Shown one piece after another: positions 1 through 64,000 of a stretch of DNA of 64,000 nucleotides; positions within the stretch are counted from its first letter, which is position 1, and every line of letters begins with the position of its first letter. The notes beneath the pieces were generated by a model. It was not told the DNA's origin. It made no database searches and was given only the letters and a program-made list of their open reading frames with translations. The DNA is taken from IMG/VR virus record IMGVR_UViG_3300035101_000063. The stretch is one strand, 5' to 3'. The stretch comes from a virus. The position numbers were made by a program, and so were the translations under genes.

Positions 1-18
1 ATAATCAATACCTCCTAA

Positions 19-90
19 AGCCGATGAGAGGACTTGAACCTCCAACAAACTGATTACAGGTCAGTTACTCTACCATTAAGTTACATCGGC
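19..90 (-). tRNA. tRNA, anticodon UGU (Thr) most likely
   Basis: Reverse complement folds as a cloverleaf: acceptor GCCGATG/CATCGGC, T-arm GGAGG-TTCAAGT-CCTCT, anticodon stem ACTGA/TCAGT with loop CCTGTAA. Position 33 is C rather than U, so isotype is uncertain. Confidence 0.6.
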
Positions 91-103
91 TTAAACTAAA
101 TTT

Positions 104-178
104 TTGCGGAGAAGGGATTCGAACCCTTGACTGACCTGGCGTATGAAACCAGCGAGCTAAACCACTGCTCTACTCCGC
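104..178 (-). tRNA. tRNA with CAU anticodon (Met or lysidine-Ile)
   Basis: Reverse complement: acceptor TGCGGAG/CTCCGCA, anticodon stem CTGGT/GCCAG with loop TTCATAC (U33, CAU), T-arm AAGGG-TTCGAAT-CCCTT. Confidence 0.7.
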
Positions 179-180
179 AT

Positions 181-462
181 CTATAATCTAACTCCTGTCT
201 TTCTCTCTTTAAACCCTCTATCCCATTCTCTTGCATATCCCAAAACAGACAATTCATCATTAGTAGCAAAAGTATTCGCCCTTAATCCTCTATCATAAGC
301 AAGTTGCAACACATATTCTCTATGACGTTTTTCACATATATCGTCATGTTTAAAACTATTTACACAAACCCATCTTCCATTAATCCATTCATGGTATGTT
401 GTCTCCAAACAAGAATCACACCATAACTCTTTAATTGTTGACTCTTCCATATATGGATTCAT
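181..462 (-). CDS. hypothetical small Cys/His-rich protein
   Basis: 93-aa ORF directly downstream of promoter motif at 520-549; several Cys/His. Confidence 0.5.
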   Translation of the reverse strand: MNPYMEESTIKELWCDSCLETTYHEWINGRWVCVNSFKHDDICEKRHREYVLQLAYDRGLRANTFATNDELSVLGYAREWDRGFKERKTGVRL

Positions 463-519
463 ATCTAACTCTCCTTTTTGTTTCTCCTTTCCTAAGCATC
501 TTGCTCAGTATCTATCCTC

Positions 520-549
520 TATTCTAACCCTACAAAACCGTTTGTCAAC
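520..549 (-). promoter_or_regulatory. sigma70-like promoter (minus strand): GTTGACAAAC -35, TAGAAT -10
   Basis: Plus-strand tttgtcaac at 541-549 reads GTTGACAAA on minus; TAGAAT lies 16 bp downstream on minus (plus 521-526). Confidence 0.55.
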
Positions 550-554
550 AAAAA

Positions 555-791
555 TCAGCCATAAACATTAAAATAAACAAAACCTGAACTTTTTCTCGCT
601 ACACTATAATTATTTGTAACACATGTCTCTTTCAAAAGAAATTCAACATTGTCTAATTCAGATCTTAACTTCGCCAAACGGCCATGAATGTATTCAATAA
701 CATCCTTAGAAACATCCTCTTTTAATATGTCTAAAAAAGAACCTATCTCTCCTAAAATACTGATTTTCTTCTCTTTTAACTCTTTAACCAT
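555..791 (-). CDS. hypothetical protein
   Basis: 78-aa ORF downstream of the promoter/inverted repeat at 846-879. Confidence 0.45.
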   Translation of the reverse strand: MVKELKEKKISILGEIGSFLDILKEDVSKDVIEYIHGRLAKLRSELDNVEFLLKETCVTNNYSVARKSSGFVYFNVYG

Positions 792-845
792 GTCAATCTC
801 CCACCTGTTTAGAACATATATATTCTATATATCCTCTCCTTGTTC

Positions 846-879
846 TAGTGTAATATAGATTGACAAATTTTTGTCAACT
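846..879 (-). promoter_or_regulatory. promoter with palindromic -35 region TTGACAAATTTTTGTCAA
   Basis: 18-bp inverted repeat at 860-877 holds a TTGACA hexamer on each strand; AT-rich -10 candidates on the minus side (tattac/tatatt). Confidence 0.45.
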
Positions 880-891
880 GTTTTTTTACTT

Positions 892-907
892 GCGAACTCG
901 AGTTCGC
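892..907. repeat. palindrome GCGAACTCGAGTTCGC (copy 1 of 10)
   Basis: Perfect 16-bp palindrome with a central XhoI-like CTCGAG; sits 13 bp upstream (minus sense) of the -35 at 872-877. Confidence 0.9.
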
Positions 908-917
908 TAATTTATTC

Positions 918-945
918 GTTTGTTTGTTTGTTTGTTTGTTTGTTT
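918..945. repeat. (GTTT)7 microsatellite abutting the distal CRISPR repeat
   Basis: Seven tandem gttt units; the last unit is the first four bases of the CRISPR repeat at 942. Confidence 0.85.
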
Positions 946-1413
946 CAATCCACGCCCCCTTTAAGGGGACGACACAGGCTCGCCAGACCACCGTCCCAAA
1001 TTCCCCAGGTCCGTTTCAATCCACGCCCCCTTTAAGGGGGCGACACAGCCCCGTGTACACATCCGGCGACGCGGAGTTGGATATGGTTTCAATCCACGCC
1101 CCCATGAAGGGGGCGAAACAGGCTCTTGCTTTTCCTCCTTTTTTCCCACCTCGTTTGCGTTTCAATCCACGCCCCCATGAAGGGGGCGAAACAGCCGGAT
1201 AATGGAATCCTTCTGTCCATATGCCCGAATCCGTTTCAATCCACGCCACCATGAAGGGGGCGAAACAGGGCTGTTGGAGGCCCGACAAGTAAAAAACAAA
1301 CTATGTTTCAATCCACGCCCCCATGAAGGGGGCGAAACAGTTCTCTTTTTTTGCCTGGTTTATCATAATTTTCTCCTGTTTCAATCCACGCCCCCATGAA
1401 GGGGGCGAAACAG
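942..1413 (-). CRISPR. CRISPR array 1: 7 repeats x 36 bp, 6 spacers (35-38 bp), type I-C-like repeat
   Basis: Repeats at 942, 1013, 1086, 1159, 1233, 1305, 1378 read GTTTCAATCCACGCCCCCATGAAGGGGGCGAAACAG. The reverse complement ...GCCCCCTTCATGGGGGCGTGGATTGAAAC matches the canonical I-C repeat end GTGGATTGAAA(C/T), so transcription is on the minus strand. The two leftmost repeats are variants (CCCCCTTTAAGGGG-CGACACAG). Confidence 0.93.
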
Positions 1414-1622
1414 AGACCATATAAAATAATATGTAATTACAATAACTTCCATCATTATTTTCGAGCGCCTATCATTTTTATATCTTATTATATATATCAC
1501 TGTTTTAATCAATACTCATTCATAAAACAACACATTACGTAACATTATGATATCATATAATAAAAACTAATTATATATTTTTCGAGCGGTCACAACTTTT
1601 TTACCACCATATAACCGCTCGA
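1414..1622 (-). promoter_or_regulatory. AT-rich leader-like region between the two arrays
   Basis: ~200 bp, very AT-rich, next to the most conserved repeat of array 1. Contains duplicated ttttcgagcg motifs (1461-1470, 1580-1589) and an inverted repeat cgagcggt...accgctcg (1583-1621). Confidence 0.45.
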
Positions 1623-1876
1623 TTTTCAATCCACACCCCCTTAAAGGGAACGACACAGAGCTCGGCGAATGCACGACCAAGACTGCTTAATGATGTTTCA
1701 ATCCACGCCCCCTTAAAGGGTGCGACACAGACGACTAAAAATATCAAGCATTCCTTTCCCATCATTCGTTTCAATCCACACCCCCTTAAAGAGGGCGACA
1801 CAGACTTTCTTATTTTTACTTCCCCCCTCTATTTCTTCACGTTTCAATCCACGCCCCCTTAAAGGGGGCGACATAA
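1623..1876 (-). CRISPR. CRISPR array 2: 4 repeats, 3 spacers, repeat variant CCCCCTTAAAGGGGG-CGACACAG
   Basis: Repeats at 1623 (degenerate), 1695, 1768, 1841 (3' end degenerate, ...gacat). Spacers 1659-1694, 1731-1767, 1804-1840. Same orientation as array 1; lies immediately 3' of the cas7 stop. Confidence 0.9.
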
Positions 1877-1913
1877 TATATTAAATTGTCAAAGAACACT
1901 ATCTCACTATCTA

Positions 1914-2798
1914 TTACAGCCCATCAATCTTTTCAGTCATCTCCACATTACTTGGCAAATCATCTCTATTTGCCACTATATCATAATCATTAAATGAACG
2001 TATTGGTTCATTAGGACTAACAATCCTATTTATTTTTATCAAATCAAACAATTTATGAGAAGGTGCATTACCTAACTTACTATTATGTTTAAAAACATAT
2101 AATTTCCTAGCAACCATCTTTCCTCTACCTGCAGAATGGTCATGCTCAAACATATTAATCATTGCTTCCCATAACAACTCAAGATCTTCTTCTGAAAAAC
2201 CAGTTTTCTCAGCAAAATAAGCAGATATATATCCTTCACATCTATACAACCCATAAGGTACAATGAATTTTTTACCCATCGTACGTTCTTTTTCTAGGTC
2301 CTCTTCCTTAGTAACAGCCATTCTAGTAATAGTTAACTCACCAGGAAGAACAGGATCAATACTTTTTGAAAAATTCATCTGAACTGGACCACGTACTTGT
2401 CCTGCATTAACAGCATTAGTCATTACAGCACCAAAAGTCCTAATATCAAAAAAATTATTACACATCCAGTTAGTTATCATAACTGATTCTTTTTCATCTT
2501 TTGGAAGCTTATTTGTTTCTGGCTTCAAATCATACTCTTTATAAGCCAATTCATGCTGTCTATTTAAAACAGCCTTCTCTTTAACATAAATCTTAAATCC
2601 TACTTCTTCTTCTTTTGTAACTTCGATATAATTTCTTATTTTTCTCTTTATACAAACATCAGAAACTAATCCATGAGACGTTTCCGAATCAAGCCTTGGC
2701 ATACCTCCAGCATCTGGATCTCCATTTGGATTTCCATTTTCAACGTCAAACAAAAAAACAAACTCATAACGATTTTTTATAACAGCCATTTTCATCAT
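1914..2798 (-). CDS. cas7c: Cas7c (Csd2) backbone subunit of type I-C Cascade
   Basis: 294 aa; N-terminal NRYEFVFLFDVENGNPNGDPDAGGMPRLD...GLVSDVCIKRKIRNY is the Csd2/DevR-family hallmark. Confidence 0.9.
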   Translation of the reverse strand: MMKMAVIKNRYEFVFLFDVENGNPNGDPDAGGMPRLDSETSHGLVSDVCIKRKIRNYIEVTKEEEVGFKIYVKEKAVLNRQHELAYKEYDLKPETNKLPKDEKESVMITNWMCNNFFDIRTFGAVMTNAVNAGQVRGPVQMNFSKSIDPVLPGELTITRMAVTKEEDLEKERTMGKKFIVPYGLYRCEGYISAYFAEKTGFSEEDLELLWEAMINMFEHDHSAGRGKMVARKLYVFKHNSKLGNAPSHKLFDLIKINRIVSPNEPIRSFNDYDIVANRDDLPSNVEMTEKIDGL

Positions 2799-4582
2799 CC
2801 TTTCATCTCACCAACAACTTCGTTGTCAATTCTATCTTCTTCGTTTTCATTATCAACTTTTTTTACAAAAAAATCATTCCATTGATGATAATATCCTATA
2901 ACAAATAAACCTTGATCTTCCAAACTCAAATAAGTTGGAAACTTATCAATATCATTATCATAAATAATAGAACCTAATTCTTTAGAATAATAAACCCAAA
3001 GTCCATATTTTTTATTCTTCAACTTCCTCTGATGATGAGTACTCAAGTGAAGTATTTTAGGAAATGCAACAGATGGCTTAACAGATGCAGATGTAAAATA
3101 ATTATCTTTTATTGTTGTTTTTATTTTTCTTTCTTCACTCTTTTCCTGTATTTTTTCCAATACAGCAAATAATCTTCCTAAATTATACGGCAAATCTTTT
3201 CTTTCTCTGTCTAAAGACACACTAACCTCCTTATTGAAATTTCTATTTAAAATTGCTTTTATTAAAGCACAATTATAACGATTTATCCTTTCATGTTCCT
3301 GCCTTTTATTATCTTTATTCTTCTTAGGAATAACCTTTAATCTATCTATCAATAAACTCATCAATGAAACAGGATATGGTATCCCATTTAAAATAGACAT
3401 CATAAATGGACCAACTATATTTGACGTTATATTTTTTTCGTCATACTGAAAAACTATTTCTGAAAAAAGTTTTTTAATACTTGGCATAAAATATTGTTCA
3501 TTTCTCCCTACAATATCTAAAAAATCAAAATGTTGAATTAATTTATTCGAGATACCTTCTATAGTATCTATATGCCAAAATTTAACAGACAAACGAGATA
3601 AATTTGGAACCAATCCTAAAATAAAAAATCTTTCATTACCATTAATATAATCTGGCATTCTCCTTTTTTTAACTGTATCCAAAAATTCTTCAGCTTCATC
3701 AACAAAATCAAAATCTTTTGATGGATTTAATAAAGTACCAAAAATATCATCCATCTTCGATTTTTTCTCAGACCAAAATACTATGGTCATATCGCCCAAT
3801 TCAATTTTATGTTTAGACTCTGAAATATAATTAAACGCAGTACTATATGCAAAAGCTTCATACTTTCCAATAGGAGCATTCAATCCTTGATCTTTGCTAT
3901 TATTTCCATAAGAACAAAATGAATCCATATTAAACGAAACAAAAGGAGCACTTTGCCCTTTCACTCTTATATTAGGATGAAGTCTAGCAATAGCAGTATT
4001 ATCTCCACTTATAATACAACGACCAAAACAATCACAATTACTTAAATATTTATCAGACCAATATCGTTGCAATTCATTTGATTCATGTAAATATTTCTCA
4101 TTACCCAACAATTTAACAACAACATTATTACATTTATCATCTAATACAATATCAAGATCTAAAAAAACATCAGGTTCCCATTTATCTAAGAAACGTATAA
4201 AAGCTTCTAAATCATCATTATTAATCATCTTAAAATGTTCACGATGATATTCTCTGAAAGCTTCAAATCTAGCCTTGCTTTTTTCAGTTATTTTCCAATC
4301 AGTATCATCACAAGCAATACCAAACATATATTCTAAATTCTCCCAACAAAAACCAGGACTTTTATTGATTCCATTAGTACGCTTAACCAAAGGAACCCTA
4401 ATAGATATTGGCCTTGGCTTTTTTTTGCTCTTGTCTTGTATATCTTCAAATCTAATAAAATTACCATAACTATCAATAACTAATGAATACTTTATTTTCT
4501 GGTTACCAAATCCTATTACAGGAATATCAGCACCAGATTCTTTTAAATATTCATAATAATTTACCAACTCTTCAAGAATCAT
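2795..4582 (-). CDS. cas8c: Cas8c (Csd1) large subunit of type I-C Cascade
   Basis: 595 aa; N-terminus MILEELVNYYEYL...RVPLVKRTNGINKSPGFCWENLEYMFGI is Cas8c-like; 4-bp overlaps with cas5 and cas7 indicate an operon. Confidence 0.85.
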   Translation of the reverse strand: MILEELVNYYEYLKESGADIPVIGFGNQKIKYSLVIDSYGNFIRFEDIQDKSKKKPRPISIRVPLVKRTNGINKSPGFCWENLEYMFGIACDDTDWKITEKSKARFEAFREYHREHFKMINNDDLEAFIRFLDKWEPDVFLDLDIVLDDKCNNVVVKLLGNEKYLHESNELQRYWSDKYLSNCDCFGRCIISGDNTAIARLHPNIRVKGQSAPFVSFNMDSFCSYGNNSKDQGLNAPIGKYEAFAYSTAFNYISESKHKIELGDMTIVFWSEKKSKMDDIFGTLLNPSKDFDFVDEAEEFLDTVKKRRMPDYINGNERFFILGLVPNLSRLSVKFWHIDTIEGISNKLIQHFDFLDIVGRNEQYFMPSIKKLFSEIVFQYDEKNITSNIVGPFMMSILNGIPYPVSLMSLLIDRLKVIPKKNKDNKRQEHERINRYNCALIKAILNRNFNKEVSVSLDRERKDLPYNLGRLFAVLEKIQEKSEERKIKTTIKDNYFTSASVKPSVAFPKILHLSTHHQRKLKNKKYGLWVYYSKELGSIIYDNDIDKFPTYLSLEDQGLFVIGYYHQWNDFFVKKVDNENEEDRIDNEVVGEMKG

Positions 4583-5250
4583 CTTTTAACCTCATCACTA
4601 TTCGGATGTGGAACACTTATGCATCCATTTTCTATTTTTGCACGAAAAAACATAGGCAAAATATTACATTTATCTTTTTTCTTCTTTATATCAAAACACA
4701 TATCATATAACATCCAACCAAGATCGCGTGTTTCATTTATAGCAACTGGCATCTTATTAGAAATGGGCTCAAAAAAAGCCGAGAATTCTCTACAACCCAA
4801 ATATGGCTGATTAAAACATTGACCATTTTCAATCCTTCGATTAAAAATACCAAAATGCTTTCCTTTGTTTTTTCCATCGTTTTCAACAGCCTCAAAATGA
4901 GCATCAATAACATAGCTTACATCTCGTAAAACCATAGAATTACGTTGTGTTCTATCAGATTCTATAAACAAAGATAATGGCCTTGAAATATTATTCATAG
5001 TAGATGTGATATTTTTTTTATAAATTGGAGAAGACACTTCATTTCTCCGAATATTACAAAAACGAATTGGATTCAAAACATAAATCTTATCAATTATCCA
5101 TCGAATAGATTTCTTCCAATAAATAGCCTCCAAAATTCCACGTGCAGCTGATGGTGTAATCACATCATAACTAACACGCTCAGCTTTCATTTCCGGCCTT
5201 GTAAAACACGCCAATTCACCCCAAACATGAACTTTTACTCCATAATCCAT
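4579..5250 (-). CDS. cas5c: Cas5c (Cas5d) subunit and pre-crRNA endoribonuclease of type I-C
   Basis: 223 aa; VHVWGELACFTRPEMKAERVSYDVITPSAARGILEAIYWKK matches the Cas5d N-terminal signature. Confidence 0.9.
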   Translation of the reverse strand: MDYGVKVHVWGELACFTRPEMKAERVSYDVITPSAARGILEAIYWKKSIRWIIDKIYVLNPIRFCNIRRNEVSSPIYKKNITSTMNNISRPLSLFIESDRTQRNSMVLRDVSYVIDAHFEAVENDGKNKGKHFGIFNRRIENGQCFNQPYLGCREFSAFFEPISNKMPVAINETRDLGWMLYDMCFDIKKKKDKCNILPMFFRAKIENGCISVPHPNSDEVKR

Positions 5251-5317
5251 AGTTTTCCCTTATATTTTTCAATATCTTATATCACATATTCTGCCAGCAC
5301 CATACTGACAATCTATC

Positions 5318-5350
5318 AAGACATTAATCAATTAATCATGTTTTGTCAAC
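5318..5350 (-). promoter_or_regulatory. promoter of the cas5-cas8-cas7 operon (GTTGACAAAA -35, TAATGT-like -10)
   Basis: tttgtcaac at 5342-5350 (minus GTTGACAAA); tandem 8-bp direct repeat attaatca x2 at 5323-5338 between -35 and -10 (possible operator); ~60-nt leader to the cas5 ATG at 5250. Confidence 0.55.
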
Positions 5351-5356
5351 ATTTTT

Positions 5357-5668
5357 CTACATTATCATTCCACACATATAAACTCTATCAATACGATGTT
5401 CACTAGCATCAAAAAAGGGTCCTTTCTTCCCTGAATATTTTACTTCATCTTTCAACCATTTACCGTTAGTCTCCTTATCTGGATCTTCACAATATATGTC
5501 TTCAGAAACAAAATCCAAAATCTCTGATACCGCTTCAGAATCCGAATCTGTATTTATATACTTACCATTTGCTTTATCTAGGATATCAAGATCTTCATCA
5601 GATACATTCTGAATAAAATATGCTTTCATATCTTCAGGAACCATCTCAAAAACTAAAAAAACATTCAT
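5357..5668 (-). CDS. hypothetical acidic protein upstream of the cas operon
   Basis: 103-aa ORF, RBS ggagataaaag, own promoter. Confidence 0.5.
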   Translation of the reverse strand: MNVFLVFEMVPEDMKAYFIQNVSDEDLDILDKANGKYINTDSDSEAVSEILDFVSEDIYCEDPDKETNGKWLKDEVKYSGKKGPFFDASEHRIDRVYMCGMIM

Positions 5669-5711
5669 CTTTTATCTCCTCTTTGTATACAACTAACCAA
5701 TTAGTTATGCC

Positions 5712-5743
5712 TTATATAACCACGTAACAACCAGTTTGTCAAC
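5712..5743 (-). promoter_or_regulatory. promoter GTTGACAAAC -35 / TATATA -10
   Basis: tttgtcaac at 5735-5743; tatata at 5713-5718. Confidence 0.5.
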
Positions 5744-5754
5744 TATTTTCAATT

Positions 5755-6273
5755 TCAGGCAATCGTATTATTGTTTTTTATATCTTCAAAATCATTTTCA
5801 TTCAAAACTGAAAATCTCTCAACCAAACCTGTCTCTTTATTTATATTAGCACATATACAACCAAATCCAGTTGTATCATCTTTACCAAATACACCATTCA
5901 AAATACCCAATATGCCTACTCTATATCCACCCTCTGGTCTCTTTCCAATTTGTATATTTGGTATATCTGCTAAATCCTTATTACAAATAACACGCATATT
6001 AATAAGTTGATTTATTGCATATGAATCTATAGCTAAAACCTTATTCAATATATCAACCACATCATTTGGTGTAACAATATCCTTTAACATCCATAATCCT
6101 TTTTTGGACGAACTCGAGTTCGTTTCACCTATATCATCCTGGTCACTAATTACCATCTTTTTGTAAAGCTCAAAATCTCGTCTCAAAACCTCAGATGGCT
6201 CTCTTGGATTCAATATGGCTTCTGCAAAAATAAGCGAATCTTCAGGAGACAACTCAAGTACTTCTATCTTCAT
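5755..6273 (-). CDS. hypothetical protein carrying palindrome copy 2 in-frame
   Basis: 172-aa ORF. The palindrome at 6108-6123 encodes ...ETNSSSS...; possibly two genes fused by read-through (internal Met MLKDIVTP just downstream). Confidence 0.45.
   Translation of the reverse strand: MKIEVLELSPEDSLIFAEAILNPREPSEVLRRDFELYKKMVISDQDDIGETNSSSSKKGLWMLKDIVTPNDVVDILNKVLAIDSYAINQLINMRVICNKDLADIPNIQIGKRPEGGYRVGILGILNGVFGKDDTTGFGCICANINKETGLVERFSVLNENDFEDIKNNNTIA
6108..6123. repeat. palindrome ACGAACTCGAGTTCGT (copy 2)
   Basis: Exact palindrome; intragenic. Confidence 0.9.
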
Positions 6274-6310
6274 ATTTTCAACACTTTATCAACTTTGTAT
6301 GGTCCAATAT

Positions 6311-6559
6311 CTATTCATCACTCAAATATCTATCCGTATCTTCAACAACCTTTAAAATAGTCCTATCTCTATATAATATAATCTTTCTAATTAACCTCCA
6401 AATCAATTCAATTCCAATTACAGCAATCGAAAATAAAAACAATAATCCATCTATTGATTCATCAAAATTGAATTCAAAAAGTTCTGCCCCACTTATTATA
6501 AACAACAACGCAAAAAATCTTAAATCAATTTTCCCTATATCTTTTTTTCGTATTGACAT
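6311..6559 (-). CDS. small hydrophobic (membrane) protein
   Basis: 82 aa with two hydrophobic stretches. Confidence 0.4.
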   Translation of the reverse strand: MSIRKKDIGKIDLRFFALLFIISGAELFEFNFDESIDGLLFLFSIAVIGIELIWRLIRKIILYRDRTILKVVEDTDRYLSDE

Positions 6560-6570
6560 TTTTCACCATA

Positions 6571-6897
6571 TTAATTGCATCTTTTAACCATACTAATTGC
6601 ATCTTTCATCTTCTTCACTTTTTTTGTAAGCCACCCAGTACCAGCACACCATTCGCAATCAACTGGGTCATCACATCCACATGCCACCACTTCGGCTTTA
6701 CATGGTCCAACAACAAACTCAGAACCTGGTTTACAAAACATATCTATTCCAGATTCGTTATAAAGTCCCCAATTTATTTGAACCAATTGCATCGCTCTTC
6801 CGAAACCAATAGTCTTCAAAGAAGACACTAATACTTTTTCAGAAGTTGTTTTTGGACCCAAAATATCATTAGCCTTATCATAATCATCAATCAACAT
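6571..6897 (-). CDS. hypothetical protein with a DnaJ-type CxxCxGxG zinc-finger motif
   Basis: 108 aa; CEWCAGTGW plus further Cys pairs. Confidence 0.45.
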   Translation of the reverse strand: MLIDDYDKANDILGPKTTSEKVLVSSLKTIGFGRAMQLVQINWGLYNESGIDMFCKPGSEFVVGPCKAEVVACGCDDPVDCEWCAGTGWLTKKVKKMKDAISMVKRCN

Positions 6898-6909
6898 ATC
6901 ACGTGCCTT

Positions 6910-7431
6910 TCATCTATATTTTTCATAACATTCATCACATAATTGGTTTATTGAACCGACCCTTATTCCTTCAATAAAATTTTTAATTCCATCAGGTTTA
7001 CCTATTAATCTTGCTCTATGTTTCTTTGTAATCATCCTTTCGACATGTTTCCCACAACATGGACATTTCCATTCCATCAAAATAACCTTATTAACATCAT
7101 CAAAAAAAGTAGATATCTCAACCAGAGATTCACTATTCCATCCAAACGCTAAATCAACAGGAAAAACTGGTATACTAACTCCATCATCCAACTTTTTTTT
7201 AAAATTAAAAAAAATATTCTTTTTGTTAGGCTTTTTAAAATGGACACTTGAAACATCCTGCTTCATTCTATCCTTTGCCTTTTTTTGTACTGAATCTAAA
7301 TATTCTTTTATTTTTTCCTCTATCTCAACTATCCTAAGTCTAGCATTCTCTCTTTCAAACAAAGACGATCCTTCATTCTCAACGATCTTTCTCAACTTCC
7401 TAATTAACTTATACTTTGCTACTACATCCAT
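6910..7431 (-). CDS. zinc-ribbon protein
   Basis: 173 aa; CPCCGKH ... CDECYEKY Cys pairs. Confidence 0.5.
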   Translation of the reverse strand: MDVVAKYKLIRKLRKIVENEGSSLFERENARLRIVEIEEKIKEYLDSVQKKAKDRMKQDVSSVHFKKPNKKNIFFNFKKKLDDGVSIPVFPVDLAFGWNSESLVEISTFFDDVNKVILMEWKCPCCGKHVERMITKKHRARLIGKPDGIKNFIEGIRVGSINQLCDECYEKYR

Positions 7432-7434
7432 ATA

Positions 7435-8433
7435 TTACTCACAAGCACATAATCTAGGGTCTACTGACCTACGATTTGACATGATTGCCCCACCATTACA
7501 AACAACCACAAGTATCTGATGAAAAACCATATCACTAGAATCATTGTGATATGTACACCCAGCTGCTCCAACATTCCATGTACGGTCTCCTATTCCACAA
7601 GAATCAATCGAAGCATACCAATATCCAGTTTCACCTTCTAACCCCAATCCTTGGACTATAGATATACAATTCTTATGATTATCCTTAATCACATTTTCAG
7701 TATCATCAGAATATTCAAGGCCAAAACTATGACATACACTTATACAATCTGACCTCTCCTCTGGAAGATCTGACCTATAATACCAACATATCCCAGAATC
7801 ATCAGGGAATTCATATCCATTATCCAAACATACTGATTCTTCTGTTTCAGTATCCATTAAACCATAAAAATCCGTATCAAAATCAGTATCCGTATCAGTA
7901 TCTGAGTCTGCATCCGTGTCCGCATCTGAGTCTGAATCTGAGTCTGCGTCCGTGTCCGTGTCCGCATCTGAGTCTGTATCAGCATCACTATCCACATACC
8001 CATTCATATTACAACATTTCAAACCTCTAGGACATGTACCACTAACAGGAATTCCACCTAAAGAAGAACAACTACTTAGACATTCACTTTCACATTCAAT
8101 ATTGATATCTGTATCAGTATCTATATACATATCAGAATCGCTATCTGTATTAGAATCGCTATCTGTATCAGTATCTGTATCAGAATCTGCATCAGTATCT
8201 GCATCTGTATCAGTATCGGTGTCCGCATCAGCGTCTGTATCGGCATCTGTATCACTATCAGAATCGGCATCTGCATCAACATACTCATTTCCAGTATCAA
8301 AAACATTACTGTTACTGTAAATATAAGCAGAATCTATCCAAATATATCCAGCATCGACGTCCAAAAATGCATCTGGTTCAGCAGCACACCCCAAAGATAT
8401 AAAATATACAAAAACCCATAAAATCTTTTCCAT
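7435..8433 (-). CDS. secreted Cys-rich protein with two long Asp-rich (D-A/S/T) dipeptide repeat tracts
   Basis: 332 aa; N-terminal signal-like MEKILWVFVYFISLGCAA; DADADSDSDTDADTD... tracts flank a Cys-rich core (CESECLSSCSSLGG...CPRGLKCC). Confidence 0.6.
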   Translation of the reverse strand: MEKILWVFVYFISLGCAAEPDAFLDVDAGYIWIDSAYIYSNSNVFDTGNEYVDADADSDSDTDADTDADADTDTDTDADTDADSDTDTDTDSDSNTDSDSDMYIDTDTDINIECESECLSSCSSLGGIPVSGTCPRGLKCCNMNGYVDSDADTDSDADTDTDADSDSDSDADTDADSDTDTDTDFDTDFYGLMDTETEESVCLDNGYEFPDDSGICWYYRSDLPEERSDCISVCHSFGLEYSDDTENVIKDNHKNCISIVQGLGLEGETGYWYASIDSCGIGDRTWNVGAAGCTYHNDSSDMVFHQILVVVCNGGAIMSNRRSVDPRLCACE

Positions 8434-8497
8434 AACAAACGCTCCTTTTCAAAAATACTATCTATACCTCGAATCCCTCGAGGCATCATCATATTAT

Positions 8498-8529
8498 ACA
8501 ATATATGAAAACAAAAAACGTTTGTCAAC
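8498..8529 (-). promoter_or_regulatory. promoter GTTGACAAAC -35 / TATATT-like -10
   Basis: tttgtcaac at 8521-8529; AT-rich -10 candidates at 8499-8506. Confidence 0.5.
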
Positions 8530-8546
8530 AAAATATAGAAAAAATC

Positions 8547-8933
8547 TTAAAAATTTCCATTTACATTAACAAAATTATCAGAATTTTTTATATTTCCGTT
8601 AACCTCTCCTCTCCTTTCGCTATCTGTCTGCCAAGCATCAGGAGAAAATGTTTTTATCTGTTTCGAAACTCCAAAAGGCAATATCAATCTGCCTATAATA
8701 GAAGGCTTATCATCGATACCATTATCTTGACAAAAACCATGAACAAGAATCTTTTTATTTGAAAAAACCTGATAAACTTCACTTTCTCCAAGCTTTAGGT
8801 CATATTTATCAGAGTAATAACTATTTAAAAGCTCTATCTTTTTATTCTCAAGCTCAACAAATTTTTCATATGCATCATAAGTATCCTTCCACACTCTTTC
8901 AATTTCTTCTTTCGATACCATATCATCCTCCAA
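8547..8933 (-). CDS. hypothetical protein
   Basis: 128-aa ORF. Confidence 0.5.
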   Translation of the reverse strand: MEDDMVSKEEIERVWKDTYDAYEKFVELENKKIELLNSYYSDKYDLKLGESEVYQVFSNKKILVHGFCQDNGIDDKPSIIGRLILPFGVSKQIKTFSPDAWQTDSERRGEVNGNIKNSDNFVNVNGNF

Positions 8934-8935
8934 AT

Positions 8936-9118
8936 TTACCCCGTTTCTACCCCCTTCAATTTATCCTCTTGCTCTTCCTCTTGCTCTTTAACATAATTAA
9001 TTCCATATACAATAGAATCATCTGTCTTATCAACAGCAATAATAGCAATATTATCAAACAATTTCTCTACCATACCTAACATATTTACAATTCTATTTCT
9101 ATCCTCTTTATCTAACAT
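8936..9118 (-). CDS. hypothetical small protein
   Basis: 60-aa ORF; start abuts the previous gene's stop. Confidence 0.35.
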   Translation of the reverse strand: MLDKEDRNRIVNMLGMVEKLFDNIAIIAVDKTDDSIVYGINYVKEQEEEQEDKLKGVETG

Positions 9119-9296
9119 TCAATACCCCCATAAAAAACCCCATAAGAAAAAAAGCATCCAAAACAGTCTTATCAGGATATCTCAACGCTGCTTCCCTGAC
9201 CACTTTAGGATCTAGTTTAATAGAAAAAGCAACTTTACATTTATCAATTTTCATTATCAAATCAACCTTTCTTTGGCATCTTGCCAACTATCTAGT

Positions 9297-9330
9297 CATA
9301 GATAATACACAAAAAAACTACATTGTCAAC
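9297..9330 (-). promoter_or_regulatory. promoter GTTGACAATG -35 / TATTAT -10
   Basis: attgtcaac at 9322-9330; tattat (minus) at 9302-9307, 16-bp spacer. Confidence 0.45.
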
Positions 9331-9610
9331 TATCTCGATTTTCATTACCCATAACAATTTCTTCTATAGCACACATATTTGCCATGAGTTCTCTATTAAT
9401 ACGAGATAATTTCTCTATCCTATTTTTGCATACAGGAATCACGTTACAAATTTTTTTAATATCAACTACAACTGAATCACTTTTTTCATTCGTAATATCT
9501 ACATTATTATCAGATAGAAAAATATTTAAAATACTTTCCAATGTTATATTCAATCGTTCCAATTCACCAATCAAATAATCATCACTTTTTTCTTCCATTT
9601 TAACCTCCAA
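9326..9610 (-). CDS. hypothetical protein
   Basis: 94-aa ORF; RBS ggagg. A second GTTGACAAAC motif (9614-9622) lies directly against its RBS. Confidence 0.45.
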   Translation of the reverse strand: MEVKMEEKSDDYLIGELERLNITLESILNIFLSDNNVDITNEKSDSVVVDIKKICNVIPVCKNRIEKLSRINRELMANMCAIEEIVMGNENRDS

Positions 9611-9671
9611 TAGTTTGTCAACACTATATACTTATTGACTCCCCATTATCTTAGCTCTTTTTTTGATGTAA

Positions 9672-9706
9672 AGAGAATATATATTATTGGAAATACAGTT
9701 GTCAAG
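9672..9706 (-). promoter_or_regulatory. promoter CTTGACAAC -35 / ATATAT -10
   Basis: ttgtcaag at 9699-9706; 17-bp spacer to atatat. Confidence 0.45.
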
Positions 9707-9832
9707 TACTTTTTTAAATAAAAAATATTCCAATAATTTCCTATCCATATCTTTCATACAAATAACTAAATAATAGATTCATATGTCGTATCAATCATTA
9801 TTTTAGAAATATCCATATTAATCTTCTTCTTT

Positions 9833-9848
9833 GCGAACTCGAGTTCGC
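9833..9848. repeat. palindrome GCGAACTCGAGTTCGC (copy 3)
   Basis: Exact palindrome 3 bp downstream of the stop of the small ORF at 9852-10022. Confidence 0.9.
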
Positions 9849-9851
9849 TGT

Positions 9852-10022
9852 CTATATATATCCAAGATACAATAACCACGATGGATATCCATGTGGACAT
9901 ATACCATCAGGTTCCACTACACATCCATCTGTTGCTTCACAAACCGAAGAAAAACCCCATCTCTCAATTTGCTCCAAATCAGGCTTAGGCATAGTTGGTT
10001 CAGGATATCTTTTCTTTTTCAT
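9852..10022 (-). CDS. small Cys-containing protein (56 aa), below the ORF-track length cutoff
   Basis: ATG at 10020-10022 preceded by RBS ggagagata; translates MKKKRYPEPTMPKPDLEQIERWGFSSVCEATDGCVVEPDGICPHGYPSWLLYLGYI. Confidence 0.3.
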   Translation of the reverse strand: MKKKRYPEPTMPKPDLEQIERWGFSSVCEATDGCVVEPDGICPHGYPSWLLYLGYI

Positions 10023-10053
10023 AATATCTCTCCTCTACTTAGTATATTTATTT

Positions 10054-10566
10054 TTATATCTTGGTTCCTTCGAGGTTGGCCCCTTCGAAGCCAGCCCATT
10101 TGAACTTGACCTCTTTAAGGTTGGCACTTTCAAGATTGGCCCCTTTAAGGTTGGCACTTTCAAGATTGGCACTTTCAAGATTGGCATCTTTGAGATTGAC
10201 CCCTTCAAGGTAAGCCCATTTGAGGTTGGCATCTTTGAGATTGGCCCCTTCAAGATTGGCATCTTTAAGGTAGGCCCATTCTAGATTGGCATCTTCGAGG
10301 TCAACCCCTTTTAGGTCAACCCCTTCGAGGCCAACCCCTTTTAGGTTGACCCCTTTAAGGTTGGCACTTTCAAGATTGGCACTTTCAAGATTGGCACTTT
10401 CAAGATTGGCACTTTCAAGATTGGCCCCTTTGAGATTGGCCCCTTTGAGGTTAGCTTCTTCGAGGTCAACCCCTTCGAGGTCAGCCCCTTTTAGGTTGGC
10501 TCCTTCGAAGTTGACCCCTTTGAGGATGGCTCCCCGCAAATTTCTTCCACTTAAATCAATTTTCAT
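10054..10566 (-). CDS. pentapeptide-repeat protein, paralog 1
   Basis: 170 aa; MKIDLSGRNLRGA... then continuous A(N/D)L(K/E)G pentapeptide repeats. Confidence 0.8.
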   Translation of the reverse strand: MKIDLSGRNLRGAILKGVNFEGANLKGADLEGVDLEEANLKGANLKGANLESANLESANLESANLESANLKGVNLKGVGLEGVDLKGVDLEDANLEWAYLKDANLEGANLKDANLKWAYLEGVNLKDANLESANLESANLKGANLESANLKEVKFKWAGFEGANLEGTKI

Positions 10567-11194
10567 TTTTTATCCCTTCGAGGTTGGCCCCTTCTAGATC
10601 GACCTCTTCTAGATCGACATCTTTAAGATTGGCTCCTTTAAGATTGGCTCCTTTGAGGTAGGCCCCTTTAATTTTGGCCCCTTCGAGGTTGGCTCCTTCT
10701 AGATTGGCTCCTTCTAGATTGACTCCTTCAAGGTTGGCACATTTAAGGATGGCCCCTTCTAGATTGGCCCTTTTTAGGTCTGCCATTTCTAAATTGGCCC
10801 TTTTGAGGTCTGCCATTTCAAGGTCTGCCCCTTCAAGGTTGGCCCCTGTAAAGTCTGACCCTTTAAAATTGGCATATCTTAGGTTGGCATCTTCGATGTT
10901 GGCCATTTTGAGGTTGACCCTTTCGAGATTGGCACCTCTTAGGTCTGCCCCTTTGAGGTCAGTACCTTCAAGGTTAGCACCTTCAAGATTGGCCCCTGTA
11001 AAGTCTGCCTTTTCAAGGTCTGCCCCTTCAAGATTGGCACATCTTAGGTATGTCCATTCGAGTTTGGCCCCTTTTAGGTTGGCTCCTTCGAGGTTAGCTT
11101 CTTCAAGGTTGGTCCTTTCTAGCTTAGCACCTCGCAAATCAATTCCTTCGAAGTTGGCTCCCCGCAAATTTCTTCCACTTAAATCAATTTTCAT
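10556..11194 (-). CDS. pentapeptide-repeat protein, paralog 2
   Basis: 212 aa; same N-terminus MKIDLSGRNLRGA; C-terminus ...EGIKNEN; 11-nt overlap with paralog 1. Confidence 0.8.
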   Translation of the reverse strand: MKIDLSGRNLRGANFEGIDLRGAKLERTNLEEANLEGANLKGAKLEWTYLRCANLEGADLEKADFTGANLEGANLEGTDLKGADLRGANLERVNLKMANIEDANLRYANFKGSDFTGANLEGADLEMADLKRANLEMADLKRANLEGAILKCANLEGVNLEGANLEGANLEGAKIKGAYLKGANLKGANLKDVDLEEVDLEGANLEGIKNEN

Positions 11195-11747
11195 TTTTTA
11201 TCCCTTCGAGGTTGGACCCTTTGAGATAGGCCCCTTCTAAATTTATCCCTCTCAAATCTGTCTTTTCCAGCTTGGCCCCTTCTAGGTAAGCCCCTTTAAA
11301 GTTGACTCCTTCCAAGTAAGCCCTTTTAAAATTGGCCCCTTTGAGGTTGGCTCCTTTGAAATTGGCCAAGTAGAGGTTGGCACATTCAAAATTGGCCCCT
11401 TCAAGGTTAGCATCTTTAAGGTCTGCCCCTTCAAAGTTGACCAATTTTAGGTTGGCTTCTTTGAGTTTGGCACCTTCTAGGTTGGCCCATTTAAGGATGG
11501 CCCCCTCAAGATTGGCCCCTTTTAGGTTGGCTTCTTTGAACTTAACCCCTTCGAGGTCAGCCCCTTCGAGGAAAGCCCCTTTTAGATTGGCCCCTTCAAG
11601 GTTGGCTTTTTTTAGATTGGCTCCTTTTAGGTAGGCATCTTTGAGGTTGGCCCCTTCAAGGTCAGCCCCTTTTAGGTAGGCACCTTCGAGGTCAGCCCCT
11701 TCCAAAATGGCTCCTCGCAAATTTCTTCCACTTAAATCAATTTTCAT
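11184..11747 (-). CDS. pentapeptide-repeat protein, paralog 3
   Basis: 187 aa; MKIDLSGRNLRGA ... EGIKNEN. Confidence 0.8.
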   Translation of the reverse strand: MKIDLSGRNLRGAILEGADLEGAYLKGADLEGANLKDAYLKGANLKKANLEGANLKGAFLEGADLEGVKFKEANLKGANLEGAILKWANLEGAKLKEANLKLVNFEGADLKDANLEGANFECANLYLANFKGANLKGANFKRAYLEGVNFKGAYLEGAKLEKTDLRGINLEGAYLKGSNLEGIKNEN

Positions 11748-12275
11748 TTATCTCTTAGCTCCTTCTAAGTTAGCTCCTTCTAAGTTGGCTCCTTTGAAAT
11801 TGGCTCCTTCTAGATTGGCCCCTTCGAGGTTAGCCCATTTAAAATTGGCTCCTTCGAGATTGGACCCTTCAATATTGGCCCATTTTAGGTCTGCCCTTTC
11901 GAGGATGGCCCCTTCGAGATTAGCCCCTTTGAGGATGGCCCCTTCGAGGATGGCCTCTTTGAGGTTAGCCCCTTTGAGATTTACCTCTTTGAGGTTAGCC
12001 CCTTCGAGGTTGGCCCTTTCGAGATTGGCCCCTTCGAGGTTAGTTCCTTCGAGGTTTGCCCTTTCAAGGTTGGCTCCTTTTAGGTTTGCCCTTTCAAGGT
12101 CTGCACCTTTGAGGTTAGCACATCTTAAACCTGTCCATTCAAGGTTGGACCCTTCGAGGTTAGTTCCTTCGAAGTTAGCTTCTTCAAGGTTGGTCCTTTC
12201 GAGGTCTGCCCCTCGCAAATCAATCCCTTTCAAAATAGCTCCTCGCAAATTTCTTTCACTTAAATCGATTTTCAT
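11748..12275 (-). CDS. pentapeptide-repeat protein, paralog 4
   Basis: 175 aa; MKIDLSERNLRGA...; its TAA stop overlaps the next ATG (taaATG). Confidence 0.8.
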   Translation of the reverse strand: MKIDLSERNLRGAILKGIDLRGADLERTNLEEANFEGTNLEGSNLEWTGLRCANLKGADLERANLKGANLERANLEGTNLEGANLERANLEGANLKEVNLKGANLKEAILEGAILKGANLEGAILERADLKWANIEGSNLEGANFKWANLEGANLEGANFKGANLEGANLEGAKR

Positions 12276-12708
12276 TTTTTATCCCTTCGAAGTTGGCCTC
12301 TTTGAGATAGGCCCCTTCCAAATTGGCCCCTTCCAAATTTACCCCTCGCAAGTTGACCTTGCTCAAATCAGTTCCTCTCATGTCAACCCTTTCCAAATTG
12401 GCACTTAGTAAGTCAGTCCCTTCCAAATTGGCCCCTCGCAAGTTAACCTTACTCAAGTTGGCCTCTCGTAAATCGGCCCCTTCCAAATCGGCCCCTCGCA
12501 AGTTTGCGTTACTTAAATTAGCCTTGCTCAAGTTGACCCCTCGCAAATTGGTCCATTCTAAGTTGGCCCCTTCCAGATTGACATTATTCAGATTAGCCTA
12601 TTCTAAGTTGGCCCATCGCAAGTTAATCCCTTCCAAATTGGCCTTGCTCAGATTAGCCTTTCGTAAATTGGCTTCTCGCAAAATTTTACCACTTAAATCG
12701 GTTTTCAT
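12256..12708 (-). pseudogene. pentapeptide-repeat paralog 5/6 interrupted by an in-frame TAG
   Basis: ATG at 12706-12708 gives MKTDLSGKILREANLRKANLSKANLEGINLRWANLE, then TAG (plus 12598-12600). The frame continues ANLNNVNLEGANLEWTNLRGVNLSKANLS... to the family C-terminus ...EGIKNENRFK at 12256. Confidence 0.6.
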
Positions 12709-12721
12709 TTTTTTTCCTTAT

Positions 12722-14929
12722 TCAATTCCAAATTCCATCAAACTTACCCACAAGTTGAGTCTTTCGATATCTCACAAGAATTCTTTCCAGCACTCTATAA
12801 ATATCATCTTCAGCCGTTTCAATATCTATAGAATTCATCCAATGCCCAATACAAGCATCAGGCTTATTGAATCCCATTCCATCCTTCAGAAAAGCCCCAT
12901 CACAAACACTACACAGATGGCCTAGAGCGCCCCTCAGTAGGCTCTTCCTTTCCTCGGTTAGTTCAGGTTCTGGCACATGAGAAACCCGCTCAGATTCCCG
13001 CTCAGCCACTCTCCTGATTTTCTGAGAGTAATACTCTCGATTGGCTTCATACTCAGCTTTGCGAATCCTTTCCGAGAGCTCTTCATCACTCTCCTCTTTG
13101 AGATCTACAAAATCAGACTTTTTACTAGAAACTTTTTGGCCACCCTTGAAAACATAATCATTATCAAGAGCCATATAGGCAAGTTTGACTTTGTACTCTA
13201 TAATATTTTGAATGTGAATATCAAGAGGATGAGAAGAAACCAGCCTTTTGATAGTCACATTGTTACTCTTCTGACCTATCCTGCAAATTCTGTCCTCTGC
13301 CTGAATATTCCAAGAGGGTGTCCAGTCAAGATCAACAAAAATCGCATTAGAAGCCCTTGTCAAAGTAAGACCAACACCCCCAGCCTTGATTGTCAGACCA
13401 ACACCTTTCAATTCGCCACATTGAAACCTCCTTACGACATTCTGTCTATCCTCTGCAGACGTATCACCGGTTATTACGTCCCATCCATCACGACTAGCCA
13501 ACTCATCTATAGGGGATCTATGAGCAGAAAAAACAACGACTGGCGTATCAGTTTCCTCATGCTCTTCAATTAAATTCAACATAGCAGGAATTTTAGCTTT
13601 AGCCAACAAAGCCCTTACTCGAGAAAAAGCATTAAAATCAGGGATTGTATCAAGGTCCAACATTGAAAAATCATCTGCATCAAAATTGATTCCTTGAGCA
13701 TCGGCAATTTCTTGAGCAAGTTCTTTCAATTCCTTATTGAGAGACCTACTAGAACAATCAACCTCAATCCTCTGATAAGTCTTAGGAGGAAGGTCTTTGA
13801 GAACGTCTTTTTTGAGTCTACGAATCATAACTCTCTTCATTCTCTCAACAACTTCCTGAGTGGGAAGACCAAACTCATACCCACCGTACTTACTACATGA
13901 ACCATTGAAAAGATTAACAAACTTGTTAAATCCACCCAAAGGATACATTCCAAACGCACACAAAACACCCCACAAATCAAATGGTCGATTCATCAACGGA
14001 GTTCCAGTCAAAACCCAAACCTTGGCAACATTTTTTGATAATTGTGTAACCTTTTGTGTCCTTTTAGCTTTGTAATTTTTTGCAAGATGACCTTCATCAA
14101 AAATAACAATTGTCTCGTTCAAACCAGAACGTTTGTCTGATGGAATATCAGCAACCAGAATCGGGTCACCCTTCTTATTTATTTTCCCACTATCAATTGT
14201 GGGCATCAACCATTTGGGCAGAATATCATAATTGACAATAACTATCTCACCCTCGTTAGGGACAATATTATCGTCTTTTTTACCCTTGACTATCCTAATA
14301 GAATAATCTGGTCTCCAAAGTTGAATCTCATCTCTCCAGTTGTATTTAACAGCAGAAGGGCAAGTAACTAAAACTCTTGATTTCTCAGGAATGGCAACAA
14401 GAGCCTGAACGGTTTTCCCGAGTCCCATATCATCAGCCATCAACGCATGATTATGAAGAGCAAGAAATCTAACTCCATCACGCTGAAAATCATAAAGAGG
14501 ACTTCCGTCAACCCTGACACGTTCAGCTCGTTTTTCAGCTTCTTGAGAGGCTACGGTACCGATTGAAGCACGCTTCCTTAGACTATCAGGAACATCGAGT
14601 TTTAGTTGGTCAGCAATCTCGATGACTCTATCCAAGTCCTCAGTCTTGACACTCACTGTCCAGTGCTTTTCGTCTGGATTCCATCGAGCCCCAGGCATAG
14701 AACGCAACAGAGTAATAGCATTTTTGTCATACCCCATGATGACCTTGCCATCCTCGGTCAATTTACGGACATTATCTCTATTCTGGTCTACGCCAAGTTT
14801 TCGATGACAAGCTGTTGATTTGCAAACTGTATGCCAAGTACCATTTTCAACGAAAGCAAAACCGTCACCCACGCCAACTTGCTCTCCACAACACTCACAA
14901 CGTTTCGAAAATTTGTTTTTTATAACCAT
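12722..14929 (-). CDS. SNF2-family (DEAD/H-like) helicase with N-terminal zinc ribbon
   Basis: 735 aa; CECCGEQ...CKSTACH Zn ribbon; ALMADDMGLGKTVQALV (motif I), FDEGHLAKN (DEGH box), C-terminal helicase lobe; G+C visibly higher than flanking phage DNA. Confidence 0.85.
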   Translation of the reverse strand: MVIKNKFSKRCECCGEQVGVGDGFAFVENGTWHTVCKSTACHRKLGVDQNRDNVRKLTEDGKVIMGYDKNAITLLRSMPGARWNPDEKHWTVSVKTEDLDRVIEIADQLKLDVPDSLRKRASIGTVASQEAEKRAERVRVDGSPLYDFQRDGVRFLALHNHALMADDMGLGKTVQALVAIPEKSRVLVTCPSAVKYNWRDEIQLWRPDYSIRIVKGKKDDNIVPNEGEIVIVNYDILPKWLMPTIDSGKINKKGDPILVADIPSDKRSGLNETIVIFDEGHLAKNYKAKRTQKVTQLSKNVAKVWVLTGTPLMNRPFDLWGVLCAFGMYPLGGFNKFVNLFNGSCSKYGGYEFGLPTQEVVERMKRVMIRRLKKDVLKDLPPKTYQRIEVDCSSRSLNKELKELAQEIADAQGINFDADDFSMLDLDTIPDFNAFSRVRALLAKAKIPAMLNLIEEHEETDTPVVVFSAHRSPIDELASRDGWDVITGDTSAEDRQNVVRRFQCGELKGVGLTIKAGGVGLTLTRASNAIFVDLDWTPSWNIQAEDRICRIGQKSNNVTIKRLVSSHPLDIHIQNIIEYKVKLAYMALDNDYVFKGGQKVSSKKSDFVDLKEESDEELSERIRKAEYEANREYYSQKIRRVAERESERVSHVPEPELTEERKSLLRGALGHLCSVCDGAFLKDGMGFNKPDACIGHWMNSIDIETAEDDIYRVLERILVRYRKTQLVGKFDGIWN

Positions 14930-14964
14930 AATTGTCTCCTCCTCAACATCTTGTTGAGTATCTA

Positions 14965-14999
14965 CATTGATTTTAAGACATTAAAAATAGTTTGTCAAC
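14965..14999 (-). promoter_or_regulatory. promoter GTTGACAAAC -35 / TAAAAT -10, followed by 5'UTR hairpin CTCAACATCTTGTTGAG (14942-14958)
   Basis: tttgtcaac at 14991-14999; 17-bp spacer; taaaat (minus). The ~70-bp cassette is duplicated at 16646-16714. Confidence 0.55.
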
Positions 15000-15016
15000 T
15001 TTTTTTTAAGTTTTCT

Positions 15017-15721
15017 CTAAAGTTTTTCTTTTTTAGTAATAGGTCTAGATATTTTACTGATTTTGGGTGTAGGTGATCTAAAAGCAACAGTATTTGTACC
15101 TCCAATACTACGTGGCTTTTCACTCCTCATGAAAACCTTTCCATCTTTTATAATGGCAACAGATGTAATTCTTTTTCCATTATCAAGAATTTTTATTTCA
15201 TACCCTCTACCAAGTTTTTCTATCCTAAAATTTTTCTTAACAACAAGTTTGTTAAGAATATCAATATCTTCATTTTCTGTAGCCATTATAATTTGATTTT
15301 GTATATCAAGAGTTTTTGGCTTCAAAAAATATATTTGTGATACTTTTTTTTGTGCAAAAATACGCCTAATCTTTTTTTCGTATTTTAAACTGTCATAATC
15401 ATCCGGTAATTTTTCCCATGGCAAAATTTTTGCCAACTCCGATGAAGACAACATCCACTTAGTTCCACAAACCTTAATATTTACATCTTTATCAGATATC
15501 AACTTCAACCATTTATCCCCTCTGGTATGAATATCCCATCCTGGTCCACTTGCTATATTAGCAATAAATTCCATACCGATTAGATTCAACGCCTTTACAA
15601 ATATTTTTTCAAAATATTTTCCACCAAGACCAGAATCCTCGATATCTGCAATTTTTTCTTCTAATCGATCAAGTAATTCTCTCATAAGAGAGATTATAAA
15701 TAAAAAATAAAATATCTTCAA
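15017..15721 (-). CDS. hypothetical protein
   Basis: 234-aa ORF; no confident family assignment (weak D..D.K pattern only). Confidence 0.5.
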   Translation of the reverse strand: MKIFYFLFIISLMRELLDRLEEKIADIEDSGLGGKYFEKIFVKALNLIGMEFIANIASGPGWDIHTRGDKWLKLISDKDVNIKVCGTKWMLSSSELAKILPWEKLPDDYDSLKYEKKIRRIFAQKKVSQIYFLKPKTLDIQNQIIMATENEDIDILNKLVVKKNFRIEKLGRGYEIKILDNGKRITSVAIIKDGKVFMRSEKPRSIGGTNTVAFRSPTPKISKISRPITKKEKL

Positions 15722-15764
15722 ATACTTTTTATTTACCCAATCCCAATAAAATTAATCATCTGGT

Positions 15765-16235
15765 TCATTGATATAAAAACTCTATAATATCCTCAAAGGA
15801 TACATCGCCATCGGACCATTCTGAGCATATGGATAAATCTATGAATGATGATTTCTCGCCGACTATAAGCTCGACATACTCGTAGCCGTACACATCGCTA
15901 CTGACACCTCGATACCTAACCAACGTCGTATTACGAGATCGACTCTCATACGCCTCATGTGCTCGCCATACTCGTCCCAGCGCATCATTTTTCACTGCCA
16001 TAATATCAGGAGCCATAACTAAATATGGTTTATTCTGCCATCCGCCGTCGGATGGAGAAGGCATTTTCTCTTCTATTAGAGAGGATTTTTCTTCATGTCC
16101 TATCATGTGCCAGTTATCGTCTCGACTCTTATACACACGCAGATACGCACGCGCGTAATCTGAACCGAATAGTAGCAAACCCTTAATCCAATCCTCTTCT
16201 ACGCTATATGTTGGCATTGTTGCATAAATTTTCAT
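15765..16235 (-). CDS. hypothetical protein (higher-GC island)
   Basis: 156-aa ORF; composition visibly GC-richer than the phage average. Confidence 0.5.
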   Translation of the reverse strand: MKIYATMPTYSVEEDWIKGLLLFGSDYARAYLRVYKSRDDNWHMIGHEEKSSLIEEKMPSPSDGGWQNKPYLVMAPDIMAVKNDALGRVWRAHEAYESRSRNTTLVRYRGVSSDVYGYEYVELIVGEKSSFIDLSICSEWSDGDVSFEDIIEFLYQ

Positions 16236-16319
16236 AGTTTATCTCCTTTGTTATGGCCGAATCGGCCTACATTCCACCGACATTCCACCGACATTGCTAA
16301 CGGGTAGACGGGATCAATT

Positions 16320-16676
16320 CTATCCATTCAATCGCGCAGCATGGGCTTCCGCGTCTTTGGGGTTTTTGAATACCCCGTTACAATTTCGCGCCCAACTCAA
16401 ATCATCATCCAGATCGACAGCGGCTACAGCCCAATGTCGAGGCGCATCCATATAAACTAGAAATTCCGTTGGCTTGACATAGATAAAGATGAGACTGGGG
16501 TCTTCGCTGGCGATTTCCTCAGCATCTGCTACTGAGATGTCATAACGCGCGTCTTCTATGGGGTCTGCATATTTGCAGAGCACTGAATCTGAATTACTAC
16601 GCTTGAAATCAATTGCCTCATACCCTATCAGGTTTTTCATCTTTCTTCTCCTTTCGCTCAACATCTTGTTGAGCAT
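16320..16676 (-). CDS. hypothetical protein (higher-GC island)
   Basis: 118-aa ORF preceded by the duplicated promoter/hairpin cassette. Confidence 0.5.
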   Translation of the reverse strand: MLNKMLSERRRKMKNLIGYEAIDFKRSNSDSVLCKYADPIEDARYDISVADAEEIASEDPSLIFIYVKPTEFLVYMDAPRHWAVAAVDLDDDLSWARNCNGVFKNPKDAEAHAARLNG

Positions 16677-16714
16677 CTATACTGATTTTAAGACATCAAA
16701 AATGCTTTGTCAAC
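16646..16714 (-). promoter_or_regulatory. second copy of the promoter + 5'UTR hairpin cassette (GCTCAACATCTTGTTGAGC at 16656-16674)
   Basis: Near-identical to 14931-14999: tttgtcaac at 16706-16714, taaaat -10, hairpin, then RBS aaggagaag and the ATG at 16676. Confidence 0.55.
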
Positions 16715-17739
16715 TTTTTTTTTAGGTTTTTATCCATCATGGCATGACGATCCTGTGACGTCATCACTTTCCACTGATATTCGCTAATGGTAATTTCATG
16801 CGCTATATATTCCTCATCATTATCATTCTGCACATCATGCACATCAGAAATGCGGCTACTAGGAATTTCTTTTATGGCATAAATATTAGTGTTTATACCA
16901 TCAAAAGTACTACGCCAAACTAAACCATCGCCTTCAAATGCCCACCCATGACACATCTCCCCGCCATCTATCATGCGAGGGTCCGATGAAAGAGTATGCT
17001 CTATCAAACCTTCTTTTCCAACTACAACCCACTGGTCATCTAAAACCTGATAAATACCTAAATTTTCCATCCACGTTGTTTGTGGCCTAGCAAGGCTGCC
17101 CAACCATTGATGAGTAGGAATGGTATATTCTTCCAAATTAAGAAATCTACTAATTGAAGGTCTTGAAGCAGTAGATTCCATCGTATATAAAGTACACTCA
17201 TAAGATACATCCACTAATTCGTTATTTTCGTTAGTATCGAAGCGTCGAGCTTCAAGCAATGGTGGTCGCTCAGGCACAAGCCAAGTAAATGGAATCTGTT
17301 TTGCGGTCAAACAATCATTCGACATTGCGACATCGAGACTTTGGATGAGGGAAGAAATGTTGCGTTGCACAAAATTCACTGGTAAAAACCATACTTTGTC
17401 TTTACGGTCTGATATAACTACTGGATAATTTTTATCTATCCCCTTGTGACCCCGAATTGGGATCCACATATAAAGACCATCCCCAATTGATGCAACATTA
17501 ACGGGAGATTGCCTAGGAATGTCTACGCGATACCATCCCAACTTTAAGACATCATTGGCAGGAACCCAACCCGCCCCAGATAACCCAGATTTTGACCGAT
17601 AATATAGTTGCCCTGCTATACAAAAATCATGCACGGCATCCGAGTCAAATTCATACGTCAGAATTTTCAGCGGATCATCATCCACCAAAATAATGACATC
17701 TGTATCACCCTCACTCCATGATAACTCTACTTTTTTCAT
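16696..17739 (-). CDS. hypothetical protein
   Basis: 347-aa ORF, no recognisable motif. Confidence 0.55.
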   Translation of the reverse strand: MKKVELSWSEGDTDVIILVDDDPLKILTYEFDSDAVHDFCIAGQLYYRSKSGLSGAGWVPANDVLKLGWYRVDIPRQSPVNVASIGDGLYMWIPIRGHKGIDKNYPVVISDRKDKVWFLPVNFVQRNISSLIQSLDVAMSNDCLTAKQIPFTWLVPERPPLLEARRFDTNENNELVDVSYECTLYTMESTASRPSISRFLNLEEYTIPTHQWLGSLARPQTTWMENLGIYQVLDDQWVVVGKEGLIEHTLSSDPRMIDGGEMCHGWAFEGDGLVWRSTFDGINTNIYAIKEIPSSRISDVHDVQNDNDEEYIAHEITISEYQWKVMTSQDRHAMMDKNLKKKLTKHF

Positions 17740-18038
17740 TGATCTTCTCCTCTTTCTTCTTTAGTTGACATCTCGTCAAACATCTTAGTAAGTTTTCTTT
17801 GACAATAATTTGATTTTTTTCCGAAAAGAAAATAAATTCTCCTGTCTATATCCTCAGCTTCAGAAATGGCTAAATTCTTGCATTGCTCTGAGCAGAATAC
17901 TCCTTCTAAAATCCTTTCTCCACAAAACATGCATTCATTTTTTTTAATATTCATAGAGAAAATCCTCATAGAGAAAATCCCATACAACCTATAACACATC
18001 CTTGTGTGTCTCGTAGTACCATACACGGCACTACACAA
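17736..18038 (-). CDS. hypothetical Cys-containing protein
   Basis: 100 aa; CMFCGE...CSEQC. Confidence 0.4.
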   Translation of the reverse strand: MCSAVYGTTRHTRMCYRLYGIFSMRIFSMNIKKNECMFCGERILEGVFCSEQCKNLAISEAEDIDRRIYFLFGKKSNYCQRKLTKMFDEMSTKEERGEDQ

Positions 18039-18448
18039 TCATCTCTGTACGGTACGGCTTGTTTAACAAGCCTTGATACAATAAATAGTACTCCTGGCAT
18101 GGGCTCAGGAAGCCCCTCTACGTTACCGTATGATGTTTCATAAATCAGCGGTGTCGCCGATTTACCATCATACCCATAGGCATCGTAATAGACGCCTATC
18201 TGATTGATTTTTTCTTGGCATCTTGCGATGCCTTCCGAAGGGTATTCTTCCACGACATGCGGATGATCCTGAGCATCAAGCCGTTCCCAATACGTTACCT
18301 TATGGGGGGTAAGATTGACAATACGGTGATGCGGTATAAGATTTGGATACGGATTCGCCTCCCCACAATGCGGACACTCTGGAAGATACGATGCATATCC
18401 TTCACTGTCATACCCGCAAGATGGGCATATTATTTTTTCTTCTTTCAT
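17966..18448 (-). CDS. zinc-ribbon protein
   Basis: 160 aa; CPSCGYDSEGYASYLPECPHCGE. Confidence 0.5.
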   Translation of the reverse strand: MKEEKIICPSCGYDSEGYASYLPECPHCGEANPYPNLIPHHRIVNLTPHKVTYWERLDAQDHPHVVEEYPSEGIARCQEKINQIGVYYDAYGYDGKSATPLIYETSYGNVEGLPEPMPGVLFIVSRLVKQAVPYRDDCVVPCMVLRDTQGCVIGCMGFSL

Positions 18449-18497
18449 CTTCTTACTCCTTTTTCTGGCCGTAAATCGGCCTTATTTCGGTCAATTA

Positions 18498-18692
18498 TTA
18501 GTCGACCTTTAGTTCTTCCTTACAGAGTGGGCAATAATCCCACTCTCCATCACATTTCCATCCATTTTTTCGGGCAAAAGACCTTGCCCCTCTGACATCA
18601 GCATACGGTGTTGAAATAGAAGCACAACACTGATTCTCTTCTTCGCCAATAAAATTGTCACAATATATCGTAACGCCTTTTTGATAACTCAT
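18498..18692 (-). CDS. small Cys-rich protein
   Basis: 64 aa; CDNF...QCCAS...CDGEWDYCPLC. Confidence 0.4.
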   Translation of the reverse strand: MSYQKGVTIYCDNFIGEEENQCCASISTPYADVRGARSFARKNGWKCDGEWDYCPLCKEELKVD

Positions 18693-18732
18693 AATTTATC
18701 CTTTCGTCATCAACTACTTAATATCTAAGAGC

Positions 18733-19005
18733 TTAATGAATTATAGATACAGGTAACAGTGTTGATTGATGAGTTCTCATCCGAAACAGTGTCTCCTGTC
18801 TGATTGCCGAAACAATAAACATCTCATGTTCAACAGTTCTACCCGTCGACTTTAGCACAGCTTTACTGCCAAACTTGATAGCAGTAGCTGTCAATTTGCT
18901 GAATTGTTTTTCTGAACATCTTATCCTGAAAACAGGATTTTCAATTTTAATGATTTCTTCAGCTTTCATCTTATCTATCATCCTTTCATCAGCAACTGCC
19001 AACAA
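18733..19005 (-). CDS. hypothetical protein
   Basis: 90-aa ORF. Confidence 0.4.
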   Translation of the reverse strand: MLAVADERMIDKMKAEEIIKIENPVFRIRCSEKQFSKLTATAIKFGSKAVLKSTGRTVEHEMFIVSAIRQETLFRMRTHQSTLLPVSIIH

Positions 19006-19181
19006 TAGGTTGCATTACGCGTGCCAACTTTCAAAACGCGAAATTATTAGTTTTTTTGCTGTATACTTTTTTCAGAATGGATACTTTTTGCGTGAAAAAA
19101 TTGCGTACTTTAAAAAACTCAATGATTTCAAATAGAAAAAATTGCGTACTTTATTTACCTTTTTTCATACAAAAAAGAAAA

Positions 19182-19685
19182 TTAGAGGATTTCACCGTAG
19201 ACATAAACATCGGCAGTTAATACACTAGCCACAGCTTCAGCCGTTGTACATTTCACATAAATAGTTGAATCAGCAGTAATTGCAGCTTTAGCTCCAGTAA
19301 ATGAGATTATCAACGTAGCCCCAAGCGTAGTAAGACTTGTTAAGGCAGTTGCAGTAACTAACTGAGTTCCACCCGTTGAAGTCCCAATAGTAATTTCTGC
19401 AGGTGTACTTGGTGTACCAGTAACTGTTTTTACCTTTACTACAGCAAAAGTTGGATGCCATGCATCAGATGCTGATCCTCCTAATGCTATAGATACCTCA
19501 TCATTCAAAGTATGAAGATCCAAGTCTTCTGCAACCGCACGCAGTCTACAACCGATTGTTGTATAAACTCCATCCAACGCATCATCCACATACTTCCCTG
19601 GATAGGTGGAATCATTCATTATCTGGGATGCATATGGAATTGCACTATCCACTCTTAATTCTTTTCCTGTCGGCACTTCTGACAT
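19182..19685 (-). CDS. hypothetical Ala/Thr-rich protein (possible virion component)
   Basis: 167-aa ORF, beta-rich TxTxT tracts. Confidence 0.45.
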   Translation of the reverse strand: MSEVPTGKELRVDSAIPYASQIMNDSTYPGKYVDDALDGVYTTIGCRLRAVAEDLDLHTLNDEVSIALGGSASDAWHPTFAVVKVKTVTGTPSTPAEITIGTSTGGTQLVTATALTSLTTLGATLIISFTGAKAAITADSTIYVKCTTAEAVASVLTADVYVYGEIL

Positions 19686-19725
19686 TTTGTCCTCCTTTAA
19701 ACAACTATATATTTAGTTGCTTTGT

Positions 19726-20058
19726 TTATTTTGTTGTATATGCAAACTTAGGAAATTTACTTCCTCTTCCCCATACTTTTTGAGATATACCATAAATAGC
19801 ATCCATATATCCTGTACGACTATCATTAACACTTTCTATATCTTTACCTATTCTATTAATAACATCATGCAATATTTTTTCATATTTACCCATACCACTT
19901 GCTGCATCTAATTCTTCTGCTGCTTTCCATAAATGTCCAATCGCTTGACCAAGAGCAATATCTCCTTTATTCAATTTCAAGGATGGGTCAAATCCTTTCA
20001 TACCTTCCTCTATTCCTTCTAAAATATCGCTCATTCTATTATTATCTTTATCGCTCAT
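19726..20058 (-). CDS. hypothetical protein
   Basis: 110 aa; conserved intergenic hairpin upstream. Confidence 0.45.
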   Translation of the reverse strand: MSDKDNNRMSDILEGIEEGMKGFDPSLKLNKGDIALGQAIGHLWKAAEELDAASGMGKYEKILHDVINRIGKDIESVNDSRTGYMDAIYGISQKVWGRGSKFPKFAYTTK

Positions 20059-20105
20059 TTTTTTGTCATCCTTTTAGCAACTGTATATTTAATTGCTTTA
20101 TTTTT

Positions 20106-20633
20106 TTATTTTATTTCAAATGCTGTATTTTTAATATCACTCGAAATTTTCTTAAATTTATTCTTATCCCTACCAGATGACAACAAAATACTTAACTCAT
20201 CACTTATATAAGATGTTTTTATCAATAATCCATAAATAAGTTTCTTCAAATCTTCCTTATTAAACTCACTCATTGAAGCGTATTTGTTTAATAACTTTTC
20301 AATATCTCTTATGGCTCCTTTTACCATATTAGCTGAATATTTATCTTTACTTTCCTCGATTCGCTCTAAAATATTACTCATTCTTGGTGCTGAACCTTCA
20401 TACATCTTGCTCAATTTTTTCTTTGCAGACTCGAGCTTGCTTCTGTCTTCATCGCTCAATTTTTTGCCAGCTCTATTGATATAGAAATTCAATCTACCCA
20501 TGGCAGTCTTTAAATCATTCGATGCTGTTTTTAATCCAGAAGCAATTTTTTCTGCACTCTGTTTAAAAAAACCTTCTGGTGGTTCCCATTTTGTAACAAC
20601 ATCAGCAGACCATTTCTCTTCAAATATATCCAT
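20106..20633 (-). CDS. hypothetical coiled-coil protein
   Basis: 175 aa, Lys/Glu-rich. Confidence 0.45.
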   Translation of the reverse strand: MDIFEEKWSADVVTKWEPPEGFFKQSAEKIASGLKTASNDLKTAMGRLNFYINRAGKKLSDEDRSKLESAKKKLSKMYEGSAPRMSNILERIEESKDKYSANMVKGAIRDIEKLLNKYASMSEFNKEDLKKLIYGLLIKTSYISDELSILLSSGRDKNKFKKISSDIKNTAFEIK

Positions 20634-20737
20634 TGCTTCCTCTCTTAATATTCAATGTTTCACGTGAAACACTTATTTCTTTTTCTTTCCGCCCTTGCCT
20701 TTTTTCTTACATCCCATTTTTAATATCATCCTTAATG

Positions 20738-20751
20738 CGAACTCGAGTTCG
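20738..20751. repeat. palindrome CGAACTCGAGTTCG (copy 4)
   Basis: Immediately 3' of the stop codon (20754-20756) of ORF 20754..21083. Confidence 0.9.
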
Positions 20752-20753
20752 TT

Positions 20754-21083
20754 CTATTTCTTTTTGTTTATTTTATTAATTTCGTCAACTACTACACTAA
20801 AACATTCATTCAAACTCAACAATTCATTTATTTTTATTAAAAAATCATGTGAAAAACCCTTCCACATAATCCTATCAATAGTAAGGTTGTCCTTTTCTAT
20901 AAGATCTTTAAGAGCATCAATATATTTATCAAACTTCTTCCTTATCATTGTTCCTGACCTAGATAATTCAGAAGCACTTCTTGGCATAAGTGTTTTATGT
21001 ATATTTTCAGACCTATTTTTCGCCCTTAATAAATCTGCATTATTACTCTCTATAATATTAAATATATCACTCATTTTTAACAT
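20754..21083 (-). CDS. hypothetical protein
   Basis: 109-aa ORF. Confidence 0.45.
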   Translation of the reverse strand: MLKMSDIFNIIESNNADLLRAKNRSENIHKTLMPRSASELSRSGTMIRKKFDKYIDALKDLIEKDNLTIDRIMWKGFSHDFLIKINELLSLNECFSVVVDEINKINKKK

Positions 21084-21448
21084 TATGACGTAACCATTCT
21101 TATAATAACTGGATTCGTCGGTCCAGTAGTACCCGCTGTTCCTCCAGATACAACAACAGCAAATGAAAGATTATTAAAAGGTAATCCACTTGGAACAGCT
21201 AAAGACATAGTTTGGCTAATCGCTGCCTTAAAAATAAAATCAGGTGCCGTTGTCCCAACAACTGGTGATGCATTGTCATATATTTTCAAGTAAGCAGGAT
21301 TATCAGAATTATTCGTATTATCAATTTCAAGCTGATAAATACTGCCTGATGCACCAGTTACAGAATTATTAGACGTTTCATCAGCATCATCATTAACAAT
21401 CAATTTAGTTCCTACTGGTGGAACCTGGTCACTAACGGATAAAGTCAT
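21083..21448 (-). CDS. hypothetical protein
   Basis: 121-aa ORF. Confidence 0.45.
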   Translation of the reverse strand: MTLSVSDQVPPVGTKLIVNDDADETSNNSVTGASGSIYQLEIDNTNNSDNPAYLKIYDNASPVVGTTAPDFIFKAAISQTMSLAVPSGLPFNNLSFAVVVSGGTAGTTGPTNPVIIRMVTS

Positions 21449-21479
21449 TTATTTCCCTCCAAAAATCTTATCTTTCAAA

Positions 21480-21767
21480 TTATCTACTACTAACATTATA
21501 CTTATTTATCTCAACAATGTCTTTTAAAACCTCTTTAGCAAACTCTATCATCATCATTGCATTTGAACCACTATCTTCAACAGCAGCCATAGTATCCTTC
21601 TTGCCTGGAAATTGTTTTTGACGGTCCATAGTTCTTCTTATAATTCCAACTTGTTTTTCTATTCTTTCCAAATTAGAATATACATCTTTAACTTTTCTAT
21701 CAGCTTTTTTTGCATCTTTATACCATTTTGCTTCAACTCTTTCTAATAAATCTTTCATGCAAATCAC
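21480..21767 (-). CDS. hypothetical protein
   Basis: 95-aa ORF. Confidence 0.45.
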   Translation of the reverse strand: MICMKDLLERVEAKWYKDAKKADRKVKDVYSNLERIEKQVGIIRRTMDRQKQFPGKKDTMAAVEDSGSNAMMMIEFAKEVLKDIVEINKYNVSSR

Positions 21768-21768
21768 C

Positions 21769-22386
21769 TTATTTGTTCTTCAAATTTATAATCACATCTG
21801 CAGTTACAGGAACCCATATTTCAGTCCTTCCGGAAGGCCATTTTCTTCTTGTTGGGTCCACCATTGGTGTCTCATATCGAATAGATTTAAATATTACATC
21901 ATCAATCTTATACTTATCTCTGTTATCCCAACCAACAATATGATGCAAAAAATTGTCTTTTTCCTTAAGCCATCTCGCAAAAGAATAATTCAGCTTTCTA
22001 GATTTTCTTTTTACAACTTCTAAAAAAGCTTTTCCTACAGCCTGAATAATTTTAGGTTCAGTACCCATCATATTAAAAAGATGATTTGATGCAGGTGCAT
22101 CTATTGATATTCCAGAACCACCACCTTTACCTGGCAATAAATGAATACGAGCACTATATTCCTTGCCTGTTTTTGTATCCTTTATCCTCTCTCTACTTAC
22201 AACAGGTTCGTTATCATATCCAAATCTAAAATTTAATGGTCTTCCCCAAGATGAACCATCAGGCAATATACCTTTTTTAAAAAAAGCAACTGCATCACCA
22301 TATTCTTTACCTTTTAATTTAGCAGATTCAATTAATGCTTCTTCAGATATAGATAGAATAGATTCAGCTAATTTCTTTAATCTCAT
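21769..22386 (-). CDS. hypothetical protein
   Basis: 205-aa ORF. Confidence 0.5.
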   Translation of the reverse strand: MRLKKLAESILSISEEALIESAKLKGKEYGDAVAFFKKGILPDGSSWGRPLNFRFGYDNEPVVSRERIKDTKTGKEYSARIHLLPGKGGGSGISIDAPASNHLFNMMGTEPKIIQAVGKAFLEVVKRKSRKLNYSFARWLKEKDNFLHHIVGWDNRDKYKIDDVIFKSIRYETPMVDPTRRKWPSGRTEIWVPVTADVIINLKNK

Positions 22387-22398
22387 ATTTACTACCTC

Positions 22399-22986
22399 TC
22401 AATAAATATAATCACCTAAACTAGTCCAAGAAGTTAATCCATAATATTTTTTTATAAAATTAATCAATCGTTGACCAGCTTCATATACTGGCTCTGCATC
22501 AGTTATACCTGTACTAATATATTTTTTATTATTTATAATAGGTTTAATATACTTACCCCAAACAACAGATAATTCCTTGCCTATCTTATCCATTCCATCA
22601 CTACTAGTAACATCAACATAATTATTCATCATCCATTTATTAAGACCAGACATCGCATTTCTCATACCTTTATTCAAATCTCTAACAACATTTGATGTCA
22701 ACTTTTTCTCTTCAGCATTCAATGGTTCCTCTAATTGCCATCCAGTATAATCTACAGGCAAAGACTCTCCAAAAAGCTCTAAACGATTCAAAATCATAGA
22801 CATATCTGATTCATTTTTAGGAGTACATTTATGCTTTGTACACATATTTTTATAAATAGTCATAACTATAGCATAAAATTTATTTTTATCCTTGCCTTTT
22901 AAACCAGGATATTGTTCCTCTGTTGTCTTCACAGCTCTAGCCCAAATAGCCTCAGACTCTGAACCTTTTATAACACCTGTTGGCAT
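22399..22986 (-). CDS. hypothetical protein
   Basis: 195-aa ORF. Confidence 0.5.
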   Translation of the reverse strand: MPTGVIKGSESEAIWARAVKTTEEQYPGLKGKDKNKFYAIVMTIYKNMCTKHKCTPKNESDMSMILNRLELFGESLPVDYTGWQLEEPLNAEEKKLTSNVVRDLNKGMRNAMSGLNKWMMNNYVDVTSSDGMDKIGKELSVVWGKYIKPIINNKKYISTGITDAEPVYEAGQRLINFIKKYYGLTSWTSLGDYIY

Positions 22987-23045
22987 CTAAGCCTCCCTTT
23001 GGTGAACAACCTTCAACTATTTTTAGCAAACAACTATGATACTAG

Positions 23046-23438
23046 TCAATTAAAACCGAGGACACCAGATATTATTGACTTGACTACAACACCAAGACTA
23101 TATCCAATTTTCGTAAAAAATTCTCTAACTTTCTTTTTGTCATCAGCTTCCATATTCTGAATAGCTGCCAAATAATCAGAACGGTCCTTTAAGGAAGCAA
23201 AAGATAAATCTGGCACTTCATCATTCATAATGTTTTCTATCAATGCCTCAAGCATCTTAATACCATCAATACCATGTTTTGCAAGCAAATCACCAGCAAT
23301 ATTTAAAATCGCTTTTTGCCATGGCTTCTTAGCTTCACTTTCTAACTCTGCAAGAGCTTTTTCAAGTTCTGAAACTCCAGCAACACCAACCGTTTTTATT
23401 ATACTACTAATCAATTCTTCCCATTTAGTACTCATCAT
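23046..23438 (-). CDS. hypothetical protein
   Basis: 130-aa ORF. Confidence 0.45.
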   Translation of the reverse strand: MMSTKWEELISSIIKTVGVAGVSELEKALAELESEAKKPWQKAILNIAGDLLAKHGIDGIKMLEALIENIMNDEVPDLSFASLKDRSDYLAAIQNMEADDKKKVREFFTKIGYSLGVVVKSIISGVLGFN

Positions 23439-23455
23439 ATTTCTCCTTTTTCAAC

Positions 23456-23806
23456 CTATGGACACAACGTATTAGTATCAGGAACCTCTGGTGGGTCCTC
23501 TGATGGCCTTTCTTCTATCAAGCCACTATTAAATCTCATCATATTAGTATGATACTTTACTCTTGCCTCAACAACAAGCACTGTTTCAGCAAGATTCTGA
23601 CATTCAGCAGTTGTAAACCCTTTTACACCTTCAATTTCAGAACATTCACACATACTTGCTATCAATGCTTTACCATTCACAACAGTTTCATCTGAAGCAG
23701 CATCAATAAAATTCAACTCCTCTCTATAAACCGATTTGTTTCTTACTACTGATTTATTACACCCAAACAACGACAAAACTAATACCAACAATACAAAAAA
23801 TCTCAT
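23456..23806 (-). CDS. putative lipoprotein
   Basis: 116 aa; MRFFVLLVLVLSLFGC lipobox-like signal peptide. Confidence 0.5.
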   Translation of the reverse strand: MRFFVLLVLVLSLFGCNKSVVRNKSVYREELNFIDAASDETVVNGKALIASMCECSEIEGVKGFTTAECQNLAETVLVVEARVKYHTNMMRFNSGLIEERPSEDPPEVPDTNTLCP

Positions 23807-23821
23807 CTCATCCTCCTTCTT

Positions 23822-23837
23822 GCGAACTCGAGTTCGC
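23822..23837. repeat. palindrome GCGAACTCGAGTTCGC (copy 5)
   Basis: Fills the 30-bp gap between the stop of 23837..24253 and the start of 23456..23806. Confidence 0.9.
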
Positions 23838-24253
23838 TATTCATTACTTAATATCAAATCCCTAGGAATAACTTCAATACTTTCTAAAAAACAACCATTA
23901 CAAGCAGCATCAATATCATTAACAAAATAATTTAACATTTTACAACCTTGCAATAAAAATGAAAAATTTTCTTTACCACCATTTATATTAATAAAATATA
24001 ATTTTATATCAAAATTATTACCATTAAAATATTCTTTAAAAACATAAAATAATGAATTAAAAAGATTACCTTCTTCATCTTTCTTCATTGCTGATTCAAT
24101 TGTAACATTACTACATATACATCCTCCTTTTTCCATTCCGTGTCCTATACTAATTCCAGATATCCTTGACACCTCATATTCATTCCCTGAAATTACCAAC
24201 ACAAATCTACATGATTGTATAAATTCAATTTTTCTTGTTTTCATTTCCCACAT
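23837..24253 (-). CDS. hypothetical protein
   Basis: 138-aa ORF. Confidence 0.45.
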   Translation of the reverse strand: MWEMKTRKIEFIQSCRFVLVISGNEYEVSRISGISIGHGMEKGGCICSNVTIESAMKKDEEGNLFNSLFYVFKEYFNGNNFDIKLYFININGGKENFSFLLQGCKMLNYFVNDIDAACNGCFLESIEVIPRDLILSNE

Positions 24254-24618
24254 TCCTCTACCTCTTCACAACTCTTTGCTTTAGCAACACATTCTGGTTC
24301 TATAGAAAAATCACCTTCATCCATTATCCTTTCGCAAACATCTTCACAAGCCACATCATCACTATTACCAAACTCCTCATCTGGTCCTGGAGACCCCTCA
24401 GAGCCATCACAACCCATATTCCTTAAATTATCACACGCTCTCTCACAAGGCGTCTTATCTCTCCTTTCATCACTATCAAAAGCTTCTGGAACAGGATTAA
24501 ACGTATCAATCTCACTATCATGAACAGGTAACTCAGGAATAACAGGACTTGGACTACACCATGAAACAAACATCATTGACCCAACAAAAACAAAACTTCT
24601 CATCTTAACATTCCCCAT
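24241..24618 (-). CDS. secreted Cys-rich acidic protein
   Basis: 125 aa; signal-like MRSFVFVGSMMFVSWCS; multiple Cys. Confidence 0.45.
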   Translation of the reverse strand: MGNVKMRSFVFVGSMMFVSWCSPSPVIPELPVHDSEIDTFNPVPEAFDSDERRDKTPCERACDNLRNMGCDGSEGSPGPDEEFGNSDDVACEDVCERIMDEGDFSIEPECVAKAKSCEEVEECGK

Positions 24619-25421
24619 CCTTTAATAATCGTAAAATCTCTAGTTTCATTCCATGTAATATATTCAGAATCTAACCAACAATACCCATAATCACGCCAAT
24701 ATTTACCCCAACTATTCATAACTCTAAATTGAATATCACTTCCAACTATCCTATATCCAACAATAACCATAGCATGATTTCCAACAATATTATCAGAATC
24801 ATCTGGCCTATATATTACTTCTCTACCGACCGCAGGCATAAATGACTTTGAAATCTTAGTACCAAAAACTACAGGATAACCATCACATATTGCTGTCCTT
24901 ATTGCATCAATCCTGTTTTTATCAGATTCAAAAATAGCAAAATATTTACCATTTTTACGTGAATCTGCTCTCATCCATGTTTTAAAAACAGGTTTTCTAT
25001 TAATATCTCGCTTTATAAATGGCCAATTAATCTCATCTGGAACACCATATTTAACCAAACCTTTACAACAAGCCCTAATATATGTTCCATCATCTTTTAA
25101 CGGGATAACATCATGTTGAACTCTTGAATTCCAATACAAAAACATTCTAGATGGATAACCATATTTAAAATTTGATTCATTGTGTCGTTTTTTGTTCTCA
25201 AGAATTCTTATCGCACCAGCTACAGCATTCCCTACACATGAATTGGTATTTAATTGATCAACAACTTCTGAATATTGTTCTAATGATTCAAACTCAGGAA
25301 AAACACCTTTTTTAGTTTTATAACTATAAACAAAATCTCTTTTATCATATGGATTTTGTTCACAACCCAATCCTCTTTCTCTCCAAAATTTCCTAACTAA
25401 AAACCGCTTTATACCACTCAT
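24600..25421 (-). CDS. papain-like (C1 family) cysteine peptidase
   Basis: 273 aa; NSCVGNAVAGA (catalytic Cys region), GNHAMVIVGY (His), VMNSWGKYWRDYGY (Asn-Ser-Trp-Gly) in the canonical order. Confidence 0.7.
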   Translation of the reverse strand: MSGIKRFLVRKFWRERGLGCEQNPYDKRDFVYSYKTKKGVFPEFESLEQYSEVVDQLNTNSCVGNAVAGAIRILENKKRHNESNFKYGYPSRMFLYWNSRVQHDVIPLKDDGTYIRACCKGLVKYGVPDEINWPFIKRDINRKPVFKTWMRADSRKNGKYFAIFESDKNRIDAIRTAICDGYPVVFGTKISKSFMPAVGREVIYRPDDSDNIVGNHAMVIVGYRIVGSDIQFRVMNSWGKYWRDYGYCWLDSEYITWNETRDFTIIKGWGMLR

Positions 25422-25649
25422 CTATCTACTTTCCTTCTTCTTCATCTCATCTTTCATCATCTCAAGTGCAACTGAAATAACTTCTCCTGTCTCAATTCCT
25501 ATCTTTTTGCTCATCTCCTGAACTTTATTCCACGTATCAATTGGAAATATTACCATAACAAAACCATCTGTATCATCACCAGTATACTTTTCATCAATAG
25601 AAATATTTTCAGAAAGTTTGTTACTTTTTGATATAGCCTTCATAACCAT
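25422..25649 (-). CDS. hypothetical protein
   Basis: 75-aa ORF. Confidence 0.4.
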   Translation of the reverse strand: MVMKAISKSNKLSENISIDEKYTGDDTDGFVMVIFPIDTWNKVQEMSKKIGIETGEVISVALEMMKDEMKKKESR

Positions 25650-25661
25650 TTTATCACCTTT

Positions 25662-26450
25662 TCATCTCACCATCGATGGGTCTATTCCATTAACTTCCCT
25701 CCCAGCACTCTTTCCTAATTCTTCATTATCATCAAATGAATATTTCGAAGGAGCATCTTTAAAGCCTTTAAACAAAATACCCTTTGCTGTTTGTACAATC
25801 TGTCTAAAAGTAACAGAAACTGTTGCTCTTCTTGGTGTTCCATCTCTAAATGCTAATGTATATGTTACATCACACCCAGTCATTATACAAAAAATAGCAT
25901 CTCCTCCAGATTCATTTAAACCAAAATTTGGAATATTTAAAATTACAATCGGTGGAGGATATGCCACCTTTACATTATCAATACTTTTATATGTTGGATA
26001 ACAAAATCCTCTCAAAAAATGAATCTGTTCTTTAATATCAACATTATATGGTCTATTGTCTCTTTCTTCTAATCTATTTGACCCAGGTTCTGAATATGAC
26101 AAAAATTGTTCTTTAGCCGTTCTAGTTTTGACTGGCATCATAAATCTAGATAGTTGAATATCAAAACTAATCGTTCTTCCATTATTTGATGACCATTGAG
26201 CAAGAGCGTGTGAAGCACCACCTATATCTTTCAAAGACCATCCTATATCAATACTATCCTGTATGGTTTCCGGCCAATACTGAAGTGCTCTTTCACTAAA
26301 ATCAAAATCATCTCCAGGATCAATACCAGCTTTGTATATTTTAGATGGGTCAGTAGGGTCAACTCCAGCAATTGTTAAAGATGCATATTGACCACCTTCT
26401 GGTCCATTCATAATTGCGTCAACAATACTTACTACTAATCCAATAGCCAT
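25662..26450 (-). CDS. hypothetical (likely virion) protein
   Basis: 262-aa ORF in the structural-gene run. Confidence 0.5.
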   Translation of the reverse strand: MAIGLVVSIVDAIMNGPEGGQYASLTIAGVDPTDPSKIYKAGIDPGDDFDFSERALQYWPETIQDSIDIGWSLKDIGGASHALAQWSSNNGRTISFDIQLSRFMMPVKTRTAKEQFLSYSEPGSNRLEERDNRPYNVDIKEQIHFLRGFCYPTYKSIDNVKVAYPPPIVILNIPNFGLNESGGDAIFCIMTGCDVTYTLAFRDGTPRRATVSVTFRQIVQTAKGILFKGFKDAPSKYSFDDNEELGKSAGREVNGIDPSMVR

Positions 26451-26452
26451 AA

Positions 26453-28912
26453 TTACTCCTTAGTAGTAATCTTAAAAATCCACATAACATCACCATATAA
26501 AGACGCAGAACCAGCAATAGCACGAACCGATGCATAATATGGAACTATTGGTGGACCAGGGTCTGATGGGTCATCAGGAAGAATTATTTCTTCATCTGTA
26601 ACAACATCAACCCATGTTTCATTATCACCAGCAGGAGTAACTGGATTCCAATTTAATAATTCCCAAACAGTACCGGTATCTTCACTATATACACGAAAAT
26701 CCAAATCTGTATTAGGTGTTCCAGAATCACTATCACCACGATATTTAACTGATAATAAAACTTTTGTATTATTTAAAAATTGCTCTCCAGTTAATGTATG
26801 AATAACTGTAGCACCATTTTCAACACCATAAAATTCTTCTTGAAATCGTCTTGTAATCTCCCATTCAATAATTCTAGTATGAATAGGCAAAAGATCACTC
26901 AATTTCATTTTTAATCTTGTAATTGCATACTCTATTTTTTCATATGTATCATAAAAATCATATGCTTCTTCTATAACGTCAATATAAGCACGCATACTAC
27001 TAGCTCTACAATAACAACAATCCATATCATCAAATAACGGAAAATATCTAACAGCAATATCATCAGATACTTGTATCGGAGAAGAAACACCAACTCCAAA
27101 TCTAATATCTACAGTCCAAACTCCAATATCTTCTTTTGGGTCTGATGATGGAGAAGATGTAAGAGTCCAAGTTGTATCTTCACGATCAATATAATAATAA
27201 ACATCATTTACATTAGGTGGAATACCATATTCTGGACCAACAGGATTATAATCATATACAGATAAAGCAAACAATTCCTTCGTCTGTATACCATTAGAAT
27301 CTAATATCATATTAAACGCTTCATACTGACATCTACGCATCTCTATTTCATATCTATACCCATTCTCCCATCTTCTTTCTTCAAGCTCTTCTTGGCTAAT
27401 CTGCGTAACAGACTGAACAGTTGCGGGTCCACGTAAGACTGCATTAACTTCTGATATTGGAGCATAATATCCCTGAGTCACATCTACAGCATATGCCTGA
27501 CCTATTGTCATGCCGTCCCATCTAGAAGAATCCAATGCAATAAGCATATTATCTATTATAGTAACCCATATCGGACTTCCACCAGAATCATAGTCATAAA
27601 ATAGTTCATCTACAGAAATATGGTCATACCGTATAAATGTTGGCATAACATCAGTATAAAAAGTTGTTCCTACTTCATAAACAGAATTGCTTGGAAGTTT
27701 AGACGCAAGTTCAGCACTACAAATTTTATACAAACCTTGCATATAAACATCAAAAAGACTTATTTCCCCTCTAATACGATACGAATCTTGTGTTGATTTA
27801 ATACCCCAAAATTTTGTTACATTAGCTATAGATGACCTCTGAACATCTTCTGGGTCATTCTCGTCATTATTAAATCCGTAATCATGCGCCAAATAATCAA
27901 TATTAGGTGGCGCATTAAATTTCATATAATATCCCCTAACTTGATATTTTGCTTTTATATCTAGTGCCGTCTGTGATGAAAATTCAGACAATATAGATAA
28001 ATCAAAATCTAATTTACCAGATAAATAATTAACATTTCCAACAACAGCACCACCTATTATTCCTCCACTTTCTGCATGTAATGTCCCTTCATTTTCACTT
28101 ATTGGCAAATCATAAAGTATTCTATATCCACCACCCTGTAATGGAATATAAATTCTTAACGTAGATGACTCAATCAAAGTTGATGGAGGAACAACATCAG
28201 ACCACCTATTCTCAAGCCTTATTGGAGTAACAGGAAATTCAACATATGGTCTCTGAGACCCATCAGTAATACCTATTTCTACAGTACCTTGAATTAGATC
28301 ATCTTCTATAGACTTATCCCATGACCTATTTGTTAAATAATCAAATAATAACGTTAAATCTCCACCCTTTACCCATATCTCATTTGCCAACGAAGTGTAT
28401 TGATTATATATTTCAACTTGGTCAAAATTTCTAGCCCTTACATTTACAACTTCATACTTCGCATCCATCCATTTAACTTGCCAAAATTTACCTACATCAG
28501 CTAATGGCTCATACGGATACCAAGGAAATTGTTCCGACATTACATCTTCATCAGTACTTGGCACTGATGACAAACTAGATCCTGGTAATCTATCTGGATT
28601 TTTCTCACCTATTAATCTAATTACATTTCCTTTATCTTTATCATAATAATTAAATGCTTCTGTTACATAAAACCATTTTACTATAGTATTTAACGTCCTA
28701 ACTTCATATGGGTCTCTTTGTTTAGGCAGAAGTTTAATATATTCAATTAAATTCTCACCTACATCCCCCCATGTATTAAGCAACATTTGCAAATAATTAT
28801 ACTGGTCTAAATTCCTCCATTGAGAAGGTACATTTAACCAAAATACTTTTCTTCCCCAATATCCCCTCCCAAAAAAACCAGTCCCACTTGGATAATTTAA
28901 AGTCGTTGTCAT
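26453..28912 (-). CDS. large hypothetical structural protein
   Basis: 819-aa ORF, tightly packed with neighbours. Confidence 0.55.
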   Translation of the reverse strand: MTTTLNYPSGTGFFGRGYWGRKVFWLNVPSQWRNLDQYNYLQMLLNTWGDVGENLIEYIKLLPKQRDPYEVRTLNTIVKWFYVTEAFNYYDKDKGNVIRLIGEKNPDRLPGSSLSSVPSTDEDVMSEQFPWYPYEPLADVGKFWQVKWMDAKYEVVNVRARNFDQVEIYNQYTSLANEIWVKGGDLTLLFDYLTNRSWDKSIEDDLIQGTVEIGITDGSQRPYVEFPVTPIRLENRWSDVVPPSTLIESSTLRIYIPLQGGGYRILYDLPISENEGTLHAESGGIIGGAVVGNVNYLSGKLDFDLSILSEFSSQTALDIKAKYQVRGYYMKFNAPPNIDYLAHDYGFNNDENDPEDVQRSSIANVTKFWGIKSTQDSYRIRGEISLFDVYMQGLYKICSAELASKLPSNSVYEVGTTFYTDVMPTFIRYDHISVDELFYDYDSGGSPIWVTIIDNMLIALDSSRWDGMTIGQAYAVDVTQGYYAPISEVNAVLRGPATVQSVTQISQEELEERRWENGYRYEIEMRRCQYEAFNMILDSNGIQTKELFALSVYDYNPVGPEYGIPPNVNDVYYYIDREDTTWTLTSSPSSDPKEDIGVWTVDIRFGVGVSSPIQVSDDIAVRYFPLFDDMDCCYCRASSMRAYIDVIEEAYDFYDTYEKIEYAITRLKMKLSDLLPIHTRIIEWEITRRFQEEFYGVENGATVIHTLTGEQFLNNTKVLLSVKYRGDSDSGTPNTDLDFRVYSEDTGTVWELLNWNPVTPAGDNETWVDVVTDEEIILPDDPSDPGPPIVPYYASVRAIAGSASLYGDVMWIFKITTKE

Positions 28913-28918
28913 ATTTTA

Positions 28919-31183
28919 TCATCCAAACAATTTTATTGTATAAACAGCTGTTACTTCACTTCCTAAATCAAAATTTGGTACATAATACGCTTTTTTCGTT
29001 CCTACAGATGTTGGAACATTATCAACACCACTATTAGTTTCTACGATACATGATGTATTATTTGTTGCACCACCCAACTCATAAACTTCTTTAACCAACC
29101 ATGATTTATTAACTCCATCACCTCTCAAACAAATATGAGAACCAGGATTTATTCCTAAATTCCATCCAATTAAATTTATTCTATCACTAACAAGAGTATA
29201 AATAGCTGCACCTTCTAAAGAATCAACTAAATATATAAGACCTCCAGCGGTAAATCCCCAACTAGTCGGAGCACTTACTACTATATCCGCATTAAGACCA
29301 CTTTTCTTTACTACTGAAAAATTGCCAGTTGAAGGTACAATTAATCTTTCACCTCTATAAAAAAGTTTTTTTCCTCTCTCAACACCGTCCCATCCTACAA
29401 ATTTTCCCATTGCCTTTATCAAATCATTTGATAAAACAACCCTAAAATCTACATCCCATTCTTCTTTTATTGAACCAACTAACTTAATCGGTGAAAAACT
29501 CGTATCATCTGAAAATGACCATGATACAGAAAAATCCGTTGAACTCCAACCAGTTGTCCAATTTGCATCATTACGATTTTTATTAAAAAAAACAAATCCA
29601 GACCTAGTAAAAGAATATAATACACTATTAAATTCTTGTGTACCTACTCTTTTCCATAAATTAACGGAGTCATCCCAATAACAACCACATGCAATTTCAA
29701 AAGATGCACCATCATCAGGATTTGTATAATAAACACGAACATGTTCTGCCAAACGAAGAATTTCTAAACGAAAATCTCTTCCTCCTTCATTAGGCAATGC
29801 TGCCATTTTTGCAGTTCCATACTCAAAAAAATTAAATAAACGTTGAACACCACTTGTTCCAAATGTAAAAAGGCCTGCTCCATATCTATCCCAAGAATCC
29901 CAATCTCCATCATAGCGTATATCTACAGAAGTAGGAGCACTTATAAATGACCTCACCATTTTATAAATTTTGTCATCATCTATAAATACTACAGAACAAT
30001 AACCAATTTCATTTATATGAAAATCATTGGTACCACTCATATACCCACCCTTGCATACAAGAATACCTTCACTAGAAAAATAAACCGATACAGTTTTTTC
30101 ATCTACATTAGAATCAAATATAACATTGTTTGACCTCCATAATAAAGTCCATGAAGATGAAACAGAATCTGGATGAATATCCTTAATCCTCTGTTGTATA
30201 TGATACAATAAACTACTAATCTGACTAGTTAATGAACCATTAGATAATTGTGCATCAGTATATGTTGTATTTTCTTTACAATAAACATTGTTTGCATGAG
30301 GATTTACATCTGTAGCAACAGCATCATCAGTATCAAGATTTTCAAACTCTACAAATTCCCAATAAACAACAGCAAACGTTCCAGTCCAATTAGATTCAGA
30401 AACATCAAGAAATGACATAGAAATCCATGGATCAGTATAACAACCATCTTCATCCAAATCTGATACAGTTATTGCACTACCACCAATTTCTTGTGTGTAC
30501 CATGACCCAGCAGATATCGCACCACCATTACTTCCAATCATCCCTGTATCATTACTTATTCCGACTACAAGTCTAACTTTCCCAGCCCAATTATACGTTT
30601 TATCAACAAATGATATCCTACCTGTAAGTTGAAATCTTGTTGCACTACTAGTAGTTTTTTCAATTTTTCTTCTTACAAGTATCCCTTTCTTACCTAAAAC
30701 CTTATCCCTATAACTACCATCAGTCCTAATTCTTGATTGCAATATAGAAATATCACCAGATTGCATCAATATATGAGCAAGAATAACTGCATCATCAGGA
30801 ACATTAGATGGAATATCAACCTCAAAAGCTCCAGTCGTATCCTGAAAATCCTGATAATTAACAACCATATAAACAACCCATTCAACATCTGAAGGAATAG
30901 GCCATGTTTGAGAACTCATATCTAATATGACTCTTGATTCCAATCTAACAACTGTGGCCATTCCATTTGTAATATTCTGATGAAGAATCAATGAATCATT
31001 TTCTGGTCCGAGCTCAATTCTAAAAGAAGTATCTGCTCCACCTTCAGATTCTAATACTTCTGCACCTCTATAAACACCAGGACTATTCACTCCTGTCTGA
31101 ATATTTGCTGCATCACTAGCATATCTTTCAGCAAAACGAAACTTTATCCTAGACTTATTTATACTACTAGAAACTAGAGACAT
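28919..31183 (-). CDS. large hypothetical structural protein
   Basis: 754-aa ORF. Confidence 0.55.
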   Translation of the reverse strand: MSLVSSSINKSRIKFRFAERYASDAANIQTGVNSPGVYRGAEVLESEGGADTSFRIELGPENDSLILHQNITNGMATVVRLESRVILDMSSQTWPIPSDVEWVVYMVVNYQDFQDTTGAFEVDIPSNVPDDAVILAHILMQSGDISILQSRIRTDGSYRDKVLGKKGILVRRKIEKTTSSATRFQLTGRISFVDKTYNWAGKVRLVVGISNDTGMIGSNGGAISAGSWYTQEIGGSAITVSDLDEDGCYTDPWISMSFLDVSESNWTGTFAVVYWEFVEFENLDTDDAVATDVNPHANNVYCKENTTYTDAQLSNGSLTSQISSLLYHIQQRIKDIHPDSVSSSWTLLWRSNNVIFDSNVDEKTVSVYFSSEGILVCKGGYMSGTNDFHINEIGYCSVVFIDDDKIYKMVRSFISAPTSVDIRYDGDWDSWDRYGAGLFTFGTSGVQRLFNFFEYGTAKMAALPNEGGRDFRLEILRLAEHVRVYYTNPDDGASFEIACGCYWDDSVNLWKRVGTQEFNSVLYSFTRSGFVFFNKNRNDANWTTGWSSTDFSVSWSFSDDTSFSPIKLVGSIKEEWDVDFRVVLSNDLIKAMGKFVGWDGVERGKKLFYRGERLIVPSTGNFSVVKKSGLNADIVVSAPTSWGFTAGGLIYLVDSLEGAAIYTLVSDRINLIGWNLGINPGSHICLRGDGVNKSWLVKEVYELGGATNNTSCIVETNSGVDNVPTSVGTKKAYYVPNFDLGSEVTAVYTIKLFG

Positions 31184-31201
31184 TTTTTACTTTACTCCCT
31201 A

Positions 31202-31768
31202 TTATTTCTTTCTTGCTCTTTTTTTCTGATTCCTAATATTTTTAAGTTTTGCATCTTCAGCTTCTTCAGCTTCTTCATCAGACATAGGTTCATTTACAAG
31301 ATTAAAATCCATTAATACAACAAGATCATTCCCATCAATTAAATCTCCACACCATTCATAATCAATTGGTTCAATATTAACTTCAACATCCTTATCAAGT
31401 AAAAGTTCTATATCTTTTTTTCTTTCTCTTTCCTTCTCTAAAAGATCTTTATTCTCTTCTTTTAAAATAGCAATTTCTTCATTAACTGGTCCCCAATTTT
31501 CAATCCTGTAACCCATTCCACCTTGACTAGAAACTGGCGTACCATGTTTTTCAAATATCTTATCTTGTTTCTCATAATAAGATTTCATCTCATCAGTTAC
31601 TTCACGCGCTATATCAATAGGTCCAATAATCTCCTTTAATACTTTTACACGTTTAGCATTTTCCCACCTTGGAATAACTTCAACTGTCTTAGCAAGCTTT
31701 TTAAAAATCTTCAACAACGCATCAACATCTCGATATTTCATACCTTTATAACCCTCTTCTTTCTTCAT
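31202..31768 (-). CDS. hypothetical Lys/Glu-rich protein
   Basis: 188-aa ORF. Confidence 0.5.
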   Translation of the reverse strand: MKKEEGYKGMKYRDVDALLKIFKKLAKTVEVIPRWENAKRVKVLKEIIGPIDIAREVTDEMKSYYEKQDKIFEKHGTPVSSQGGMGYRIENWGPVNEEIAILKEENKDLLEKERERKKDIELLLDKDVEVNIEPIDYEWCGDLIDGNDLVVLMDFNLVNEPMSDEEAEEAEDAKLKNIRNQKKRARKK

Positions 31769-31771
31769 CTA

Positions 31772-32653
31772 TCAATAAAATCTTTTCCCATGTCCTTCAT
31801 AATTACCAAGTAATGATTGCTTAGACAAAATAGAATGTCTTATTAAACCATCTTTTTTATCAGCAAAAGCTTTTATCTTTTCTTCACTTTCTATTTCCTT
31901 TGGAAAAATTGGTTTTATAGTCCTATAGTTATCTTTATTTGGAATTGAAAATGAAACACATTCCTTTTTCTTCCTTATAATATTTCCTTTATCATCTTTG
32001 TTCTCTTTAAATAATATACGCTTTTTAAAAACTATTTTTCTATCTCTTATTTTAATCTCTCTTATATTATTTAACATACTATCAAAACAACAAACAGGAA
32101 ATTGATAATCAGAAAGCCACATCATTGGTATTGTTGATTTTAAAAATAATTCAGCACCTCTTCTTGATATACAATATCCCATCAATGTCCTAGTTTTTCT
32201 AACTTGACCATCATCAAAAACGTATATCCGTCTATCTGGTCTTGTCCCACATAAATAAAACATATCAGCATCACTAGGAATAACTACTTTTTTTTCTATC
32301 AATTCTCCATCTTTAAAATAAGCTTTTGACTTTTCAACATCATCCTCCATAATAATTGCCCATTCATCATCAGTATTCAAAAACTCCTGAATAGCCTTTC
32401 TATGACTTAAATTACACGCAACATGAGTTGGTGGAAGAATACTATTTTCAAATAATATACCTTCATTAACAAATTTATCACGATACTCTAAATTCCATAC
32501 AGGAAACCCTCTAGTATCAAACGTATCTTCAATAGCCCATTCCATGCCATCTATAGCGGATATCCTTATTAATTTTTCATGCTCAAAAGATTTCTCCATT
32601 TTTTCTCTTCTATCTTCTGAACGGTCCAAATTTATATAATATATATTCATCAA
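31772..32653 (-). CDS. glycosyltransferase family 25 (LPS-biosynthesis type)
   Basis: 293 aa; N-terminal IYYINLDRSEDRREKM is the GT25 signature. Confidence 0.6.
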   Translation of the reverse strand: MMNIYYINLDRSEDRREKMEKSFEHEKLIRISAIDGMEWAIEDTFDTRGFPVWNLEYRDKFVNEGILFENSILPPTHVACNLSHRKAIQEFLNTDDEWAIIMEDDVEKSKAYFKDGELIEKKVVIPSDADMFYLCGTRPDRRIYVFDDGQVRKTRTLMGYCISRRGAELFLKSTIPMMWLSDYQFPVCCFDSMLNNIREIKIRDRKIVFKKRILFKENKDDKGNIIRKKKECVSFSIPNKDNYRTIKPIFPKEIESEEKIKAFADKKDGLIRHSILSKQSLLGNYEGHGKRFY

Positions 32654-32671
32654 ATACCTCTCATATTATTA

Positions 32672-35600
32672 CTACCCACCATATATTTCATCATAAGTAG
32701 TTTTAAGCTTAACTCCTCCCCATATATGAGCAAACCAATCAACTTCAAGAAGTTCACTACCTGTACCTTGAACTTCAAGTTCTAATGTATGATCCGTATC
32801 ATTTTTTTGCCAACTTGCATTCCCAACTCCACCACTTAAAGCAATATGATATCTCTCTGTTTCATGAAATTGTATACCATTCACAGAATTCCTCCACACC
32901 TCAACATCCCAAACCCAAATCTCAATTGCATCAACAGTAGCCCCATGTGCTGTACCAACTAAACGACATTCAAAACAATATAGATATTCTTCTTCTATCA
33001 CTAAAGGAGAAGTAGTTCCAGAACCAGTAGTAGTAAGAACCGTTGGTGTAGTATCAGTAGTTCTATACATCATTGGAATAGCTTTAAATGCTTGAGAACT
33101 ACCTAATGTAGAACCATCGAGTCTTCCAGCTGTAAAAAATTCACCATAATCAAAATCAGCCTTTGACCTTTGCCCTCTAACAACTACACCAGGATGCGTA
33201 TCACTATAACATCCATATCCAAGCATTAAACTATAACTACTGTTTTGACAAACATGCGCAGAACCAACAGCAATTGTATTACTACAGTTTTGAAAAGTAG
33301 AACTAGTACAAATAGCAATAGATTTTGTAATATTAGTTGGATTCGTACTAGTCAACAATAATAATGAATCTTGAACTGATGATATAGTATTAGAATTTCC
33401 TCTATAAATCAATCCTGAAGAAGTAGTGAAACTATTAGAATCACCAACAATTATAGAATCAGACAAATATGACCCATCAAAATCATTTCCACCACCAACA
33501 ACAAGATTACCACCCATATAAGAATCATCTAAAGTATTAACATCTTGAAATACAAATAAATTATTAGCTCTTATAACAAGTGATTCATGATCACCATCAT
33601 CACCTATATGCATGTGTACTGTTGAATATCCACTCGCTGTTAATAATTCACCACCCCTATAAATTACAACCGCTCTTTCAATACCAGTATCTCCAGCAAG
33701 AGATTGCCATAATTCTAGTTTTGCTCCTTCTGATGACCCAGACCATGGACTTGTAGCAACAGTCCTAAGTTCAAGAGCACTTGCAAACGATGTTCCATTT
33801 GATGCTTGAAAAACTATCTCACCTAATGCCGACCCATAAGAAACAGCACCATGATTCCCAATAGTATCAGTCTGAGATTTTCTTATCCTAACCATCGGTC
33901 GCTCACCTGTATAATCACTAAAAAACGACAAAGCTAATATATTATCATATGTATTATCTCCATTGCCAAATATCTCAAGAGCAGCCGTTGCTGCAGCAGA
34001 AGATGAATCCGTAATCGAAAGATATCCATTAGAATCAAGACGCATAGCCAATGCTGGAGTAGTAGTAGTTTTTTCTGTTATATAAAAACTTAAATCAGAC
34101 CCAGAATTTGTTCCAGAAAAAGTACTAGCAGCAGAAACTATAATACGAGCACCTTCAGCCCATGCACTTCCTGTAGATCCATAAAAATTAATCTCACCAA
34201 GATAACCATCTGCAGGAACAGCAGTATGAGAACCTACAGAAACATTATAACTTCTTATAAATGATAACGCTGATGAATCTGCTAATGTAGTTGTCCACTT
34301 TCCTGATGTTATTCCATCTTGAATTTCAGCCTTACTATCTAAAGATGTAGCTTGTCTAGTACCATTATGACCTACTATAAGAACACTATTTACAGTATCC
34401 CACATAAATATAGAAGAGGAATCAACACCAGCTCCTGTACCATATACAATCTGTCCAGCAGGCTCAGATACACTACCACCACCTGAAGTATATGCCACAT
34501 TTAATGCAGCCAATAATGATACTTCACCAAAATTTGAATTGTACGTTGTCCATTCTGATGGACTAATAGAAAAAGGAATTGCATCTTCAGACCATACACC
34601 ATGAATAGCAGATGAAGATACATCAGTAAAAGCAACTATATCTGTTGATATCGATCCAACATACACTATTCCACTAACATTTCCCTCTGCAGCAATATGA
34701 ACAAAAGCATTTGATGTTGCACTTGTAGCTAATATATCTACTTCTCCATCTCCAGTTACATTACCATCAGCATACAAATTTACTTCTGCCAATCCACTAC
34801 CTGTAGAAGTTGCTACAATATCAATTTTGGGAGTACCACCATTAGCATAAATCTCAATATCTGCTTTATCTGTAGTTTCATAATTATAACTATTTATAGT
34901 AAATCTAGACCCACCTGTTCCAGTGTCACCAATAACATTAAATTCAATCGCAGCTTCACTTGTTCCAGCATACTTCTTATGACTAAATTCTAATACAGAT
35001 AACGTATCATCTGGTTCAAAGGTACTAAACACTACTGTATCAGTAGAATGATAAACCTCTAGTTTATCTACATCTGCAAATTTAAAAAATACAGAATCAC
35101 TTACAGATAATATAACATCCTCAGTACTTGGAGCACCAATTACTACAGATGCATAACCTGCAACAGCATAACTTCTAACAACTACAGTTGCATCATCATA
35201 TGCATCTGCACCATTATTTAATGCTTTTATATCAAGTTCAGCATCAATATTTCCACCACCACCAGATTGTGAAATTATCTCCATACTTGATAACGAATCT
35301 GTTGATATAGCAAACAAATCTGTATATGCATAACCAGTACTTGGGTCTGTACCAAATTCTGCATTTGATTGAACAGTTCCTTCTGCTTTAATCGAAACAT
35401 CCGATACTGACCCACCATCAGATAATATCACTATCGATGTTGTATGTGCAGCCAAATCTTGAGCTCTAATTAAACAATTTACATCATTATATCCCTCTGC
35501 TAAAATTTGTACTTCAGCAGTACCAGATGTAGCACCTACTCCAGTTGATGCTTTTAATACAGACAAAGCATCCAATCCTGAAGCAATACTTTCAATTTCA

Positions 35601-36655
35601 ACAGTAGAAGTCTGAAGATGAGATGTATCATCATTAGTCATTGATTTTAAAATCAACTGAGAACCATCTGTATTTACTCCTCCTTCTACTTCAATATTAA
35701 AAACAACTAAATCTGATGCTGTACCTGGTACCATTCTTTTTCTTATTGTTGCATTATCATTTGTAGCTTCATCAACAAAAGAAATAACTTGTTCTGAAGT
35801 AGTATTATCATAATAAACTGACGCAACATCATTACCCTCTGAAACAAAATATATACTATCTTCATTACTACTAGATGGAGATTCTGTTACATCCCATCTA
35901 AACCCTGTATCAACATACGTTTTCGATGCAATACCTGGAACTGAAACACTACCATCTCCTATTCTCATAGCATCAGTATCTGTAGTTGGATACACATATG
36001 CTGGAACTGCATTTCTACTCCAATACCCACTAGTTGCAACTATTTCTAATTCTTCATCACCACCTGGATTTAAAACATTAATCGTAATATTTGAACCAGA
36101 AGTTATTTTACTACTTAGAAAATCAGCTGTAGTATCAGCATTGGTAACTTTTACTTTATTTGTATCAGCACCTGTAGATGCCAAAAAAGAAAAAATCTGT
36201 CTAGCATCTTCACCATCAGCAAATACTGAACCATTAAACCAATTTATTGAATAATCCGCTGTAACATATCCAAAAATATGAACGTCTGAATCTATTGGTG
36301 CTGTATTAAATAATTCGAACTCAACCGTGGTTTCTTCCACAGTTCCAGCAGTAAACGTTAATCCTATCAAATTATATGGAATCAGTACTAAATCACTTGA
36401 TGAATCAACCGTAACTTTCATATTATAAGTTCTTGAAATAAGAATCAAATCAGAAAGCATCTCAAGTTTATAAGTACCTGAATCATCATAAACTCTAGCA
36501 TTTGGAAGCTGATAAAATATACACTTAGATCCTTCCATATTTGAAAATACAGTAGAATCAATATCATTTGAAAGATCTTCAAATCTTTGCTGCCATGATT
36601 GCCAATCAGCATTCCATTGTGGAATAGGCCAATTATATCTTGGACTTTCTGACAT
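32672..36655 (-). CDS. very large tail-fibre / baseplate-associated protein
   Basis: 1327 aa, Ser/Thr/Gly-rich beta-rich repeats; directly downstream of the baseplate J-like gene. Confidence 0.6.
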   Translation of the reverse strand: MSESPRYNWPIPQWNADWQSWQQRFEDLSNDIDSTVFSNMEGSKCIFYQLPNARVYDDSGTYKLEMLSDLILISRTYNMKVTVDSSSDLVLIPYNLIGLTFTAGTVEETTVEFELFNTAPIDSDVHIFGYVTADYSINWFNGSVFADGEDARQIFSFLASTGADTNKVKVTNADTTADFLSSKITSGSNITINVLNPGGDEELEIVATSGYWSRNAVPAYVYPTTDTDAMRIGDGSVSVPGIASKTYVDTGFRWDVTESPSSSNEDSIYFVSEGNDVASVYYDNTTSEQVISFVDEATNDNATIRKRMVPGTASDLVVFNIEVEGGVNTDGSQLILKSMTNDDTSHLQTSTVEIESIASGLDALSVLKASTGVGATSGTAEVQILAEGYNDVNCLIRAQDLAAHTTSIVILSDGGSVSDVSIKAEGTVQSNAEFGTDPSTGYAYTDLFAISTDSLSSMEIISQSGGGGNIDAELDIKALNNGADAYDDATVVVRSYAVAGYASVVIGAPSTEDVILSVSDSVFFKFADVDKLEVYHSTDTVVFSTFEPDDTLSVLEFSHKKYAGTSEAAIEFNVIGDTGTGGSRFTINSYNYETTDKADIEIYANGGTPKIDIVATSTGSGLAEVNLYADGNVTGDGEVDILATSATSNAFVHIAAEGNVSGIVYVGSISTDIVAFTDVSSSAIHGVWSEDAIPFSISPSEWTTYNSNFGEVSLLAALNVAYTSGGGSVSEPAGQIVYGTGAGVDSSSIFMWDTVNSVLIVGHNGTRQATSLDSKAEIQDGITSGKWTTTLADSSALSFIRSYNVSVGSHTAVPADGYLGEINFYGSTGSAWAEGARIIVSAASTFSGTNSGSDLSFYITEKTTTTPALAMRLDSNGYLSITDSSSAAATAALEIFGNGDNTYDNILALSFFSDYTGERPMVRIRKSQTDTIGNHGAVSYGSALGEIVFQASNGTSFASALELRTVATSPWSGSSEGAKLELWQSLAGDTGIERAVVIYRGGELLTASGYSTVHMHIGDDGDHESLVIRANNLFVFQDVNTLDDSYMGGNLVVGGGNDFDGSYLSDSIIVGDSNSFTTSSGLIYRGNSNTISSVQDSLLLLTSTNPTNITKSIAICTSSTFQNCSNTIAVGSAHVCQNSSYSLMLGYGCYSDTHPGVVVRGQRSKADFDYGEFFTAGRLDGSTLGSSQAFKAIPMMYRTTDTTPTVLTTTGSGTTSPLVIEEEYLYCFECRLVGTAHGATVDAIEIWVWDVEVWRNSVNGIQFHETERYHIALSGGVGNASWQKNDTDHTLELEVQGTGSELLEVDWFAHIWGGVKLKTTYDEIYGG

Positions 36656-38835
36656 TATAATATTTCTCCTATTTCATTTTTTATAACAAGACTTCCCAAT
36701 ACTATCACTTGATTTGAATCTGGAATAAGATTTCCATCTACTAAATAATCAGTTGGTCCAGTTATAGAAATATTCACATAATTAATCCCAGCCGAAGATT
36801 CTGTAACAATATCATATAAATCAGACAAATATAATGGTTGATTAAACTCTCTTCCCTTTAAAAGACTTATAACAACAGATTCAATCTGAGATTTAACTTC
36901 AGAAATAACATATGCTTCAATAATCTTAACTTTTATAGAAATGTCAGCCAAAATAAGAACAGAAATTCCATCAACAACCTCTACAACTTGTGTAACTTCT
37001 TTTATTCCATCCAAATATTCTTGTAACGCAGACCTCAATCCAATAGATGGAGAAGAATAATTACCATCTAAATCTAATGACAAAATAGGAACCTGAACAT
37101 AATTTGACAAACAATCATCAGAAAATAAAACGCCTATTCTATCTTTCATATCTGACATAATTAAATTAATTTGAGAAGATAATGAATCAAAATTACCATC
37201 TATAGAAGATAAAGTACTTTGAATATTACTAATACGAATAGCCAAAGAAGATATTTGAGAAACTATATTATTAACTTCTATATCTACAGCCCCATCTGTA
37301 TTAGTAGCATTCATTATATTATTAGAATTTAACAATACAACATTTTCTATAGCAGAAGATGCAGAAGATGCGACACTTGCAGCTTGTGTAGATTCCTGAT
37401 GAGAACCCGTTATATCTACAAGCATATTATTAACTTCTGCCAAAATATGATCAATATTAGTATTTCCATCCTGAATATATTGAACTAATGCTTCACCAGT
37501 ATTTATTGCATCATTAGCTAAATTCATAGCCAATGTACTTCTAGAAGAAGCCTCATTCATTGAACTTCTAGCAGAAGAAGCACCAGCAGAAGCAGCCCCA
37601 GACCAACTATATATTTGTTGTCTTAATGTGTCTAATTCATCCACTGATGTCTCTATTGATGCTAAAGCTGTTGTCAAAGATGCAGCATCAATAATTACTG
37701 ACTCTTCCATTGCTCCAATAATACTAGAAAAAGATAAAAGCAACGTTTGAATATCAACAACTAATGCATTAAATACTGTATCACTATAAAAACTCCTTGG
37801 ATTAACAGCATATGCTTTTGCAACTGCCCCATATGCTGGATCTACAAAACTATTTGAAAGAGCCTCGTAATCTTGTTGTGTTATTGCAGCACCACGAGCA
37901 GCAAAACTTGAAGGAGCCAAACGTTTTGCTTTCTCAGCATCTTCTGGATCTAATCCACCTACAGCACGATTTGTATTGTTAACATCAAATAAAACAGGTT
38001 GCCCATTTATCGTCAAAGTATCAATAGAAGATTGTATTGTATTACTTCTTACATTACCATTTTTACCATCAATAATCAAAAAACGAATTTTTATCTCAGA
38101 ACCAGACGCAGGTATATTACCTGCCAATCCATCACCAAATCTAATAATCGGTGGATTAGCTAAATAACTAATCTCATAATGATTCGTTTTTTCATACTCT
38201 AAAAAATCCTTTTCTTCCCACAACTGACCATCAACCCATACTTCAGTAGCGTCTACAGCAAGAAAACGATCTTCTAAAATATTGGCTAATCTATATGTCT
38301 GATTCTTACTACCATTTGCAGTATAAGTTAATATCCTAGTATCACCTTGCCTTACATCTACATTTATTGTTGCACCTTCTGACAAAGCAGATGATTGCGT
38401 TATTTTAGCATAAGACTCAAAAGTCAATCCATTTGGTCCTTGAAATCTCCACCGATCTTTCATTATGAATCCTGATGTAGTTCCACCAGGAAAAGTCAAA
38501 ACCAACGTAGTTCCAGCAGGAGAAGCAGGTGTCATCTTATATGCAATTTGTTCTACAAGTCGTTCTACTGCGCTTCTGGTCCTTGCTGTAGATAAAAAAC
38601 AATCTGATGCAGTCCTATCCAAATACCATGTTAAAGCAGCATAAGCCCATGCCACAAGGTCTCTCAACATTATCCCCTGAGAAGTACTTGCATAATCATT
38701 ATATACGGTACCATATTCTATTTTTAATCTACGAAGCAAATCATCAGCAATAGAAACAAAATCTCGAGCAGCATATTTCACTTCATTCAAAAACGTTTGG
38801 TCTGGAACTAACGGACTATATTGGTCATCTGACAT
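36655..38835 (-). CDS. baseplate J-like (gp6/gp47-like) wedge protein
   Basis: 726 aa; follows the gp25/W-like gene in P2/Mu order; long Ser/Ala-rich coiled segment. Confidence 0.5.
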   Translation of the reverse strand: MSDDQYSPLVPDQTFLNEVKYAARDFVSIADDLLRRLKIEYGTVYNDYASTSQGIMLRDLVAWAYAALTWYLDRTASDCFLSTARTRSAVERLVEQIAYKMTPASPAGTTLVLTFPGGTTSGFIMKDRWRFQGPNGLTFESYAKITQSSALSEGATINVDVRQGDTRILTYTANGSKNQTYRLANILEDRFLAVDATEVWVDGQLWEEKDFLEYEKTNHYEISYLANPPIIRFGDGLAGNIPASGSEIKIRFLIIDGKNGNVRSNTIQSSIDTLTINGQPVLFDVNNTNRAVGGLDPEDAEKAKRLAPSSFAARGAAITQQDYEALSNSFVDPAYGAVAKAYAVNPRSFYSDTVFNALVVDIQTLLLSFSSIIGAMEESVIIDAASLTTALASIETSVDELDTLRQQIYSWSGAASAGASSARSSMNEASSRSTLAMNLANDAINTGEALVQYIQDGNTNIDHILAEVNNMLVDITGSHQESTQAASVASSASSAIENVVLLNSNNIMNATNTDGAVDIEVNNIVSQISSLAIRISNIQSTLSSIDGNFDSLSSQINLIMSDMKDRIGVLFSDDCLSNYVQVPILSLDLDGNYSSPSIGLRSALQEYLDGIKEVTQVVEVVDGISVLILADISIKVKIIEAYVISEVKSQIESVVISLLKGREFNQPLYLSDLYDIVTESSAGINYVNISITGPTDYLVDGNLIPDSNQVIVLGSLVIKNEIGEIL

Positions 38836-38836
38836 T

Positions 38837-39265
38837 TTAATACCCTTGTACAGTTGGTGGATAAATTATTTGTTGAGTACTGTCCTGTCCTCCAACAGAA
38901 TACGTAATATCAAACGTTATTTTAGAACCAATACCATCATCATACTTCAATTGACTAGGAATTACACTTATAACATTAACCCATGGTATAAATGTTTCTA
39001 TAGCAGTAGATACCATACTTGAAAGACGAACCTGTTGAATAGGTGTCATATTTGAAAACAAAAAATCATGAACATTCACCCCAAGGCCAACATTCATCAC
39101 CCTCTCTCCAACACCAGTCAAAAGCAATGCTACAATATTTGCAAAACTATATTTTGTTGGATCTTCCATTTCTGGAAAACCAACAGCACCAATTTGAAAT
39201 GGAAACTTGAACGTCTTAATAATATCCAAATCTTTTGCAGAAGGAACCGTATTAACAATACTCAT
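38837..39265 (-). CDS. baseplate wedge protein gp25/GPW-like
   Basis: 142 aa; LLTGVGERVMNVGLGVNVHDFLF resembles the gp25 GER motif region. Confidence 0.6.
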   Translation of the reverse strand: MSIVNTVPSAKDLDIIKTFKFPFQIGAVGFPEMEDPTKYSFANIVALLLTGVGERVMNVGLGVNVHDFLFSNMTPIQQVRLSSMVSTAIETFIPWVNVISVIPSQLKYDDGIGSKITFDITYSVGGQDSTQQIIYPPTVQGY

Positions 39266-39284
39266 ATTCTATACCCTATCACAA

Positions 39285-39298
39285 CGAACTCGAGTTCG
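39285..39298. repeat. palindrome CGAACTCGAGTTCG (copy 6)
   Basis: In the 36-bp gap between 39302..39655 and 38837..39265. Confidence 0.9.
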
Positions 39299-39301
39299 CA
39301 A

Positions 39302-39655
39302 TTAATCCAAAGGACATCTTGGCAATTTAGGAACATTAGGTATCTTTGGCCTTGCTGGCATACTAAATGGTGGTTGTGGTATAGGAACTGCCAATTTAAC
39401 AGAAAAATCCCTAACCGCAATACCAGGTACTTTACCGGGAATCCTAGGTATCTTAGGTATTGCCGGCATACTAAATGGTGGTTGCGGTATAGGTATCGCT
39501 AACTTTGGAATTTTAACCTCAATACTTATTCCAGGTATATTAGGAGTCTTTGGAATCCCAGGTATCTTTGGCCTTGACGGCATACTAAATGGTGGTTGTG
39601 GAATAGGTATCGCTAATCCAGGAACAGGTAATAATGCAATTTTACATTTACTCAT
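39302..39655 (-). CDS. proline-rich protein with three tandem ~35-aa repeats
   Basis: 117 aa; LA(I/V)PIPQPPFSMP(S/A/R)xPKIP repeated three times; inserted between the spike and W-like genes. Confidence 0.55.
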   Translation of the reverse strand: MSKCKIALLPVPGLAIPIPQPPFSMPSRPKIPGIPKTPNIPGISIEVKIPKLAIPIPQPPFSMPAIPKIPRIPGKVPGIAVRDFSVKLAVPIPQPPFSMPARPKIPNVPKLPRCPLD

Positions 39656-40602
39656 GATATAAAAACATTCTCACTTAATTCTCTATAAAGCATCACAGGA
39701 GGTGTTGCACCTGGTGTTGTAGGACTTCCTGGAGCAGTAGAAGTATGCTGATGCATAATTCCCCAACCAATAGCAAACTTATTGCCCCTAATTGCTGGCT
39801 CAGATGCACCTTTTCCAAGCATTACAGTACCAGCATTTGCAGAAAATTGTTTATTTGCATCTGCAACAACATTATCCCCTGTTAACACAATATCTTTCCC
39901 ATCTATACCTATTGCACCACCTGACTTTGTAGTCAAAGTAATCTTGTCATCACCTAGAAAAAGCATCGATAATACATTTCCATTAGAATCCAATGTCTGA
40001 AGTGTAGTTTCATTATCTTCGGCATTCATATATAATGAAGACCCATTACTATTCGTTATCAGTGTATGACCTTCTGTTGTCATACTTATGAATTGAGATG
40101 TTGGCTCTCCTTCACCATCTCCTCTAGCAATTGTAATTTCCAACTTATCTGGGTCATCATTGAATCTTAAAAAATGACCAGCTTTTGTCCTTATACCTCT
40201 CTTTGATGGCCCTTTTTTTTCAGCATCATCAGAAAAAAATGTATCTGAAGTATTTCTAGTTGTTAAAAATCCTCCCATATATAAAGGTTTTCTTGGGTCA
40301 CCAAATTCAAACTGAAGCCACACAAGAGAACCTTCTTCAGGAGGATGAAATATACCAGTCATTTTTCCATCAGAATCCTCTCCTAATCCTGGCATACATG
40401 GTAATATCCAATATCCACCTGGAACATCTTCAGCCTTTGGCATATTTATAGCTGGACATGTAGCTCTTATCCTTCCCCTGTTATCAGGGTCTGCTATATC
40501 AATTACCCTTCCCAAATAACTACCATAATATCTACCGCAGAACCTCTCTAGACCATGCGTAACATCTGCAAGATAATCCCTAAGCCATTCAATCCATTTC
40601 AT
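39652..40602 (-). CDS. baseplate central spike (gpV/Mu gp45/VgrG-N-like)
   Basis: 316 aa; GRVIDIADPDNRGRIRATCP...GSLVWLQFEFGDPRKPLYMGG matches the gpV OB-fold N-terminal signature. Confidence 0.65.
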   Translation of the reverse strand: MKWIEWLRDYLADVTHGLERFCGRYYGSYLGRVIDIADPDNRGRIRATCPAINMPKAEDVPGGYWILPCMPGLGEDSDGKMTGIFHPPEEGSLVWLQFEFGDPRKPLYMGGFLTTRNTSDTFFSDDAEKKGPSKRGIRTKAGHFLRFNDDPDKLEITIARGDGEGEPTSQFISMTTEGHTLITNSNGSSLYMNAEDNETTLQTLDSNGNVLSMLFLGDDKITLTTKSGGAIGIDGKDIVLTGDNVVADANKQFSANAGTVMLGKGASEPAIRGNKFAIGWGIMHQHTSTAPGSPTTPGATPPVMLYRELSENVFIS

Positions 40603-41927
40603 TTTGGAAGCTGACCTCCAGAAGATTCTTTCTGCTCTCCAGACACAGCCTTATATCCACGTCTATAAACATTCAATCGCATTTCCCATGAACCAGGACT
40701 CCACGAATGAACCATCTTCTCTATACAAAACGTACCATTAAATAACACACCAGCACCCCACAACTGACAAAGATTACCAACCATTTCACTAGGAACACCA
40801 ATACTGTTTATTTCCATATGCATACCAGGATCACCTTGACGTTGAAATTTTCTAACCTGATTTTTAAAAATTTCTGTTCCATATGGTAAAATTGGTGCAC
40901 TCATAAAAGTTCCAAGAGAACCATCATTTTTAAAAGCATCAGCTATATATTTTTCATATCCATCAGATGCTTTTATATCTTGTGGCTCAGTATTCTCAAC
41001 TTTACCATCTCTTGCATCTTCTTGATCTTCAGACCTAACATCATATTCAACATCTTCAGCAGTCTCAGAATCTATTCCCCTACCATTTGTTCCTGCTGAT
41101 GCAGAACTAGGTATCCTACTCAACCACACTGCCTCATCAGATTTAGGTGTAAATCCAAAACAAGGATATTGATTATTTAAAGGATCTACAATACCTCTTA
41201 TTACATATTTATTTACATAATCAGTTTCATTCAAATTACCACTCGTTATATCTTTTTCAGTATGAACAATTATTGTCTTCTCACCCTTATATTTCTTAAT
41301 AAAAAATGAACAATCATTATCTTTACAAACAGTTATAAAAATTTGCCAAATACTCATACCTTCAAGACCAGCATAGAAATTAGCCTTTTCTTTATAAGAA
41401 ATCGTTCTTGGTTCAGCAAGCTTCCATGCATTCATATTTGATAAAGCATTTGATGTTATATCAACTTCACAACCTATCTCTTCCCCTAGTAATTTTAATA
41501 ATTTTTCAACATCATATCCAGCATTCTTCAAGATATCTTTCGAAACTGTATATCCCGATAGCTTCATCGGTACATGACTAACTTCTAAATTACCAGATAA
41601 ACCATCTGGTCCTATTGATAATCCTTTTCCTCCAACAGCTAATACACCATGAGCCCATTCTGTCCATTCCCCTGATGCATATCCCATTCTAACTCTCACA
41701 AGATTATCTTTTTTAAATGGCGTTTTTGATGCGTCAAGCGCAGTCATAGCATAATCATAAGGCATATCTACACCTATAACTATACCAGTTATAACCATAT
41801 CACCTTCCCATATCATAGTCAGAGAAGTCAAAAAAGGATGTGATGGAGACCCCCAATGCCATTCCTCACCACTTTCATGGTCTTTGATTATTACTTGTGC
41901 AACAGGATCTATAAATCTAACTGTCAT
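40599..41927 (-). CDS. baseplate hub protein (gpD/Mu gp44-like)
   Basis: 442 aa; sits between the LysM X-like and spike genes in the P2/Mu arrangement. Confidence 0.5.
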   Translation of the reverse strand: MTVRFIDPVAQVIIKDHESGEEWHWGSPSHPFLTSLTMIWEGDMVITGIVIGVDMPYDYAMTALDASKTPFKKDNLVRVRMGYASGEWTEWAHGVLAVGGKGLSIGPDGLSGNLEVSHVPMKLSGYTVSKDILKNAGYDVEKLLKLLGEEIGCEVDITSNALSNMNAWKLAEPRTISYKEKANFYAGLEGMSIWQIFITVCKDNDCSFFIKKYKGEKTIIVHTEKDITSGNLNETDYVNKYVIRGIVDPLNNQYPCFGFTPKSDEAVWLSRIPSSASAGTNGRGIDSETAEDVEYDVRSEDQEDARDGKVENTEPQDIKASDGYEKYIADAFKNDGSLGTFMSAPILPYGTEIFKNQVRKFQRQGDPGMHMEINSIGVPSEMVGNLCQLWGAGVLFNGTFCIEKMVHSWSPGSWEMRLNVYRRGYKAVSGEQKESSGGQLPK

Positions 41928-42325
41928 CTTTCAATATAATTCTGTGTTTGAGGTAACAAATATGTATCTATCCAACTTTTAGATGGAATTTTTATTGTCC
42001 TACCTTGATAAAGTTGAACATCTGGAAGATCCAAATTGTTTCTTGCTGCAATTACCCAATAAAGTTCCTGTCTATCAATTCCCCAAAATTTAGCAGCTAT
42101 TTTATCCAAACGTTCATTTTGCCCACTAATAACATAACTAAATTCTCCATCCTCCACACCATCCCAATTAGGCATTTCAAACATAGATCTAAATCTAATC
42201 AAATTATTCTTTTCCTTATCATAAATCAACTGCTCAGGCATAAAATTCATATAAGAAAATGTACTAGCTCTCAATAAATTCTTCTTTGGATTTGGGTCTG
42301 TTCCAATACTCATTTTATATCTCAA
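41924..42325 (-). CDS. LysM-domain tail protein (P2 gpX-like)
   Basis: 133 aa; YVISGQNERLDKIAAKFWG...GRTIKIP LysM-like motif; just after the tape measure gene. Confidence 0.55.
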   Translation of the reverse strand: MRYKMSIGTDPNPKKNLLRASTFSYMNFMPEQLIYDKEKNNLIRFRSMFEMPNWDGVEDGEFSYVISGQNERLDKIAAKFWGIDRQELYWVIAARNNLDLPDVQLYQGRTIKIPSKSWIDTYLLPQTQNYIER

Positions 42326-45300
42326 CTTGGTGGTGGAGTAGTAGTTCCTGTCACAGGAATACTCACACCACCACTCATTACACTAGTTTGACGTATATTT
42401 TCTTCTAAAATACGTTTTAATAATTTCCTTGTTTGAGCACCTTCATTTGAAACAGCCAAAACAACACTAGCAAGACCAGGTAAATTCATAGCAGCTTCAA
42501 AATTCTTTTTCACATTTATATCAGATTCGGAATCAATAGATGTTTCTATATTTCCACCTAAATCTTTTACCATTGCTTTAGCAACAGATGCCAAAAACAT
42601 CTTTTGTTTAGCAAGGTCTCTCATTTTAGCAGCATATGTATCTATAGTAAGTATAACAGAATCATTAAGAGTTGTTTCAATTGCTCTCCTAATAATATCA
42701 GTACTATCTGTAATACCTAAAGCAAACTGTTCCATCGTAAAATATCCACCACGATATGCAGCGTTAGACTCTCCTTCACCAGCAAGAGGACCAGATTTTA
42801 TTGGAGAATGTGCTATCATTCCATCTGCTATAAAATCAAGACCATCATCAACAGATTGCCTACCTTCTTCTAATCCTGATGTTAGACCATTTATAAATTG
42901 CTCTGCTGTCGTCTTTCCACCCAAAGTATATTTTTCAACATTCGATTCCGTCTTATCAAGAATAAGCTCACTTTGGGCATCTGTTAATAAAGATATAGCT
43001 TTTTCAAGAATTTTAACATCATCACTATCAGGAAACCAACTTTCCTTTTCCGCTTTAAGAGCAGCTCTTAATCTGCCCAATTGACCTGCCATCTCTTCCG
43101 GTTTACGCTGCCATGCCAACTTATACATTCCAAATTTATCAGCACTTCCACCAGCTATTACCTCAGCTTCAGCTATTGCATTACTAACAGATTTTGGCCC
43201 AAAAATAGACTCTGCCATTTTCCACCCAGCATAAGCAGCTAAACCAGCAAGACCTGTAGCACCAGCAGCAGTTGGATGAGATGCAACAGCTTTCAAAAAA
43301 GCTATTCCAGCTTGAGTACCAGCTCCGACCATTCCTGGTCCAAAACCAGCCAACATAGCTCCACCTATAACACCTGCCTGACCAGTAGTTCCTGTCATCT
43401 CTCCTAATTTATTCCAAGCCCACTTAATTCCATCCCATATTGCCATCCCCAATTTAGGAATATTTTCTTTCAAAAAAGGAATAAAATCTTCATTCCAAAA
43501 ATCAATCATTGCTGGTTTCATATCATATTTCCAAAATACTTTAATCCTAGGAACAACTTTATTATCCCAAATACCTATAAAATAATCCCATATTTTTGCA
43601 GCCTTATTTTTTAAATCATTAAAAATTTTATAAAATGGACCTAAAATTTGTCTAACAGACGAATCATCCATAAATAATAAAGCACCAATACCTCCAGCAG
43701 CAATTAATGGAGCAAGAGGACCTGCCATACCCAACATATGCATTATTGGAGCAAGTTCACTTCCAAACTGACTAACTGTATCAAATACTAATCCAATTTT
43801 AGATCCAAATTTTGCCGCGTTTTTAGCACCAACCCCTGTATATTCAGCCATAGATGCAAATACACCACTAATACCCATCTGACGAAATTGAGATAATGCA
43901 TTTACCCATGGTCCCCAAGTTTTATCAGAACCAAGTTCTTTTATTTCTTTTCCTGCTTCACGCATACCAGCAATTTGTTTTCCAACAAGATTTCTTACAT
44001 TTTGTCTAGCTATACTTCTAACAGTTGTATCAAATGACTCTTTTGCTCTATCATATGTTTCTTGTAAGGTTAACCCGGAACTATATGCATCTTTTCCAAA
44101 TTTCTTTAATGCACCAGACCCATCAACAGCCATTTTTGCCATTTTATCTAATGCAGCAGTTCCTTGTTTTGTATTAGTCGCCAAATATGATAATCCAGCA
44201 GCTCCTTCCCCAAGAGCACCACTTAATCCAGATAAAGCTCTTTGAACTTGTGGAGACACATCAGTTCCAAAACGTGCATAAACATTATTAACCATCTTCA
44301 TACCAGCAACTACATCACGACTACCAGTTTCAATAATCTTTCTGGCCGAATCAAATCCAATACCAAGTCTCATAAGATACTTAAGCAATGGATTATCCAT
44401 AAGAGCACGGTCATCACCAATATTTAAAGCTTTTCTAATAGCTACATCCTGTTCAGCAAACATTCTTGCTACAGTATTTGCCTTTGTTATAGCTTCTTCT
44501 TGCGTATCTCCCATCTCTCTAAATACACCAGACATTCTAGCTGATGATTGCATTAAACTCATTATCTCGTCAGAAGTTCTTGCCATAGAAGGAGGCAATG
44601 TTTTAAAAACTTCCCCTAATTCATCCAACTGAACTTTTGCATTCTTTACAGCACCAGTTCCAGTTCCAGCAGCCTTTCCTATTGCCATAAGGCTGTCAAT
44701 CATATTAGCGGCCTCTTTTGGTGAAGCTTGCCAACTTGTTGTCATATCACCAAGAATAGCTGTATATTCAGACATAGGAACGTTAGTTGTTTGAACAACT
44801 TTTACCCAATCTTTTGTAGACAATCCCAATTCATTCATAGCCTCTGTTGCTCCCTTATTAGCTACATGAATTGACCTCATTGTCTCTGCAACAGCATCAG
44901 CCGATGTATTCATACTATAGGCCATACTTGCCGCTTGACTTGCAAACTTCCTCATCTCCTTTCCTGATAAATTCAATGATGCAGCAACTGGTTTAGTAGA
45001 CTGAAGCATACTCACCATTGTAGCTTCCAAACTATTTGTAAGATTACCAGTCTCTCCAGTTAATGTTCTAACATTTGATGCCATATCAGCAATATTAAAT
45101 TGCATCACAGAATTTCTTATTTTATCAAAAGATGATTTTATTTTATTTGCAGATTTTGACCCAATATTGCCAAGCTCTTTAAATGTCTTAGATAAAATAC
45201 CTACTTTATTAGATGCTTTACCGGCATTTTTTTCTGTATCTTCAAAAAAATTCTCTTTCTTGATTTTCTTGATAACACTATCCTGGTCTATTAACATTTT

Positions 45301-45396
45301 GTTAACATCATCAAGTGCTTTTGCAGCCTTTATAATGCCATCCTTCATCCCAGCATCAACAGCTGCCATCTCCAATGATATACCAAGAAAACTCAT
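42322..45396 (-). CDS. tail tape measure protein
   Basis: 1024 aa, Ala/Gly/Met-rich and helical, lying between the tube genes and the baseplate hub. Confidence 0.7.
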   Translation of the reverse strand: MSFLGISLEMAAVDAGMKDGIIKAAKALDDVNKMLIDQDSVIKKIKKENFFEDTEKNAGKASNKVGILSKTFKELGNIGSKSANKIKSSFDKIRNSVMQFNIADMASNVRTLTGETGNLTNSLEATMVSMLQSTKPVAASLNLSGKEMRKFASQAASMAYSMNTSADAVAETMRSIHVANKGATEAMNELGLSTKDWVKVVQTTNVPMSEYTAILGDMTTSWQASPKEAANMIDSLMAIGKAAGTGTGAVKNAKVQLDELGEVFKTLPPSMARTSDEIMSLMQSSARMSGVFREMGDTQEEAITKANTVARMFAEQDVAIRKALNIGDDRALMDNPLLKYLMRLGIGFDSARKIIETGSRDVVAGMKMVNNVYARFGTDVSPQVQRALSGLSGALGEGAAGLSYLATNTKQGTAALDKMAKMAVDGSGALKKFGKDAYSSGLTLQETYDRAKESFDTTVRSIARQNVRNLVGKQIAGMREAGKEIKELGSDKTWGPWVNALSQFRQMGISGVFASMAEYTGVGAKNAAKFGSKIGLVFDTVSQFGSELAPIMHMLGMAGPLAPLIAAGGIGALLFMDDSSVRQILGPFYKIFNDLKNKAAKIWDYFIGIWDNKVVPRIKVFWKYDMKPAMIDFWNEDFIPFLKENIPKLGMAIWDGIKWAWNKLGEMTGTTGQAGVIGGAMLAGFGPGMVGAGTQAGIAFLKAVASHPTAAGATGLAGLAAYAGWKMAESIFGPKSVSNAIAEAEVIAGGSADKFGMYKLAWQRKPEEMAGQLGRLRAALKAEKESWFPDSDDVKILEKAISLLTDAQSELILDKTESNVEKYTLGGKTTAEQFINGLTSGLEEGRQSVDDGLDFIADGMIAHSPIKSGPLAGEGESNAAYRGGYFTMEQFALGITDSTDIIRRAIETTLNDSVILTIDTYAAKMRDLAKQKMFLASVAKAMVKDLGGNIETSIDSESDINVKKNFEAAMNLPGLASVVLAVSNEGAQTRKLLKRILEENIRQTSVMSGGVSIPVTGTTTPPPS

Positions 45397-45406
45397 TATT
45401 TACCTC

Positions 45407-45422
45407 ACGAACTCGAGTTCGT
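45407..45422. repeat. palindrome ACGAACTCGAGTTCGT (copy 7)
   Basis: 10 bp upstream of the tape-measure start codon. Confidence 0.9.
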
Positions 45423-45603
45423 TACCTTCTTCGTCTTGGTCTGCTATAACTTTGCTGATTCTTTTTAACATTCATAGCAGATCTATCTAATGAAGATTTT
45501 TTTTCTACAAACCGCTTTCTTCTTGAATATGGCATATTCATAATGGTCAAATAACTCTGTCCTTGTCTTTCCATTAAATAAAACATTTCATCCTCAAGGA
45601 CAT

Positions 45604-46431
45604 CTATTTGACCGATGGGAAGAAAAAACTTGGCTGACCAACATCCAACTTACCTTCCCATTCATGTCCACACCTCTCACACATAAACTGCACCAACGTA
45701 TCTATATTATCTTCTTTTTTATCAAAAAGATCTCTCAAAGTAGCTCTATCCCTTATCGGTAAATCCATCAACAAATCAATAGCTTCTTTATACTTATTCT
45801 TTCTATCTACTTCAATATCATCAATCGAATCAACACGAGACAATAAATGTAATGTTAAAAGTTCTTTATCTCTTTTTCTTTTACGCTGCTCTGTAAGCCA
45901 TTCTTCATCTTCTATCCTTATCACATGCCATTTTACTTCTCTTCCACTAGGAAGAACATTAACCATTTCTCTTTCCATCCTATTTGGCATTGGTGAAATT
46001 TCAATTTCTGATAAATTTACCGTAACATGCTGACTCACATTACACTCTGGACATGTAACTGTACAATCATAAAAATCACCAAGTGATATTCTACGAAGAG
46101 CCAAAAGAATAGCCATTCTATCTTGAGCTATCAGATTACAAGCTATTTTTCTTAATAAAGACTTATCACTAATAGACCCTATTTGCTCTAAACAATTCCC
46201 AATTATAACATTCAATCTAGAAACTATTGAACCTTTACTAGCCAACAATTCTTCTTCTGGTCCCTTCATCTCACGTAATACAGCATGCACGTGAAGATCT
46301 CCATCCTCATGAATATATCCTGCTGGCAACTCAATAGTAATACAACCTGGCCCTATATCAAGAACATGACCTTTTGTCTTACCTAATACAATTTTATCAT
46401 CGATAACCTTTTCATCATTCATCTCATTCAT
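45604..46431 (-). CDS. hypothetical protein with CxxC pairs
   Basis: 275 aa; CPECN...CERCGHEW. Confidence 0.5.
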   Translation of the reverse strand: MNEMNDEKVIDDKIVLGKTKGHVLDIGPGCITIELPAGYIHEDGDLHVHAVLREMKGPEEELLASKGSIVSRLNVIIGNCLEQIGSISDKSLLRKIACNLIAQDRMAILLALRRISLGDFYDCTVTCPECNVSQHVTVNLSEIEISPMPNRMEREMVNVLPSGREVKWHVIRIEDEEWLTEQRKRKRDKELLTLHLLSRVDSIDDIEVDRKNKYKEAIDLLMDLPIRDRATLRDLFDKKEDNIDTLVQFMCERCGHEWEGKLDVGQPSFFFPSVK

Positions 46432-46600
46432 CTGTAACTTCTTTCTCTATTTTAGCAATCCTAAATTTTTCCCTAACTCTTCTCTCCACATAATCTAAAA
46501 TCAACTCTCTAACAACATCACTAGCACTTCTACCATCCTCCTTACATTGATCAAGAAACCTCTTATATACACCACTTTTTATTTCAACATTCAACCTTGG
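46424..46600 (-). CDS. ribbon-helix-helix (CopG/Arc-like) DNA-binding protein, 58 aa (below ORF-track cutoff)
   Basis: MPRLNVEIKSGVYKRFLDQCKEDGRSASDVVRELILDYVERR...: beta-strand RLNVEI followed by helices; stop overlaps the next ATG; divergent from the plus-strand operon. Confidence 0.55.
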   Translation of the reverse strand, partial: PRLNVEIKSGVYKRFLDQCKEDGRSASDVVRELILDYVERRVREKFRIAKIEKEVTDE

Positions 46601-46692
46601 CATATAACAACCTTCCTAAAACACTACTTGAGTAAATAATACCACTTTTATGCTATCATTATCAACACTTTTGCATTTTTTTATCAAAAAAG

Positions 46693-46720
46693 TTGACAAA
46701 CTTTATCATAATGTTAATAT
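46693..46720 (+). promoter_or_regulatory. plus-strand promoter AGTTGACAAAC -35 / TAATAT -10
   Basis: ttgaca at 46693-46698, 16-bp spacer, taatat at 46715-46720; ~45 bp upstream of the ATG at 46765. Confidence 0.6.
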
Positions 46721-46764
46721 TCATATAGATAGTCGATAAGATTTCGACAGAAAGGAACAAACTA

Positions 46765-46974
46765 ATGAAAGCCTCAGAAATTTATATCTATCAAAAAAAT
46801 GACCCAAATAATACAATTACAGGAATAGTCGACAACAGAGGTTATCTCTATTGTACAGAATGTGCTAAACGACTAGAAAAAGAAGGAACTGCTATTTTTA
46901 TTATGAATTCACATCTCTCCAAATCAAACACTGAACATTGTGATTCATGCAAAAAACAAATAGCCGTATGGTAA
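46765..46974 (+). CDS. zinc-ribbon protein
   Basis: 69 aa; CTECAKR...CDSCKKQ. Confidence 0.5.
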   Translation: MKASEIYIYQKNDPNNTITGIVDNRGYLYCTECAKRLEKEGTAIFIMNSHLSKSNTEHCDSCKKQIAVW

Positions 46975-46981
46975 AAAAACA

Positions 46982-47332
46982 ATGAAAAACCTGAATTTAC
47001 TAATCATTGATGATGATGAACAAATTACTCGTATGCTTTCCAGAGTAATGAAAAATACTTGGAAAAGTATAACAGTCAAACATTCCTGTGATGATGGACT
47101 AATAGCTCTTCAAGACGGAAATTTTGACATAATCCTTAGCGATTGGGATTGCCCAAACAAATCAGACGGACTAAAAATAGTTCAACATTCAACAATACCA
47201 TTCGTAATATATACAGCAAACTATACACTCAAATATGATATGCCCAATATACATATTCTTACTAAACCATGCGATGTCTGTGAAATCTATGATGCTCTCA
47301 TTACTGAATGGATCAATAAGTGTTTGACATAA
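46982..47332 (+). CDS. stand-alone response-regulator receiver (CheY-like REC) domain protein
   Basis: 116 aa; LLIIDDDEQITRML...DGLIAL...FDIILSDWDCPNKSDGLKIV...IPFVIYTA...LTKP carries the conserved acidic pocket, phospho-acceptor Asp, Thr and Lys in canonical spacing. Confidence 0.7.
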   Translation: MKNLNLLIIDDDEQITRMLSRVMKNTWKSITVKHSCDDGLIALQDGNFDIILSDWDCPNKSDGLKIVQHSTIPFVIYTANYTLKYDMPNIHILTKPCDVCEIYDALITEWINKCLT

Positions 47333-47342
47333 AACACAATTA

Positions 47343-47642
47343 TTACCCTTTTACTATCTTTTTATTTCCACTTTCATCATCAACTAAAATAACAACATCT
47401 GGAACAAAACAAATAGCTTCTGCAACATTATCACCTTGCTGTGTAGAAACTTGTATTATACATCCTCTTCCGGGAATCTCCATAGCCTTTGTTGACTTCA
47501 TCCATCCTTCATTTTTGGAACTTGCCTTACAAATTAACTGAAAAGTATCTGGATTACCAAATATCTCAACATCAGAAACTTTCTTCCTCAAATCATCAGA
47601 ATTCACAACATTTACAGTCTTCTTTTTACACATCTTACACAT
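47343..47642 (-). CDS. hypothetical protein
   Basis: 99-aa ORF. Confidence 0.45.
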   Translation of the reverse strand: MCKMCKKKTVNVVNSDDLRKKVSDVEIFGNPDTFQLICKASSKNEGWMKSTKAMEIPGRGCIIQVSTQQGDNVAEAICFVPDVVILVDDESGNKKIVKG

Positions 47643-47676
47643 CCTCTCTGTTTCACGTGAAACATCAATTTTTTTA

Positions 47677-47886
47677 TTATCTCTTAAAATAATTTATTAG
47701 AAATCTAACTAGAGCATCTTTCAATCTAGTAATATCCTCAGATGCCTCAACACCATATCTATCCAACATAGCTACACTTCTAGGATTTTTTATCATATTA
47801 TCTGCTAACTTCTCAGCAGCACCATATGAAATACCCTCCATAATTTCTGAACCACTAGACTCTATAATATCCTTCATAATAACCAT
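47677..47886 (-). CDS. hypothetical protein
   Basis: 69-aa ORF. Confidence 0.4.
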   Translation of the reverse strand: MVIMKDIIESSGSEIMEGISYGAAEKLADNMIKNPRSVAMLDRYGVEASEDITRLKDALVRFLINYFKR

Positions 47887-47888
47887 TA

Positions 47889-48188
47889 TTAACCCTTAAT
47901 TGGAGGAATAACACCTGATTTATCATCCGGAAAAAAATAATGTCTTCCTCTTATTGTGCGCCATATTCCACGTTTACCGTTCACAATATGACGTTTTTCT
48001 CTTGCTTCTTCAAGCATAGTATGACCATCAATATTCAATATCTCATACACACTAATCTTTCTCTTCTTCTTTTTATTAACTGGAATTTCTTCAATTTTAC
48101 AAATTCTACCACTACATGGACACCACGGTAATTTTAACATTCCAATAGGTTTTATCACACCAGCAATATTACCAGAAGATATTGTCAT
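47889..48188 (-). CDS. hypothetical protein
   Basis: 99-aa ORF. Confidence 0.45.
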   Translation of the reverse strand: MTISSGNIAGVIKPIGMLKLPWCPCSGRICKIEEIPVNKKKKRKISVYEILNIDGHTMLEEAREKRHIVNGKRGIWRTIRGRHYFFPDDKSGVIPPIKG

Positions 48189-48595
48189 TCTTTTTCCATT
48201 TTATCTTCTTCAATTTCTTTCAAAAAATCGCCACCAAATTCTTCTAATATTTTAGCCTTAACACCTTTTATCTTTTTCATATATAATTTATTAAATTCCA
48301 TCTCTTTTTTGCTATCCATTCTGTCTATTTCTTTTTCCATCTCATTATCAATATCAGATAATTTTCCTTGAAATTTAGAAAGAGCACTGCCTTTCATTCG
48401 CTTTACTATCGACAATGACAACGCAACCAAAGCTTTTACCGAAACAAAATTAGACATATAGTCTTCAATCTTCCAAGCCTCATCAATCTTTTCATCATCA
48501 TTACCTAACTCAGATGATTCACTCATTACATCAGCATCAACCCTATTAACCAGTAACTCATCTATACTATCAGAATATATCTTTAATTTTCCCAT
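48185..48595 (-). CDS. hypothetical acidic coiled-coil protein
   Basis: 136-aa ORF. Confidence 0.45.
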   Translation of the reverse strand: MGKLKIYSDSIDELLVNRVDADVMSESSELGNDDEKIDEAWKIEDYMSNFVSVKALVALSLSIVKRMKGSALSKFQGKLSDIDNEMEKEIDRMDSKKEMEFNKLYMKKIKGVKAKILEEFGGDFLKEIEEDKMEKE

Positions 48596-48604
48596 TTTAC
48601 TCTC

Positions 48605-48928
48605 CTACTCTCCAATAGAACGAAGTACAATCTTCGCACCATTTTTTGTTTTCACAACATCAACGAACTCGAGTTCGTCCATATTTGAAAGTCCTTTTGC
48701 TATCTGATTACTAATAGATAAAGCATGTCTACCTTCGATAAGCATTCTTAATGTTTCTACACCATTTTTATATACAACTTCAAAAATATATTTATCAACA
48801 TCACGTCCTTTAATGGAACGTTCTCCCAAGGATTTTAATGCCCTAAAAAGACGTTTACCTTTGTAAGATAATACATGTTCCTCTTTAACCGGCTTATCAA
48901 TAATAAAATCAGATAATCTATTCCTCAT
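48605..48928 (-). CDS. hypothetical protein carrying palindrome copy 8 in-frame
   Basis: 107 aa; palindrome 48663-48678 encodes ...DELEFVD... Confidence 0.45.
   Translation of the reverse strand: MRNRLSDFIIDKPVKEEHVLSYKGKRLFRALKSLGERSIKGRDVDKYIFEVVYKNGVETLRMLIEGRHALSISNQIAKGLSNMDELEFVDVVKTKNGAKIVLRSIGE
48663..48678. repeat. palindrome ACGAACTCGAGTTCGT (copy 8)
   Basis: Intragenic, near the 3' end of 48605..48928. Confidence 0.9.
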
Positions 48929-48940
48929 TTTACCAATTCC

Positions 48941-49420
48941 TTATCCCATTACCATTCCAACTCTGACTGCTTTGTCACGAGCAGATGTTTTCTTTATTTT
49001 TCTAAACATACGATTCATTGACAAAACCTTAACCGTCCCATCTGCTGTAACAGAAAACCATTTTGAAATGTCTCTTATTTTTGAATACAAATCAACTATT
49101 ACATTATCTTTATCAAATAATCTATTATCGTATCTATACCAAAAACCAAATGCATTTCTTGTCCATTCTGATCTTATAAGAATTGGTATATTTTCATCTT
49201 CTGAAACATAGATATAAATCCTTATTTCACCAACATTTTCACCTTTTTTATTATATAACGGAGACAACATAACCATTACATGACCACCAGGAAAAGATCT
49301 TGGAACAGGAGAAATAAAAGCTCTCTTTGTGAATCTTTTATTGAACCCTTCACGTAAAACATTCATTAGTTTTACAGCAAGTTCTCTTCTCGTCATTGTT
49401 GAAGTATATTGAAATTCCAT
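48941..49420 (-). CDS. hypothetical protein
   Basis: 159-aa ORF. Confidence 0.5.
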   Translation of the reverse strand: MEFQYTSTMTRRELAVKLMNVLREGFNKRFTKRAFISPVPRSFPGGHVMVMLSPLYNKKGENVGEIRIYIYVSEDENIPILIRSEWTRNAFGFWYRYDNRLFDKDNVIVDLYSKIRDISKWFSVTADGTVKVLSMNRMFRKIKKTSARDKAVRVGMVMG

Positions 49421-49433
49421 TATCTATAAATTA

Positions 49434-49991
49434 TCATACAGGATCTAACAATGTAAATTCTGTTATAGCTTCTGGCTGAACCTCTAATTCAGCCAAACTA
49501 ACTTCACCACTTTTGCCATCAAAATCTGATCCAGCTTTATACCGTATTGGAATAGAATTCCAAAGAAGCCATGCTTTACCAGGAAGAAAAATTCCAGCAG
49601 TCATCGGAAATTGAAATCCTTCAGCCACATTTGGAAAAGGACTATCAGATAATCTAATATTCGTAAAATGAAGCAATAACAAATGTCTATTTGTAACCTC
49701 TAGACCAGTTATTGCCCTATACATCCATTCCCACATAGTATCATCAAAACCACGAACACCTCTTGTTAATACTATTGGATCAACTTGTCCTCCAGAATAA
49801 GCATATTTCCGAAACATAGAATTGATCTGTTTTATATTATCAACTTCAGCAGTATATTGTGGTGCTGTAATACTCGAAAAACCTAAAAAGGGTGTCCCTA
49901 AAACCCAAAAAGGAGGCGACAAACTTGGAACTACATCGAATAGCCAAAATTTATGAGTTTGCATAAAATCCAATAAACGATTTCTTGCCAT
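49434..49991 (-). CDS. tail tube protein paralog (gp19-like fold)
   Basis: 185 aa; HKFWLFDV...GFSSITAPQYTAEV...LTRGV...DTMWEW fits the contractile-tail tube pattern. Confidence 0.5.
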   Translation of the reverse strand: MARNRLLDFMQTHKFWLFDVVPSLSPPFWVLGTPFLGFSSITAPQYTAEVDNIKQINSMFRKYAYSGGQVDPIVLTRGVRGFDDTMWEWMYRAITGLEVTNRHLLLLHFTNIRLSDSPFPNVAEGFQFPMTAGIFLPGKAWLLWNSIPIRYKAGSDFDGKSGEVSLAELEVQPEAITEFTLLDPV

Positions 49992-50012
49992 TTATGCACC
50001 TTCATAAAAATA

Positions 50013-50540
50013 TTAAGAATATTTTACTTCAAATTTTTCCACTGCAAGATCTACTTCACCTAAAGAAACATCTCCAGCCGTAGAATCCAAATCTCCATTT
50101 GGTTTAGCACGAATAGCAAAACATTCTCCACACTCAATCCTACGAATATCATCACCAACTGTAGCTGATGTAGCTAAAGCCATCTCAGACCTCTGATAAT
50201 GATATATTATTACATCTGCTCGATATTCCGCACCTTCAACAGATGCCATTACCATATCATAAAATGTAGTATCACGCTTTGTAATACCTCTCATCATAGT
50301 CAATTCTGATACAGTAGGTGGACCAGGAAATTTTTCTGTCCATTTAAAAATACCTTCTCTATATTCAGCTGCTTCCACCGAAATTTCTGGAATTGTAACC
50401 GATTGAAAACCAGCTTGACCATTTGTATCATGACCATCACGATCAGATTGAACTGATGGTTGAAGTGGATCGCCCTCCCCATTATTTGCCACAACATGAT
50501 ATCTAAAACCTTGCATGAAATCTGTATTTGCTGCTCGCAT
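50013..50540 (-). CDS. tail tube protein (T4 gp19/Hcp-like)
   Basis: 175 aa; GFRYHVV...FQSVTIPEISVEAAEYREGIFKWTEKFPGPPTVSELTMMRGITKRDTTFYDM matches the conserved EYREG...PG...L.RG tube signature. Confidence 0.65.
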   Translation of the reverse strand: MRAANTDFMQGFRYHVVANNGEGDPLQPSVQSDRDGHDTNGQAGFQSVTIPEISVEAAEYREGIFKWTEKFPGPPTVSELTMMRGITKRDTTFYDMVMASVEGAEYRADVIIYHYQRSEMALATSATVGDDIRRIECGECFAIRAKPNGDLDSTAGDVSLGEVDLAVEKFEVKYS

Positions 50541-50552
50541 TTCATTAACTCC

Positions 50553-51281
50553 TTATGGCCTATCCATACCAGGAGGCCGACTTTCCCTGCCTATCGATGG
50601 TGCAAAATCAAATACACTTGCTCCCCATCCATTATCAAGAATAAACATTATTCTTCCAGCATCAGTTAATGTACCTGTGCCAACTACTTTAAATTTACAT
50701 CCTGGAGCAACAAGTAAACCAGGTTCTATCCATTCATTAAAACCATTCCCTGTTGTAACAGTTGCACTACCAGCACATACAGCATTCGAATCCCTATCAA
50801 CAACATAAAAAATAACCGCAGTAATACCAGGTGCACTAATCAAAACATCTTTTACTCTGAAACCATTTATTGCAACAGATTCTTCAATATCTATCAATCC
50901 ACCATCTGCCAAATTACAATATCTTCTATAACGCCCTCTCTTTATAGTCTCATTAGAATCACAATCACCCACTAATGTTACAACACCATCAACATCACAA
51001 GTAGCACCAGACGGTGCCCCTGTAATAGTCAAACCATCAGTTGGTACAACTCCACTTATCAATACAATAGTCATACTTCCCGTAGTACCATTATCTACTA
51101 AATCTGCTAAAAGACCCGTTCCACCAGTCCAAGATAATGCGTCACCAACTACAAATGGTCCACTAGCTTCATTATCATAATCAAATGAATATTCTACATT
51201 GACTGGAGCAACACCTGATAAAGAAGCTCCAGTCAAAAACTCATGAATGAGCACATTTGGAATTACCTTTATTAGAGCCAT
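50553..51281 (-). CDS. hypothetical tail protein between sheath and tube
   Basis: 242-aa ORF. Confidence 0.5.
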   Translation of the reverse strand: MALIKVIPNVLIHEFLTGASLSGVAPVNVEYSFDYDNEASGPFVVGDALSWTGGTGLLADLVDNGTTGSMTIVLISGVVPTDGLTITGAPSGATCDVDGVVTLVGDCDSNETIKRGRYRRYCNLADGGLIDIEESVAINGFRVKDVLISAPGITAVIFYVVDRDSNAVCAGSATVTTGNGFNEWIEPGLLVAPGCKFKVVGTGTLTDAGRIMFILDNGWGASVFDFAPSIGRESRPPGMDRP

Positions 51282-51293
51282 TTTAAACCCCTA

Positions 51294-54089
51294 TTAACTA
51301 GTGAGTGCCTTTTGCTGAAATCTGAACACTATGAATTCCGCTGGCTTATTAGGTGCAATCCCTACATCACAAAACACGATACCTTGGTCCACTGTATTCT
51401 GAGGATTATTTGACCGGTCACAAATCACAAAGAATGACTCATCTGGACTATTTCCAGCAAAATATCCTGATTGGTGCAAACCTAACAAGAAAGAAACGAC
51501 CTGAGTTCTTATTGCACTCCATAATGAAGAACCATTGTTTTTAAATACATGCAAATGAGTACTATTAAACACTGATTTTTCAACAAACATGAAAAGCCTA
51601 CGCATCTGAATATATGGCCATTCACCTCCAGAAATATCTAATGTTCTAGCACCCCATACAACACGTCCAGTATTAGCCCATGCTACTAAAGCATTTATCT
51701 TTTCTGGATATATAATACCAACCTGTGTATCAGTCAACTCAACTTCAAGACCAGTTGACCAATTCAAAACACCTTTTTCGGTACCAGCAGGAGCTTCACC
51801 AACATTTCTTATAGTATCAGTCCTTGCGTAAACCCCAGCTACATGTCCACCAACAGGAATATCCTGATTTACTCCACTCACAGGGTCCTTAATCTTGATA
51901 TGCGGATAATACAAAGCAGCATATGAAGTATATTTATTAAGTTGAAATTTCTTCCAATTAACAGCCTCTTGATAACTAAGACCATGAGGAACCGTCAAAA
52001 TAACAAATTTATCCTTCACCAATTCAGCATATGTAATAAGTGCATCAGCAACATTTGTATCTGTCTGAAAATCAGCAGCTACAAGTTGCATCAAGGCATT
52101 TACTTTTCCAAAAGCATATATGCCTTCCTGGTCAACTGCCAAATCTGCACCTACAACATCATCACTAGAAACAGAAGAACCATCAGACCCTCCTGTTAAT
52201 ACCGTTGCTATCTCATCATCTGGATTTGTATAATAATCTGCTGTTTCAGAATATACTCCTGCTGGACCTGCAACTGGATTACCCTCAATTTTCCATGTTA
52301 AATCAACAACACCAGTTGTATAATTAACAGTATTTACACCAGAAACAAGATTAAGCGAAAACTTAGCAGGATACCCAGTTGCTTGGGTATCTGACATTAC
52401 CATATTCCCATCCGCATCATCCTCCAATGCAATTGGAACTGCATATATACAACCAAATTTAATTTCGCTACCAACAGCAACTGTGTCACTTGCCCATGCT
52501 GTAACACTCTGTATCGTAATAAGATCATCAGTTGTAGGACTTATACCTGTAATCTGACCAGTTGTATAATCAATTGTTGCCAACGATCCACCAGAACCAT
52601 CCCATAAATTACCAGATCCATCATCTATAACATGAACAGTTGTAGGTCCAGTAAGAGTCAATTCCATCACAACTGAACCAGGAACAATCTGAACAGGATT
52701 TGATGTATTACCAGGTGATATTACAGATTCTTGACCACTTGCTTGAGCAGTTCCTGTTCCTATCTTTGTTGATGCCTCAATAACAGCATACAAATCACCT
52801 GTTAACCATGTTACAGCCCCACCTGTTAATACACCTGTTATTGTCGTTGCATCATTTGCAGTTATTACTGCAGATGCTCCCTTTGATATATTTACAACAA
52901 TCTTACCAGCTAAATTATCTGCTGCCCCACCACCAGTAAAATTTGCTCCAGAATCTGTAAGAACTACATTATCCGCTGTGGCTGCACCAGTAAAAGATAC
53001 TAAGCCATCAGCCATCTGAAAATCCATATTCAAAGTCTTCTGAAATGGAGCATTTGCCAATGTATATTCCCAAGCCTTTGTTGTTCCGTCATATGCAACA
53101 GGAGGAGTAGAAGTGCTGCCTTGTGGTAATTGAGTATCAGAAATATCCTCAGACGTAATTTGTGTTCCTGCAAGCGCTGCAGGATTCATTCCGTTTCCAT
53201 AATCAACTACTTCGATATAATCAGACCCAGCACCATCAGCATTTATTACTGTAGCAACAAAATTTGGATCCTCTGAATCATCAAATACAAGATCTGCCCA
53301 TGTCTCAACAATTGACCATGAACGATTTGTTGCATCATAATTTACATCTTCTTCAACGATTACTGTAAATCTTGTCCACCTAGCTTCAGCCTGAACAAGA
53401 TAATCATCACTTCCTGGAATTATCCTTACTCTAAAATAATTCCCAGCCAATCCTGGCCATGCCATTCTAAACCTGAATATCGTATAATTATATTCAGCTA
53501 CAATATAATCAGTACTTCCTGTAAATTGACCAGGTGTAGTCAATTCTACATGAATCTCCCCTGTTTCCATATCAACAGAACCAGTACCACCATCAGCTGA
53601 AACACCCGATGCTGTTGTATCTAACGTTAACACACCACTAGCATCAGCAACAAATACGTTTTGATTTGCTGGTGTACCAGAATTTGTAAAAGTCAATGTC
53701 AATGTAGCAGGAACAACCGGAGAATGATCTAATTCCAAATCATAAATCCCTGTTCCTTCAGCAGTATTTGATACATTTTCACTTGATACTGTTGCAGCAA
53801 AATCCCAATAAGCTGTTGCAGCATCACTAGCCACAACCCTAACAAAATACAAAACTTGTCCACCATTAGAGAAAAAAGCAAACGCTTCATGAGCAGATAA
53901 ACCCTTCTCTGTAAAACTTCCAAATCTGTTCGAAAATTCCTGAAAACTTGTCGATATAATTGGTTCATTAACTGGACCTTTGGTAGAAAAACCAATAAGA
54001 CCCAAATTAGATGTTGAAACACCAGTAATCGGACCAGGACCACTAGGAACCTCTTGAATATAGACCCCAGGATATGTGTAATCAGTCAT
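51294..54089 (-). CDS. tail sheath protein
   Basis: 931 aa; N-terminus MTDYTYPGVYIQEVPSGPGPITGVSTSNLGLIGFSTKGP is the contractile sheath signature; lies upstream of the tube genes. Confidence 0.75.
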   Translation of the reverse strand: MTDYTYPGVYIQEVPSGPGPITGVSTSNLGLIGFSTKGPVNEPIISTSFQEFSNRFGSFTEKGLSAHEAFAFFSNGGQVLYFVRVVASDAATAYWDFAATVSSENVSNTAEGTGIYDLELDHSPVVPATLTLTFTNSGTPANQNVFVADASGVLTLDTTASGVSADGGTGSVDMETGEIHVELTTPGQFTGSTDYIVAEYNYTIFRFRMAWPGLAGNYFRVRIIPGSDDYLVQAEARWTRFTVIVEEDVNYDATNRSWSIVETWADLVFDDSEDPNFVATVINADGAGSDYIEVVDYGNGMNPAALAGTQITSEDISDTQLPQGSTSTPPVAYDGTTKAWEYTLANAPFQKTLNMDFQMADGLVSFTGAATADNVVLTDSGANFTGGGAADNLAGKIVVNISKGASAVITANDATTITGVLTGGAVTWLTGDLYAVIEASTKIGTGTAQASGQESVISPGNTSNPVQIVPGSVVMELTLTGPTTVHVIDDGSGNLWDGSGGSLATIDYTTGQITGISPTTDDLITIQSVTAWASDTVAVGSEIKFGCIYAVPIALEDDADGNMVMSDTQATGYPAKFSLNLVSGVNTVNYTTGVVDLTWKIEGNPVAGPAGVYSETADYYTNPDDEIATVLTGGSDGSSVSSDDVVGADLAVDQEGIYAFGKVNALMQLVAADFQTDTNVADALITYAELVKDKFVILTVPHGLSYQEAVNWKKFQLNKYTSYAALYYPHIKIKDPVSGVNQDIPVGGHVAGVYARTDTIRNVGEAPAGTEKGVLNWSTGLEVELTDTQVGIIYPEKINALVAWANTGRVVWGARTLDISGGEWPYIQMRRLFMFVEKSVFNSTHLHVFKNNGSSLWSAIRTQVVSFLLGLHQSGYFAGNSPDESFFVICDRSNNPQNTVDQGIVFCDVGIAPNKPAEFIVFRFQQKALTS

Positions 54090-54115
54090 TTTTTACTCCA
54101 TGTTGCCAAGCCGAC

Positions 54116-54592
54116 CTAACGGCGTTTCTTCTTTTTTTCTTCTTTTTTTATTTCAATATTCGGCAACGCTTCACCCTGGTCAACATCTAAAAAATCACAT
54201 ATATCAACTTTCTTCTCTTCACTCATTTCATCCAATGAAATATTCTCCATTTCACCTTCAGTTAATTCAACTTTAACTTTCGATACTGGAGGAACATCCA
54301 TAGCTATTGTAACACCTTTTTCAGCAATAAGCCTTGCCATTTTTGATTTCTTAATAACATCTTTAAATGTTTTATCAGAAATATTCTTTTTATCTACATT
54401 TAAATCTTTTGGTCTACTCGTCCTACGAAAAAAACCTCTTCTACAAAGCGATTTAAATTCAATCGTAGATTCATCTATAATTTCAACCTTTGTATTAGGT
54501 CTAACAGAAACAGATCGTCCTTTCTCAACCATAACGGGCCTAACAACTCTTCCTGAATAATAATACCAAGACATATCAATTCTCCATTTCAA
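54116..54592 (-). CDS. hypothetical protein
   Basis: 158-aa ORF, Lys-rich C-terminus. Confidence 0.45.
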   Translation of the reverse strand: MKWRIDMSWYYYSGRVVRPVMVEKGRSVSVRPNTKVEIIDESTIEFKSLCRRGFFRRTSRPKDLNVDKKNISDKTFKDVIKKSKMARLIAEKGVTIAMDVPPVSKVKVELTEGEMENISLDEMSEEKKVDICDFLDVDQGEALPNIEIKKEEKKKKRR

Positions 54593-55274
54593 CGCCCATT
54601 TGAACGCTAGAATAAGGATCTGTCATAGCTGGAGAACAAATCCCATCAAATGTGTCAATTTCACCACGCACAGTAAAAGACAACGTCCAAGCAGCAATTC
54701 TGTCAGCAATATCAGCCAATTCTGATGCGTTAGAATATGACATATCTCCTGCATCATATTCTCTCACATCTCCCAAACTGTCAACAACTTTAAAATTAAA
54801 GTATGGCGGTCTCATCTTTTTCATTACATGAGATACCATTCTATTTAATTCTTGTTTCCTTCGTGCATAAATCATAAGGTCAAAACCTATATCATATGGG
54901 TCTGGCCTAATCTGCTCTTCATATTTATTATAACCTATTATGATACCATTATCTCCATATATTGGAATCGCATCCTTAGAAGGAGCACGCCCAACAGTAC
55001 CAGCATATGGTTGCCTATTAAAAGCATCATTCATACTGTTAGATTTAAACACAAAACATGGAAGAATATAATCTTGATAGGCATCTTCAGGAGAATCAAA
55101 AAAAGCAGGAACCTTGTTTTGAAACCTATCTATATCTGTATTTACACCATCAACATCAACTACATATTGCGCTCTAAAATCACCGTCAATAGAATAATAT
55201 ACAATTTCAGCACCAATGGTAAGCATACACCCCAAATCAAAATCCCTAACATCCAAAGTGCCTATTACTGTCAT
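54576..55274 (-). CDS. hypothetical (tail/neck) protein
   Basis: 232-aa ORF. Confidence 0.5.
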   Translation of the reverse strand: MTVIGTLDVRDFDLGCMLTIGAEIVYYSIDGDFRAQYVVDVDGVNTDIDRFQNKVPAFFDSPEDAYQDYILPCFVFKSNSMNDAFNRQPYAGTVGRAPSKDAIPIYGDNGIIIGYNKYEEQIRPDPYDIGFDLMIYARRKQELNRMVSHVMKKMRPPYFNFKVVDSLGDVREYDAGDMSYSNASELADIADRIAAWTLSFTVRGEIDTFDGICSPAMTDPYSSVQMGVEMEN

Positions 55275-55285
55275 TTAATCCTCTT

Positions 55286-55301
55286 GCGAACTCGAGTTCG
55301 C
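55286..55301. repeat. palindrome GCGAACTCGAGTTCGC (copy 9)
   Basis: In the 31-bp gap between 55309..55605 and 54576..55274. Confidence 0.9.
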
Positions 55302-55308
55302 CAAAAAA

Positions 55309-55605
55309 TTAATCAGATGGCTCTTTAACAGGCTCATTATTCTTATCTTTATCTTCATCACTGGATGATTGTACAATATTAGATTCATCATCACAACCAT
55401 CACAATCTATTTCTATCACATCATTCTCTGCAGCTTTATTTATAAAATCATATGCTCTTTCTACTTCATCTCTACTTCTATCCAAAGCTCTACCCATCAA
55501 ATCATTCTCTACTCCCATCAAAGTAATATTCAAATCATCTAACCTACTAACCTTACTACTATTCTTATCAACATTATTAGGATTTATATCAACCGATTTT
55601 GTCAT
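55309..55605 (-). CDS. hypothetical acidic protein
   Basis: 98-aa ORF. Confidence 0.45.
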   Translation of the reverse strand: MTKSVDINPNNVDKNSSKVSRLDDLNITLMGVENDLMGRALDRSRDEVERAYDFINKAAENDVIEIDCDGCDDESNIVQSSSDEDKDKNNEPVKEPSD

Positions 55606-55622
55606 CTTTCACCTCTCAACTC

Positions 55623-56474
55623 TTATTTCAAAAAAGGAGCTAGTTCTTTTGCAAAACCCTCTCCTGATTTAACTACAGACGAATTAATTTTATCAGCTTT
55701 TAATGATAAATTAAATATATTTTTATCACCAGTCTGTATATATTCTACAACCTTTTCCATGCACTTCATAGCATATTTTTTTGTTTCCTTAAAAGCTGGC
55801 CTCCAATGCGCTCTTCCTTTTTCACCATCAAACCCAAATTCCTTTCTAAGTACATTATATCCCAAATCTTCATGAACTTTAAGCCCTATTCCATTTGTTG
55901 TTTCACCAATATCAACATTTGGAATTCCTGACCGTAAAAAATCCAATTCAATCTTACCTCTATTCTTAAATATTCTCTCTTGTAATGCTAAAATTTCATC
56001 TTTTCTTGCCAATCTCGAAACAATTCTAGCATGTGTCGAATTAACTTCAATAGGAACCATATTTGATGGCCAAGGACCATATCTATTTAATACAGATATC
56101 CATTCAGGTGAACCATTATGTGAATTAAAATATAATACTGTTTTTGTAGCATATTCTTCTGTTACTTCTGCATTTTCACCATCTAAATAAATAGCAATTA
56201 CATCATTTTCTTCTTCACTATCTACTATCCCTATTCTCAAATCTTCTGCATATAATTTATCTTTTCCGTCAATACTAATTGATACATTCGCCTTTTTAAC
56301 TTCCTCTACTAAAAAATTTGCTACATCTAGTAAAAAAAAGAAACGAGATTCCTTTAATCTTTTAGGCCATTCATTCTCAATTTCTTTCATTAATTTTATT
56401 GTCTTACTACTTAATGAAAACTGACACAACGTAGATGGCCCATTAGTACATTTATATTTTCTTATTCGTCTCAA
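55623..56474 (-). CDS. hypothetical protein
   Basis: 283-aa ORF. Confidence 0.5.
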   Translation of the reverse strand: MRRIRKYKCTNGPSTLCQFSLSSKTIKLMKEIENEWPKRLKESRFFFLLDVANFLVEEVKKANVSISIDGKDKLYAEDLRIGIVDSEEENDVIAIYLDGENAEVTEEYATKTVLYFNSHNGSPEWISVLNRYGPWPSNMVPIEVNSTHARIVSRLARKDEILALQERIFKNRGKIELDFLRSGIPNVDIGETTNGIGLKVHEDLGYNVLRKEFGFDGEKGRAHWRPAFKETKKYAMKCMEKVVEYIQTGDKNIFNLSLKADKINSSVVKSGEGFAKELAPFLK

Positions 56475-56476
56475 AA

Positions 56477-56803
56477 CTAACCAAACAAATCCGTTACTTG
56501 GAATGTTGCTGTATTACCCCTACCAGTCCAACCAGGCATCTCAACATATGCTTGAATTCTATATGGACCTGCCTGGTCAAAATCACCAACCTGAACAACA
56601 TATTTAATACTTGTTGTTCCATAAATAGAACCAACCCATATTTCAACTGTCCTATCTGGCTTTTCAACAATCAAATTTGTAACTGTAGCTCCAGCTTCAA
56701 CTAAATCAACACAAGTATCTACAATTATCTCAGTACCTATATCTCCTATATAATATTTACCATCAAGATCACAATTAGAACAAACTGTAGCCATTATGTG
56801 CAC
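56477..56803 (-). CDS. hypothetical protein
   Basis: 108-aa ORF. Confidence 0.45.
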   Translation of the reverse strand: MHIMATVCSNCDLDGKYYIGDIGTEIIVDTCVDLVEAGATVTNLIVEKPDRTVEIWVGSIYGTTSIKYVVQVGDFDQAGPYRIQAYVEMPGWTGRGNTATFQVTDLFG

Positions 56804-57112
56804 TCCTCTAAATGAAATGCTGATGTCAAAATCAATCCTGGAGATATCATAGAAACCTCCTCTATCACCAATCCTATATTTGATACAATATTGACAGATA
56901 TGTTAAGATTAGATGTTAAATCTACTTCTTTAGTAATTTTTGATACTAAACACAATCTTTCTTCTGACATTGTGATACTAATCCCAATCTAGTAGTAACT
57001 TTTGATACTAATCTTAAAATTTCTCTATAAATTTTTACTATTGCACCAGTAAACCCATAACCTCGAGTAATCAATAATTGCGTTGGACCTAATCCTCTTG
57101 TAACAATCCTAT

Positions 57113-57379
57113 TCATATATTAGATCTTTTCTCTAAATATCCATAAACAATATCATGCATTATTTCTGTTAATTCATCAGCAACTTTTCTAAATTCCTTC
57201 CTTTTTTTTTCTAATTCTTTATTATTAATTCCAGCTCTCAAAATAGACTTTGAAAAATGAAAAATAACAGTATCAAGTTCAGAAGTATCACTTAATTGTT
57301 TAAAAATTTTATTCCATGATATTTTTAATTTTGAATCAATATTTGTTTTTTCTATCAATTCTCTCATATCTTTTGGCAT
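57113..57379 (-). CDS. hypothetical protein
   Basis: 88-aa ORF. Confidence 0.45.
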   Translation of the reverse strand: MPKDMRELIEKTNIDSKLKISWNKIFKQLSDTSELDTVIFHFSKSILRAGINNKELEKKRKEFRKVADELTEIMHDIVYGYLEKRSNI

Positions 57380-57396
57380 ATCAATTCTCCTTTAAC

Positions 57397-57981
57397 TCAC
57401 GAACTCGAGTTCGTTTCTGTTTCTATTGGCGAAATTGGCGGATTAGGAACAATAATTTTATCATCATAAAACATTTTAGTAGTAATAATAGTAGCTAATA
57501 CAATACCTACTACAAAAACAAGAATCATCCAAGGTAACATTTTTATCAACAAAAGCTTAACAGGTATTTGATTAAGCATCGCATCATCAACAGCTTTCTT
57601 CATCCTCAATGCATGAATATCTAAAACTCCACTATCTTCATTTGTTTTAGACAAAATCATATCTTTAAAAGCTATAAGACGATTCAACTGTTTCTTTATT
57701 CCACTAATATCATCTGATGCATTACACAAATCCTGTTTTCTCTCAACACTTCTTATTCTAACATCATGATCTTTTATCGTTTTCTTATTATCATCAACCT
57801 TCTCTCCTTGTGCTTCTAGAAAAGTCTGTGTCTCTATAGCAATTCTCTCTAATGACTGAAGAGTAATAGTTTGACGTTTAGTAACTTCTGATAAATCCTC
57901 ATATAGAGTTCCTAAATATCGGATATCATATTCATCACTCTTTTTCGACATCTTTTTGTTCTCTCCAAGATGACGTTTCAC
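57397..57981 (-). CDS. coiled-coil membrane protein; C-terminus encoded by palindrome copy 10
   Basis: 194 aa; one TM segment; ends ...ETETNSSS, translated from the palindrome at 57399-57414. Confidence 0.5.
   Translation of the reverse strand: MKRHLGENKKMSKKSDEYDIRYLGTLYEDLSEVTKRQTITLQSLERIAIETQTFLEAQGEKVDDNKKTIKDHDVRIRSVERKQDLCNASDDISGIKKQLNRLIAFKDMILSKTNEDSGVLDIHALRMKKAVDDAMLNQIPVKLLLIKMLPWMILVFVVGIVLATIITTKMFYDDKIIVPNPPISPIETETNSSS
57399..57414. repeat. palindrome ACGAACTCGAGTTCGT (copy 10)
   Basis: Overlaps the last codons of 57397..57981; 20 bp upstream of the start of 57113..57379. Confidence 0.9.
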
Positions 57982-58264
57982 TAACTAAATTACTTAAAAT
58001 TTCACAAATCTGACTCTGTTGCTCATTCATTTCTTTAATTAAAACAACCATATTATTTTGGCTATCAGTAATTTGCTTTTGAATATCAAAAAAATTAGTA
58101 GGTACCATCCAGGCATAAGAGCCATCAGAATTCCTAACATCATGCATCTTATATATTTTATAAACAATTACTAAAGTAGAAATACTAACAACCGTTAAAA
58201 TAAATACAGATATAATCAAAATTACTGGGTCAACAAAAATTACAGTTTCAAAATTTTTAGTCAT
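57935..58264 (-). CDS. small membrane protein
   Basis: 109 aa with one TM. Confidence 0.45.
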   Translation of the reverse strand: MTKNFETVIFVDPVILIISVFILTVVSISTLVIVYKIYKMHDVRNSDGSYAWMVPTNFFDIQKQITDSQNNMVVLIKEMNEQQSQICEILSNLVSETSSWREQKDVEKE

Positions 58265-58356
58265 GATATTCTCCTGATTTTTAAATATATTACAAACATA
58301 TACAAAATACTACATATACAAATATACTACAATTTCAAAATTACCATGTCCAAAAA

Positions 58357-58977
58357 CTATGTTACACGCTTTCTATAATATACTGATTCCATTGATGGAT
58401 TTCCATTTTCATCAAATAAATCAAATCTTACTACCTCTGTAACACCGTCTGTTTCAAAAAAAATCATCTGATTATTTATTATTCGCCAATCACCCTCCTC
58501 TATATTTAAAACTTTTGTTAAATATTCACCAAGAGGTGTATCATTCCAAACACCTTCCGGAATACTCTCATCAAGACCCGTCATCAACTTATCATGTTCA
58601 TCCTGAGTAAGTGCCGTACCTCCTGTTTGTACTATCGTCGAAGAAACAGCTTGAAGAACCATAACCTGAACATTAGGAGTATATGCAATAGGATCACCAT
58701 CTAATCCACCAGTAAGATTTCCACCCTTAACTACAGCAACATAAGCACCATCCCAAAATCTTAATTGCCATGGAGAATATAAAGTCAATGTTATACCAGT
58801 AGTAATATCTTCATCCAATAAATCTTTCCCAGTAGCAAAACATATTTCATCATAATTCATACCAACAGGAGACTGCATAATATCACTAAGAAAATCATAT
58901 AAATCCTGGACAATAACCTCAACTTGAGGAGCCAAAATATGAATCAAATGATTATGCCAGTCTACATAATAAGACAT
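58357..58977 (-). CDS. hypothetical protein
   Basis: 206-aa ORF. Confidence 0.5.
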   Translation of the reverse strand: MSYYVDWHNHLIHILAPQVEVIVQDLYDFLSDIMQSPVGMNYDEICFATGKDLLDEDITTGITLTLYSPWQLRFWDGAYVAVVKGGNLTGGLDGDPIAYTPNVQVMVLQAVSSTIVQTGGTALTQDEHDKLMTGLDESIPEGVWNDTPLGEYLTKVLNIEEGDWRIINNQMIFFETDGVTEVVRFDLFDENGNPSMESVYYRKRVT

Positions 58978-59363
58978 TATTTTTTGCTTACCTTGCCATT
59001 ATCTTTTATCTTTCCAGTTAAAGAATTACTTCCAGTCAAACTTTTTAATATATCCTCACTAGCTTCTATTAATAAATCATATGATTCAATTAAATTTTCA
59101 AATCGCTCTTTATTAACTTCAATTTTATCCATTATATCATCTCTATTATCCTTATCTATTTCTCCATCATAATAAATCTGGTCAACATATTCATACTGAA
59201 TAGAACACGCTTCACGCATTTCAATATATTTCAAACGTTCTTTTTTAAGAGATCTAACCTCTTCTATACTTTGTTCAATAGTATCAGTTTTATCAATATT
59301 AGAAGCTCTTAATTTTTTTCTAATATTCTCATCCTTATCTTTATTTTTTATTTTTATTCTCAT
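58977..59363 (-). CDS. hypothetical coiled-coil protein
   Basis: 128-aa ORF. Confidence 0.45.
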   Translation of the reverse strand: MRIKIKNKDKDENIRKKLRASNIDKTDTIEQSIEEVRSLKKERLKYIEMREACSIQYEYVDQIYYDGEIDKDNRDDIMDKIEVNKERFENLIESYDLLIEASEDILKSLTGSNSLTGKIKDNGKVSKK

Positions 59364-59365
59364 AA

Positions 59366-59692
59366 CTATACTATAGATGTCAATCTTTTCATTGCATTAC
59401 TATATATCGTCATTTTCCTTCTGTTCTCACACATCAAATCATCAACTTTTCGTTCTTCAACCGGAATCATTTCAAGTTGAGATTTCAATGCAGTTTTGTC
59501 ATATTCACTACCATTCAAAAGACGATTTAAATTATCTCTTCGTCTAGATAAATGATGTTTTACCTTTTCCAACTCTAAAAAATCATTTTCTAGACATGAC
59601 AAAACAGATGCAACTCTTTTTATCTCTACAATATTTATATTTTTATCCATTATAAACCGTATCAGGATTCCTAACAGCAACAGTTTCACCAC
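59366..59692 (-). CDS. hypothetical protein (true start possibly the ATG at 59650)
   Basis: 108-aa ORF; the upstream 14 codons overlap the preceding gene, and the internal ATG at 59648-59650 gives an ATGGATAA overlap. Confidence 0.45.
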   Translation of the reverse strand: MVKLLLLGILIRFIMDKNINIVEIKRVASVLSCLENDFLELEKVKHHLSRRRDNLNRLLNGSEYDKTALKSQLEMIPVEERKVDDLMCENRRKMTIYSNAMKRLTSIV

Positions 59693-62114
59693 CAGTAGCA
59701 GGAATCGTTACCTCTGATGTAAATGGCTCAATTTTAACTGATGCACCAGATGTATTTCTAACTCTTGTTCTTCCATAAATAGGAGAAACAAAAACCATCG
59801 AAGCACTTACTGTTGTACCAGATGTAACAAACGTTAAAATAATAGGAACAAATATATAATCACTAGATGTAACCGTTATAGGAACAGCATTAACCTCAAA
59901 TGAATCTCCAGTAGTCTGTCCAACTATTGGATAATTTGGGTCAAGTTGAACTTCATCATTACTTGTAACCTCTGATATATAAGATACTTCGTCTCTAGTA
60001 ACATTATAAATCAAGTCTCCAACTTCAGAAGATGAAAATGCACCAACAGCAACAATCGTTGTTGAATTGGTTCCTGCTTCTGCTGTATCAGCAAAATTTG
60101 CCAAAATAAATTGCGAACCAGACCAAGAAGAATATCTTAATATATATTCAGCATTATTTTCACTAGCATCAATAAGAACCAATCTTCCTCCAGCTGTTTT
60201 CCCTGGAGTATCAACGGTTACAGACCCACTCACATCTAATGTACTATCACCAGGTGTTTCCCCTCCAGCAGCGGAATACTCTGTTTTGTTTATATTTCCA
60301 CCTTGAGATAACAACCTGTAAACTCCAACCCAATCATATGGTGCAACATTCGAAACAGTCATAGATGTAGAAGTTGGCCTTGATCTAGTTACTCCATTTG
60401 AATCTTTTAGCTGAAAATAATTCTCTTCTGAACTTTTATAATCAGAAATTAAAACCCCAACAGACCCAAAGAAAATACCACCAGCTAATGTTCCAAACGG
60501 ACATTCAGAAATAGGAGTAATTGTTGAAACAGTAGTTCCACTTGCTGGTATATAATTACCTACATCAACCTGAATTTGCTCTCCATCTATAAAAGTACCC
60601 CTTGTATTTCTAAGAAGTATAACCTTATTAGTTGTATCATGAGATAGAACTAAACCAATAGCACCAGAAGTAACTCCAGTTACTGAATCCCCTTCGTCTA
60701 CAGTACCTGTAACTGTTCCAGTATAATTTACTCTATATGTGACACCAATATACTCTTGACCATCAAGATCATCCAAATTATATGTGGAACCTCTTCTGCA
60801 TACATATTTCATATACTCATAAAATTGAGCTAAACTTGCTTGATTTAAATCCCATGTTATACTATATGGCTCATCTGAACCATCATCATCAATATCGGCT
60901 GTAACCGCAGTAAAAGCAACTGTTGGTAAAACATTTCCATCAAACCAAGTGGTTAATGCTGGACCTTGATTAGCAACAGATCCAGACCCAGTTGCTGCAC
61001 CAGTATCATCCTCATTTGTAATTGCTTCAGACCCATTAAAGGCTATAAATGGGTCTCCTACATAATAAAAATGCAACGTTGGGGTAGGATTAGTACCTGA
61101 AACAAGAGTTATTATACCTCTTGCACCTGATGTATCTCCTGAAATTTCATCTCCAATATTCCAATTACCAGACCCTCCAGAAAGAGTAATACTTGCATAT
61201 CCAGTAGAATTATTAGAATCTGTGCTAGAAGACAATGGAGCAGAAACATTACCTCCTGAAGTTGTATTCATTCTAATTTCAACAAATGAATATCCACTTG
61301 TGTAACATCTAGCATAAACCGTCAAATAACCACTATCTATAACTGGAAAATTATCTGTAGTATAATCTGTTATGGGAATAGCTCTATCCAAATGACCATC
61401 TTCCCACCAATCTTGATTTGTCTGATCAAAAGATGTAACACGCTCACCATTTTGATAAAGGTAAATATGAGTATCAGATAAAATTCCACCCTGCGTATAT
61501 ACATTTCCCCAAATCATCTCTCCTGTAACAGAAACCGCCGATTGAGTTGCTGTATGTGCATTACAAGTCAAAGTTCCACTACTACTGTCAAAATTATTCG
61601 CAGCAGCGCTAGAATCAGGTCTTACAAACAAATAATCTGTTGTACCACCTGGAACAACAACATCTAATAATATACCAGCATCTCCATCTGTATGAGTTAT
61701 TGCATTTCCAACATCACCTAATACTATATTATTACTAGCATTTGTAACAGGAACAACAACTATACCAGTATTACTATCAACTATTCTTTTCCATCCTGAT
61801 GTCTTTAAAGCACATCCAGTAAAATTCTCATAATCACCTATTATATGCTGCATAGTTCTCAAATCTATAAACCATGGCTCAGCATCTGCAGCATCAATTT
61901 TACCAATTGTATATTCACCAGGTGTTTCAGCTGAAAAAATAACCCCATCATCCATTTGAGGAGCAGAAGAAAATAAATCCTGCATCGCAGAATAAATATC
62001 AATCATCTTCTGTGTATCTGCTTTAGTACTACCACCACTCCATGTAATCTGTTTTCTTCTATTTTCAGACAAATAATAAATTGTTAAATCACCTGACAAA
62101 ATTGTATTACTCAT
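59643..62114 (-). CDS. large Thr/Ser/Gly-rich structural (fibre-like) protein
   Basis: 823-aa ORF. Confidence 0.55.
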   Translation of the reverse strand: MSNTILSGDLTIYYLSENRRKQITWSGGSTKADTQKMIDIYSAMQDLFSSAPQMDDGVIFSAETPGEYTIGKIDAADAEPWFIDLRTMQHIIGDYENFTGCALKTSGWKRIVDSNTGIVVVPVTNASNNIVLGDVGNAITHTDGDAGILLDVVVPGGTTDYLFVRPDSSAAANNFDSSSGTLTCNAHTATQSAVSVTGEMIWGNVYTQGGILSDTHIYLYQNGERVTSFDQTNQDWWEDGHLDRAIPITDYTTDNFPVIDSGYLTVYARCYTSGYSFVEIRMNTTSGGNVSAPLSSSTDSNNSTGYASITLSGGSGNWNIGDEISGDTSGARGIITLVSGTNPTPTLHFYYVGDPFIAFNGSEAITNEDDTGAATGSGSVANQGPALTTWFDGNVLPTVAFTAVTADIDDDGSDEPYSITWDLNQASLAQFYEYMKYVCRRGSTYNLDDLDGQEYIGVTYRVNYTGTVTGTVDEGDSVTGVTSGAIGLVLSHDTTNKVILLRNTRGTFIDGEQIQVDVGNYIPASGTTVSTITPISECPFGTLAGGIFFGSVGVLISDYKSSEENYFQLKDSNGVTRSRPTSTSMTVSNVAPYDWVGVYRLLSQGGNINKTEYSAAGGETPGDSTLDVSGSVTVDTPGKTAGGRLVLIDASENNAEYILRYSSWSGSQFILANFADTAEAGTNSTTIVAVGAFSSSEVGDLIYNVTRDEVSYISEVTSNDEVQLDPNYPIVGQTTGDSFEVNAVPITVTSSDYIFVPIILTFVTSGTTVSASMVFVSPIYGRTRVRNTSGASVKIEPFTSEVTIPATGGETVAVRNPDTVYNG

Positions 62115-62123
62115 ATATGTCTC

Positions 62124-64000
62124 CTAATTCAGGACAAGACTTTCTTGAATTGTCACTTTTAAATCAAAACCAGTAGACCTAATTGTACCAGTAGTACTAA
62201 ATGGCTTATATCTAGGGTCATCTATATCTTCTGATTTTCTGCATCTAATTATTATCGCAATATCTGATGAATACACAAATTCTTCGGTTGCAACACCTAA
62301 TACATTGGTATCTTTATTCATTAACTGCTGACCATTATCCTGTCTAAAAATAGCAGTTTGTACACCACTTATTGGGTCTTGATTCTTATCAACAACCGTT
62401 ATTGTCAAATCAACTACTGTCTGGTCAATAGAATATAAATTAGCTTCTTGTACGGCAATACTAGTAGTAGTTTCTGTGATAAACAGAAACATATCCGTTA
62501 CGTCATTCGTAGCAGTAAATCTATATTTCAATTTTATTCCGCTTGAAATGCCGCTTATTCCGGTCCAATTGCCTACTGTTCTTGCATTCAACCAACTTCC
62601 ACTCCAACCGCTTCCTGTGTCGTATTGAAATTCTACTGTAACGTCCGTCCATTCATCTGTTCCCCAAGAAATAGCTCCTGAACCTAACATGGATGTTATA
62701 TTACCGGTAAACGAAATATGGCCTTTTGAAAAATAACTTTGTTCTACTTCTATCACATCTCCATTGGACATATTCAAAGAACCATCACCATTGAATTCGG
62801 GATTACCACTAACTATAGTTATATAATTATTATCATCAGAAGGTGGTATTAATGCACAAACAATAAATCCCGATGTATCAGATTTAAATCCATCGTGAAT
62901 TTGTACACCAATATCGCCAGGATAAGATGCGTTTATGCCGCCTGGCGCTCCAATGCTTCCAGAACCAGCATGTAAACCTTTTACAACCGTATCCACCCCA
63001 GCAATATCGAATGTTTGGTCATAATCGTAACTACAATTACCAATCAAAGTTCCTATTGCTGTTGTTGGAAGAGGGGCTGAAAAATTATAATTAGAATTTT
63101 CAGCCCATATCCTAGATATATCTATGTCAACACAACTTCCTACAAGAGTAAATAATTCCCGACTTTTATTATTCATATCATCAGGAGAGTCTATTCTTCC
63201 TAAACACCTAAATTTTATTCTATTACAATCGGTGAAATAAAATACTCTATAACCTGCTGGTCCCAATGTTTTCCAACCACACAAATATACGTCTTTAGCG
63301 TTTTCCATTGCGATTGCGTTAGTTGTTAAAGTGGGATTTTGGTAATCTTGGGAAGACGCAGCAATAATATTTGTTACCGTGGCATCATTCGTATCTCTAA
63401 GAACTAAAACCTTAGCATTAGAATGTATATCTGCAGATATTCCAACGCAATTATCTATAGTAAAATTTTCACACCTTCCAGCGTAATAACAAAATAAATA
63501 CGTATTCGCTCCATAAGCATTTCCGCCCAATACGGAAATACAATTCTTTATTAATATATTAGATGAAGTATTTGCTCCAAGGTACATCCAATAAGCATAT
63601 GCTTGTACAGCTAAACAATCTATTATATCAGCACCATTACCGCAATCAACAACGCCTATTGCGGAATTTGAATTTGACGCCAATGCAAACGGATCATTTA
63701 TTACAACACAATTATTATATATGGATTTTTGTAAACACGCAGCAGAACCTAAAGATACAGATGCCCCAACATAATCAGCATAGTAATAATAAGCACCAGA
63801 AGTACCAAAAAAAGAACTGCCAATATTACAAATACTCAATTCAACCTTTCCAGCTCCTGACATAATTATTTCATATCTGTTATTTTCGAAATTACTCCCA
63901 TCTTGATAAGTATTTCCACTTGTATAATTTGCAATATCTGATGTAGAAAAATGTACGTTTGGTACCTTTACATCACATCCACTGGGAGGAACAAATCCAC
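62124..64000 (-). CDS. beta-helix (pectin-lyase-fold) tailspike/depolymerase-like protein, N-terminus beyond window end
   Basis: Repetitive NCxxI/NIxxAS beta-helix-rung segments. The frame stays open upstream of the annotated Met (63863) to position 64000, so the gene likely starts outside the window. Confidence 0.55.
   Translation of the reverse strand, partial: GFVPPSGCDVKVPNVHFSTSDIANYTSGNTYQDGSNFENNRYEIIMSGAGKVELSICNIGSSFFGTSGAYYYYADYVGASVSLGSAACLQKSIYNNCVVINDPFALASNSNSAIGVVDCGNGADIIDCLAVQAYAYWMYLGANTSSNILIKNCISVLGGNAYGANTYLFCYYAGRCENFTIDNCVGISADIHSNAKVLVLRDTNDATVTNIIAASSQDYQNPTLTTNAIAMENAKDVYLCGWKTLGPAGYRVFYFTDCNRIKFRCLGRIDSPDDMNNKSRELFTLVGSCVDIDISRIWAENSNYNFSAPLPTTAIGTLIGNCSYDYDQTFDIAGVDTVVKGLHAGSGSIGAPGGINASYPGDIGVQIHDGFKSDTSGFIVCALIPPSDDNNYITIVSGNPEFNGDGSLNMSNGDVIEVEQSYFSKGHISFTGNITSMLGSGAISWGTDEWTDVTVEFQYDTGSGWSGSWLNARTVGNWTGISGISSGIKLKYRFTATNDVTDMFLFITETTTSIAVQEANLYSIDQTVVDLTITVVDKNQDPISGVQTAIFRQDNGQQLMNKDTNVLGVATEEFVYSSDIAIIIRCRKSEDIDDPRYKPFSTTGTIRSTGFDLKVTIQESLVLN

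Follow-up and report, generated by a model that had tools for sequence, protein, structure and literature searches.

The window analyzed here, a stretch of 64,000 nucleotides from the virus record IMGVR_UViG_3300035101_000063, contains ten exact copies of the 14-mer CGAACTCGAGTTCG, which start at positions 893, 6109, 9834, 20738, 23823, 39285, 45408, 48664, 55287, and 57400 (a density of about one site per 4-6 kb). None was expected, as judged from 100 dinucleotide-preserving shuffles. This agrees with the count in a first-pass annotation of the same DNA, which located the sites correctly while mixing 14-mer and 16-mer starts, and is off by one in places. Its description of a perfect 14-16-bp palindrome with G/A..C/T flanks holds for eight copies, which are 16-bp palindromes with G..C (four) or A..T (four) flanks; in those at 20738 and 39285 the flanks are not complementary, and the palindrome spans 14 bp. 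No further copies of CGAACTCGAGTTCG with one to three mismatches occur in the window, and a search with a free center and up to two mismatches gave only four additional matches where about six were expected. Since the relaxed matches are few and below expectation, the palindrome family is all-or-none.

Seven copies (893, 9834, 20738, 23823, 39285, 45408, and 55287) are intergenic, as had been claimed; because merely 4.3% of the window is intergenic, the probability of finding at least seven of ten there is 3e-8. The junction gaps with a palindrome measure 25-36 bp and hold nothing other than the motif and a Shine-Dalgarno sequence, and in the late region palindromes occupy most junction gaps of at least 25 bp. 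The copy GCGAACTCGAGTTCGC at 892..907 is located within a strain-specific CRISPR-Cas cassette, 5 nt from its downstream end, and the same sequence at 9833..9848 follows the stop of gene 9852-10022, ahead of a Shine-Dalgarno sequence and ATG. At 20737..20752 the palindrome (14 bp, flanked by A..C as read on the coding strand) comes after the stop codon of gene 20754-21083, and the gap also contains a parS-like site 66 bp farther downstream. At 23822..23837 the palindrome adjoins the stop codon of gene 23837-24253, with the Shine-Dalgarno sequence and ATG of gene 23456-23806 located 16 nt downstream. The copy with G..T flanks at 39284..39299 is upstream of a gp25-like baseplate wedge gene (38837-39265), a position kept in the relatives L036 and L038. 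The copy at 45407..45422 separates a 54-aa gene from the tape-measure gene (42322-45396) and has orthologues in L025/L036, L038, L010, L123, L124, and L129, as well as in L131, where the palindrome is a different one. The copy at 55286..55301 lies upstream of a gp15-like tail gene (54576-55274). The three remaining copies are not intergenic: ACGAACTCGAGTTCGT at 6108..6123 is in frame within ORF 5755-6273 (..ETNSSSS..), with a Shine-Dalgarno sequence and in-frame ATG about 17 nt downstream; that at 48663..48678 lies within gene 48605-48928, 69 nt ahead of the next start codon, where it is translated as D-E-L-E-F-V, with its frame retained in L010, L025, and L033; and that at 57399..57414 makes up the last codons of gene 57397-57981.

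Scans revealed no enrichment of sigma-70-type promoters or terminators at the sites, and no -35/-10 elements at a fixed distance from the motif across 31 sites. The activator-like position previously proposed for the copy at 893, 13 bp from a -35 box, is weak: TTGACA lies 15 nt past the motif, 14 nt separate it from TATATT, and no promoter was called there by the scan. The coding strand has no U-tract, as had been noted, and what lies downstream is a Shine-Dalgarno sequence and start codon, so the motif does not have the form of an intrinsic terminator; the terminator scan flags copies solely on the non-coding + strand.

Megablast and tblastn searches of INPHARED found no known phage relatives. 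Among uncultured relatives with G+C contents of 34-68%, 83 non-redundant sites give the consensus R-CGAAC-N-Y-R-N'-GTTCG-Y. The junction ahead of the gp15-like gene carries the element in 15 of 17 lineages spanning this range of base composition, and the element recurs at the same junctions in lineages with gp15 identity of 48-64%. The first-pass annotation had proposed examining gene-boundary bias and presence in relatives; the copies are biased toward boundaries in the window, and relatives use the same junctions. Judged from this distribution the element is old. In deeper relatives the junction architecture is unchanged, and the palindromes are quite different.

The manner in which the sites vary is informative. 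The outer spacer bases (14-mer positions 6 and 9) are complementary in 81/83 sites and switch jointly (T/A in 76, C/G in three, and A/T in two); the central step is pyrimidine-purine in 78/83, and the flanks are R and Y in all 83. The two half-sites vary independently, the CGAAC and CGCAC arms of L027 appearing in all four combinations. On the coding strand TCAA and TTGA spacers number 18 and 13, respectively, and hence there is no orientation bias. Across 31 low-GC sites the center is invariably TCGA, and no position outside the 16 bp is conserved. This pattern fits a symmetric site in double-stranded DNA and not an RNA hairpin.

A candidate for the cognate binding protein is encoded within the window. 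The first gene of the baseplate/tape-measure operon (46424..46603, minus strand) specifies a ribbon-helix-helix (RHH) protein of 59 amino acid residues with the ribbon PRLNVEIK. It is recognized by Pfam as ParG/RHH_1 and by PHROG as an Arc-like repressor, and its RHH profile (A2) retrieved ParG (1p94) at E = 1.6e-7, plus AvtR and Arc. In all lineages with that region covered, the gene adjoins a T4_baseplate gene. When essentially all proteins of the window were scanned against Pfam, the only other DNA-binding candidate was a receiver-only domain. ParG-type RHH dimers recognize boxes of 4 bp, direct or inverted, with 4 bp between neighbors and with specificity determined by ribbon positions 2, 4, and 6 (PMC3413123). 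The GAAC and GTTC boxes of the palindrome are 8 bp apart center to center with a 4-bp spacer, within the ~8-11 bp expected of RHH operators, and, as with such operators, the RHH gene (46424-46603) belongs to the same element.

The ribbon also changes together with the motif. In seven lineages, ribbons of the form R-x-N-x-E/D-x-K/R are paired with CGAAC..T-Y-R-A..GTTCG. Replacement of K8 by Q is paired with C-Y-R-G and ACGT spacers (L123/L124, L129, L127), the ribbon RVNFDII with a TCCA spacer (L125), and replacement of E6 by Q with new arms, TGCAAT-N4-ATTGCA (L131). The hydrophobic ribbon positions vary freely, and the DNA-facing residues change where the palindrome changes. Eleven lineages agree with this pattern and there are no counter-examples, although these represent only some three independent lineage events and could reflect shared phylogeny. 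The RHH protein of the GCGCAYGCGCRTGCGC clade was not recovered, and none was found in the loci searched of a 67%-GC clade. In the window, no palindrome occurs in the 739 bp ahead of the RHH gene, and thus there is no sign of autoregulation; in L131 a palindrome lies 43 nt upstream of the gene. On geometry and co-variation, the RHH protein ranks as the best candidate and is most likely the binder.

The first-pass annotation offered three roles without choosing among them: an operator for a dimeric phage regulator, with this RHH protein named as an example, an RNA hairpin, and a small mobile palindrome. Dyad-symmetric variation, the box-4 bp-box layout, and the co-varying ribbon favor the operator. 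We put at about one in two the probability that the palindrome is a two-fold symmetric site in double-stranded DNA, most likely bound by the phage's own ParG/Arc-type RHH protein and acting at operon junctions. The site would consist of two inverted GAAC boxes (extended RCGAAC) around a 4-bp spacer with a pyrimidine-purine central step, and the candidate target RCGAACTCGAGTTCGY would be bound by two cooperating RHH dimers, one at each box. The sites occupy the 25-36-bp stop-to-Shine-Dalgarno gaps of long co-directional operons; as these gaps have no room for a promoter, the bound protein most probably acts on RNA polymerase there. It may serve as a roadblock or attenuator that splits the structural operons into blocks, or it may control internal start points.

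The operators of ParG/CopG/Arc-type proteins (TP228 parH/OF, pMV158 copG, P22 arc) offer a close parallel in that the element itself carries the gene for a small RHH protein, the boxes are 4-5 bp, the 4-bp spacer is read indirectly, and inversion is allowed (PMC3413123). Those operators form clusters at a single promoter or centromere, usually with autoregulation, whereas the phage has single two-box sites scattered at junctions; furthermore, unlike ParG, the phage protein (46424-46603) does not possess the N-terminal ParF-stimulating tail. If confirmed, this would be an RHH regulator that works at many single intra-operon sites rather than at one promoter, and its relatives would supply a set of naturally matched ribbons and boxes for use in RHH engineering.

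Two facts were overlooked in the first-pass annotation: the core is the canonical LexA box, CGAAC-N4-GTTCG, and the motif also occurs in an unrelated phage. The latter, IMGVR_UViG_3300035136_000034 (38 kb), contains nine identical copies at the same kind of junction; BLAST, regex, and profile searches together with ORF reading found no RHH homologue in those 38 kb, the only match being a spurious one of 12 bits. The identity of the core with the LexA box, combined with identical sites in an unrelated phage with no RHH homologue, makes host LexA the main rival to the phage RHH protein. The sites would then be SOS boxes bound by dimers of host LexA or a LexA-like protein, spaced at about one per 4-6 kb, and would either gate the structural genes by SOS state, as in GIL01, or titrate LexA off host genes. 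In both arms and spacing the palindrome matches exactly the box that LexA recognizes in B. subtilis and S. aureus (PMC9578287), that is, the Gram-positive SOS (Cheo) box of SPbeta and GIL01; the same box is used in Firmicutes, Actinobacteria, and Gallionellales and, with variants, in Chloroflexi (PMC4951493). All ten window copies and the 83 non-redundant sites match this consensus. Cross-phylum LexA specificity would explain both the invariant arms in phages of 34-64% G+C and the same sites in the unrelated co-occurring phage. Phages with LexA boxes also have precedent: SPbeta carries 7-10, each with 3-5 mismatches (PMC8270828), and in GIL01 host LexA acts at early and late promoters alike (PMC6182141). 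One of the relatives fell into the bin of a Dehalococcoidales MAG. Such MAG bins (“archaeon,” “Dehalococcoidales”) are weak evidence of host.

Several features nevertheless render LexA an unlikely reader of the sites. Genuine LexA boxes are degenerate and overlap promoters (PMC8270828), whereas the phage sites do not vary and are not accompanied by a promoter at a set distance. Their spacer is T-Y-R-A, compared with the A/T-rich ATAT of the B. subtilis consensus CGAACATATGTTCG, and neither the strict R/Y flanks nor the TCGA center (31/31 low-GC sites) corresponds to a known LexA preference. In deeper relatives the motif is replaced by unrelated palindromes, which track the ribbon of the phage RHH protein. 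The best named relatives of Cas7 belong to Desulfobacterota and Spirochaetes, and the Cas7 homologues are too dispersed over phyla for a host to be named. Tblastn searches with LexA, lambda CI, Spo0J, and P1 ParB gave no match in the window or in ~140 loci.

The sharing itself deserves comment. The phages compared are a myovirus of ~160 kb with a T4-like baseplate and a phage of ~40 kb with a different tail module, and a CRISPR spacer of the larger partly matches the smaller. Because Firmicutes and Actinobacteria have this core as their LexA box, the sites in both phages could be due to a host factor. It is possible, if rather doubtful, that an identical 16-bp operator serves both of these unrelated phages, which have a habitat and probably a host in common, either through one host protein or because the small phage reads the RHH protein of the large one. 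In the former case, for which LexA is the obvious candidate, late-gene punctuation would be SOS-gated, or the replicating phage DNA would be a LexA sponge; in the latter there would be regulatory cross-talk between co-infecting phages. The LexA-box identity and the sharing thus raise the possibility of SOS coupling or inter-phage cross-talk.

The palindrome could also function as an mRNA hairpin between cistrons, with a stem of 5-6 bp and a loop of 4 nt, serving as a place of transcript processing, an element that stabilizes 3' ends, or a modulator of translation recognized by an RNA-binding protein with sequence specificity. Large phages often have hairpins between cistrons, examples being the CUUCGG hairpins of T4 and the RNase III sites of T7. 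The strict order of stop codon, hairpin, 3-15 nt, Shine-Dalgarno sequence, and ATG accords with this role, and folding predicts the hairpin as the local structure of most copies (-4.4 to -8.2 kcal/mol), with extended stems at 55287 (z = -2.5) and 48664 (z = -3.5). At six of the ten copies, however, the folding energy is within ~1 SD of that of shuffled sequence (|z| up to 1.1), and compensatory stem changes are found nowhere. One-mismatch variants comprise about seven that break the stem against three or four that form a wobble pair; two of the former, in L015 (CGCAC..GTTCG) and L024 (CGACC..GTTCG), occur at the conserved gp15 junction. G..T and A..C flanks number 16 each, so the coding strand shows no preference for G.U wobble. 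Moreover, the ends of the “loop” co-vary as though paired, which is impossible for a loop of 2 nt. We therefore consider the hairpin improbable. Both it and the mobile-repeat reading are weakly supported. The latter, in which the palindrome would attract recombination or insertions, or would itself be a small mobile repeat, at the borders of exchangeable cassettes, is very improbable: a Tad6-like gene is inserted 1 nt past the equivalent of copy 57400 in L004, the 4.5-kb CRISPR-Cas cassette, which ends 5 nt after copy 893, is missing from contig 3300034989_000084, and the motif is common to two unrelated phages, yet the palindromes fill most gaps of at least 25 bp and insertions survive only at junctions, so that two adjacencies are unsurprising; the flanking sequences share nothing; the two genes common to both phages have no flanking copies; and, in place of the species-specific copies and shifting positions of REP or MITE elements, the same junctions are kept at ~50% protein identity and very different G+C, which indicates purifying selection and not mobility.

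The proposed RHH-bound operator has counterparts among mycobacteriophages. Cluster O phages contain more than 30 copies per genome of a 17-bp repeat, TGTTCGG-N3-CCGAACA (PMC4351075), which resembles the palindrome in its invariant inverted arms, variable center, and freedom from orientation bias, and in that many copies lie in short co-directional gaps, some are intragenic, and most are off promoters. Binding by a dimeric protein was predicted there (PMC4351075), as is proposed here; the two repeats differ in sequence and spacing, their phages and hosts are not related, and only the present case has a candidate binder. The accounts drawn upon (PMC9283540; PMC4351075) describe the stoperators of Cluster A phages as dozens of sites for the repressor (L5 gp71) in short intra-operon gaps, acting on elongating RNA polymerase and not on initiation. 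Although the placement of many sites in short intergenic gaps within operons is similar, stoperators are asymmetric 13-mers oriented with transcription and are bound by the monomeric HTH immunity repressor of a temperate phage, whereas the site studied here is palindromic, has no strand bias (TCAA 18, TTGA 13), and has an RHH protein as its candidate. Dispersed invariant palindromes in phage operons have thus been reported before, for example in Cluster O, without binder or function. The present case adds a comparative record across a wide uncultured clade that points to a symmetric DNA site and a candidate cognate protein, a readable code between ribbon residues and site sequence, and the retention of a palindrome at the same junctions even after its sequence has been replaced.

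Matches to the exact 14-mers in the literature are shRNA loop sequences only. Lone matches to the 16-mer in high-GC IMG/VR contigs are intragenic and look like chance. Selection on the XhoI site was also considered; outside the motif CTCGAG occurs five times against 5.1 expected, and is thus neither avoided nor enriched.

The window derives from an uncultured myovirus, which encodes sheath and gp19-like tube proteins, gp6-, gp25- and gp5-like baseplate proteins, a tape measure and an SNF2 helicase, and for which no relatives were found among deposited phages. All but two of its genes lie on the minus strand. The palindrome CGAACTCGAGTTCG occurs ten times in the 64 kb, where chance predicts none, and both the count and the positions given in the first-pass annotation were borne out. 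Copies with 1-3 mismatches are absent from the window, and freeing the 4-nt centre while allowing up to two mismatches adds matches at chance level only. Of the perfect 14-16-bp palindromes described earlier, eight have a complementary G..C or A..T pair extending the core; the other two lack this extension. Seven copies occupy intergenic gaps, one coincides with the last codons of a gene and two fall within ORFs; because intergenic DNA makes up only 4.3% of the window, the proposed placement at gene junctions is highly significant (P = 3e-8). The order is constant: stop codon, 0-10 nt, palindrome, 3-15 nt, Shine-Dalgarno sequence, start codon. The palindrome-bearing gaps measure 25-36 bp and hold nothing else.

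Regions around the sheath, baseplate and other genes were compared using loci from IMG/VR, metagenome assemblies and MAGs, the related contigs reaching 150-195 kb. Orthologous junctions retain the palindrome: 15 of 17 lineages have it upstream of the gp15-like gene, with gp15 identity to the window falling to 48% and G+C content ranging from 34 to 68%, while the junction spacer outside it is unconserved; no conserved promoter-like or other element was found adjoining its 16 bp. Between the constant arms CGAAC/GTTCG, the centre is TCGA, TCAA, TTGA, TTAA, TCCA, ACGT, CCGG, CTGG or CCAG. Deeper relatives carry a palindrome of another sequence at the same junctions, namely GCGCAYGCGCRTGCGC in a 67%-GC clade and TGCAAT-N4-ATTGCA in locus L131. 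These comparisons show the palindrome to be a conserved, symmetric and self-contained 16-bp site at operon junctions. We regard it as a candidate operator of the known "dispersed phage operator" kind; it most resembles the Cluster O palindromes (PMC4351075) and stoperators, and ParG-type RHH operators offer the nearest model of mechanism. Among the three roles initially offered, an operator for a dimeric regulator is the best supported, and an RNA hairpin or a small mobile repeat less so.

The candidate binder is a ribbon-helix-helix (RHH) protein of 59 aa (46424-46603, minus strand), recognized by profile, Pfam and PHROGs matches. A profile of 12 homologues matches ParG (1p94; E = 1.6e-7) as well as AvtR and Arc; the Pfam call is ParG/RHH_1 and that of PHROGs an Arc-like repressor. 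Its gene is the first of the baseplate/tape-measure operon and lies beside a T4_baseplate gene in every lineage whose region was available. ParG dimers use 4-bp boxes, arranged as direct or inverted repeats with spacers of 4 bp, and contact bases through ribbon positions 2, 4 and 6 (PMC3413123); the palindrome, read as GAAC-N4-GTTC, shares this geometry. The ribbon R-x-N-x-E/D-x-K/R accompanies CGAAC..T-Y-R-A..GTTCG in seven lineages, RLNVECQ accompanies C-Y-R-G spacers (L123/L124, L129), RLNMEIQ an ACGT spacer (L127), RVNFDII a TCCA spacer (L125) and RLNVQLK the GCAAT arms of L131. Tandem-RHH proteins whose ribbons differ from these occur in lineages free of the motif, variation at the hydrophobic ribbon positions is free, and no counter-example was found among the compared lineages. 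In these sequences, the ribbon encoded by the RHH gene changes along with the palindrome, a co-variation that is suggestive rather than proof because it comprises just ~3 independent changes. Two RHH dimers would occupy the two boxes of the palindrome. RNA polymerase that passes the junction or initiates there might meet the complex as a roadblock or attenuator, and the long structural operons might be cut into blocks: gp15-sheath-tube, the block after copy 48664, tape measure, and gp25-baseplate.

Host LexA, or another host factor, could bind the palindrome instead, its core being identical to the LexA box of B. subtilis and S. aureus (PMC9578287), although neither the T-Y-R-A spacer nor the strict flanks are among known LexA preferences. 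The same box is used in Firmicutes, Actinobacteria and Gallionellales, with variants in Chloroflexi (PMC4951493), and LexA boxes are known from phages SPbeta (PMC8270828) and GIL01 (PMC6182141); the present sites, however, are invariant and away from promoters. When IMG/VR was scanned for RCGAACTCGAGTTCGY, multiple copies were seen only in low-GC contigs, some of which are other parts of the window phage or of close relatives. The unrelated 38-kb phage IMGVR_UViG_3300035136_000034 (L091) carries nine copies alongside terminase, portal, capsid, tape-measure and Dit/Pam3-gp18-type tail genes of its own. Only two small proteins (63-76% identity) are common to both phages, one of 108 aa with a DnaJ-type CxxCxGxG zinc finger (window 6571-6897; L091 5337-5651) and an acidic one of 118 aa (16320-16676; 352-606), neither with a family match. 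No RHH homologue was found in the available 38-kb sequence of L091, and a host factor would be the simpler account of its copies; against LexA, the replacement palindromes in the deeper relatives follow the phage protein. An extended palindrome, CAAATG-CGAACTCGAGTTCG-CATTTG, occurs in four otherwise unrelated IMG/VR contigs of 48-69% G+C (L060, as AAATG..CATTT, L074, L083 and L101), and may be a different conserved site on the same core.

Whether the palindrome acts as DNA or as a hairpin in the transcript was considered over 83 non-redundant sites, five features of which point to duplex DNA being recognized with two-fold symmetry. In 81 sites the outer spacer positions are complementary, and they co-switch between lineages (T/A, C/G, A/T); as a pair in a hairpin they would leave a 2-nt loop, which cannot form. 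At the central step 78 of the 83 have pyrimidine-purine, irrespective of base identity, which we interpret as a deformability signature. All 83 are flanked by a purine and a pyrimidine, and since G..T and A..C are equally common (16 each), a G.U wobble is unfavoured on the coding strand. Orientation bias is lacking, given coding-strand TCAA and TTGA centres at 18:13. Half-sites decay independently: CGAAC and CGCAC arms occur in all four combinations in L027, and at the gp15 junction, itself conserved, L015 and L024 have copies with a broken stem. Predicted hairpin energies are weak (-4 to -8 kcal/mol), and for 6 of the 10 window copies they differ from shuffled controls by no more than about one standard deviation. 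As noted on first pass, the coding strand has no U-tract at the copies, so intrinsic termination was rejected.

A recombination role at cassette borders, raised by two strain-specific cassettes adjoining a copy, is given low weight because insertions survive only at junctions, whose larger late-region gaps mostly hold palindromes. One cassette encodes a 118-aa protein that matches Pfam Tad6, by family name an anti-defence protein; its gene begins 1 nt past the equivalent of copy 57400 in a single strain (L004, 6342-6698). The other, a phage-borne type I-C CRISPR-Cas cassette of 4.5 kb (845-5356, minus strand), terminates 5 nt past copy 893 and is entirely missing from the otherwise 99%-identical IMGVR_UViG_3300034989_000084. 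It encodes Cas5d (4579-5250), Cas8c/Csd1 (2795-4582) and Cas7/Csd2 (1914-2798), followed by arrays of 7 and 4 repeats (GTTTCAATCCACGCCCCC..GGGGGCGA.A) at 942-1410 and 1623-1873; cas3, cas1 and cas2 were not seen in the 64-kb window. A (CAAA)n run of ~8 units (908-941) lies between the last CRISPR repeat and copy 893. The CRISPR spacer at 1266-1304 has a partial match (23 + 17 nt) in L091, in a region with a terminator-like hairpin (921-956), which suggests that the two phages compete within one host.

Two perfect copies of TGTTTCACGTGAAACA, the canonical 16-bp parS of chromosomal ParB/Spo0J, lie at 20656-20671 and 47649-47664, both between a stop codon and the next Shine-Dalgarno sequence. They are confined to the window species, and relatives whose sheath proteins are 81% identical do not have them. 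A search of the available DNA found no ParB gene. A second small inverted repeat, (A)GCAAYTAAATATAYAGTTGY, occupies two neighbouring junction gaps (19686-19725 and 20059-20105) and may serve as a further operator or as part of a middle/late promoter. Five tandem pentapeptide-repeat paralogues are encoded at 10054-12546 (Pfam Pentapeptide, E = 1e-51). A family of strong sigma-70-type early promoters on the minus strand (extended -35 GTTGACAAAC, -10 TAnAAT; -35 starts at 548, 8528, 9329, 9705, 14998 and 16713, also 5340 and 5740) is restricted to 0-17 kb and points to a bacterial host whose sigma-70/sigma-A recognition is canonical. One of the only two plus-strand genes, divergent from the RHH operon, encodes a stand-alone response-regulator receiver domain of 116 aa without an output domain (46982-47332), which is kept in close relatives and shows 51% identity in L010/L011.

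Follow-up and report, generated by a model that had tools for sequence, protein, structure and literature searches.

CRISPR systems without nuclease and adaptation genes are already known from phages (Al-Shayeb et al. 2020, PMC7162821). Those of huge phages lack adaptation and/or interference genes and include a 'type I-C variant with a helicase instead of Cas3' (PMC7162821), and such systems are reported to be concentrated in the 'huge' class of genomes above 200 kb (PMC11656645). Other mobile elements offer further points of reference: Vibrio phage ICP1 carries a type I-F system described by Seed et al. (2013; summary in PMC11656645), plasmid type IV-A systems use host I-E adaptation enzymes in trans and interfere without a nuclease (PMC11656645), and viruses carry solitary repeat units or RNA anti-CRISPRs such as RacrIC1, located 11 nt after acrIC5 (Camara-Wilpert et al. 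2023, PMC10651486).

The 64-kb stretch of DNA analysed here (the window) had been described in a preliminary account as carrying a phage-borne, effector-only type I-C system, a description that our results support. Like the canonical bacterial systems (D. vulgaris 7KHA, 8DEX; N. lactamica 8G9S-8GAN), it encodes Cas5c, Cas8c and Cas7c homologous over their full length, lacks Cas6, holds Cas11c inside cas8c, follows the order cas5-cas8-cas7-array, and has a repeat with a GC hairpin and a ...GTGGATTGAAAC tail. By contrast, the phage has neither cas3 upstream nor cas4-cas1-cas2 downstream, the canonical positions that the preliminary account had cited and that are occupied by both in the nearest bacterial relatives. 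It also differs in having a repeat unit of 36 rather than 32 nt, spacers of 35-39 rather than 32-35 nt, two short arrays, 30% GC and a location on a phage. The systems of huge phages are likewise phage-borne, compact in their arrays and without Cas1, Cas2, Cas4 and Cas3, and the roles proposed for them (use of host Cas proteins, transcriptional silencing, phage-phage competition) apply equally here. However, the present genome is T4-like and, at ~173 kb, below the 'huge' class, no substitute helicase adjoins the module as in the huge-phage I-C variant, Cas5c is close to the canonical enzyme, and population data reveal presence/absence polymorphism and rapid spacer gain. The sole helicase, of SNF2/HARP type, lies 7.5 kb from the module with a dozen genes between.

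With ICP1 the locus shares a phage-encoded type I system, variable, confined to some strains and acquiring spacers, but ICP1 encodes Cas1 and Cas2-3, is fully autonomous and has a known target, PLE, whereas the system here is effector only. Plasmid type IV-A is a functional analogue: an effector and array on a mobile element without nuclease or adaptation genes, with spacer turnover and, if the analogy holds, spacers aimed at competing elements. The effectors there, Csf proteins plus DinG, belong to an unrelated family and reside on a plasmid, not on a lytic phage; borrowing has been demonstrated experimentally in that case and is inferred here. The phage lineage also carries I-C-like repeat units that have a hairpin and a handle and run in the same direction as genes, like the published solitary units, and several come right behind an ORF, as RacrIC1 does; the published ones are defined as not cas-associated, whereas at least six per genome occur here alongside phage Cas5c, Cas7c and Cas8c, with stems that have diverged with compensation. 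Finally, IMGVR_UViG_3300048091_000277, also called viral, has cas5c-cas8c-cas7c alone, with no cas3 or cas4-1-2 in the 13.8 kb examined, but its Cas8c is 34% identical, its GC content is 55%, it has a serine integrase and looks temperate, and in place of an array there is a single repeat ~430 nt upstream of cas5.

Table 1. Coordinates of the cassette and associated features in the window
Feature	Position	Strand	Details
Other 'aaaaa-GTTGACAAA' sites	548, 877, 5742, 8528, 9329, 9621, 14998, 16713		
Whole accessory cassette	889-5356	-	~4.47 kb; missing from sister phage
Palindrome GCGAACTCGAGTTCGC	892-907		Recurrent terminator-like hairpin of phage; closes cassette
(AAAC)7 microsatellite	918-945	-	Tandem Repeats Finder; extends AAAC end of last repeat
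CRISPR array 2	942-1413	-	7 repeats, 6 spacers (35-38 nt)
AT-rich stretch, leader of array 2	1414-1622	-	209 nt between arrays
CRISPR array 1	1623-1876	-	4 repeats, 3 spacers (37, 37, 36 nt)
cas7c (Csd2), backbone subunit	1914-2798	-	294 aa; PADLOC Cas7c E=2e-114; Pfam Cas_Cas7 E=1e-109
Internal cas11c (predicted)	2795-3232	-	Shine-Dalgarno AAGGAGG 3232-3226, 5 nt, GTG 3220-3218; ~141 aa
cas8c (Csd1), large subunit	2795-4582	-	595 aa; Pfam Cas_Csd1 E=3e-142
cas5c	4579-5250	-	223 aa; PADLOC Cas5c E=5e-70; Pfam Cas_Cas5d E=8e-42
-35 hexamer TTGACA of cassette promoter	5344-5349	-	A-tract before hexamer

The three cas genes and type I-C arrays named in the preliminary account are borne out on the minus strand by PADLOC and Pfam matches (Table 1). 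From end to end, the cas5c product can be aligned with D. vulgaris Cas5c (8DEX_A, E=1e-66) and is predicted to be the pre-crRNA endoribonuclease and 5'-handle-binding subunit. Cas8c covers positions 1-559 of the 559 in the Cas_Csd1 profile, i.e. its full length, and matches 8DEJ_I (E=2e-90) and N. lactamica Cas8 (E=3e-69 over residues 1-575) in the PDB; its best non-self homologue is 48% identical, with no known Cas8c above that value. The ribosome-binding site and GTG of cas11c were read straight off the sequence: the GTG is codon 455 of cas8c, in frame through to the cas8c stop, and residue 1 of D. vulgaris Cas11c (7KHA_K, 124 aa) aligns to Cas8c residue 455 (E=4e-22). Translation from this start is predicted by analogy with the cas8c-internal Cas11c start that McBride et al. 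reportedly described in 2020. Because Cas11c is encoded inside cas8c, all four Cascade subunits of a complete and self-sufficient type I-C surveillance complex are present. Every cas reading frame is intact between strains and the genes are under purifying selection, with dN/dS of 0.16-0.18 for cas5c, 0.27 for cas8c and 0.04-0.06 for cas7c (overall range 0.04-0.28). Their GC content (0.30, against ~0.35 for the window) has ameliorated to that of the phage and, together with the distance of Cas8c from known homologues, agrees with their earlier portrayal as AT-rich and long-resident.

The cassette is optional, present in some strains and missing from others. In the sister phage L122 (JGI Ga0373610_000013), ~105 nt of unrelated AT-rich DNA, with no homology to the cassette, stand in its place, the stop of a 103-aa ORF leading straight to the promoter at window position 888; downstream, L122 and the cassette phage are 99.9% identical over 14.3 kb. 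The small acidic ORF noted earlier upstream of cas5c (5357-5668) does exist, but it is part of the phage backbone and not of the module, as it occurs in the cas-less sister too. As for a consensus phage promoter of the cassette's own, the perfect TTGACA and A-tract hold up, and the 'aaaaa-GTTGACAAA' motif to which they belong heads ~10 early-region genes of the phage. The -10 element is weak: the best candidate is TAATGT or TTAATG, 17-18 nt downstream, and the promoter is missing from the list of a sigma-70 consensus scan, the -10 scoring below 4/6. The closing palindrome GCGAACTCGAGTTCGC has ten copies across the window.

Array 1 begins 37 nt past the cas7 stop and ends in a degenerate repeat (...GAAAA); its spacers s1-s3 are common to most strains, with differential loss. 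The spacing between the arrays is constant in 9/9 strain variants, and the array 2 leader is weakly similar to the leader motif of bacterial I-C systems (GGTTCGC ~50 nt upstream). The repeat had been called a bona fide I-C repeat, and this is upheld by the expected hairpin on folding (Rfam CRISPR-DR9 matches are sub-threshold) and by an I-C tail, GYGTGGATTGAAAC, with 11 occurrences where chance would give 0.9. The effective unit, however, consists of CTGT and the 32-nt I-C repeat, 36 nt in all, spacers have a mode of 37 nt, and the resulting period of 72-74 compares with 64-68 in 101/101 bacterial loci with the nearest repeat. The phage-type repeat was seen on phage contigs of JGI metagenomes alone.

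Array 2 is hypervariable and rapidly gaining spacers in nature. Nine strain variants whose cas genes are 98.4-100% identical hold 70 distinct spacers. Turnover is leader-polar: L003 carries [s8 s9], the window [s4 s5 s6 s7 s8 s9] and L001 [s10 s11 s5 s6 s7 s8 s9], so that trailer-end spacers are common to the three and leader-end spacers differ; L006, L113, L145 and L147 have nearly wholly different sets, and two strains carry overlapping spacers of one target region. Identical repeat variants lie in runs beside the leader, which fits serial duplication of the first repeat. The number of spacers, the novelty at the leader end and the blocks of repeat variants indicate that spacers are acquired without a nearby adaptation module. 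Since array 2 gains spacers, adaptation enzymes must come from somewhere, and the host is the probable source from which the phage borrows what it lacks.

The preliminary account had looked for confirmation to spacer matches flanked by TTC. Searches of the phage's own sequence, of INPHARED and of the loci compared yielded no protospacer, an exact-pattern search of IMG/VR with four conserved spacers gave no match, and the single inferable flank is TTT rather than the canonical TTC. One L001 spacer includes GAACTCGAGTTCGC, the 14-nt core of the phage lineage's own terminator palindrome, and has no full match in the phage, suggesting that the target is probably a relative.

We hold, with moderate confidence, that the locus is an effector-only accessory cassette that varies between strains of a T4-like phage of lytic type, with adaptation and Cas3 supplied by the host and a co-infecting related phage as the most likely target. 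The cassette promoter would drive cas5c, cas8c (cas11c via its internal start) and cas7c and read on into the arrays, whose transcript Cas5c would cut at the base of each repeat hairpin; Cascade (Cas5c, Cas8c, Cas7c, Cas11c) would then take up the ~37-nt guides and bind matching double-stranded DNA, processing and assembly that we infer from close homology to solved complexes. The following steps are conjectural. During infection, new spacers may go in at the leader end of array 2 by means of Cas1-Cas2(-Cas4) from a host with its own type I-C system, and the target, once bound, would be degraded if host Cas3 docks and otherwise be blocked by binding alone. The host probably does have a type I-C system, because the phage carries at least six solitary I-C repeat units and 83% of viral solitary repeats match the CRISPR subtype of the host in surveys (PMC10651486). 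Several observations count against this explanation: the search for cas genes extends to ~61% of the genome, and phage-encoded adaptation genes or a cas3 may lie elsewhere in it; 32-nt repeats and 33-35-nt spacers are what one would expect of a standard I-C integrase; no search yielded a protospacer; the one inferable flank is not TTC; and, as described above, the array 2 leader is weakly similar to those of bacteria and the phage-type repeat is confined to phage contigs. The divergence of the phage Cas8c from every bacterial one makes docking of a foreign Cas3 uncertain.

That same divergence, arguing against a conserved Cas3 docking surface, is the starting point for a possible though rather doubtful alternative, in which Cascade never meets Cas3 and acts as a crRNA-guided roadblock, a natural CRISPRi silencing promoters or genes of rival phages or the host, with host adaptation enzymes still supplying spacers. 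It would agree with the failure to find Cas3 in 61% of the genome, with precedents (PMC11656645, PMC7162821), and with spacers that resemble regulatory DNA, one in L006 combining an A-tract with a promoter-like TTGACA and the newest in the window reading AGGAG-N7-ATG. However, just ~5-6 of the first 40 spacers have an intergenic look, a share close to that expected if a phage genome were sampled at random, and a lytic competitor that is replicating is poorly held back by binding alone.

The solitary repeats raise the question whether the module is centred on RNA, an unlikely reading in which the main task of Cas5c, alone or together with the other Cascade subunits, is to recognise scattered hairpins. 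The hairpins would mark where mRNA 3' ends are processed or stabilised; alternatively, they would be decoys (RNA anti-CRISPRs) that, in concert with the subunits made by the phage, commandeer the I-C machinery of the host. The arrays would then be secondary. At least six such units occur in the phage on the coding strand, most 6-35 nt past a stop codon (one of them 6 nt after the major capsid gene), two overlapping a gene 3' end and one 192 nt past a stop. The GTGGATTGAAAC tail is invariant in all; in their stems, 95.8% of cells are paired, 5/6 pairs have changed on both sides and 0/500 shuffles do as well. Moreover, experiments have validated an RNA anti-CRISPR of type I-C (PMC10651486). Against this, all of the units lie outside the window, unit SRUb folds poorly, and the fast spacer turnover shows that the arrays themselves are under selection. 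The units are present in the cas-less strain too, which has little weight given that this strain is 99.9% identical.

Quite unlikely, in our judgement, is a complete system with cas3 and/or cas4-cas1-cas2 elsewhere on the replicon, in the other ~67 kb (39%). The clear spacer gain of array 2 speaks for it, as do the 36-nt repeat and ~37-nt spacers, so unlike the sampled bacterial I-C loci as to suggest a dedicated integrase with its own ruler, and the extent of the search. The earlier statement that the window lacks Cas3, Cas1, Cas2 and Cas4 is confirmed: Pfam found no Cas3, HD, Cas1, Cas2, Cas4, Cas6 or Tn7 protein among its 79 ORFs, and local Cas3 (full-length HD plus helicase), Cas4, Cas1 and Cas2 profiles in six frames gave best E-values of 0.18-0.6, where the same kind of profile matches 13 IMG/VR I-C loci at 1e-10 to 1e-208. 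Six-frame searches of 257 kb of overlapping phage loci yielded nothing better than E=0.18, and precomputed Pfam labels on flanking loci included no cas gene. For the replicon beyond the window, sister contigs extend the negative result for Cas3, Cas1, Cas2 and Cas4 to ~106 kb of the ~173 kb, i.e. to ~61% of the genome. The cassette, moreover, is inserted or deleted as one discrete unit of 4.47 kb that has a promoter and a terminator of its own, and cas3 and cas4-1-2 are adjacent in every complete I-C locus seen here. The other ~67 kb has the early/methylase region on one side and the terminase/portal genes on the other, a part of T4-like genomes usually occupied by replication genes. Phage CRISPR systems published so far are usually without these cas genes (PMC7162821).

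It is very improbable that the module is what is left, without function, of a bacterial I-C locus once captured and now decaying. Decay would produce the loss of cas3 and the adaptation genes, and a sister phage is without the cassette, but this reading is contradicted by intact frames, full length against solved structures, the retained Cas11c start, dN/dS well under 1, 70 distinct leader-polar spacers and fully ameliorated composition. We give almost no credence to a bacterial chromosome or prophage-bearing island, for although certain IMG/VR 'viral' I-C loci resemble complete bacterial ones, the contig is phage: T4-type sheath, gp19 tube, baseplate and gp15 genes lie inside the window, gp13 is also among the genes flanking the module, genes for the gp23 capsid, the T4 portal and the S77 prohead protease follow just past the right end of the window, and no integrase or housekeeping genes were found across 106 kb. 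Pfam gave 24 families in the window, which also holds two tRNAs, and its T4-type genes sustain the earlier view of it as otherwise myovirus-like. Contigs of 158-173 kb turn up repeatedly across many samples, and both ends of a 172,915-bp contig approximately adjoin.

The cas5c-cas8c-cas7c genes match their families at E-values of 1e-42 to 1e-142 with the family profiles fully covered, and, like all genes of the cas region, they are encoded on the minus strand. They include the type I-C signature large subunit, Cas8c (Csd1), and the backbone subunit, Cas7c (Csd2). The preliminary description had placed a type I-C module of these genes plus arrays at 942-5350; the coordinates are accurate, and the assignment is borne out by Pfam and PADLOC matches and by the hairpin and handle of the repeat. 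Residues 2-222 of Cas5c match 8DEX_A, a 'pre-crRNA processing endonuclease', at 1e-66, and Cas6 is absent among the 24 Pfam families matched by the 79 window ORFs; Cas5c is the predicted pre-crRNA nuclease of the module, the type I-C arrangement being Cas5c processing without Cas6. Residue 1 of D. vulgaris Cas11c aligns to Cas8c residue 455, where the DNA reads AAGGAGG-TTAGT-GTG (Shine-Dalgarno, N5, GTG). This coincidence points to a small subunit encoded within cas8c from a predicted internal start, as in canonical I-C, which would make the Cascade complete.

Features of the cassette, its surroundings and the related repeat units of sister phages (window positions unless a sister-phage locus, L-number, is named)
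Feature	Position	Strand	Evidence or remark
cas5c	4579-5250	minus	Cas5c family profile covered in full
cas8c/Csd1	2795-4582	minus	Pfam PF09709 3e-142, full length; PADLOC Cas8c 1e-122
cas7c/Csd2	1914-2798	minus	PF05107 1e-109; PADLOC Cas7c 2e-114
CRISPR array 1	1876-1623	minus	4 repeats, 3 spacers; terminal repeat degenerate; 37 bases past cas7 stop
AT-rich stretch between arrays		minus	209 nt; precedes array 2
CRISPR array 2	1413-942	minus	7 repeats, 6 spacers
(AAAC)7 microsatellite	918-945	minus	immediate continuation of the AAAC with which the last array 2 repeat ends
Promoter-like sites (A-tract, then GTTGACAAA)	548, 877, 5349, 5742, 8528, 9329, 9621, 14998, 16713	minus	
Palindrome copies	894, 6110, 9835, 20739, 23824, 39286, 45409, 48665, 55288, 57401		
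SNF2-family helicase with HARP-like region	12722-14929		Pfam SNF2-rel_dom 1e-32, HARP 3e-4; sole helicase near the module
Solitary repeat units	L123:5043-5078, 7203-7238, 11349-11383, 14509-14544; L127:12768-12803		
Solitary repeat units	L120:3329-3364 (= L119:3389, L125:11623); L113:8198; L006:13872, 21491		

The repeat has a GC-rich hairpin and an 11-nt ...AUUGAAAC handle, as expected for type I-C (repeat of ~32 nt), and its tail GYGTGGATTGAAAC is present in 11 copies where chance would give 0.9, with none elsewhere in the 64 kb. To this extent it is the bona fide I-C repeat it was taken for; the reiterated unit, however, is 36 nt, because CTGT is added 5' of the 32-nt I-C repeat (10 of the window's 11 repeats have it, as do all later repeats in every strain), and the window spacers are therefore 35-38 nt long. 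Bacterial I-C leaders have a conserved GGTTCGC motif ~50 nt upstream, with which the leader of array 2 aligns only weakly. Beyond the (AAAC)7 tract follow the palindrome GCGAACTCGAGTTCGC and then the next phage promoter. A palindrome of the form (G)CGAACTCGAGTTCG(C) is found in ten copies in the window, several of them intergenic, and looks like the standard terminator hairpin of the phage. The cas promoter had been described as consensus: it does have the A-tract and GTTGACAAA common to ~10 neighbouring early-type promoters, but its -10 is poor. All members of this promoter-like family lie in the left 17 kb of the window, a small-ORF accessory region, and none in the structural-gene part.

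Nine array variants contain 70 distinct spacers of 35-39 nt (mode 37). Array 1 has a small core set (s1, s2, s3 and s9, as spacers are named across strains) with differential loss, and array 2 is almost completely different between strains. Read from the leader end, array 2 is s8 s9 in sister phage L003, s4 s5 s6 s7 s8 s9 in the window and s10 s11 s5 s6 s7 s8 s9 in sister phage L001, and 7-15 other spacers are present in each of L006, L113/L144, L145 and L147. Trailer-end spacers are shared between strains and leader-end spacers private, which is the classic mark of polarised acquisition. Adjoining the leader, L113 has eight TTAAAG-type repeats and then the TTCATG type, and L147 has three successive CCTCC variants; identical repeat-variant runs at the leader fit serial duplication of the first repeat. 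Two strains also hold overlapping spacers from one target region, one SNP apart. Taken together, the polarity, the repeat-variant runs and the overlapping spacers indicate that spacer gain is ongoing, and fast relative to the ~1% sequence divergence, despite there being no adaptation gene nearby. Spacers in the pairs L113_17/L145_11, L147_4/L147_9 and L006_6/L145_10 overlap or have stretches of 13-25 nt in common; sampling appears to have returned again and again to a few target regions or motifs, as primed acquisition or a narrow range of targets could explain.

Comparison with a cas-less sister phage, L122 (Ga0373610_000013), delimits the module. On the same backbone, the stop of a 103-aa acidic ORF is followed in L122 by ~105 nt of unrelated AT-rich DNA and then by the promoter of window 888, downstream of which identity between the two sequences is 99.9% over 14.3 kb. 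This sets the module apart as a discrete accessory cassette of 4.47 kb (~889-5356). The filler, considered as a possible repeat remnant, has no homology to the cassette. The acidic ORF, earlier read as occupying the cas3 position, turns out to be a backbone gene, present in L122 as well. The region upstream of the cassette is mosaic between strains (window 5357-9700 against L006:1-9300, L122:1-2960, L144 and L147), with different Bro-N, ANT and P22 anti-repressor-like genes in different strains, so that the cassette sits in a hypervariable accessory island.

The nearest Cas8c outside the phage lineage is 48% identical. Two of the three closest relatives inspected are canonical bacterial loci (cas3-cas5-cas8-cas7-cas4-cas1-cas2-array), in the order the preliminary description had taken as normal, and the third is a 6.2-kb contig that ends after cas4. 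GC content is 30% in the phage cas genes and 47-50% in the inspected bacterial relatives. The effector-only content, the divergence and the phage-like GC therefore describe an old, ameliorated capture of effector genes only, in agreement with the proposal that the genes are long resident. One of the complete loci lies on a bacterial contig (L128; ENA ERZ23486236, ATLA15-1_SAMN03981657 scaffold_1790) whose source study also yielded a sister phage scaffold; its Cas8c is 44% identical to the phage protein, and its array has ~105 spacers.

We give an even chance to the following explanation as a whole. The module would be an optional cassette for competition or counter-defence, with crRNAs and a complete Cascade of its own making; host-supplied adaptation enzymes would feed array 2; and the Cascade would act on rival, related phages, with host Cas3 if docking is possible and otherwise by binding alone. 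Gene identities and integrity, selection, the presence/absence polymorphism and the polarity of acquisition are demonstrated; crRNA processing and assembly of the complex are deduced from homology; the sources of integrase and nuclease and the identity of the targets are conjecture. The rival explanations partly overlap with it, because each differs in single steps.

The first 40 spacers had no protospacers in the window or the sister phage loci and, concatenated, gave one insignificant match in INPHARED; four conserved spacers, searched as exact patterns, had no match in IMG/VR, and phage spacers had none in the bacterial loci examined. Conversely, the phage is matched by none of the 1343 spacers of 101 bacterial loci recovered in a core-repeat scan and by none of the 145 spacers of the bacterial loci L128 and L130. 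One L001 spacer includes GAACTCGAGTTCGC, the 14-nt core of the ten-copy terminator-like palindrome, and its best match in the phage is 26/38; the presence of this core without a full phage match points to a phage relative as source. The matching site (window 20736-20761) was rejected as a protospacer, the match being the shared terminator palindrome alone. Several old, conserved spacers have 53-63% GC, as against 34% for the phage, and their sources differ from the phage itself. The sole reconstructable 5' flank, from two overlapping spacers, is TTT, where the canonical type I-C PAM is 5'-TTC.

A Cascade that acts purely as a binding-only silencer is possible but somewhat unlikely. In its favour, no Cas3 (HD nuclease plus SF2 helicase) was found to accompany the effector genes, either in the window or across the ~106 kb of genome covered. 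Pfam matches of the 79 window ORFs (24 families) include no Cas3, HD, Cas1, Cas2, Cas4 or Tn7 protein. Local Cas3, Cas4, Cas1 and Cas2 profiles, built from bacterial I-C loci with identities checked by Pfam and supplemented by a full-length Cas3 profile of ten sequences, gave best E-values of 0.18-0.6, which refer to small search spaces, against the six-frame window and sister phage loci (257 kb, overlapping). As a positive control, the same kind of profile matches I-C loci in IMG/VR at 1e-10 to 1e-208, although Cas8c in these loci is just 26-34% identical to phage Cas8c. The cas4-cas1-cas2 module, which the nearest bacterial relatives possess, was likewise not found in these searches. We regard the absence of Cas3, Cas1, Cas2 and Cas4 as firm for the window, as had been claimed from the DNA alone, and for 61% of the genome (contig coordinates ~91.3-172.9 kb plus 0-24.2 kb, or ~106 of 173 kb). 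The SNF2/HARP helicase was rejected as a Cas3 substitute: a dozen genes separate it from the module, none of the Cas3 profiles matches it, and it has no nuclease domain. A type I-C CAST is rejected as well, because Tn7 genes are missing, with no transposase, TniQ or AAA+ TnsC family among the Pfam matches of the 79 window ORFs.

At least six solitary I-C-like repeats are located on the coding strand of sister loci, all outside the window, which contains no solitary repeat beyond its arrays. Three lie 6-35 nt past a stop codon (those of an ARPP gene, a 247-aa ORF and, at 6 nt, the major capsid gene, gp23), one is 192 nt past a stop, and two overlap gene 3' ends, in one case that of a RyR-domain gene. 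The GTGGATTGAAAC tail is invariant in all of them, and the stems diverge yet still pair: 95.8% of cells are paired, five of six pairs have changed on both sides, none of 500 shuffles is as good, and slid controls reach 36-72% pairing. Of six sequences folded, four from solitary units and two from array repeats, five give the hairpin. By sequence and predicted fold these are solitary repeat units, that is, CRISPR-type repeats outside arrays; they also occur in the cas-less strain, which is too similar for this to inform. Solitary units are known as RNA anti-CRISPRs, among them a validated type I-C one, and in surveys 83% of such units match the CRISPR subtype of the host (PMC10651486). By analogy, the host probably carries a type I-C system, and host Cas3 and Cas1-2-4 would then be available.

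Alternatively or additionally, the solitary units may be Cas5c sites in phage mRNAs. An RNA-centred role for the module built around these units is unlikely in our judgement: the covarying stems speak for it, and the fast spacer turnover, a sign that the arrays themselves are under selection, speaks against it. Equally doubtful as a whole is a two-armed system, made by the phage lineage into its own from type I-C parts, that combines a nuclease-free Cascade, with fast-renewed guides, and a Cas5c regulon of diverged repeat hairpins. Its DNA arm would draw on an integrase with a non-standard ruler (36-nt repeat, ~37-nt spacers), borrowed or encoded elsewhere by the phage; in its RNA arm, Cas5c would recognise hairpins after phage genes, including the major capsid gene, and so shape mRNA 3' ends or jam the host I-C complex, sparing host Cas3 and Cas1-2-4 for the phage.

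That the missing genes are encoded elsewhere in the phage genome is quite unlikely. The remaining ~67 kb (39%), which separate the early/methylase region from the terminase-portal block, could hold them, and the repeat and spacer dimensions are what most hinders the view that a standard I-C integrase is simply borrowed, a mismatch that keeps alive the alternative of a dedicated adaptation module in the phage. The repeat period is 72-74 nt in the phage and 64-68 nt in the 101 bacterial loci (one genome per species, many phyla), all of which have TTCAC or TTCGC loops and variable bases at the CTGT position of the phage; the nearest bacterial repeats differ from the phage repeat in the loop and are without the CTGT extension. 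None of the 101 loci is specific enough to name a host by repeat match. As an array, the 36-nt phage-type repeat is found only on phage contigs in JGI metagenomes, the few other matches there being single chance matches inside ordinary bacterial arrays of 32-nt repeats, and neither a close Cas8c nor the phage-type repeat was found in IMG/VR. Against genes encoded elsewhere, the cassette is a discrete insertion or deletion with a promoter and terminator of its own, and all complete I-C loci inspected have cas3 and cas4-1-2 next to the effector genes.

A decaying relic is very improbable: the cas genes are intact, 98.4-99.3% identical between strains, and under selection, with dN/dS between strains of 0.16-0.18 for cas5, 0.27 for cas8 and 0.04-0.06 for cas7 on few substitutions (42 in total between the window and L006). 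The phage is absent from INPHARED, where window 1-12000 has no megablast match, and from IMG/VR. That the replicon is not a phage is scarcely credible, as the window has T4-type sheath, gp19 tube, baseplate and gp15 genes and two tRNAs, and sister contigs add gp13, the gp23 major capsid protein, an S77 prohead protease and a T4-type portal, in keeping with the myovirus-like context first proposed. Proteins identical to those of the window are present on contigs of 158,275 and 172,915 bp and close variants on contigs of 165,799 and 170,337 bp, and sister contigs (158-173 kb) recur across many JGI, ENA and Logan samples. The window maps to ~107.7-171.7 kb of the 172,915-bp contig, position 1 of which resumes downstream of the arrays (~1.4 kb being unaccounted for in the coordinate mapping); as its ends approximately adjoin, this contig is apparently a complete genome, circularly permuted. 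The replicon is a bona fide T4-like phage genome of ~173 kb.

The concept of a phage CRISPR system without nuclease and adaptation genes is already known. Al-Shayeb et al. (2020) report a type I-C variant in which a helicase takes the place of Cas3, and the two roles that they suggest, silencing and use of host Cas proteins, are those of the preliminary description (PMC7162821). Our case resembles their effector-only systems in residing on a bona fide phage genome, here with T4-type structural genes; of the adaptation genes and interference nuclease that such systems lack, none was found here in the 61% of the genome covered. In such systems, host-like repeats would let host Cas proteins be used. 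Koonin and Makarova, in their review of 2024, note that phages with genomes under 200 kb seldom carry such systems and that a type IV-A system on a plasmid makes use of the adaptation enzymes of its host (PMC11656645). We found 13 I-C loci on 'viral' IMG/VR contigs; most of those with enough flank are complete, and only one is clearly Cascade-only (L132, IMGVR_UViG_3300048091_000277). This integrase-bearing viral contig has cas5-cas8-cas7 at 970-4800, no cas3 or cas4-1-2 in 13.8 kb, and one solitary repeat ~430 nt upstream of cas5 instead of an array. New here are a T4-like phage with a canonical three-gene I-C Cascade, proof at the population level that spacers are gained rapidly and with polarity where no adaptation module is linked, two genomes that differ cleanly in having or lacking the cassette, non-standard repeat and spacer lengths, and dispersed covarying repeat hairpins.

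Such phage loci have been catalogued, while spacer sourcing and harm to targets are still mostly conjecture. This abundant lineage offers a natural experiment, with contigs of up to 173 kb, sisters with and without the cassette that are 99.9% identical, and nine array variants with 70 spacers in clear order of acquisition. It makes testable whether host enzymes can feed the array of a lytic phage while it infects and whether host Cas3 can serve a foreign Cascade. A compact three-gene Cascade with built-in Cas11 and longer guides may be of interest as a binding-only tool, and the dispersed covarying hairpins suggest that phages put CRISPR repeats to a further and perhaps new use, in RNA biology or in counter-defence.

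A 332-aa ORF at window 7435-8433, without a family match, is hydrophobic at its N-terminus and contains long dipeptide-like repeats of Asp, Thr, Ser and Ala (tandem repeats of 12-42 nt). Pentapeptide-repeat genes at window 10054-12408 (Pfam Pentapeptide 1e-78, three ORFs) comprise ~143 copies of a 15-nt period, and at least one sister-phage assembly breaks in this block, at the contig end of L001. Fragments of the phage have been deposited in a MAG labelled Candidatus Lokiarchaeota archaeon (cluster members P0174, P0200, P0217, P0231; NCBI MEJ2295514.1 and others), a placement that is probably a binning artefact and that hints at a sediment habitat.

What the first reader, a model, noticed from the sequence alone, without database searches (positions are those of the whole stretch)
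942..1876. Two adjacent arrays with distinct repeat sub-variants and opposite decay gradients
Array 1 (942-1413) uses ...CCCCCATGAAGGGGGCGAAACAG. Array 2 (1623-1876) uses ...CCCCCTTAAAGGGGGCGACACAG. The two leader-distal repeats of array 1 carry the array-2-type loop and tail (TTTAAGGGG-CGACACAG), so array 1 may have started as a copy of array 2 and then fixed a new repeat variant in its newer units. The arrays are separated by a ~200-bp AT-rich leader-like segment with its own inverted repeat. Array 2 begins only ~37 bp after the cas7 stop. The GAAACAG/GACACAG difference changes the crRNA end that Cas5d/Cas7 recognise, which raises the question of whether both arrays are processed equally by the single Cas5c.
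Basis: seen in the sequence. Interest (0 to 1): 0.6.

Follow-up and report, generated by a model that had tools for sequence, protein, structure and literature searches.

The report
Phage CRISPR arrays aimed at rival phage
A T4-like phage carries a stripped-down type I-C CRISPR system (Cas5, Cas8 and Cas7 only) with one fast-changing array whose spacers match a co-occurring related phage and one frozen, decaying array; this kind of phage-borne CRISPR is already known, but this is a well-documented example.

Summary
The two arrays are real, at the stated coordinates, and recur in six independent assemblies. crRNA sense is the minus strand, the same as cas5c-cas8c-cas7c. The repeat is 36 nt (CTGT plus a canonical 32-nt I-C repeat ending GTGGATTGAAAC).

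The variants differ only in the hairpin loop and 2 nt 5' of the stem. The stem base and the 11-nt 5' handle are unchanged, and all three consensus forms fold equally well. Both arrays decay toward their promoter-distal (low-coordinate) end, so the gradients run in parallel, not opposite.

Comparison across contigs settles the roles of the two arrays:
- **Array 2** sits 37 nt after cas7 and has no leader. It is nearly frozen and accumulates repeat mutations.
- **Array 1** sits behind a 209-nt leader and is hypervariable. Contigs with identical cas genes differ by leader-proximal spacers.
- **Targets:** about ten array-1 spacers match one co-occurring viral contig, with TTN (I-C-like) flanks.
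- **Repeat types A and B** occur in opposite order in a sister lineage, joined by a hybrid repeat. This indicates recombination, not one-way replacement.

No cas3, cas1, cas2 or cas4 is in the 64 kb. This is a new member of a known kind: a phage-borne minimal CRISPR used in inter-phage conflict.

The parts
4579..5250 (-). cas5c, the type I-C pre-crRNA endonuclease and Cascade subunit
   Evidence: TIGR01876 at 1.2e-57 and PF09704. Matches D. vulgaris I-C Cas5c structures 8dex and 7kha over its full length at 1e-66. dN/dS is 0.16 against L190.
2795..4582 (-). cas8c (Csd1), the large Cascade subunit
   Evidence: TIGR01863 at 3.2e-120 and PF09709 at 2.7e-142, both full length. The identical protein is found on other contigs. 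The nearest other relatives are 44-48% identical and sit in complete bacterial cas3-5-8-7-4-1-2 loci.
1914..2798 (-). cas7c (Csd2), the Cascade backbone subunit
   Evidence: TIGR02589 at 7.6e-114 and PF05107 at 1.1e-109. dN/dS is 0.06 against L190 and L191.
1877..1913 (-). 37-nt gap between the cas7 stop codon and array 2; array 2 has no separate leader
   Evidence: Read from the sequence. The consensus scan reports no promoter-like site here.
1623..1876 (-). Array 2: four degenerate C-type repeats and three spacers. It is leaderless, frozen and decaying.
   Evidence: The spacers and the same repeat mutations are identical in L076-L079. L190 and L191 show only minor changes. Hairpin stability falls to -11, -9.4 and -6.3 kcal/mol, against -15.9 for the intact form. 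No target was found for any of its spacers.
1414..1622 (-). Leader of array 1 (209 nt, 25% GC), with inverted repeat TCGAGCGGT/ACCGCTCGA (1582-1590/1614-1622) and a third half-site at 1461-1472
   Evidence: The first 188 nt are identical in four lineages. The last 21 nt carry 8 differences that co-vary with the type of the first repeat. A promoter-like TCGAAA-17-TATTAT lies at 1585-1557 on the minus strand (consensus match only).
1086..1413 (-). Array 1, leader-proximal block: five A-type repeats (CTGTTTCGCCCCCTTCATGGGGGCGTGGATTGAAAC) and the newer spacers
   Evidence: The leader-proximal spacers differ between contigs whose cas genes are 100% identical.
942..1048 (-). Array 1, distal block: two B-type repeats (CTGTGTCGCCCCCTTAAAGGGGGCG...) flanking the oldest spacer (978-1012)
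   Evidence: The same spacer, with 1 mismatch, plus a B repeat forms the first unit of array 2 in L190 and L191.
1341..1377 (-). Newest spacer of array 1, unique to this window
   Evidence: Absent from L076 and L078, which carry other spacers or none at this position. Only a weak database match, E = 0.1, to a human-faecal phage record.
1269..1304 (-). Array-1 spacer with an imperfect match to the rival phage contig L217
   Evidence: 25 of 25 nt match, apart from a 2-nt length difference in the T run. The rest of the spacer matches the loop of the L217 hairpin only in inverted form. The site is the terminator-like hairpin at L217 about 921-966.
918..945 (.). (GTTT)7 microsatellite that continues the terminal repeat's GTTT/AAAC end; trailer of array 1
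   Evidence: A related AAAC/AAAT-rich trailer occurs in L076 and L190.

Best explanation
This is a type I-C effector module without cas3 or an adaptation module (cas5c-cas8c-cas7c), carried by a T4-like phage. Two CRISPR arrays follow it on the same (minus) strand.

Array 2 abuts cas7 and has no leader. It is probably transcribed by read-through from the cas operon. It no longer gains spacers, and its repeats are decaying.

Array 1 sits behind a 209-nt leader and is the live array. It gains spacers at the leader end. Its spacers are directed at a related phage, without this CRISPR locus in the part recovered, that lives in the same samples. The system therefore serves inter-phage competition.

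The repeat variants A, B and C are near-neutral polymorphisms in the loop and the 5' flank of the hairpin. They leave the Cas5c recognition elements intact. Their block-wise distribution has two causes: each new unit copies the first repeat, and repeat-mediated recombination moves blocks between arrays and between co-infecting genomes.

Shown: gene identities, strand, repeat structure, spacer turnover, targets and recombination scars.

Inferred: Cas5c processes both array types, and array 2 is co-transcribed with the cas genes.

Not resolved:
- Which enzyme inserts the new spacers.
- How the target is inactivated without a linked Cas3. My estimates are: Cascade binding that blocks transcription or replication, about 0.4; recruitment of a host I-C Cas3, about 0.35; a nuclease encoded elsewhere in the phage, about 0.25.
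For: **Gene identities and absences**
- cas5c, cas8c and cas7c match their families over full length.
- They are under purifying selection, with dN/dS of 0.06-0.29.
- A Pfam scan of the other 73 ORFs of at least 70 aa returned only 21 families at E <= 0.001, none of them Cas. The 25 PADLOC families displayed, of 38 matched, also showed no Cas1, Cas2, Cas3 or Cas4.
- The same scan shows T4-type sheath, tube and baseplate genes.

**Strand**
- The repeats end in GTGGATTGAAAC on the minus strand, as in about 115 bacterial I-C arrays.
- Rfam CRISPR-DR9 hits are on the minus strand only.
- Eight of 11 stem substitutions stay paired as G.U in minus sense, against 0 of 11 in plus sense.

**Array turnover**
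- L076 has cas genes 100% identical to the window but two different leader-proximal spacers. L078 has only the two distal spacers.
- L077 and L079 contigs break at the first repeat of array 1.
- 31 distinct array-1 spacers occur across five contigs. Array 2 has only its three spacers in every contig where it is seen, plus the shared cassette spacer in L190 and L191.

**Targets**
- Nine array-1 spacers from L076, L190 and L191, plus window spacer 1269-1304, match a roughly 6-kb stretch of IMGVR_UViG_3300035136_000034 (L217). That contig comes from the same sample as L076.
- Matches include 36/38, 37/39, 35/38, 34/37 and 33/36.
- The 5' flanks are TTC x2, TTT x3 and TTG. TTN occurs in 6 of 9 flanks against a 9% background (P = 3e-5).
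- L217 shares only a few genes with the window, at 73-78% amino-acid identity.

**Repeat variants**
- A, B and C fold to the same hairpin.
- Cas5d reads the stem base and the 3' overhang (PMC5965381).

**Recombination**
- L190 has B-type repeats proximal and A-type distal. A hybrid repeat (G at position 5 plus the TTCAT loop) sits exactly at the junction.
- L190 and L191 share one spacer in different neighbourhoods.
- The [oldest spacer + B repeat] cassette lies in array 2 in L190 and L191, but in array 1 here.

**Precedent**
- Phage CRISPR systems that lack Cas1, Cas2, Cas4 and interference genes, with spacers against other phages, are described in PMC7162821.
Against: - No expression or processing data exist.
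- Only 64 kb, plus about 7 kb to the left and 6 kb to the right, could be inspected. The longest contig carrying this Cas8c is reported as 158 kb. cas1, cas2, cas4 or cas3 could therefore lie elsewhere in the genome.
- All L217 matches carry 2-8 mismatches, so L217 is a variant of the true targets. Only one of the window's own six array-1 spacers has a recognisable match, and it is imperfect.
- The spacer differences could in principle come from differential loss in a larger ancestral array rather than from gain.
- Metagenome assemblies can mis-join strain variants across repeats.
- The phage unit (36-nt repeat, about 37-nt spacer, period 72-74) differs from every bacterial array with the same core repeat (32-nt repeat, about 34-nt spacer, period 65-68). 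This does not fit easily with a canonical host I-C integrase doing the insertion.
- The G.U bias could reflect C-to-T mutation pressure rather than selection on the RNA.
Confidence: 0.7

Rival explanations
1. Array 1 arose as a copy of array 2 and then fixed a new repeat variant. The two variants differ at the crRNA end read by Cas5c and Cas7, so the single Cas5c may process the arrays unequally for that reason.
For: - The distal array-1 repeats are B-type, one loop base away from the array-2 consensus.
- A spacer-plus-B-repeat cassette is shared between array 2 of L190 and L191 and the distal end of array 1 here.
Against: - The variable bases lie in the loop and 2 nt 5' of the stem, not in the 5' handle or the stem base.
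- In L190 the B type is leader-proximal and the A type is distal, and L191 has eight B-type repeats next to the leader. Both types are therefore propagated in the active array.
- Unequal processing is more plausibly caused by stem-weakening point mutations in array 2.
Confidence: 0.15
2. The arrays are inert cargo. They are a remnant of a bacterial I-C locus picked up by the phage, with no current function. Differences between contigs reflect only random deletion and recombination.
For: - There is no cas3 and no adaptation genes in 64 kb.
- Array 2 is visibly decaying.
- The nearest Cas8c relatives sit in complete bacterial loci.
Against: - The cas genes are under purifying selection.
- There are 31 distinct array-1 spacers among phages that are 98-100% identical in their cas genes.
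- Many spacers match a co-occurring phage with I-C-like TTN flanks.
- Variation is concentrated at the leader end.
Confidence: 0.07
3. The arrays act mainly as decoys against a host type I-C system. Their repeat transcripts would soak up host Cas5 and Cas7, as Racr RNAs do, rather than guide the phage's own Cascade.
For: - The repeats share the stem and 5' handle with widespread bacterial I-C repeats.
- Solitary I-C-like repeats occur elsewhere in the same phage genome.
- RacrIC1 is a documented precedent (PMC10651486).
Against: - The phage keeps a complete, selected cas5-cas8-cas7 set.
- The spacers turn over and match a rival phage. A decoy does not need either property.
Confidence: 0.06
4. 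Assembly artefact: a single array was split or collapsed by the assembler.
For: Repeat-rich regions are prone to mis-assembly, and two related contigs end inside array 1.
Against: - The same cas7 / 37 nt / array 2 / 209-nt leader / array 1 layout appears in six independent JGI and Logan assemblies.
- The 209-nt unique leader cannot be produced by collapsing a single array.
Confidence: 0.02

Closest known systems
Canonical bacterial type I-C (Dvulg) CRISPR-Cas, e.g. Desulfovibrio vulgaris and Bacillus halodurans
   Same: - Cas5c, Cas8c and Cas7c match over full length. Cas5c matches the D. vulgaris structures at 1e-66.
- The repeat core is GTCGC-stem-loop-stem-GTGGATTGAAAC, with a 7-bp GC stem.
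- Protospacer flanks are TTC- or TTT-like.
- The array lies on the same strand as the cas genes.
   Different: - No cas3 and no cas4-cas1-cas2 in the 64 kb.
- The repeat is 36 nt, with four extra bases (CTGT) at its 5' end. Spacers are about 37 nt, giving a period of 72-74 against 65-68.
- There are two short arrays, one without a leader.
- The system is carried by a T4-like phage.
CRISPR systems of huge phages, including the 'type I-C variant' (Al-Shayeb et al. 2020, PMC7162821)
   Same: - Phage-encoded.
- Lacks Cas1, Cas2 and Cas4 and has no recognisable interference nuclease.
- The arrays are compact.
- The spacers target other phages.
- That paper proposes the same mechanistic options: use of host Cas proteins, or repression without cleavage.
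   Different: - No helicase takes the place of Cas3 in the locus here. The only helicase is an SNF2 gene 7.5 kb away, which belongs to a general phage helicase family (phrog_62).
- Cas5c is a close relative of canonical, catalytically characterised Cas5c. Whether the catalytic residues are kept was not checked residue by residue.
- This case adds evidence from several samples for leader-end turnover and for recombination between arrays.
Virus-borne mini-CRISPR arrays in interviral conflicts (Medvedeva et al. 2019, PMC6858448)
   Same: Short arrays on a viral genome, with spacers that match related co-circulating viruses. The inferred role is exclusion of competitors.
   Different: Those mini-arrays have no cas genes and rely entirely on host Cas proteins. 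This phage brings its own Cascade subunits.
Vibrio phage ICP1 type I-F system (known from the literature; not examined here)
   Same: A lytic phage uses its own type I CRISPR-Cas against a competing mobile element and gains new spacers.
   Different: ICP1 encodes the full set, including Cas1 and Cas2-3. Here the adaptation and nuclease genes are missing from the locus.

Membership tests
Type I-C CRISPR-Cas | Cas5c (Cas5d) endonuclease present and no Cas6 | tested here: met
   TIGR01876 at 1.2e-57 and 1e-66 to 8dex and 7kha. No Cas6 family is among the 21 Pfam families found in the other 73 ORFs.
Type I-C CRISPR-Cas | Cas8c (Csd1) and Cas7c (Csd2) present | tested here: met
   TIGR01863 at 3.2e-120 and TIGR02589 at 7.6e-114.
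Type I-C CRISPR-Cas | Cas3 helicase-nuclease, the signature of type I | tested here: not met
   No Cas3_HD, DEAD or Cas3-like_C family appears in any of 76 minus-strand ORFs of at least 70 aa in the 64 kb, nor in the called genes of L076 to the left. The rest of the phage genome could not be read.
Type I-C CRISPR-Cas | Adaptation module cas4-cas1-cas2 next to the array | tested here: not met
   Absent from the window and from L076. The nearest bacterial relatives, L179-L182, have it; the L183 contig ends after cas4.
Type I-C CRISPR-Cas | Repeat with a GC hairpin and an ...ATTGAAAC 3' end that gives the 11-nt 5' handle | tested here: met
   The repeat is 4 nt longer at its 5' end than in all bacterial arrays examined. 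The CTGT is not derived from the target, since 0 of 9 protospacer 3' flanks read CTGT.
Type I-C CRISPR-Cas | 5'-TTC PAM | tested here: inconclusive
   Flanks are TTC x2, TTT x3, TTG, CCT, CTA and GTC on imperfect protospacers in L217. The TTN enrichment has P = 3e-5.
Phage-borne CRISPR used in inter-phage conflict (Al-Shayeb 2020; Medvedeva 2019) | The array lies on a viral genome | tested here: met
   Tail sheath, gp19 tube, gp25 and baseplate genes plus tRNA genes are in the window. Pieces of the same phage are present in IMG/VR (L215, L203).
Phage-borne CRISPR used in inter-phage conflict (Al-Shayeb 2020; Medvedeva 2019) | The spacers match other, related viruses | tested here: met
   About ten array-1 spacers match the viral contig L217, which shares a few genes and the 16-nt hairpin motif with this phage.
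Phage-borne CRISPR used in inter-phage conflict (Al-Shayeb 2020; Medvedeva 2019) | The rival virus is actually excluded | not testable with these tools
   This needs co-infection experiments.
Solitary repeat units / RNA anti-CRISPR (Racr) | A single repeat without spacers or cas genes | tested here: not met
   The finding consists of arrays of 7 and 4 repeats next to cas genes. Separate solitary repeats do exist elsewhere in the same phage.

The most novel reading that the evidence does not exclude
A phage keeps a live CRISPR array with no adaptation genes and no Cas3 in its own genome. New 36-nt-repeat, roughly 37-nt-spacer units would then be inserted in trans by a host integrase, or by an unlinked one, whose product geometry differs from every bacterial I-C array with the same core repeat. 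The Cas3-less Cascade would disable a rival phage by binding alone. If so, this family would be a natural system for studying adaptation in trans and nuclease-free type I interference between viruses.
Probability: 0.3. Interest if true: 0.65.

Novelty: new member of a known kind. Interest (0 to 1): 0.42.

Why it matters
Phage-encoded CRISPR systems that lack both the spacer integrase and the nuclease are known from metagenomes. How they stay up to date, and how they act on their targets, is still open.

This locus offers unusually clean natural evidence on those questions:
- Contigs with identical cas genes differ only by leader-end spacers.
- The target phage is present in the same sample.
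- A frozen sister array a few hundred bases away serves as an internal control.
- Recombination scars show how repeat variants and spacer blocks move.

These features make the system a practical candidate for experiments on adaptation in trans and on Cas3-independent interference. As a class, however, the phenomenon is not new.

Tried and rejected
1. **Close relatives in the INPHARED phage collection.** Megablast of window 1-8000 found nothing. tblastn with Cas8c found only hits at 29-31% identity.
2. **Relatives in IMG/VR.** A Cas8c peptide-pattern search and a search for the 36-nt repeat both found none.
3. **Exact host repeat match.**
   - A scan of GTDB genomes for TCGCCCCCTTNNNGGGGGCGTGGATTGAAAC returned 99 loci, all with TTCGC, TTCAC or TTCGT loops and 32-nt repeats. 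None had the phage's A, B or C form as its array repeat. A single TTCAT-loop copy occurs in one Spirochaetales array.
   - A metagenome scan for the 36-nt form found only the phage family. The other hits were bacterial arrays where a spacer happened to end in CTGT.
   - The host remains unknown.
4. **Self-targeting.** No spacer matches the window or the related loci with 9 or fewer mismatches.
5. **Spacer targets in other collections.**
   - The phage collection gave one weak hit at E = 0.1.
   - Plasmids gave none.
   - Exact 24-mers of three spacers found nothing in IMG/VR.
6. **Bacterial spacers against this phage.** None was convincing among the fetched bacterial arrays.
7. **Walking beyond the window to look for cas1 and cas3.** The only contig carrying the right-end protein starts at that gene. 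IMG/VR returns the same stored stretch for L217.
8. **Leader conservation.** I first thought the leader was more conserved than the cas genes. I retracted this once the cas genes proved 98.3-99.3% identical. Zero differences in 188 nt is then not significant.
9. **The SNF2 helicase at 12722-14929 as a Cas3 substitute.** It belongs to a general phage helicase family and lies 7.5 kb away, behind more than ten unrelated genes. I do not count it as part of the system.
10. **ORFs overlapping the arrays** (for example 924-1202 on the + strand). These are artefacts of repeat sequence.
Full report
**What is in the sequence**

Window 942-1876 holds eleven copies of a 36-nt repeat. Seven lie at 942-1413 and four at 1623-1876, spaced 71-74 nt apart. 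A 209-nt stretch with 25% GC separates the two groups. Immediately to the right, on the minus strand, lie three genes:

| Gene | Coordinates | Family match |
|---|---|---|
| cas7c | 1914-2798 | TIGR02589, 7.6e-114 |
| cas8c | 2795-4582 | TIGR01863, 3.2e-120 |
| cas5c | 4579-5250 | TIGR01876, 1.2e-57 |

Cas5c also matches the D. vulgaris type I-C Cascade structures at 1e-66. The rest of the window is a T4-like myovirus. It has a tail sheath, gp19 tube, gp25 and baseplate proteins, two tRNA genes, every gene on the minus strand and about 33% GC.

**Strand and repeat anatomy**

The repeats end in GTGGATTGAAAC when read on the minus strand. About 115 bacterial I-C arrays retrieved here end the same way. 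Three further results agree with a minus-strand RNA:
- The arrays lie on the same strand as the cas genes.
- Rfam CRISPR-DR9 hits, though below threshold, occur on the minus strand only.
- Eight of 11 substitutions in the hairpin stem remain paired as G.U in minus sense, against none of 11 in plus sense.

In crRNA sense there are three variants:

| Variant | Sequence | Copies and position |
|---|---|---|
| A | CTGTTTCGCCCCCTTCATGGGGGCGTGGATTGAAAC | five, 1413 to 1086 |
| B | CTGTGTCGCCCCCTTAAAGGGGGCG... | two, 1048 to 942 |
| C | CTGTGTCGCCCCCTTTAAGGGGGCG... | four, each mutated, 1876 to 1623 |

The variants differ only at position 5, which lies 2 nt before the stem, and in the loop. The 7-bp stem and the 11-nt tail are the same in all three. 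That tail becomes the 5' handle. All three fold to the same hairpin, at -15.9 to -16.3 kcal/mol.

Cas5d is reported to read the stem base and the 3' overhang (review PMC5965381). The A, B and C differences therefore fall outside the known recognition elements.

**Repeat length**

The repeat is 36 nt: a canonical 32-nt I-C repeat preceded by CTGT. The CTGT is duplicated with every new unit, and it is never found at the 3' flank of a protospacer (0 of 9). Spacers average 36.7 nt. Every bacterial array with the same core has a 32-nt repeat and a period of 65-68.

**Decay**

In the direction of transcription, both arrays carry their most divergent repeat at the far, low-coordinate end. The gradients therefore run in parallel. 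Array 2 is damaged throughout. Its hairpins drop to -11, -9.4 and -6.3 kcal/mol, and the first repeat has lost the CTGT.

**Comparison with other samples**

The identical Cas8c occurs on four other contigs with DNA available (L076-L079). The metagenome scan for the 36-nt repeat found two sister phages, L190 and L191, whose cas genes are 98.3-99.3% identical to the window's.

All six assemblies show the same layout: cas7, then 37 nt, then array 2. The 209-nt leader follows array 2 in all six, and array 1 follows it wherever the contig reaches that far. That rules out an assembly artefact.

Array 2 is identical in L076-L079, down to each repeat mutation. In L190 and L191 it differs by one extra unit at the cas7-proximal end, a 4-nt deletion in one spacer, and changes in two of its repeats.

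Array 1 behaves quite differently:
- L076 has cas genes 100% identical to the window's. It nevertheless carries two other spacers where the window has one, and the next five spacers are shared.
- L078 has only the two oldest spacers.
- L077 and L079 break at the first repeat of array 1.
- L190 and L191 share no array-1 spacer with the window, and only one with each other.

In total there are 31 distinct array-1 spacers. Array 2 has only its three spacers in every contig where it is seen, plus the shared cassette spacer in L190 and L191. Array 1 is therefore the live array and array 2 a fossil. The cas genes are under purifying selection, with dN/dS of 0.06-0.29.

**Targets**

One L076 spacer contains a 16-nt palindrome, GCGAACTCGAGTTCGC, which occurs ten times in the window as a terminator-like hairpin. 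Scanning IMG/VR for that palindrome retrieved IMGVR_UViG_3300035136_000034 (L217), a 38-kb viral contig from the same sample as L076.

Nine array-1 spacers from three lineages match a roughly 6-kb stretch of L217. The matches are 36/38, 37/39, 35/38, 34/37, 33/36, 33/37, 32/37, 30/36 and 30/37. Window spacer 1269-1304 matches an L217 hairpin imperfectly.

The 5' flanks are TTC twice, TTT three times and TTG once. TTN occurs in 6 of 9 flanks against a 9% background (P = 3e-5). This fits the I-C TTC PAM and the minus-strand orientation.

L217 shares only a few genes with the window, at 73-78% amino-acid identity, in the region roughly syntenic to the one beside the cas genes. The 12 kb recovered shows no cas genes. 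The targeted genes encode HTH_36, Bro-N and Lcl_C domain proteins.

Seven of the nine protospacers lie on the antisense strand of L217 genes. This bias is not significant. No array-2 spacer has a match anywhere.

**Recombination**

In L190 the order of repeat types is the reverse of the window. Eight B-type repeats sit next to the leader and seven A-type repeats sit distally. A single hybrid repeat (G at position 5 with the TTCAT loop) lies exactly at the junction. This is the product expected from a crossover inside a repeat. The segment shared between the two variable sites is only 10 nt, too short for a k-mer switch to create the hybrid during assembly.

Two more observations point the same way:
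- The last 21 nt of the leader carry 8 differences that go with the type of the first repeat, while the other 188 nt are identical.
- The oldest window spacer plus a B repeat forms the first unit of array 2 in L190 and L191.

Repeat variants and spacer blocks therefore move between arrays and between genomes. Neither A nor B is 'the new one'.

**What is missing, and the mechanism**

A Pfam scan of the other 73 minus-strand ORFs of at least 70 aa returned only 21 families at E <= 0.001, none of them Cas. The PADLOC scan shows 25 of 38 matched families, and those also include no Cas1, Cas2, Cas3 or Cas4. L076 adds about 7 kb to the left without any cas gene. The nearest Cas8c relatives (44-48% identity) sit in complete bacterial cas3-5-8-7-4-1-2 loci. 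The phage therefore kept only the middle of such a locus.

Al-Shayeb et al. 2020 (PMC7162821) describe the same pattern in huge phages. They propose use of host Cas proteins, or repression without cleavage.

I cannot decide between Cascade binding alone, a recruited host Cas3, and an unlinked phage nuclease. I also cannot say which enzyme inserts the spacers. The unusual 36-nt repeat and 37-nt spacer geometry, together with the lack of any bacterial array carrying this repeat in the two large scans, argues mildly against a canonical host I-C integrase.

**Verdict**

This is a new member of a known kind: phage-borne minimal CRISPR-Cas used against rival phages. Its value lies in the natural contrast between a live and a frozen array. 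The rival phage is also identified in the same sample. Recombination is clearly recorded in the repeats.

Noticed in passing
L076 13021-13054 and 15181-15214; L190 9141-9176; L203 1353-1386. All lie outside the window: about 1.6 and 3.7 kb left of position 1, and about 4.7 kb right of position 64000.: Solitary type I-C-like repeats occur in the same phage, away from the arrays. An example is ATTTCGCTCCCTTAAAAGGAGTGTGGATTGAAAT. Three of the four sit just upstream of tRNA genes: 4 nt before tRNA-Gln, 84 nt before tRNA-Ala and 59 nt before tRNA-Lys. An unrelated IMG/VR phage (L025, 4654-4689) has a CTGT-prefixed I-C repeat 15 nt upstream of tRNA-Leu. These could be Racr-type RNA anti-CRISPRs, or Cas5c processing sites in tRNA-cluster transcripts.
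   Followed up: partly
window 892-907, 6108, 9833, 20737, 23822, 39284, 45407, 48663, 55286, 57399: A 16-nt palindrome, GCGAACTCGAGTTCGC, or a variant differing by up to 2 nt (typically A/T at the outer positions), recurs ten times in 64 kb, largely near gene ends. It looks like a family-specific terminator-like hairpin. The rival phage contig L217 has it too, and it was the clue that led to the targets.
   Followed up: partly
window 918-945: A perfect (GTTT)7 microsatellite continues directly from the GTTT start (AAAC end in crRNA sense) of the terminal array-1 repeat. The sister phages have a degenerate AAAC/AAAT run at the same place.
   Followed up: no
window about 10054-12546: The Pfam scan reports five proteins with pentapeptide-repeat families (best E = 1.3e-78). 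They are probably the tandem ORFs in this GC-richer stretch (46% against 31-34% in the flanking windows), which also matches itself at 65-75% identity; which ORFs carry the hits was not listed. Pentapeptide-repeat proteins can mimic DNA, so this may be an anti-defence cluster.
   Followed up: no
window 12722-14929 (minus strand): An SNF2-family helicase (PF00176 at 1e-32; phrog_62 at 5e-89) lies 7.5 kb from the cas genes. It resembles the helicases of the Zorya, Dpd and DISARM defence systems in PADLOC. I did not treat it as a stand-in for Cas3.
   Followed up: partly
window, ORF not identified: One ORF in the window matches the PADLOC model PDLC01138, 'unknown small protein, sometimes fused to CARF', at 7e-19. 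Another matches C3a69 at 1.9e-14. The batch scan does not say which ORFs these are.
   Followed up: no
window 7435-8433 (minus strand) and L217 6148-8097: A serine/aspartate-repeat-like protein, which matches the SD-repeat regions of MSCRAMM adhesins, is shared with the rival phage. In L217 the homologue carries an Lcl_C domain and contains a repetitive stretch hit by one spacer at several positions.
   Followed up: no
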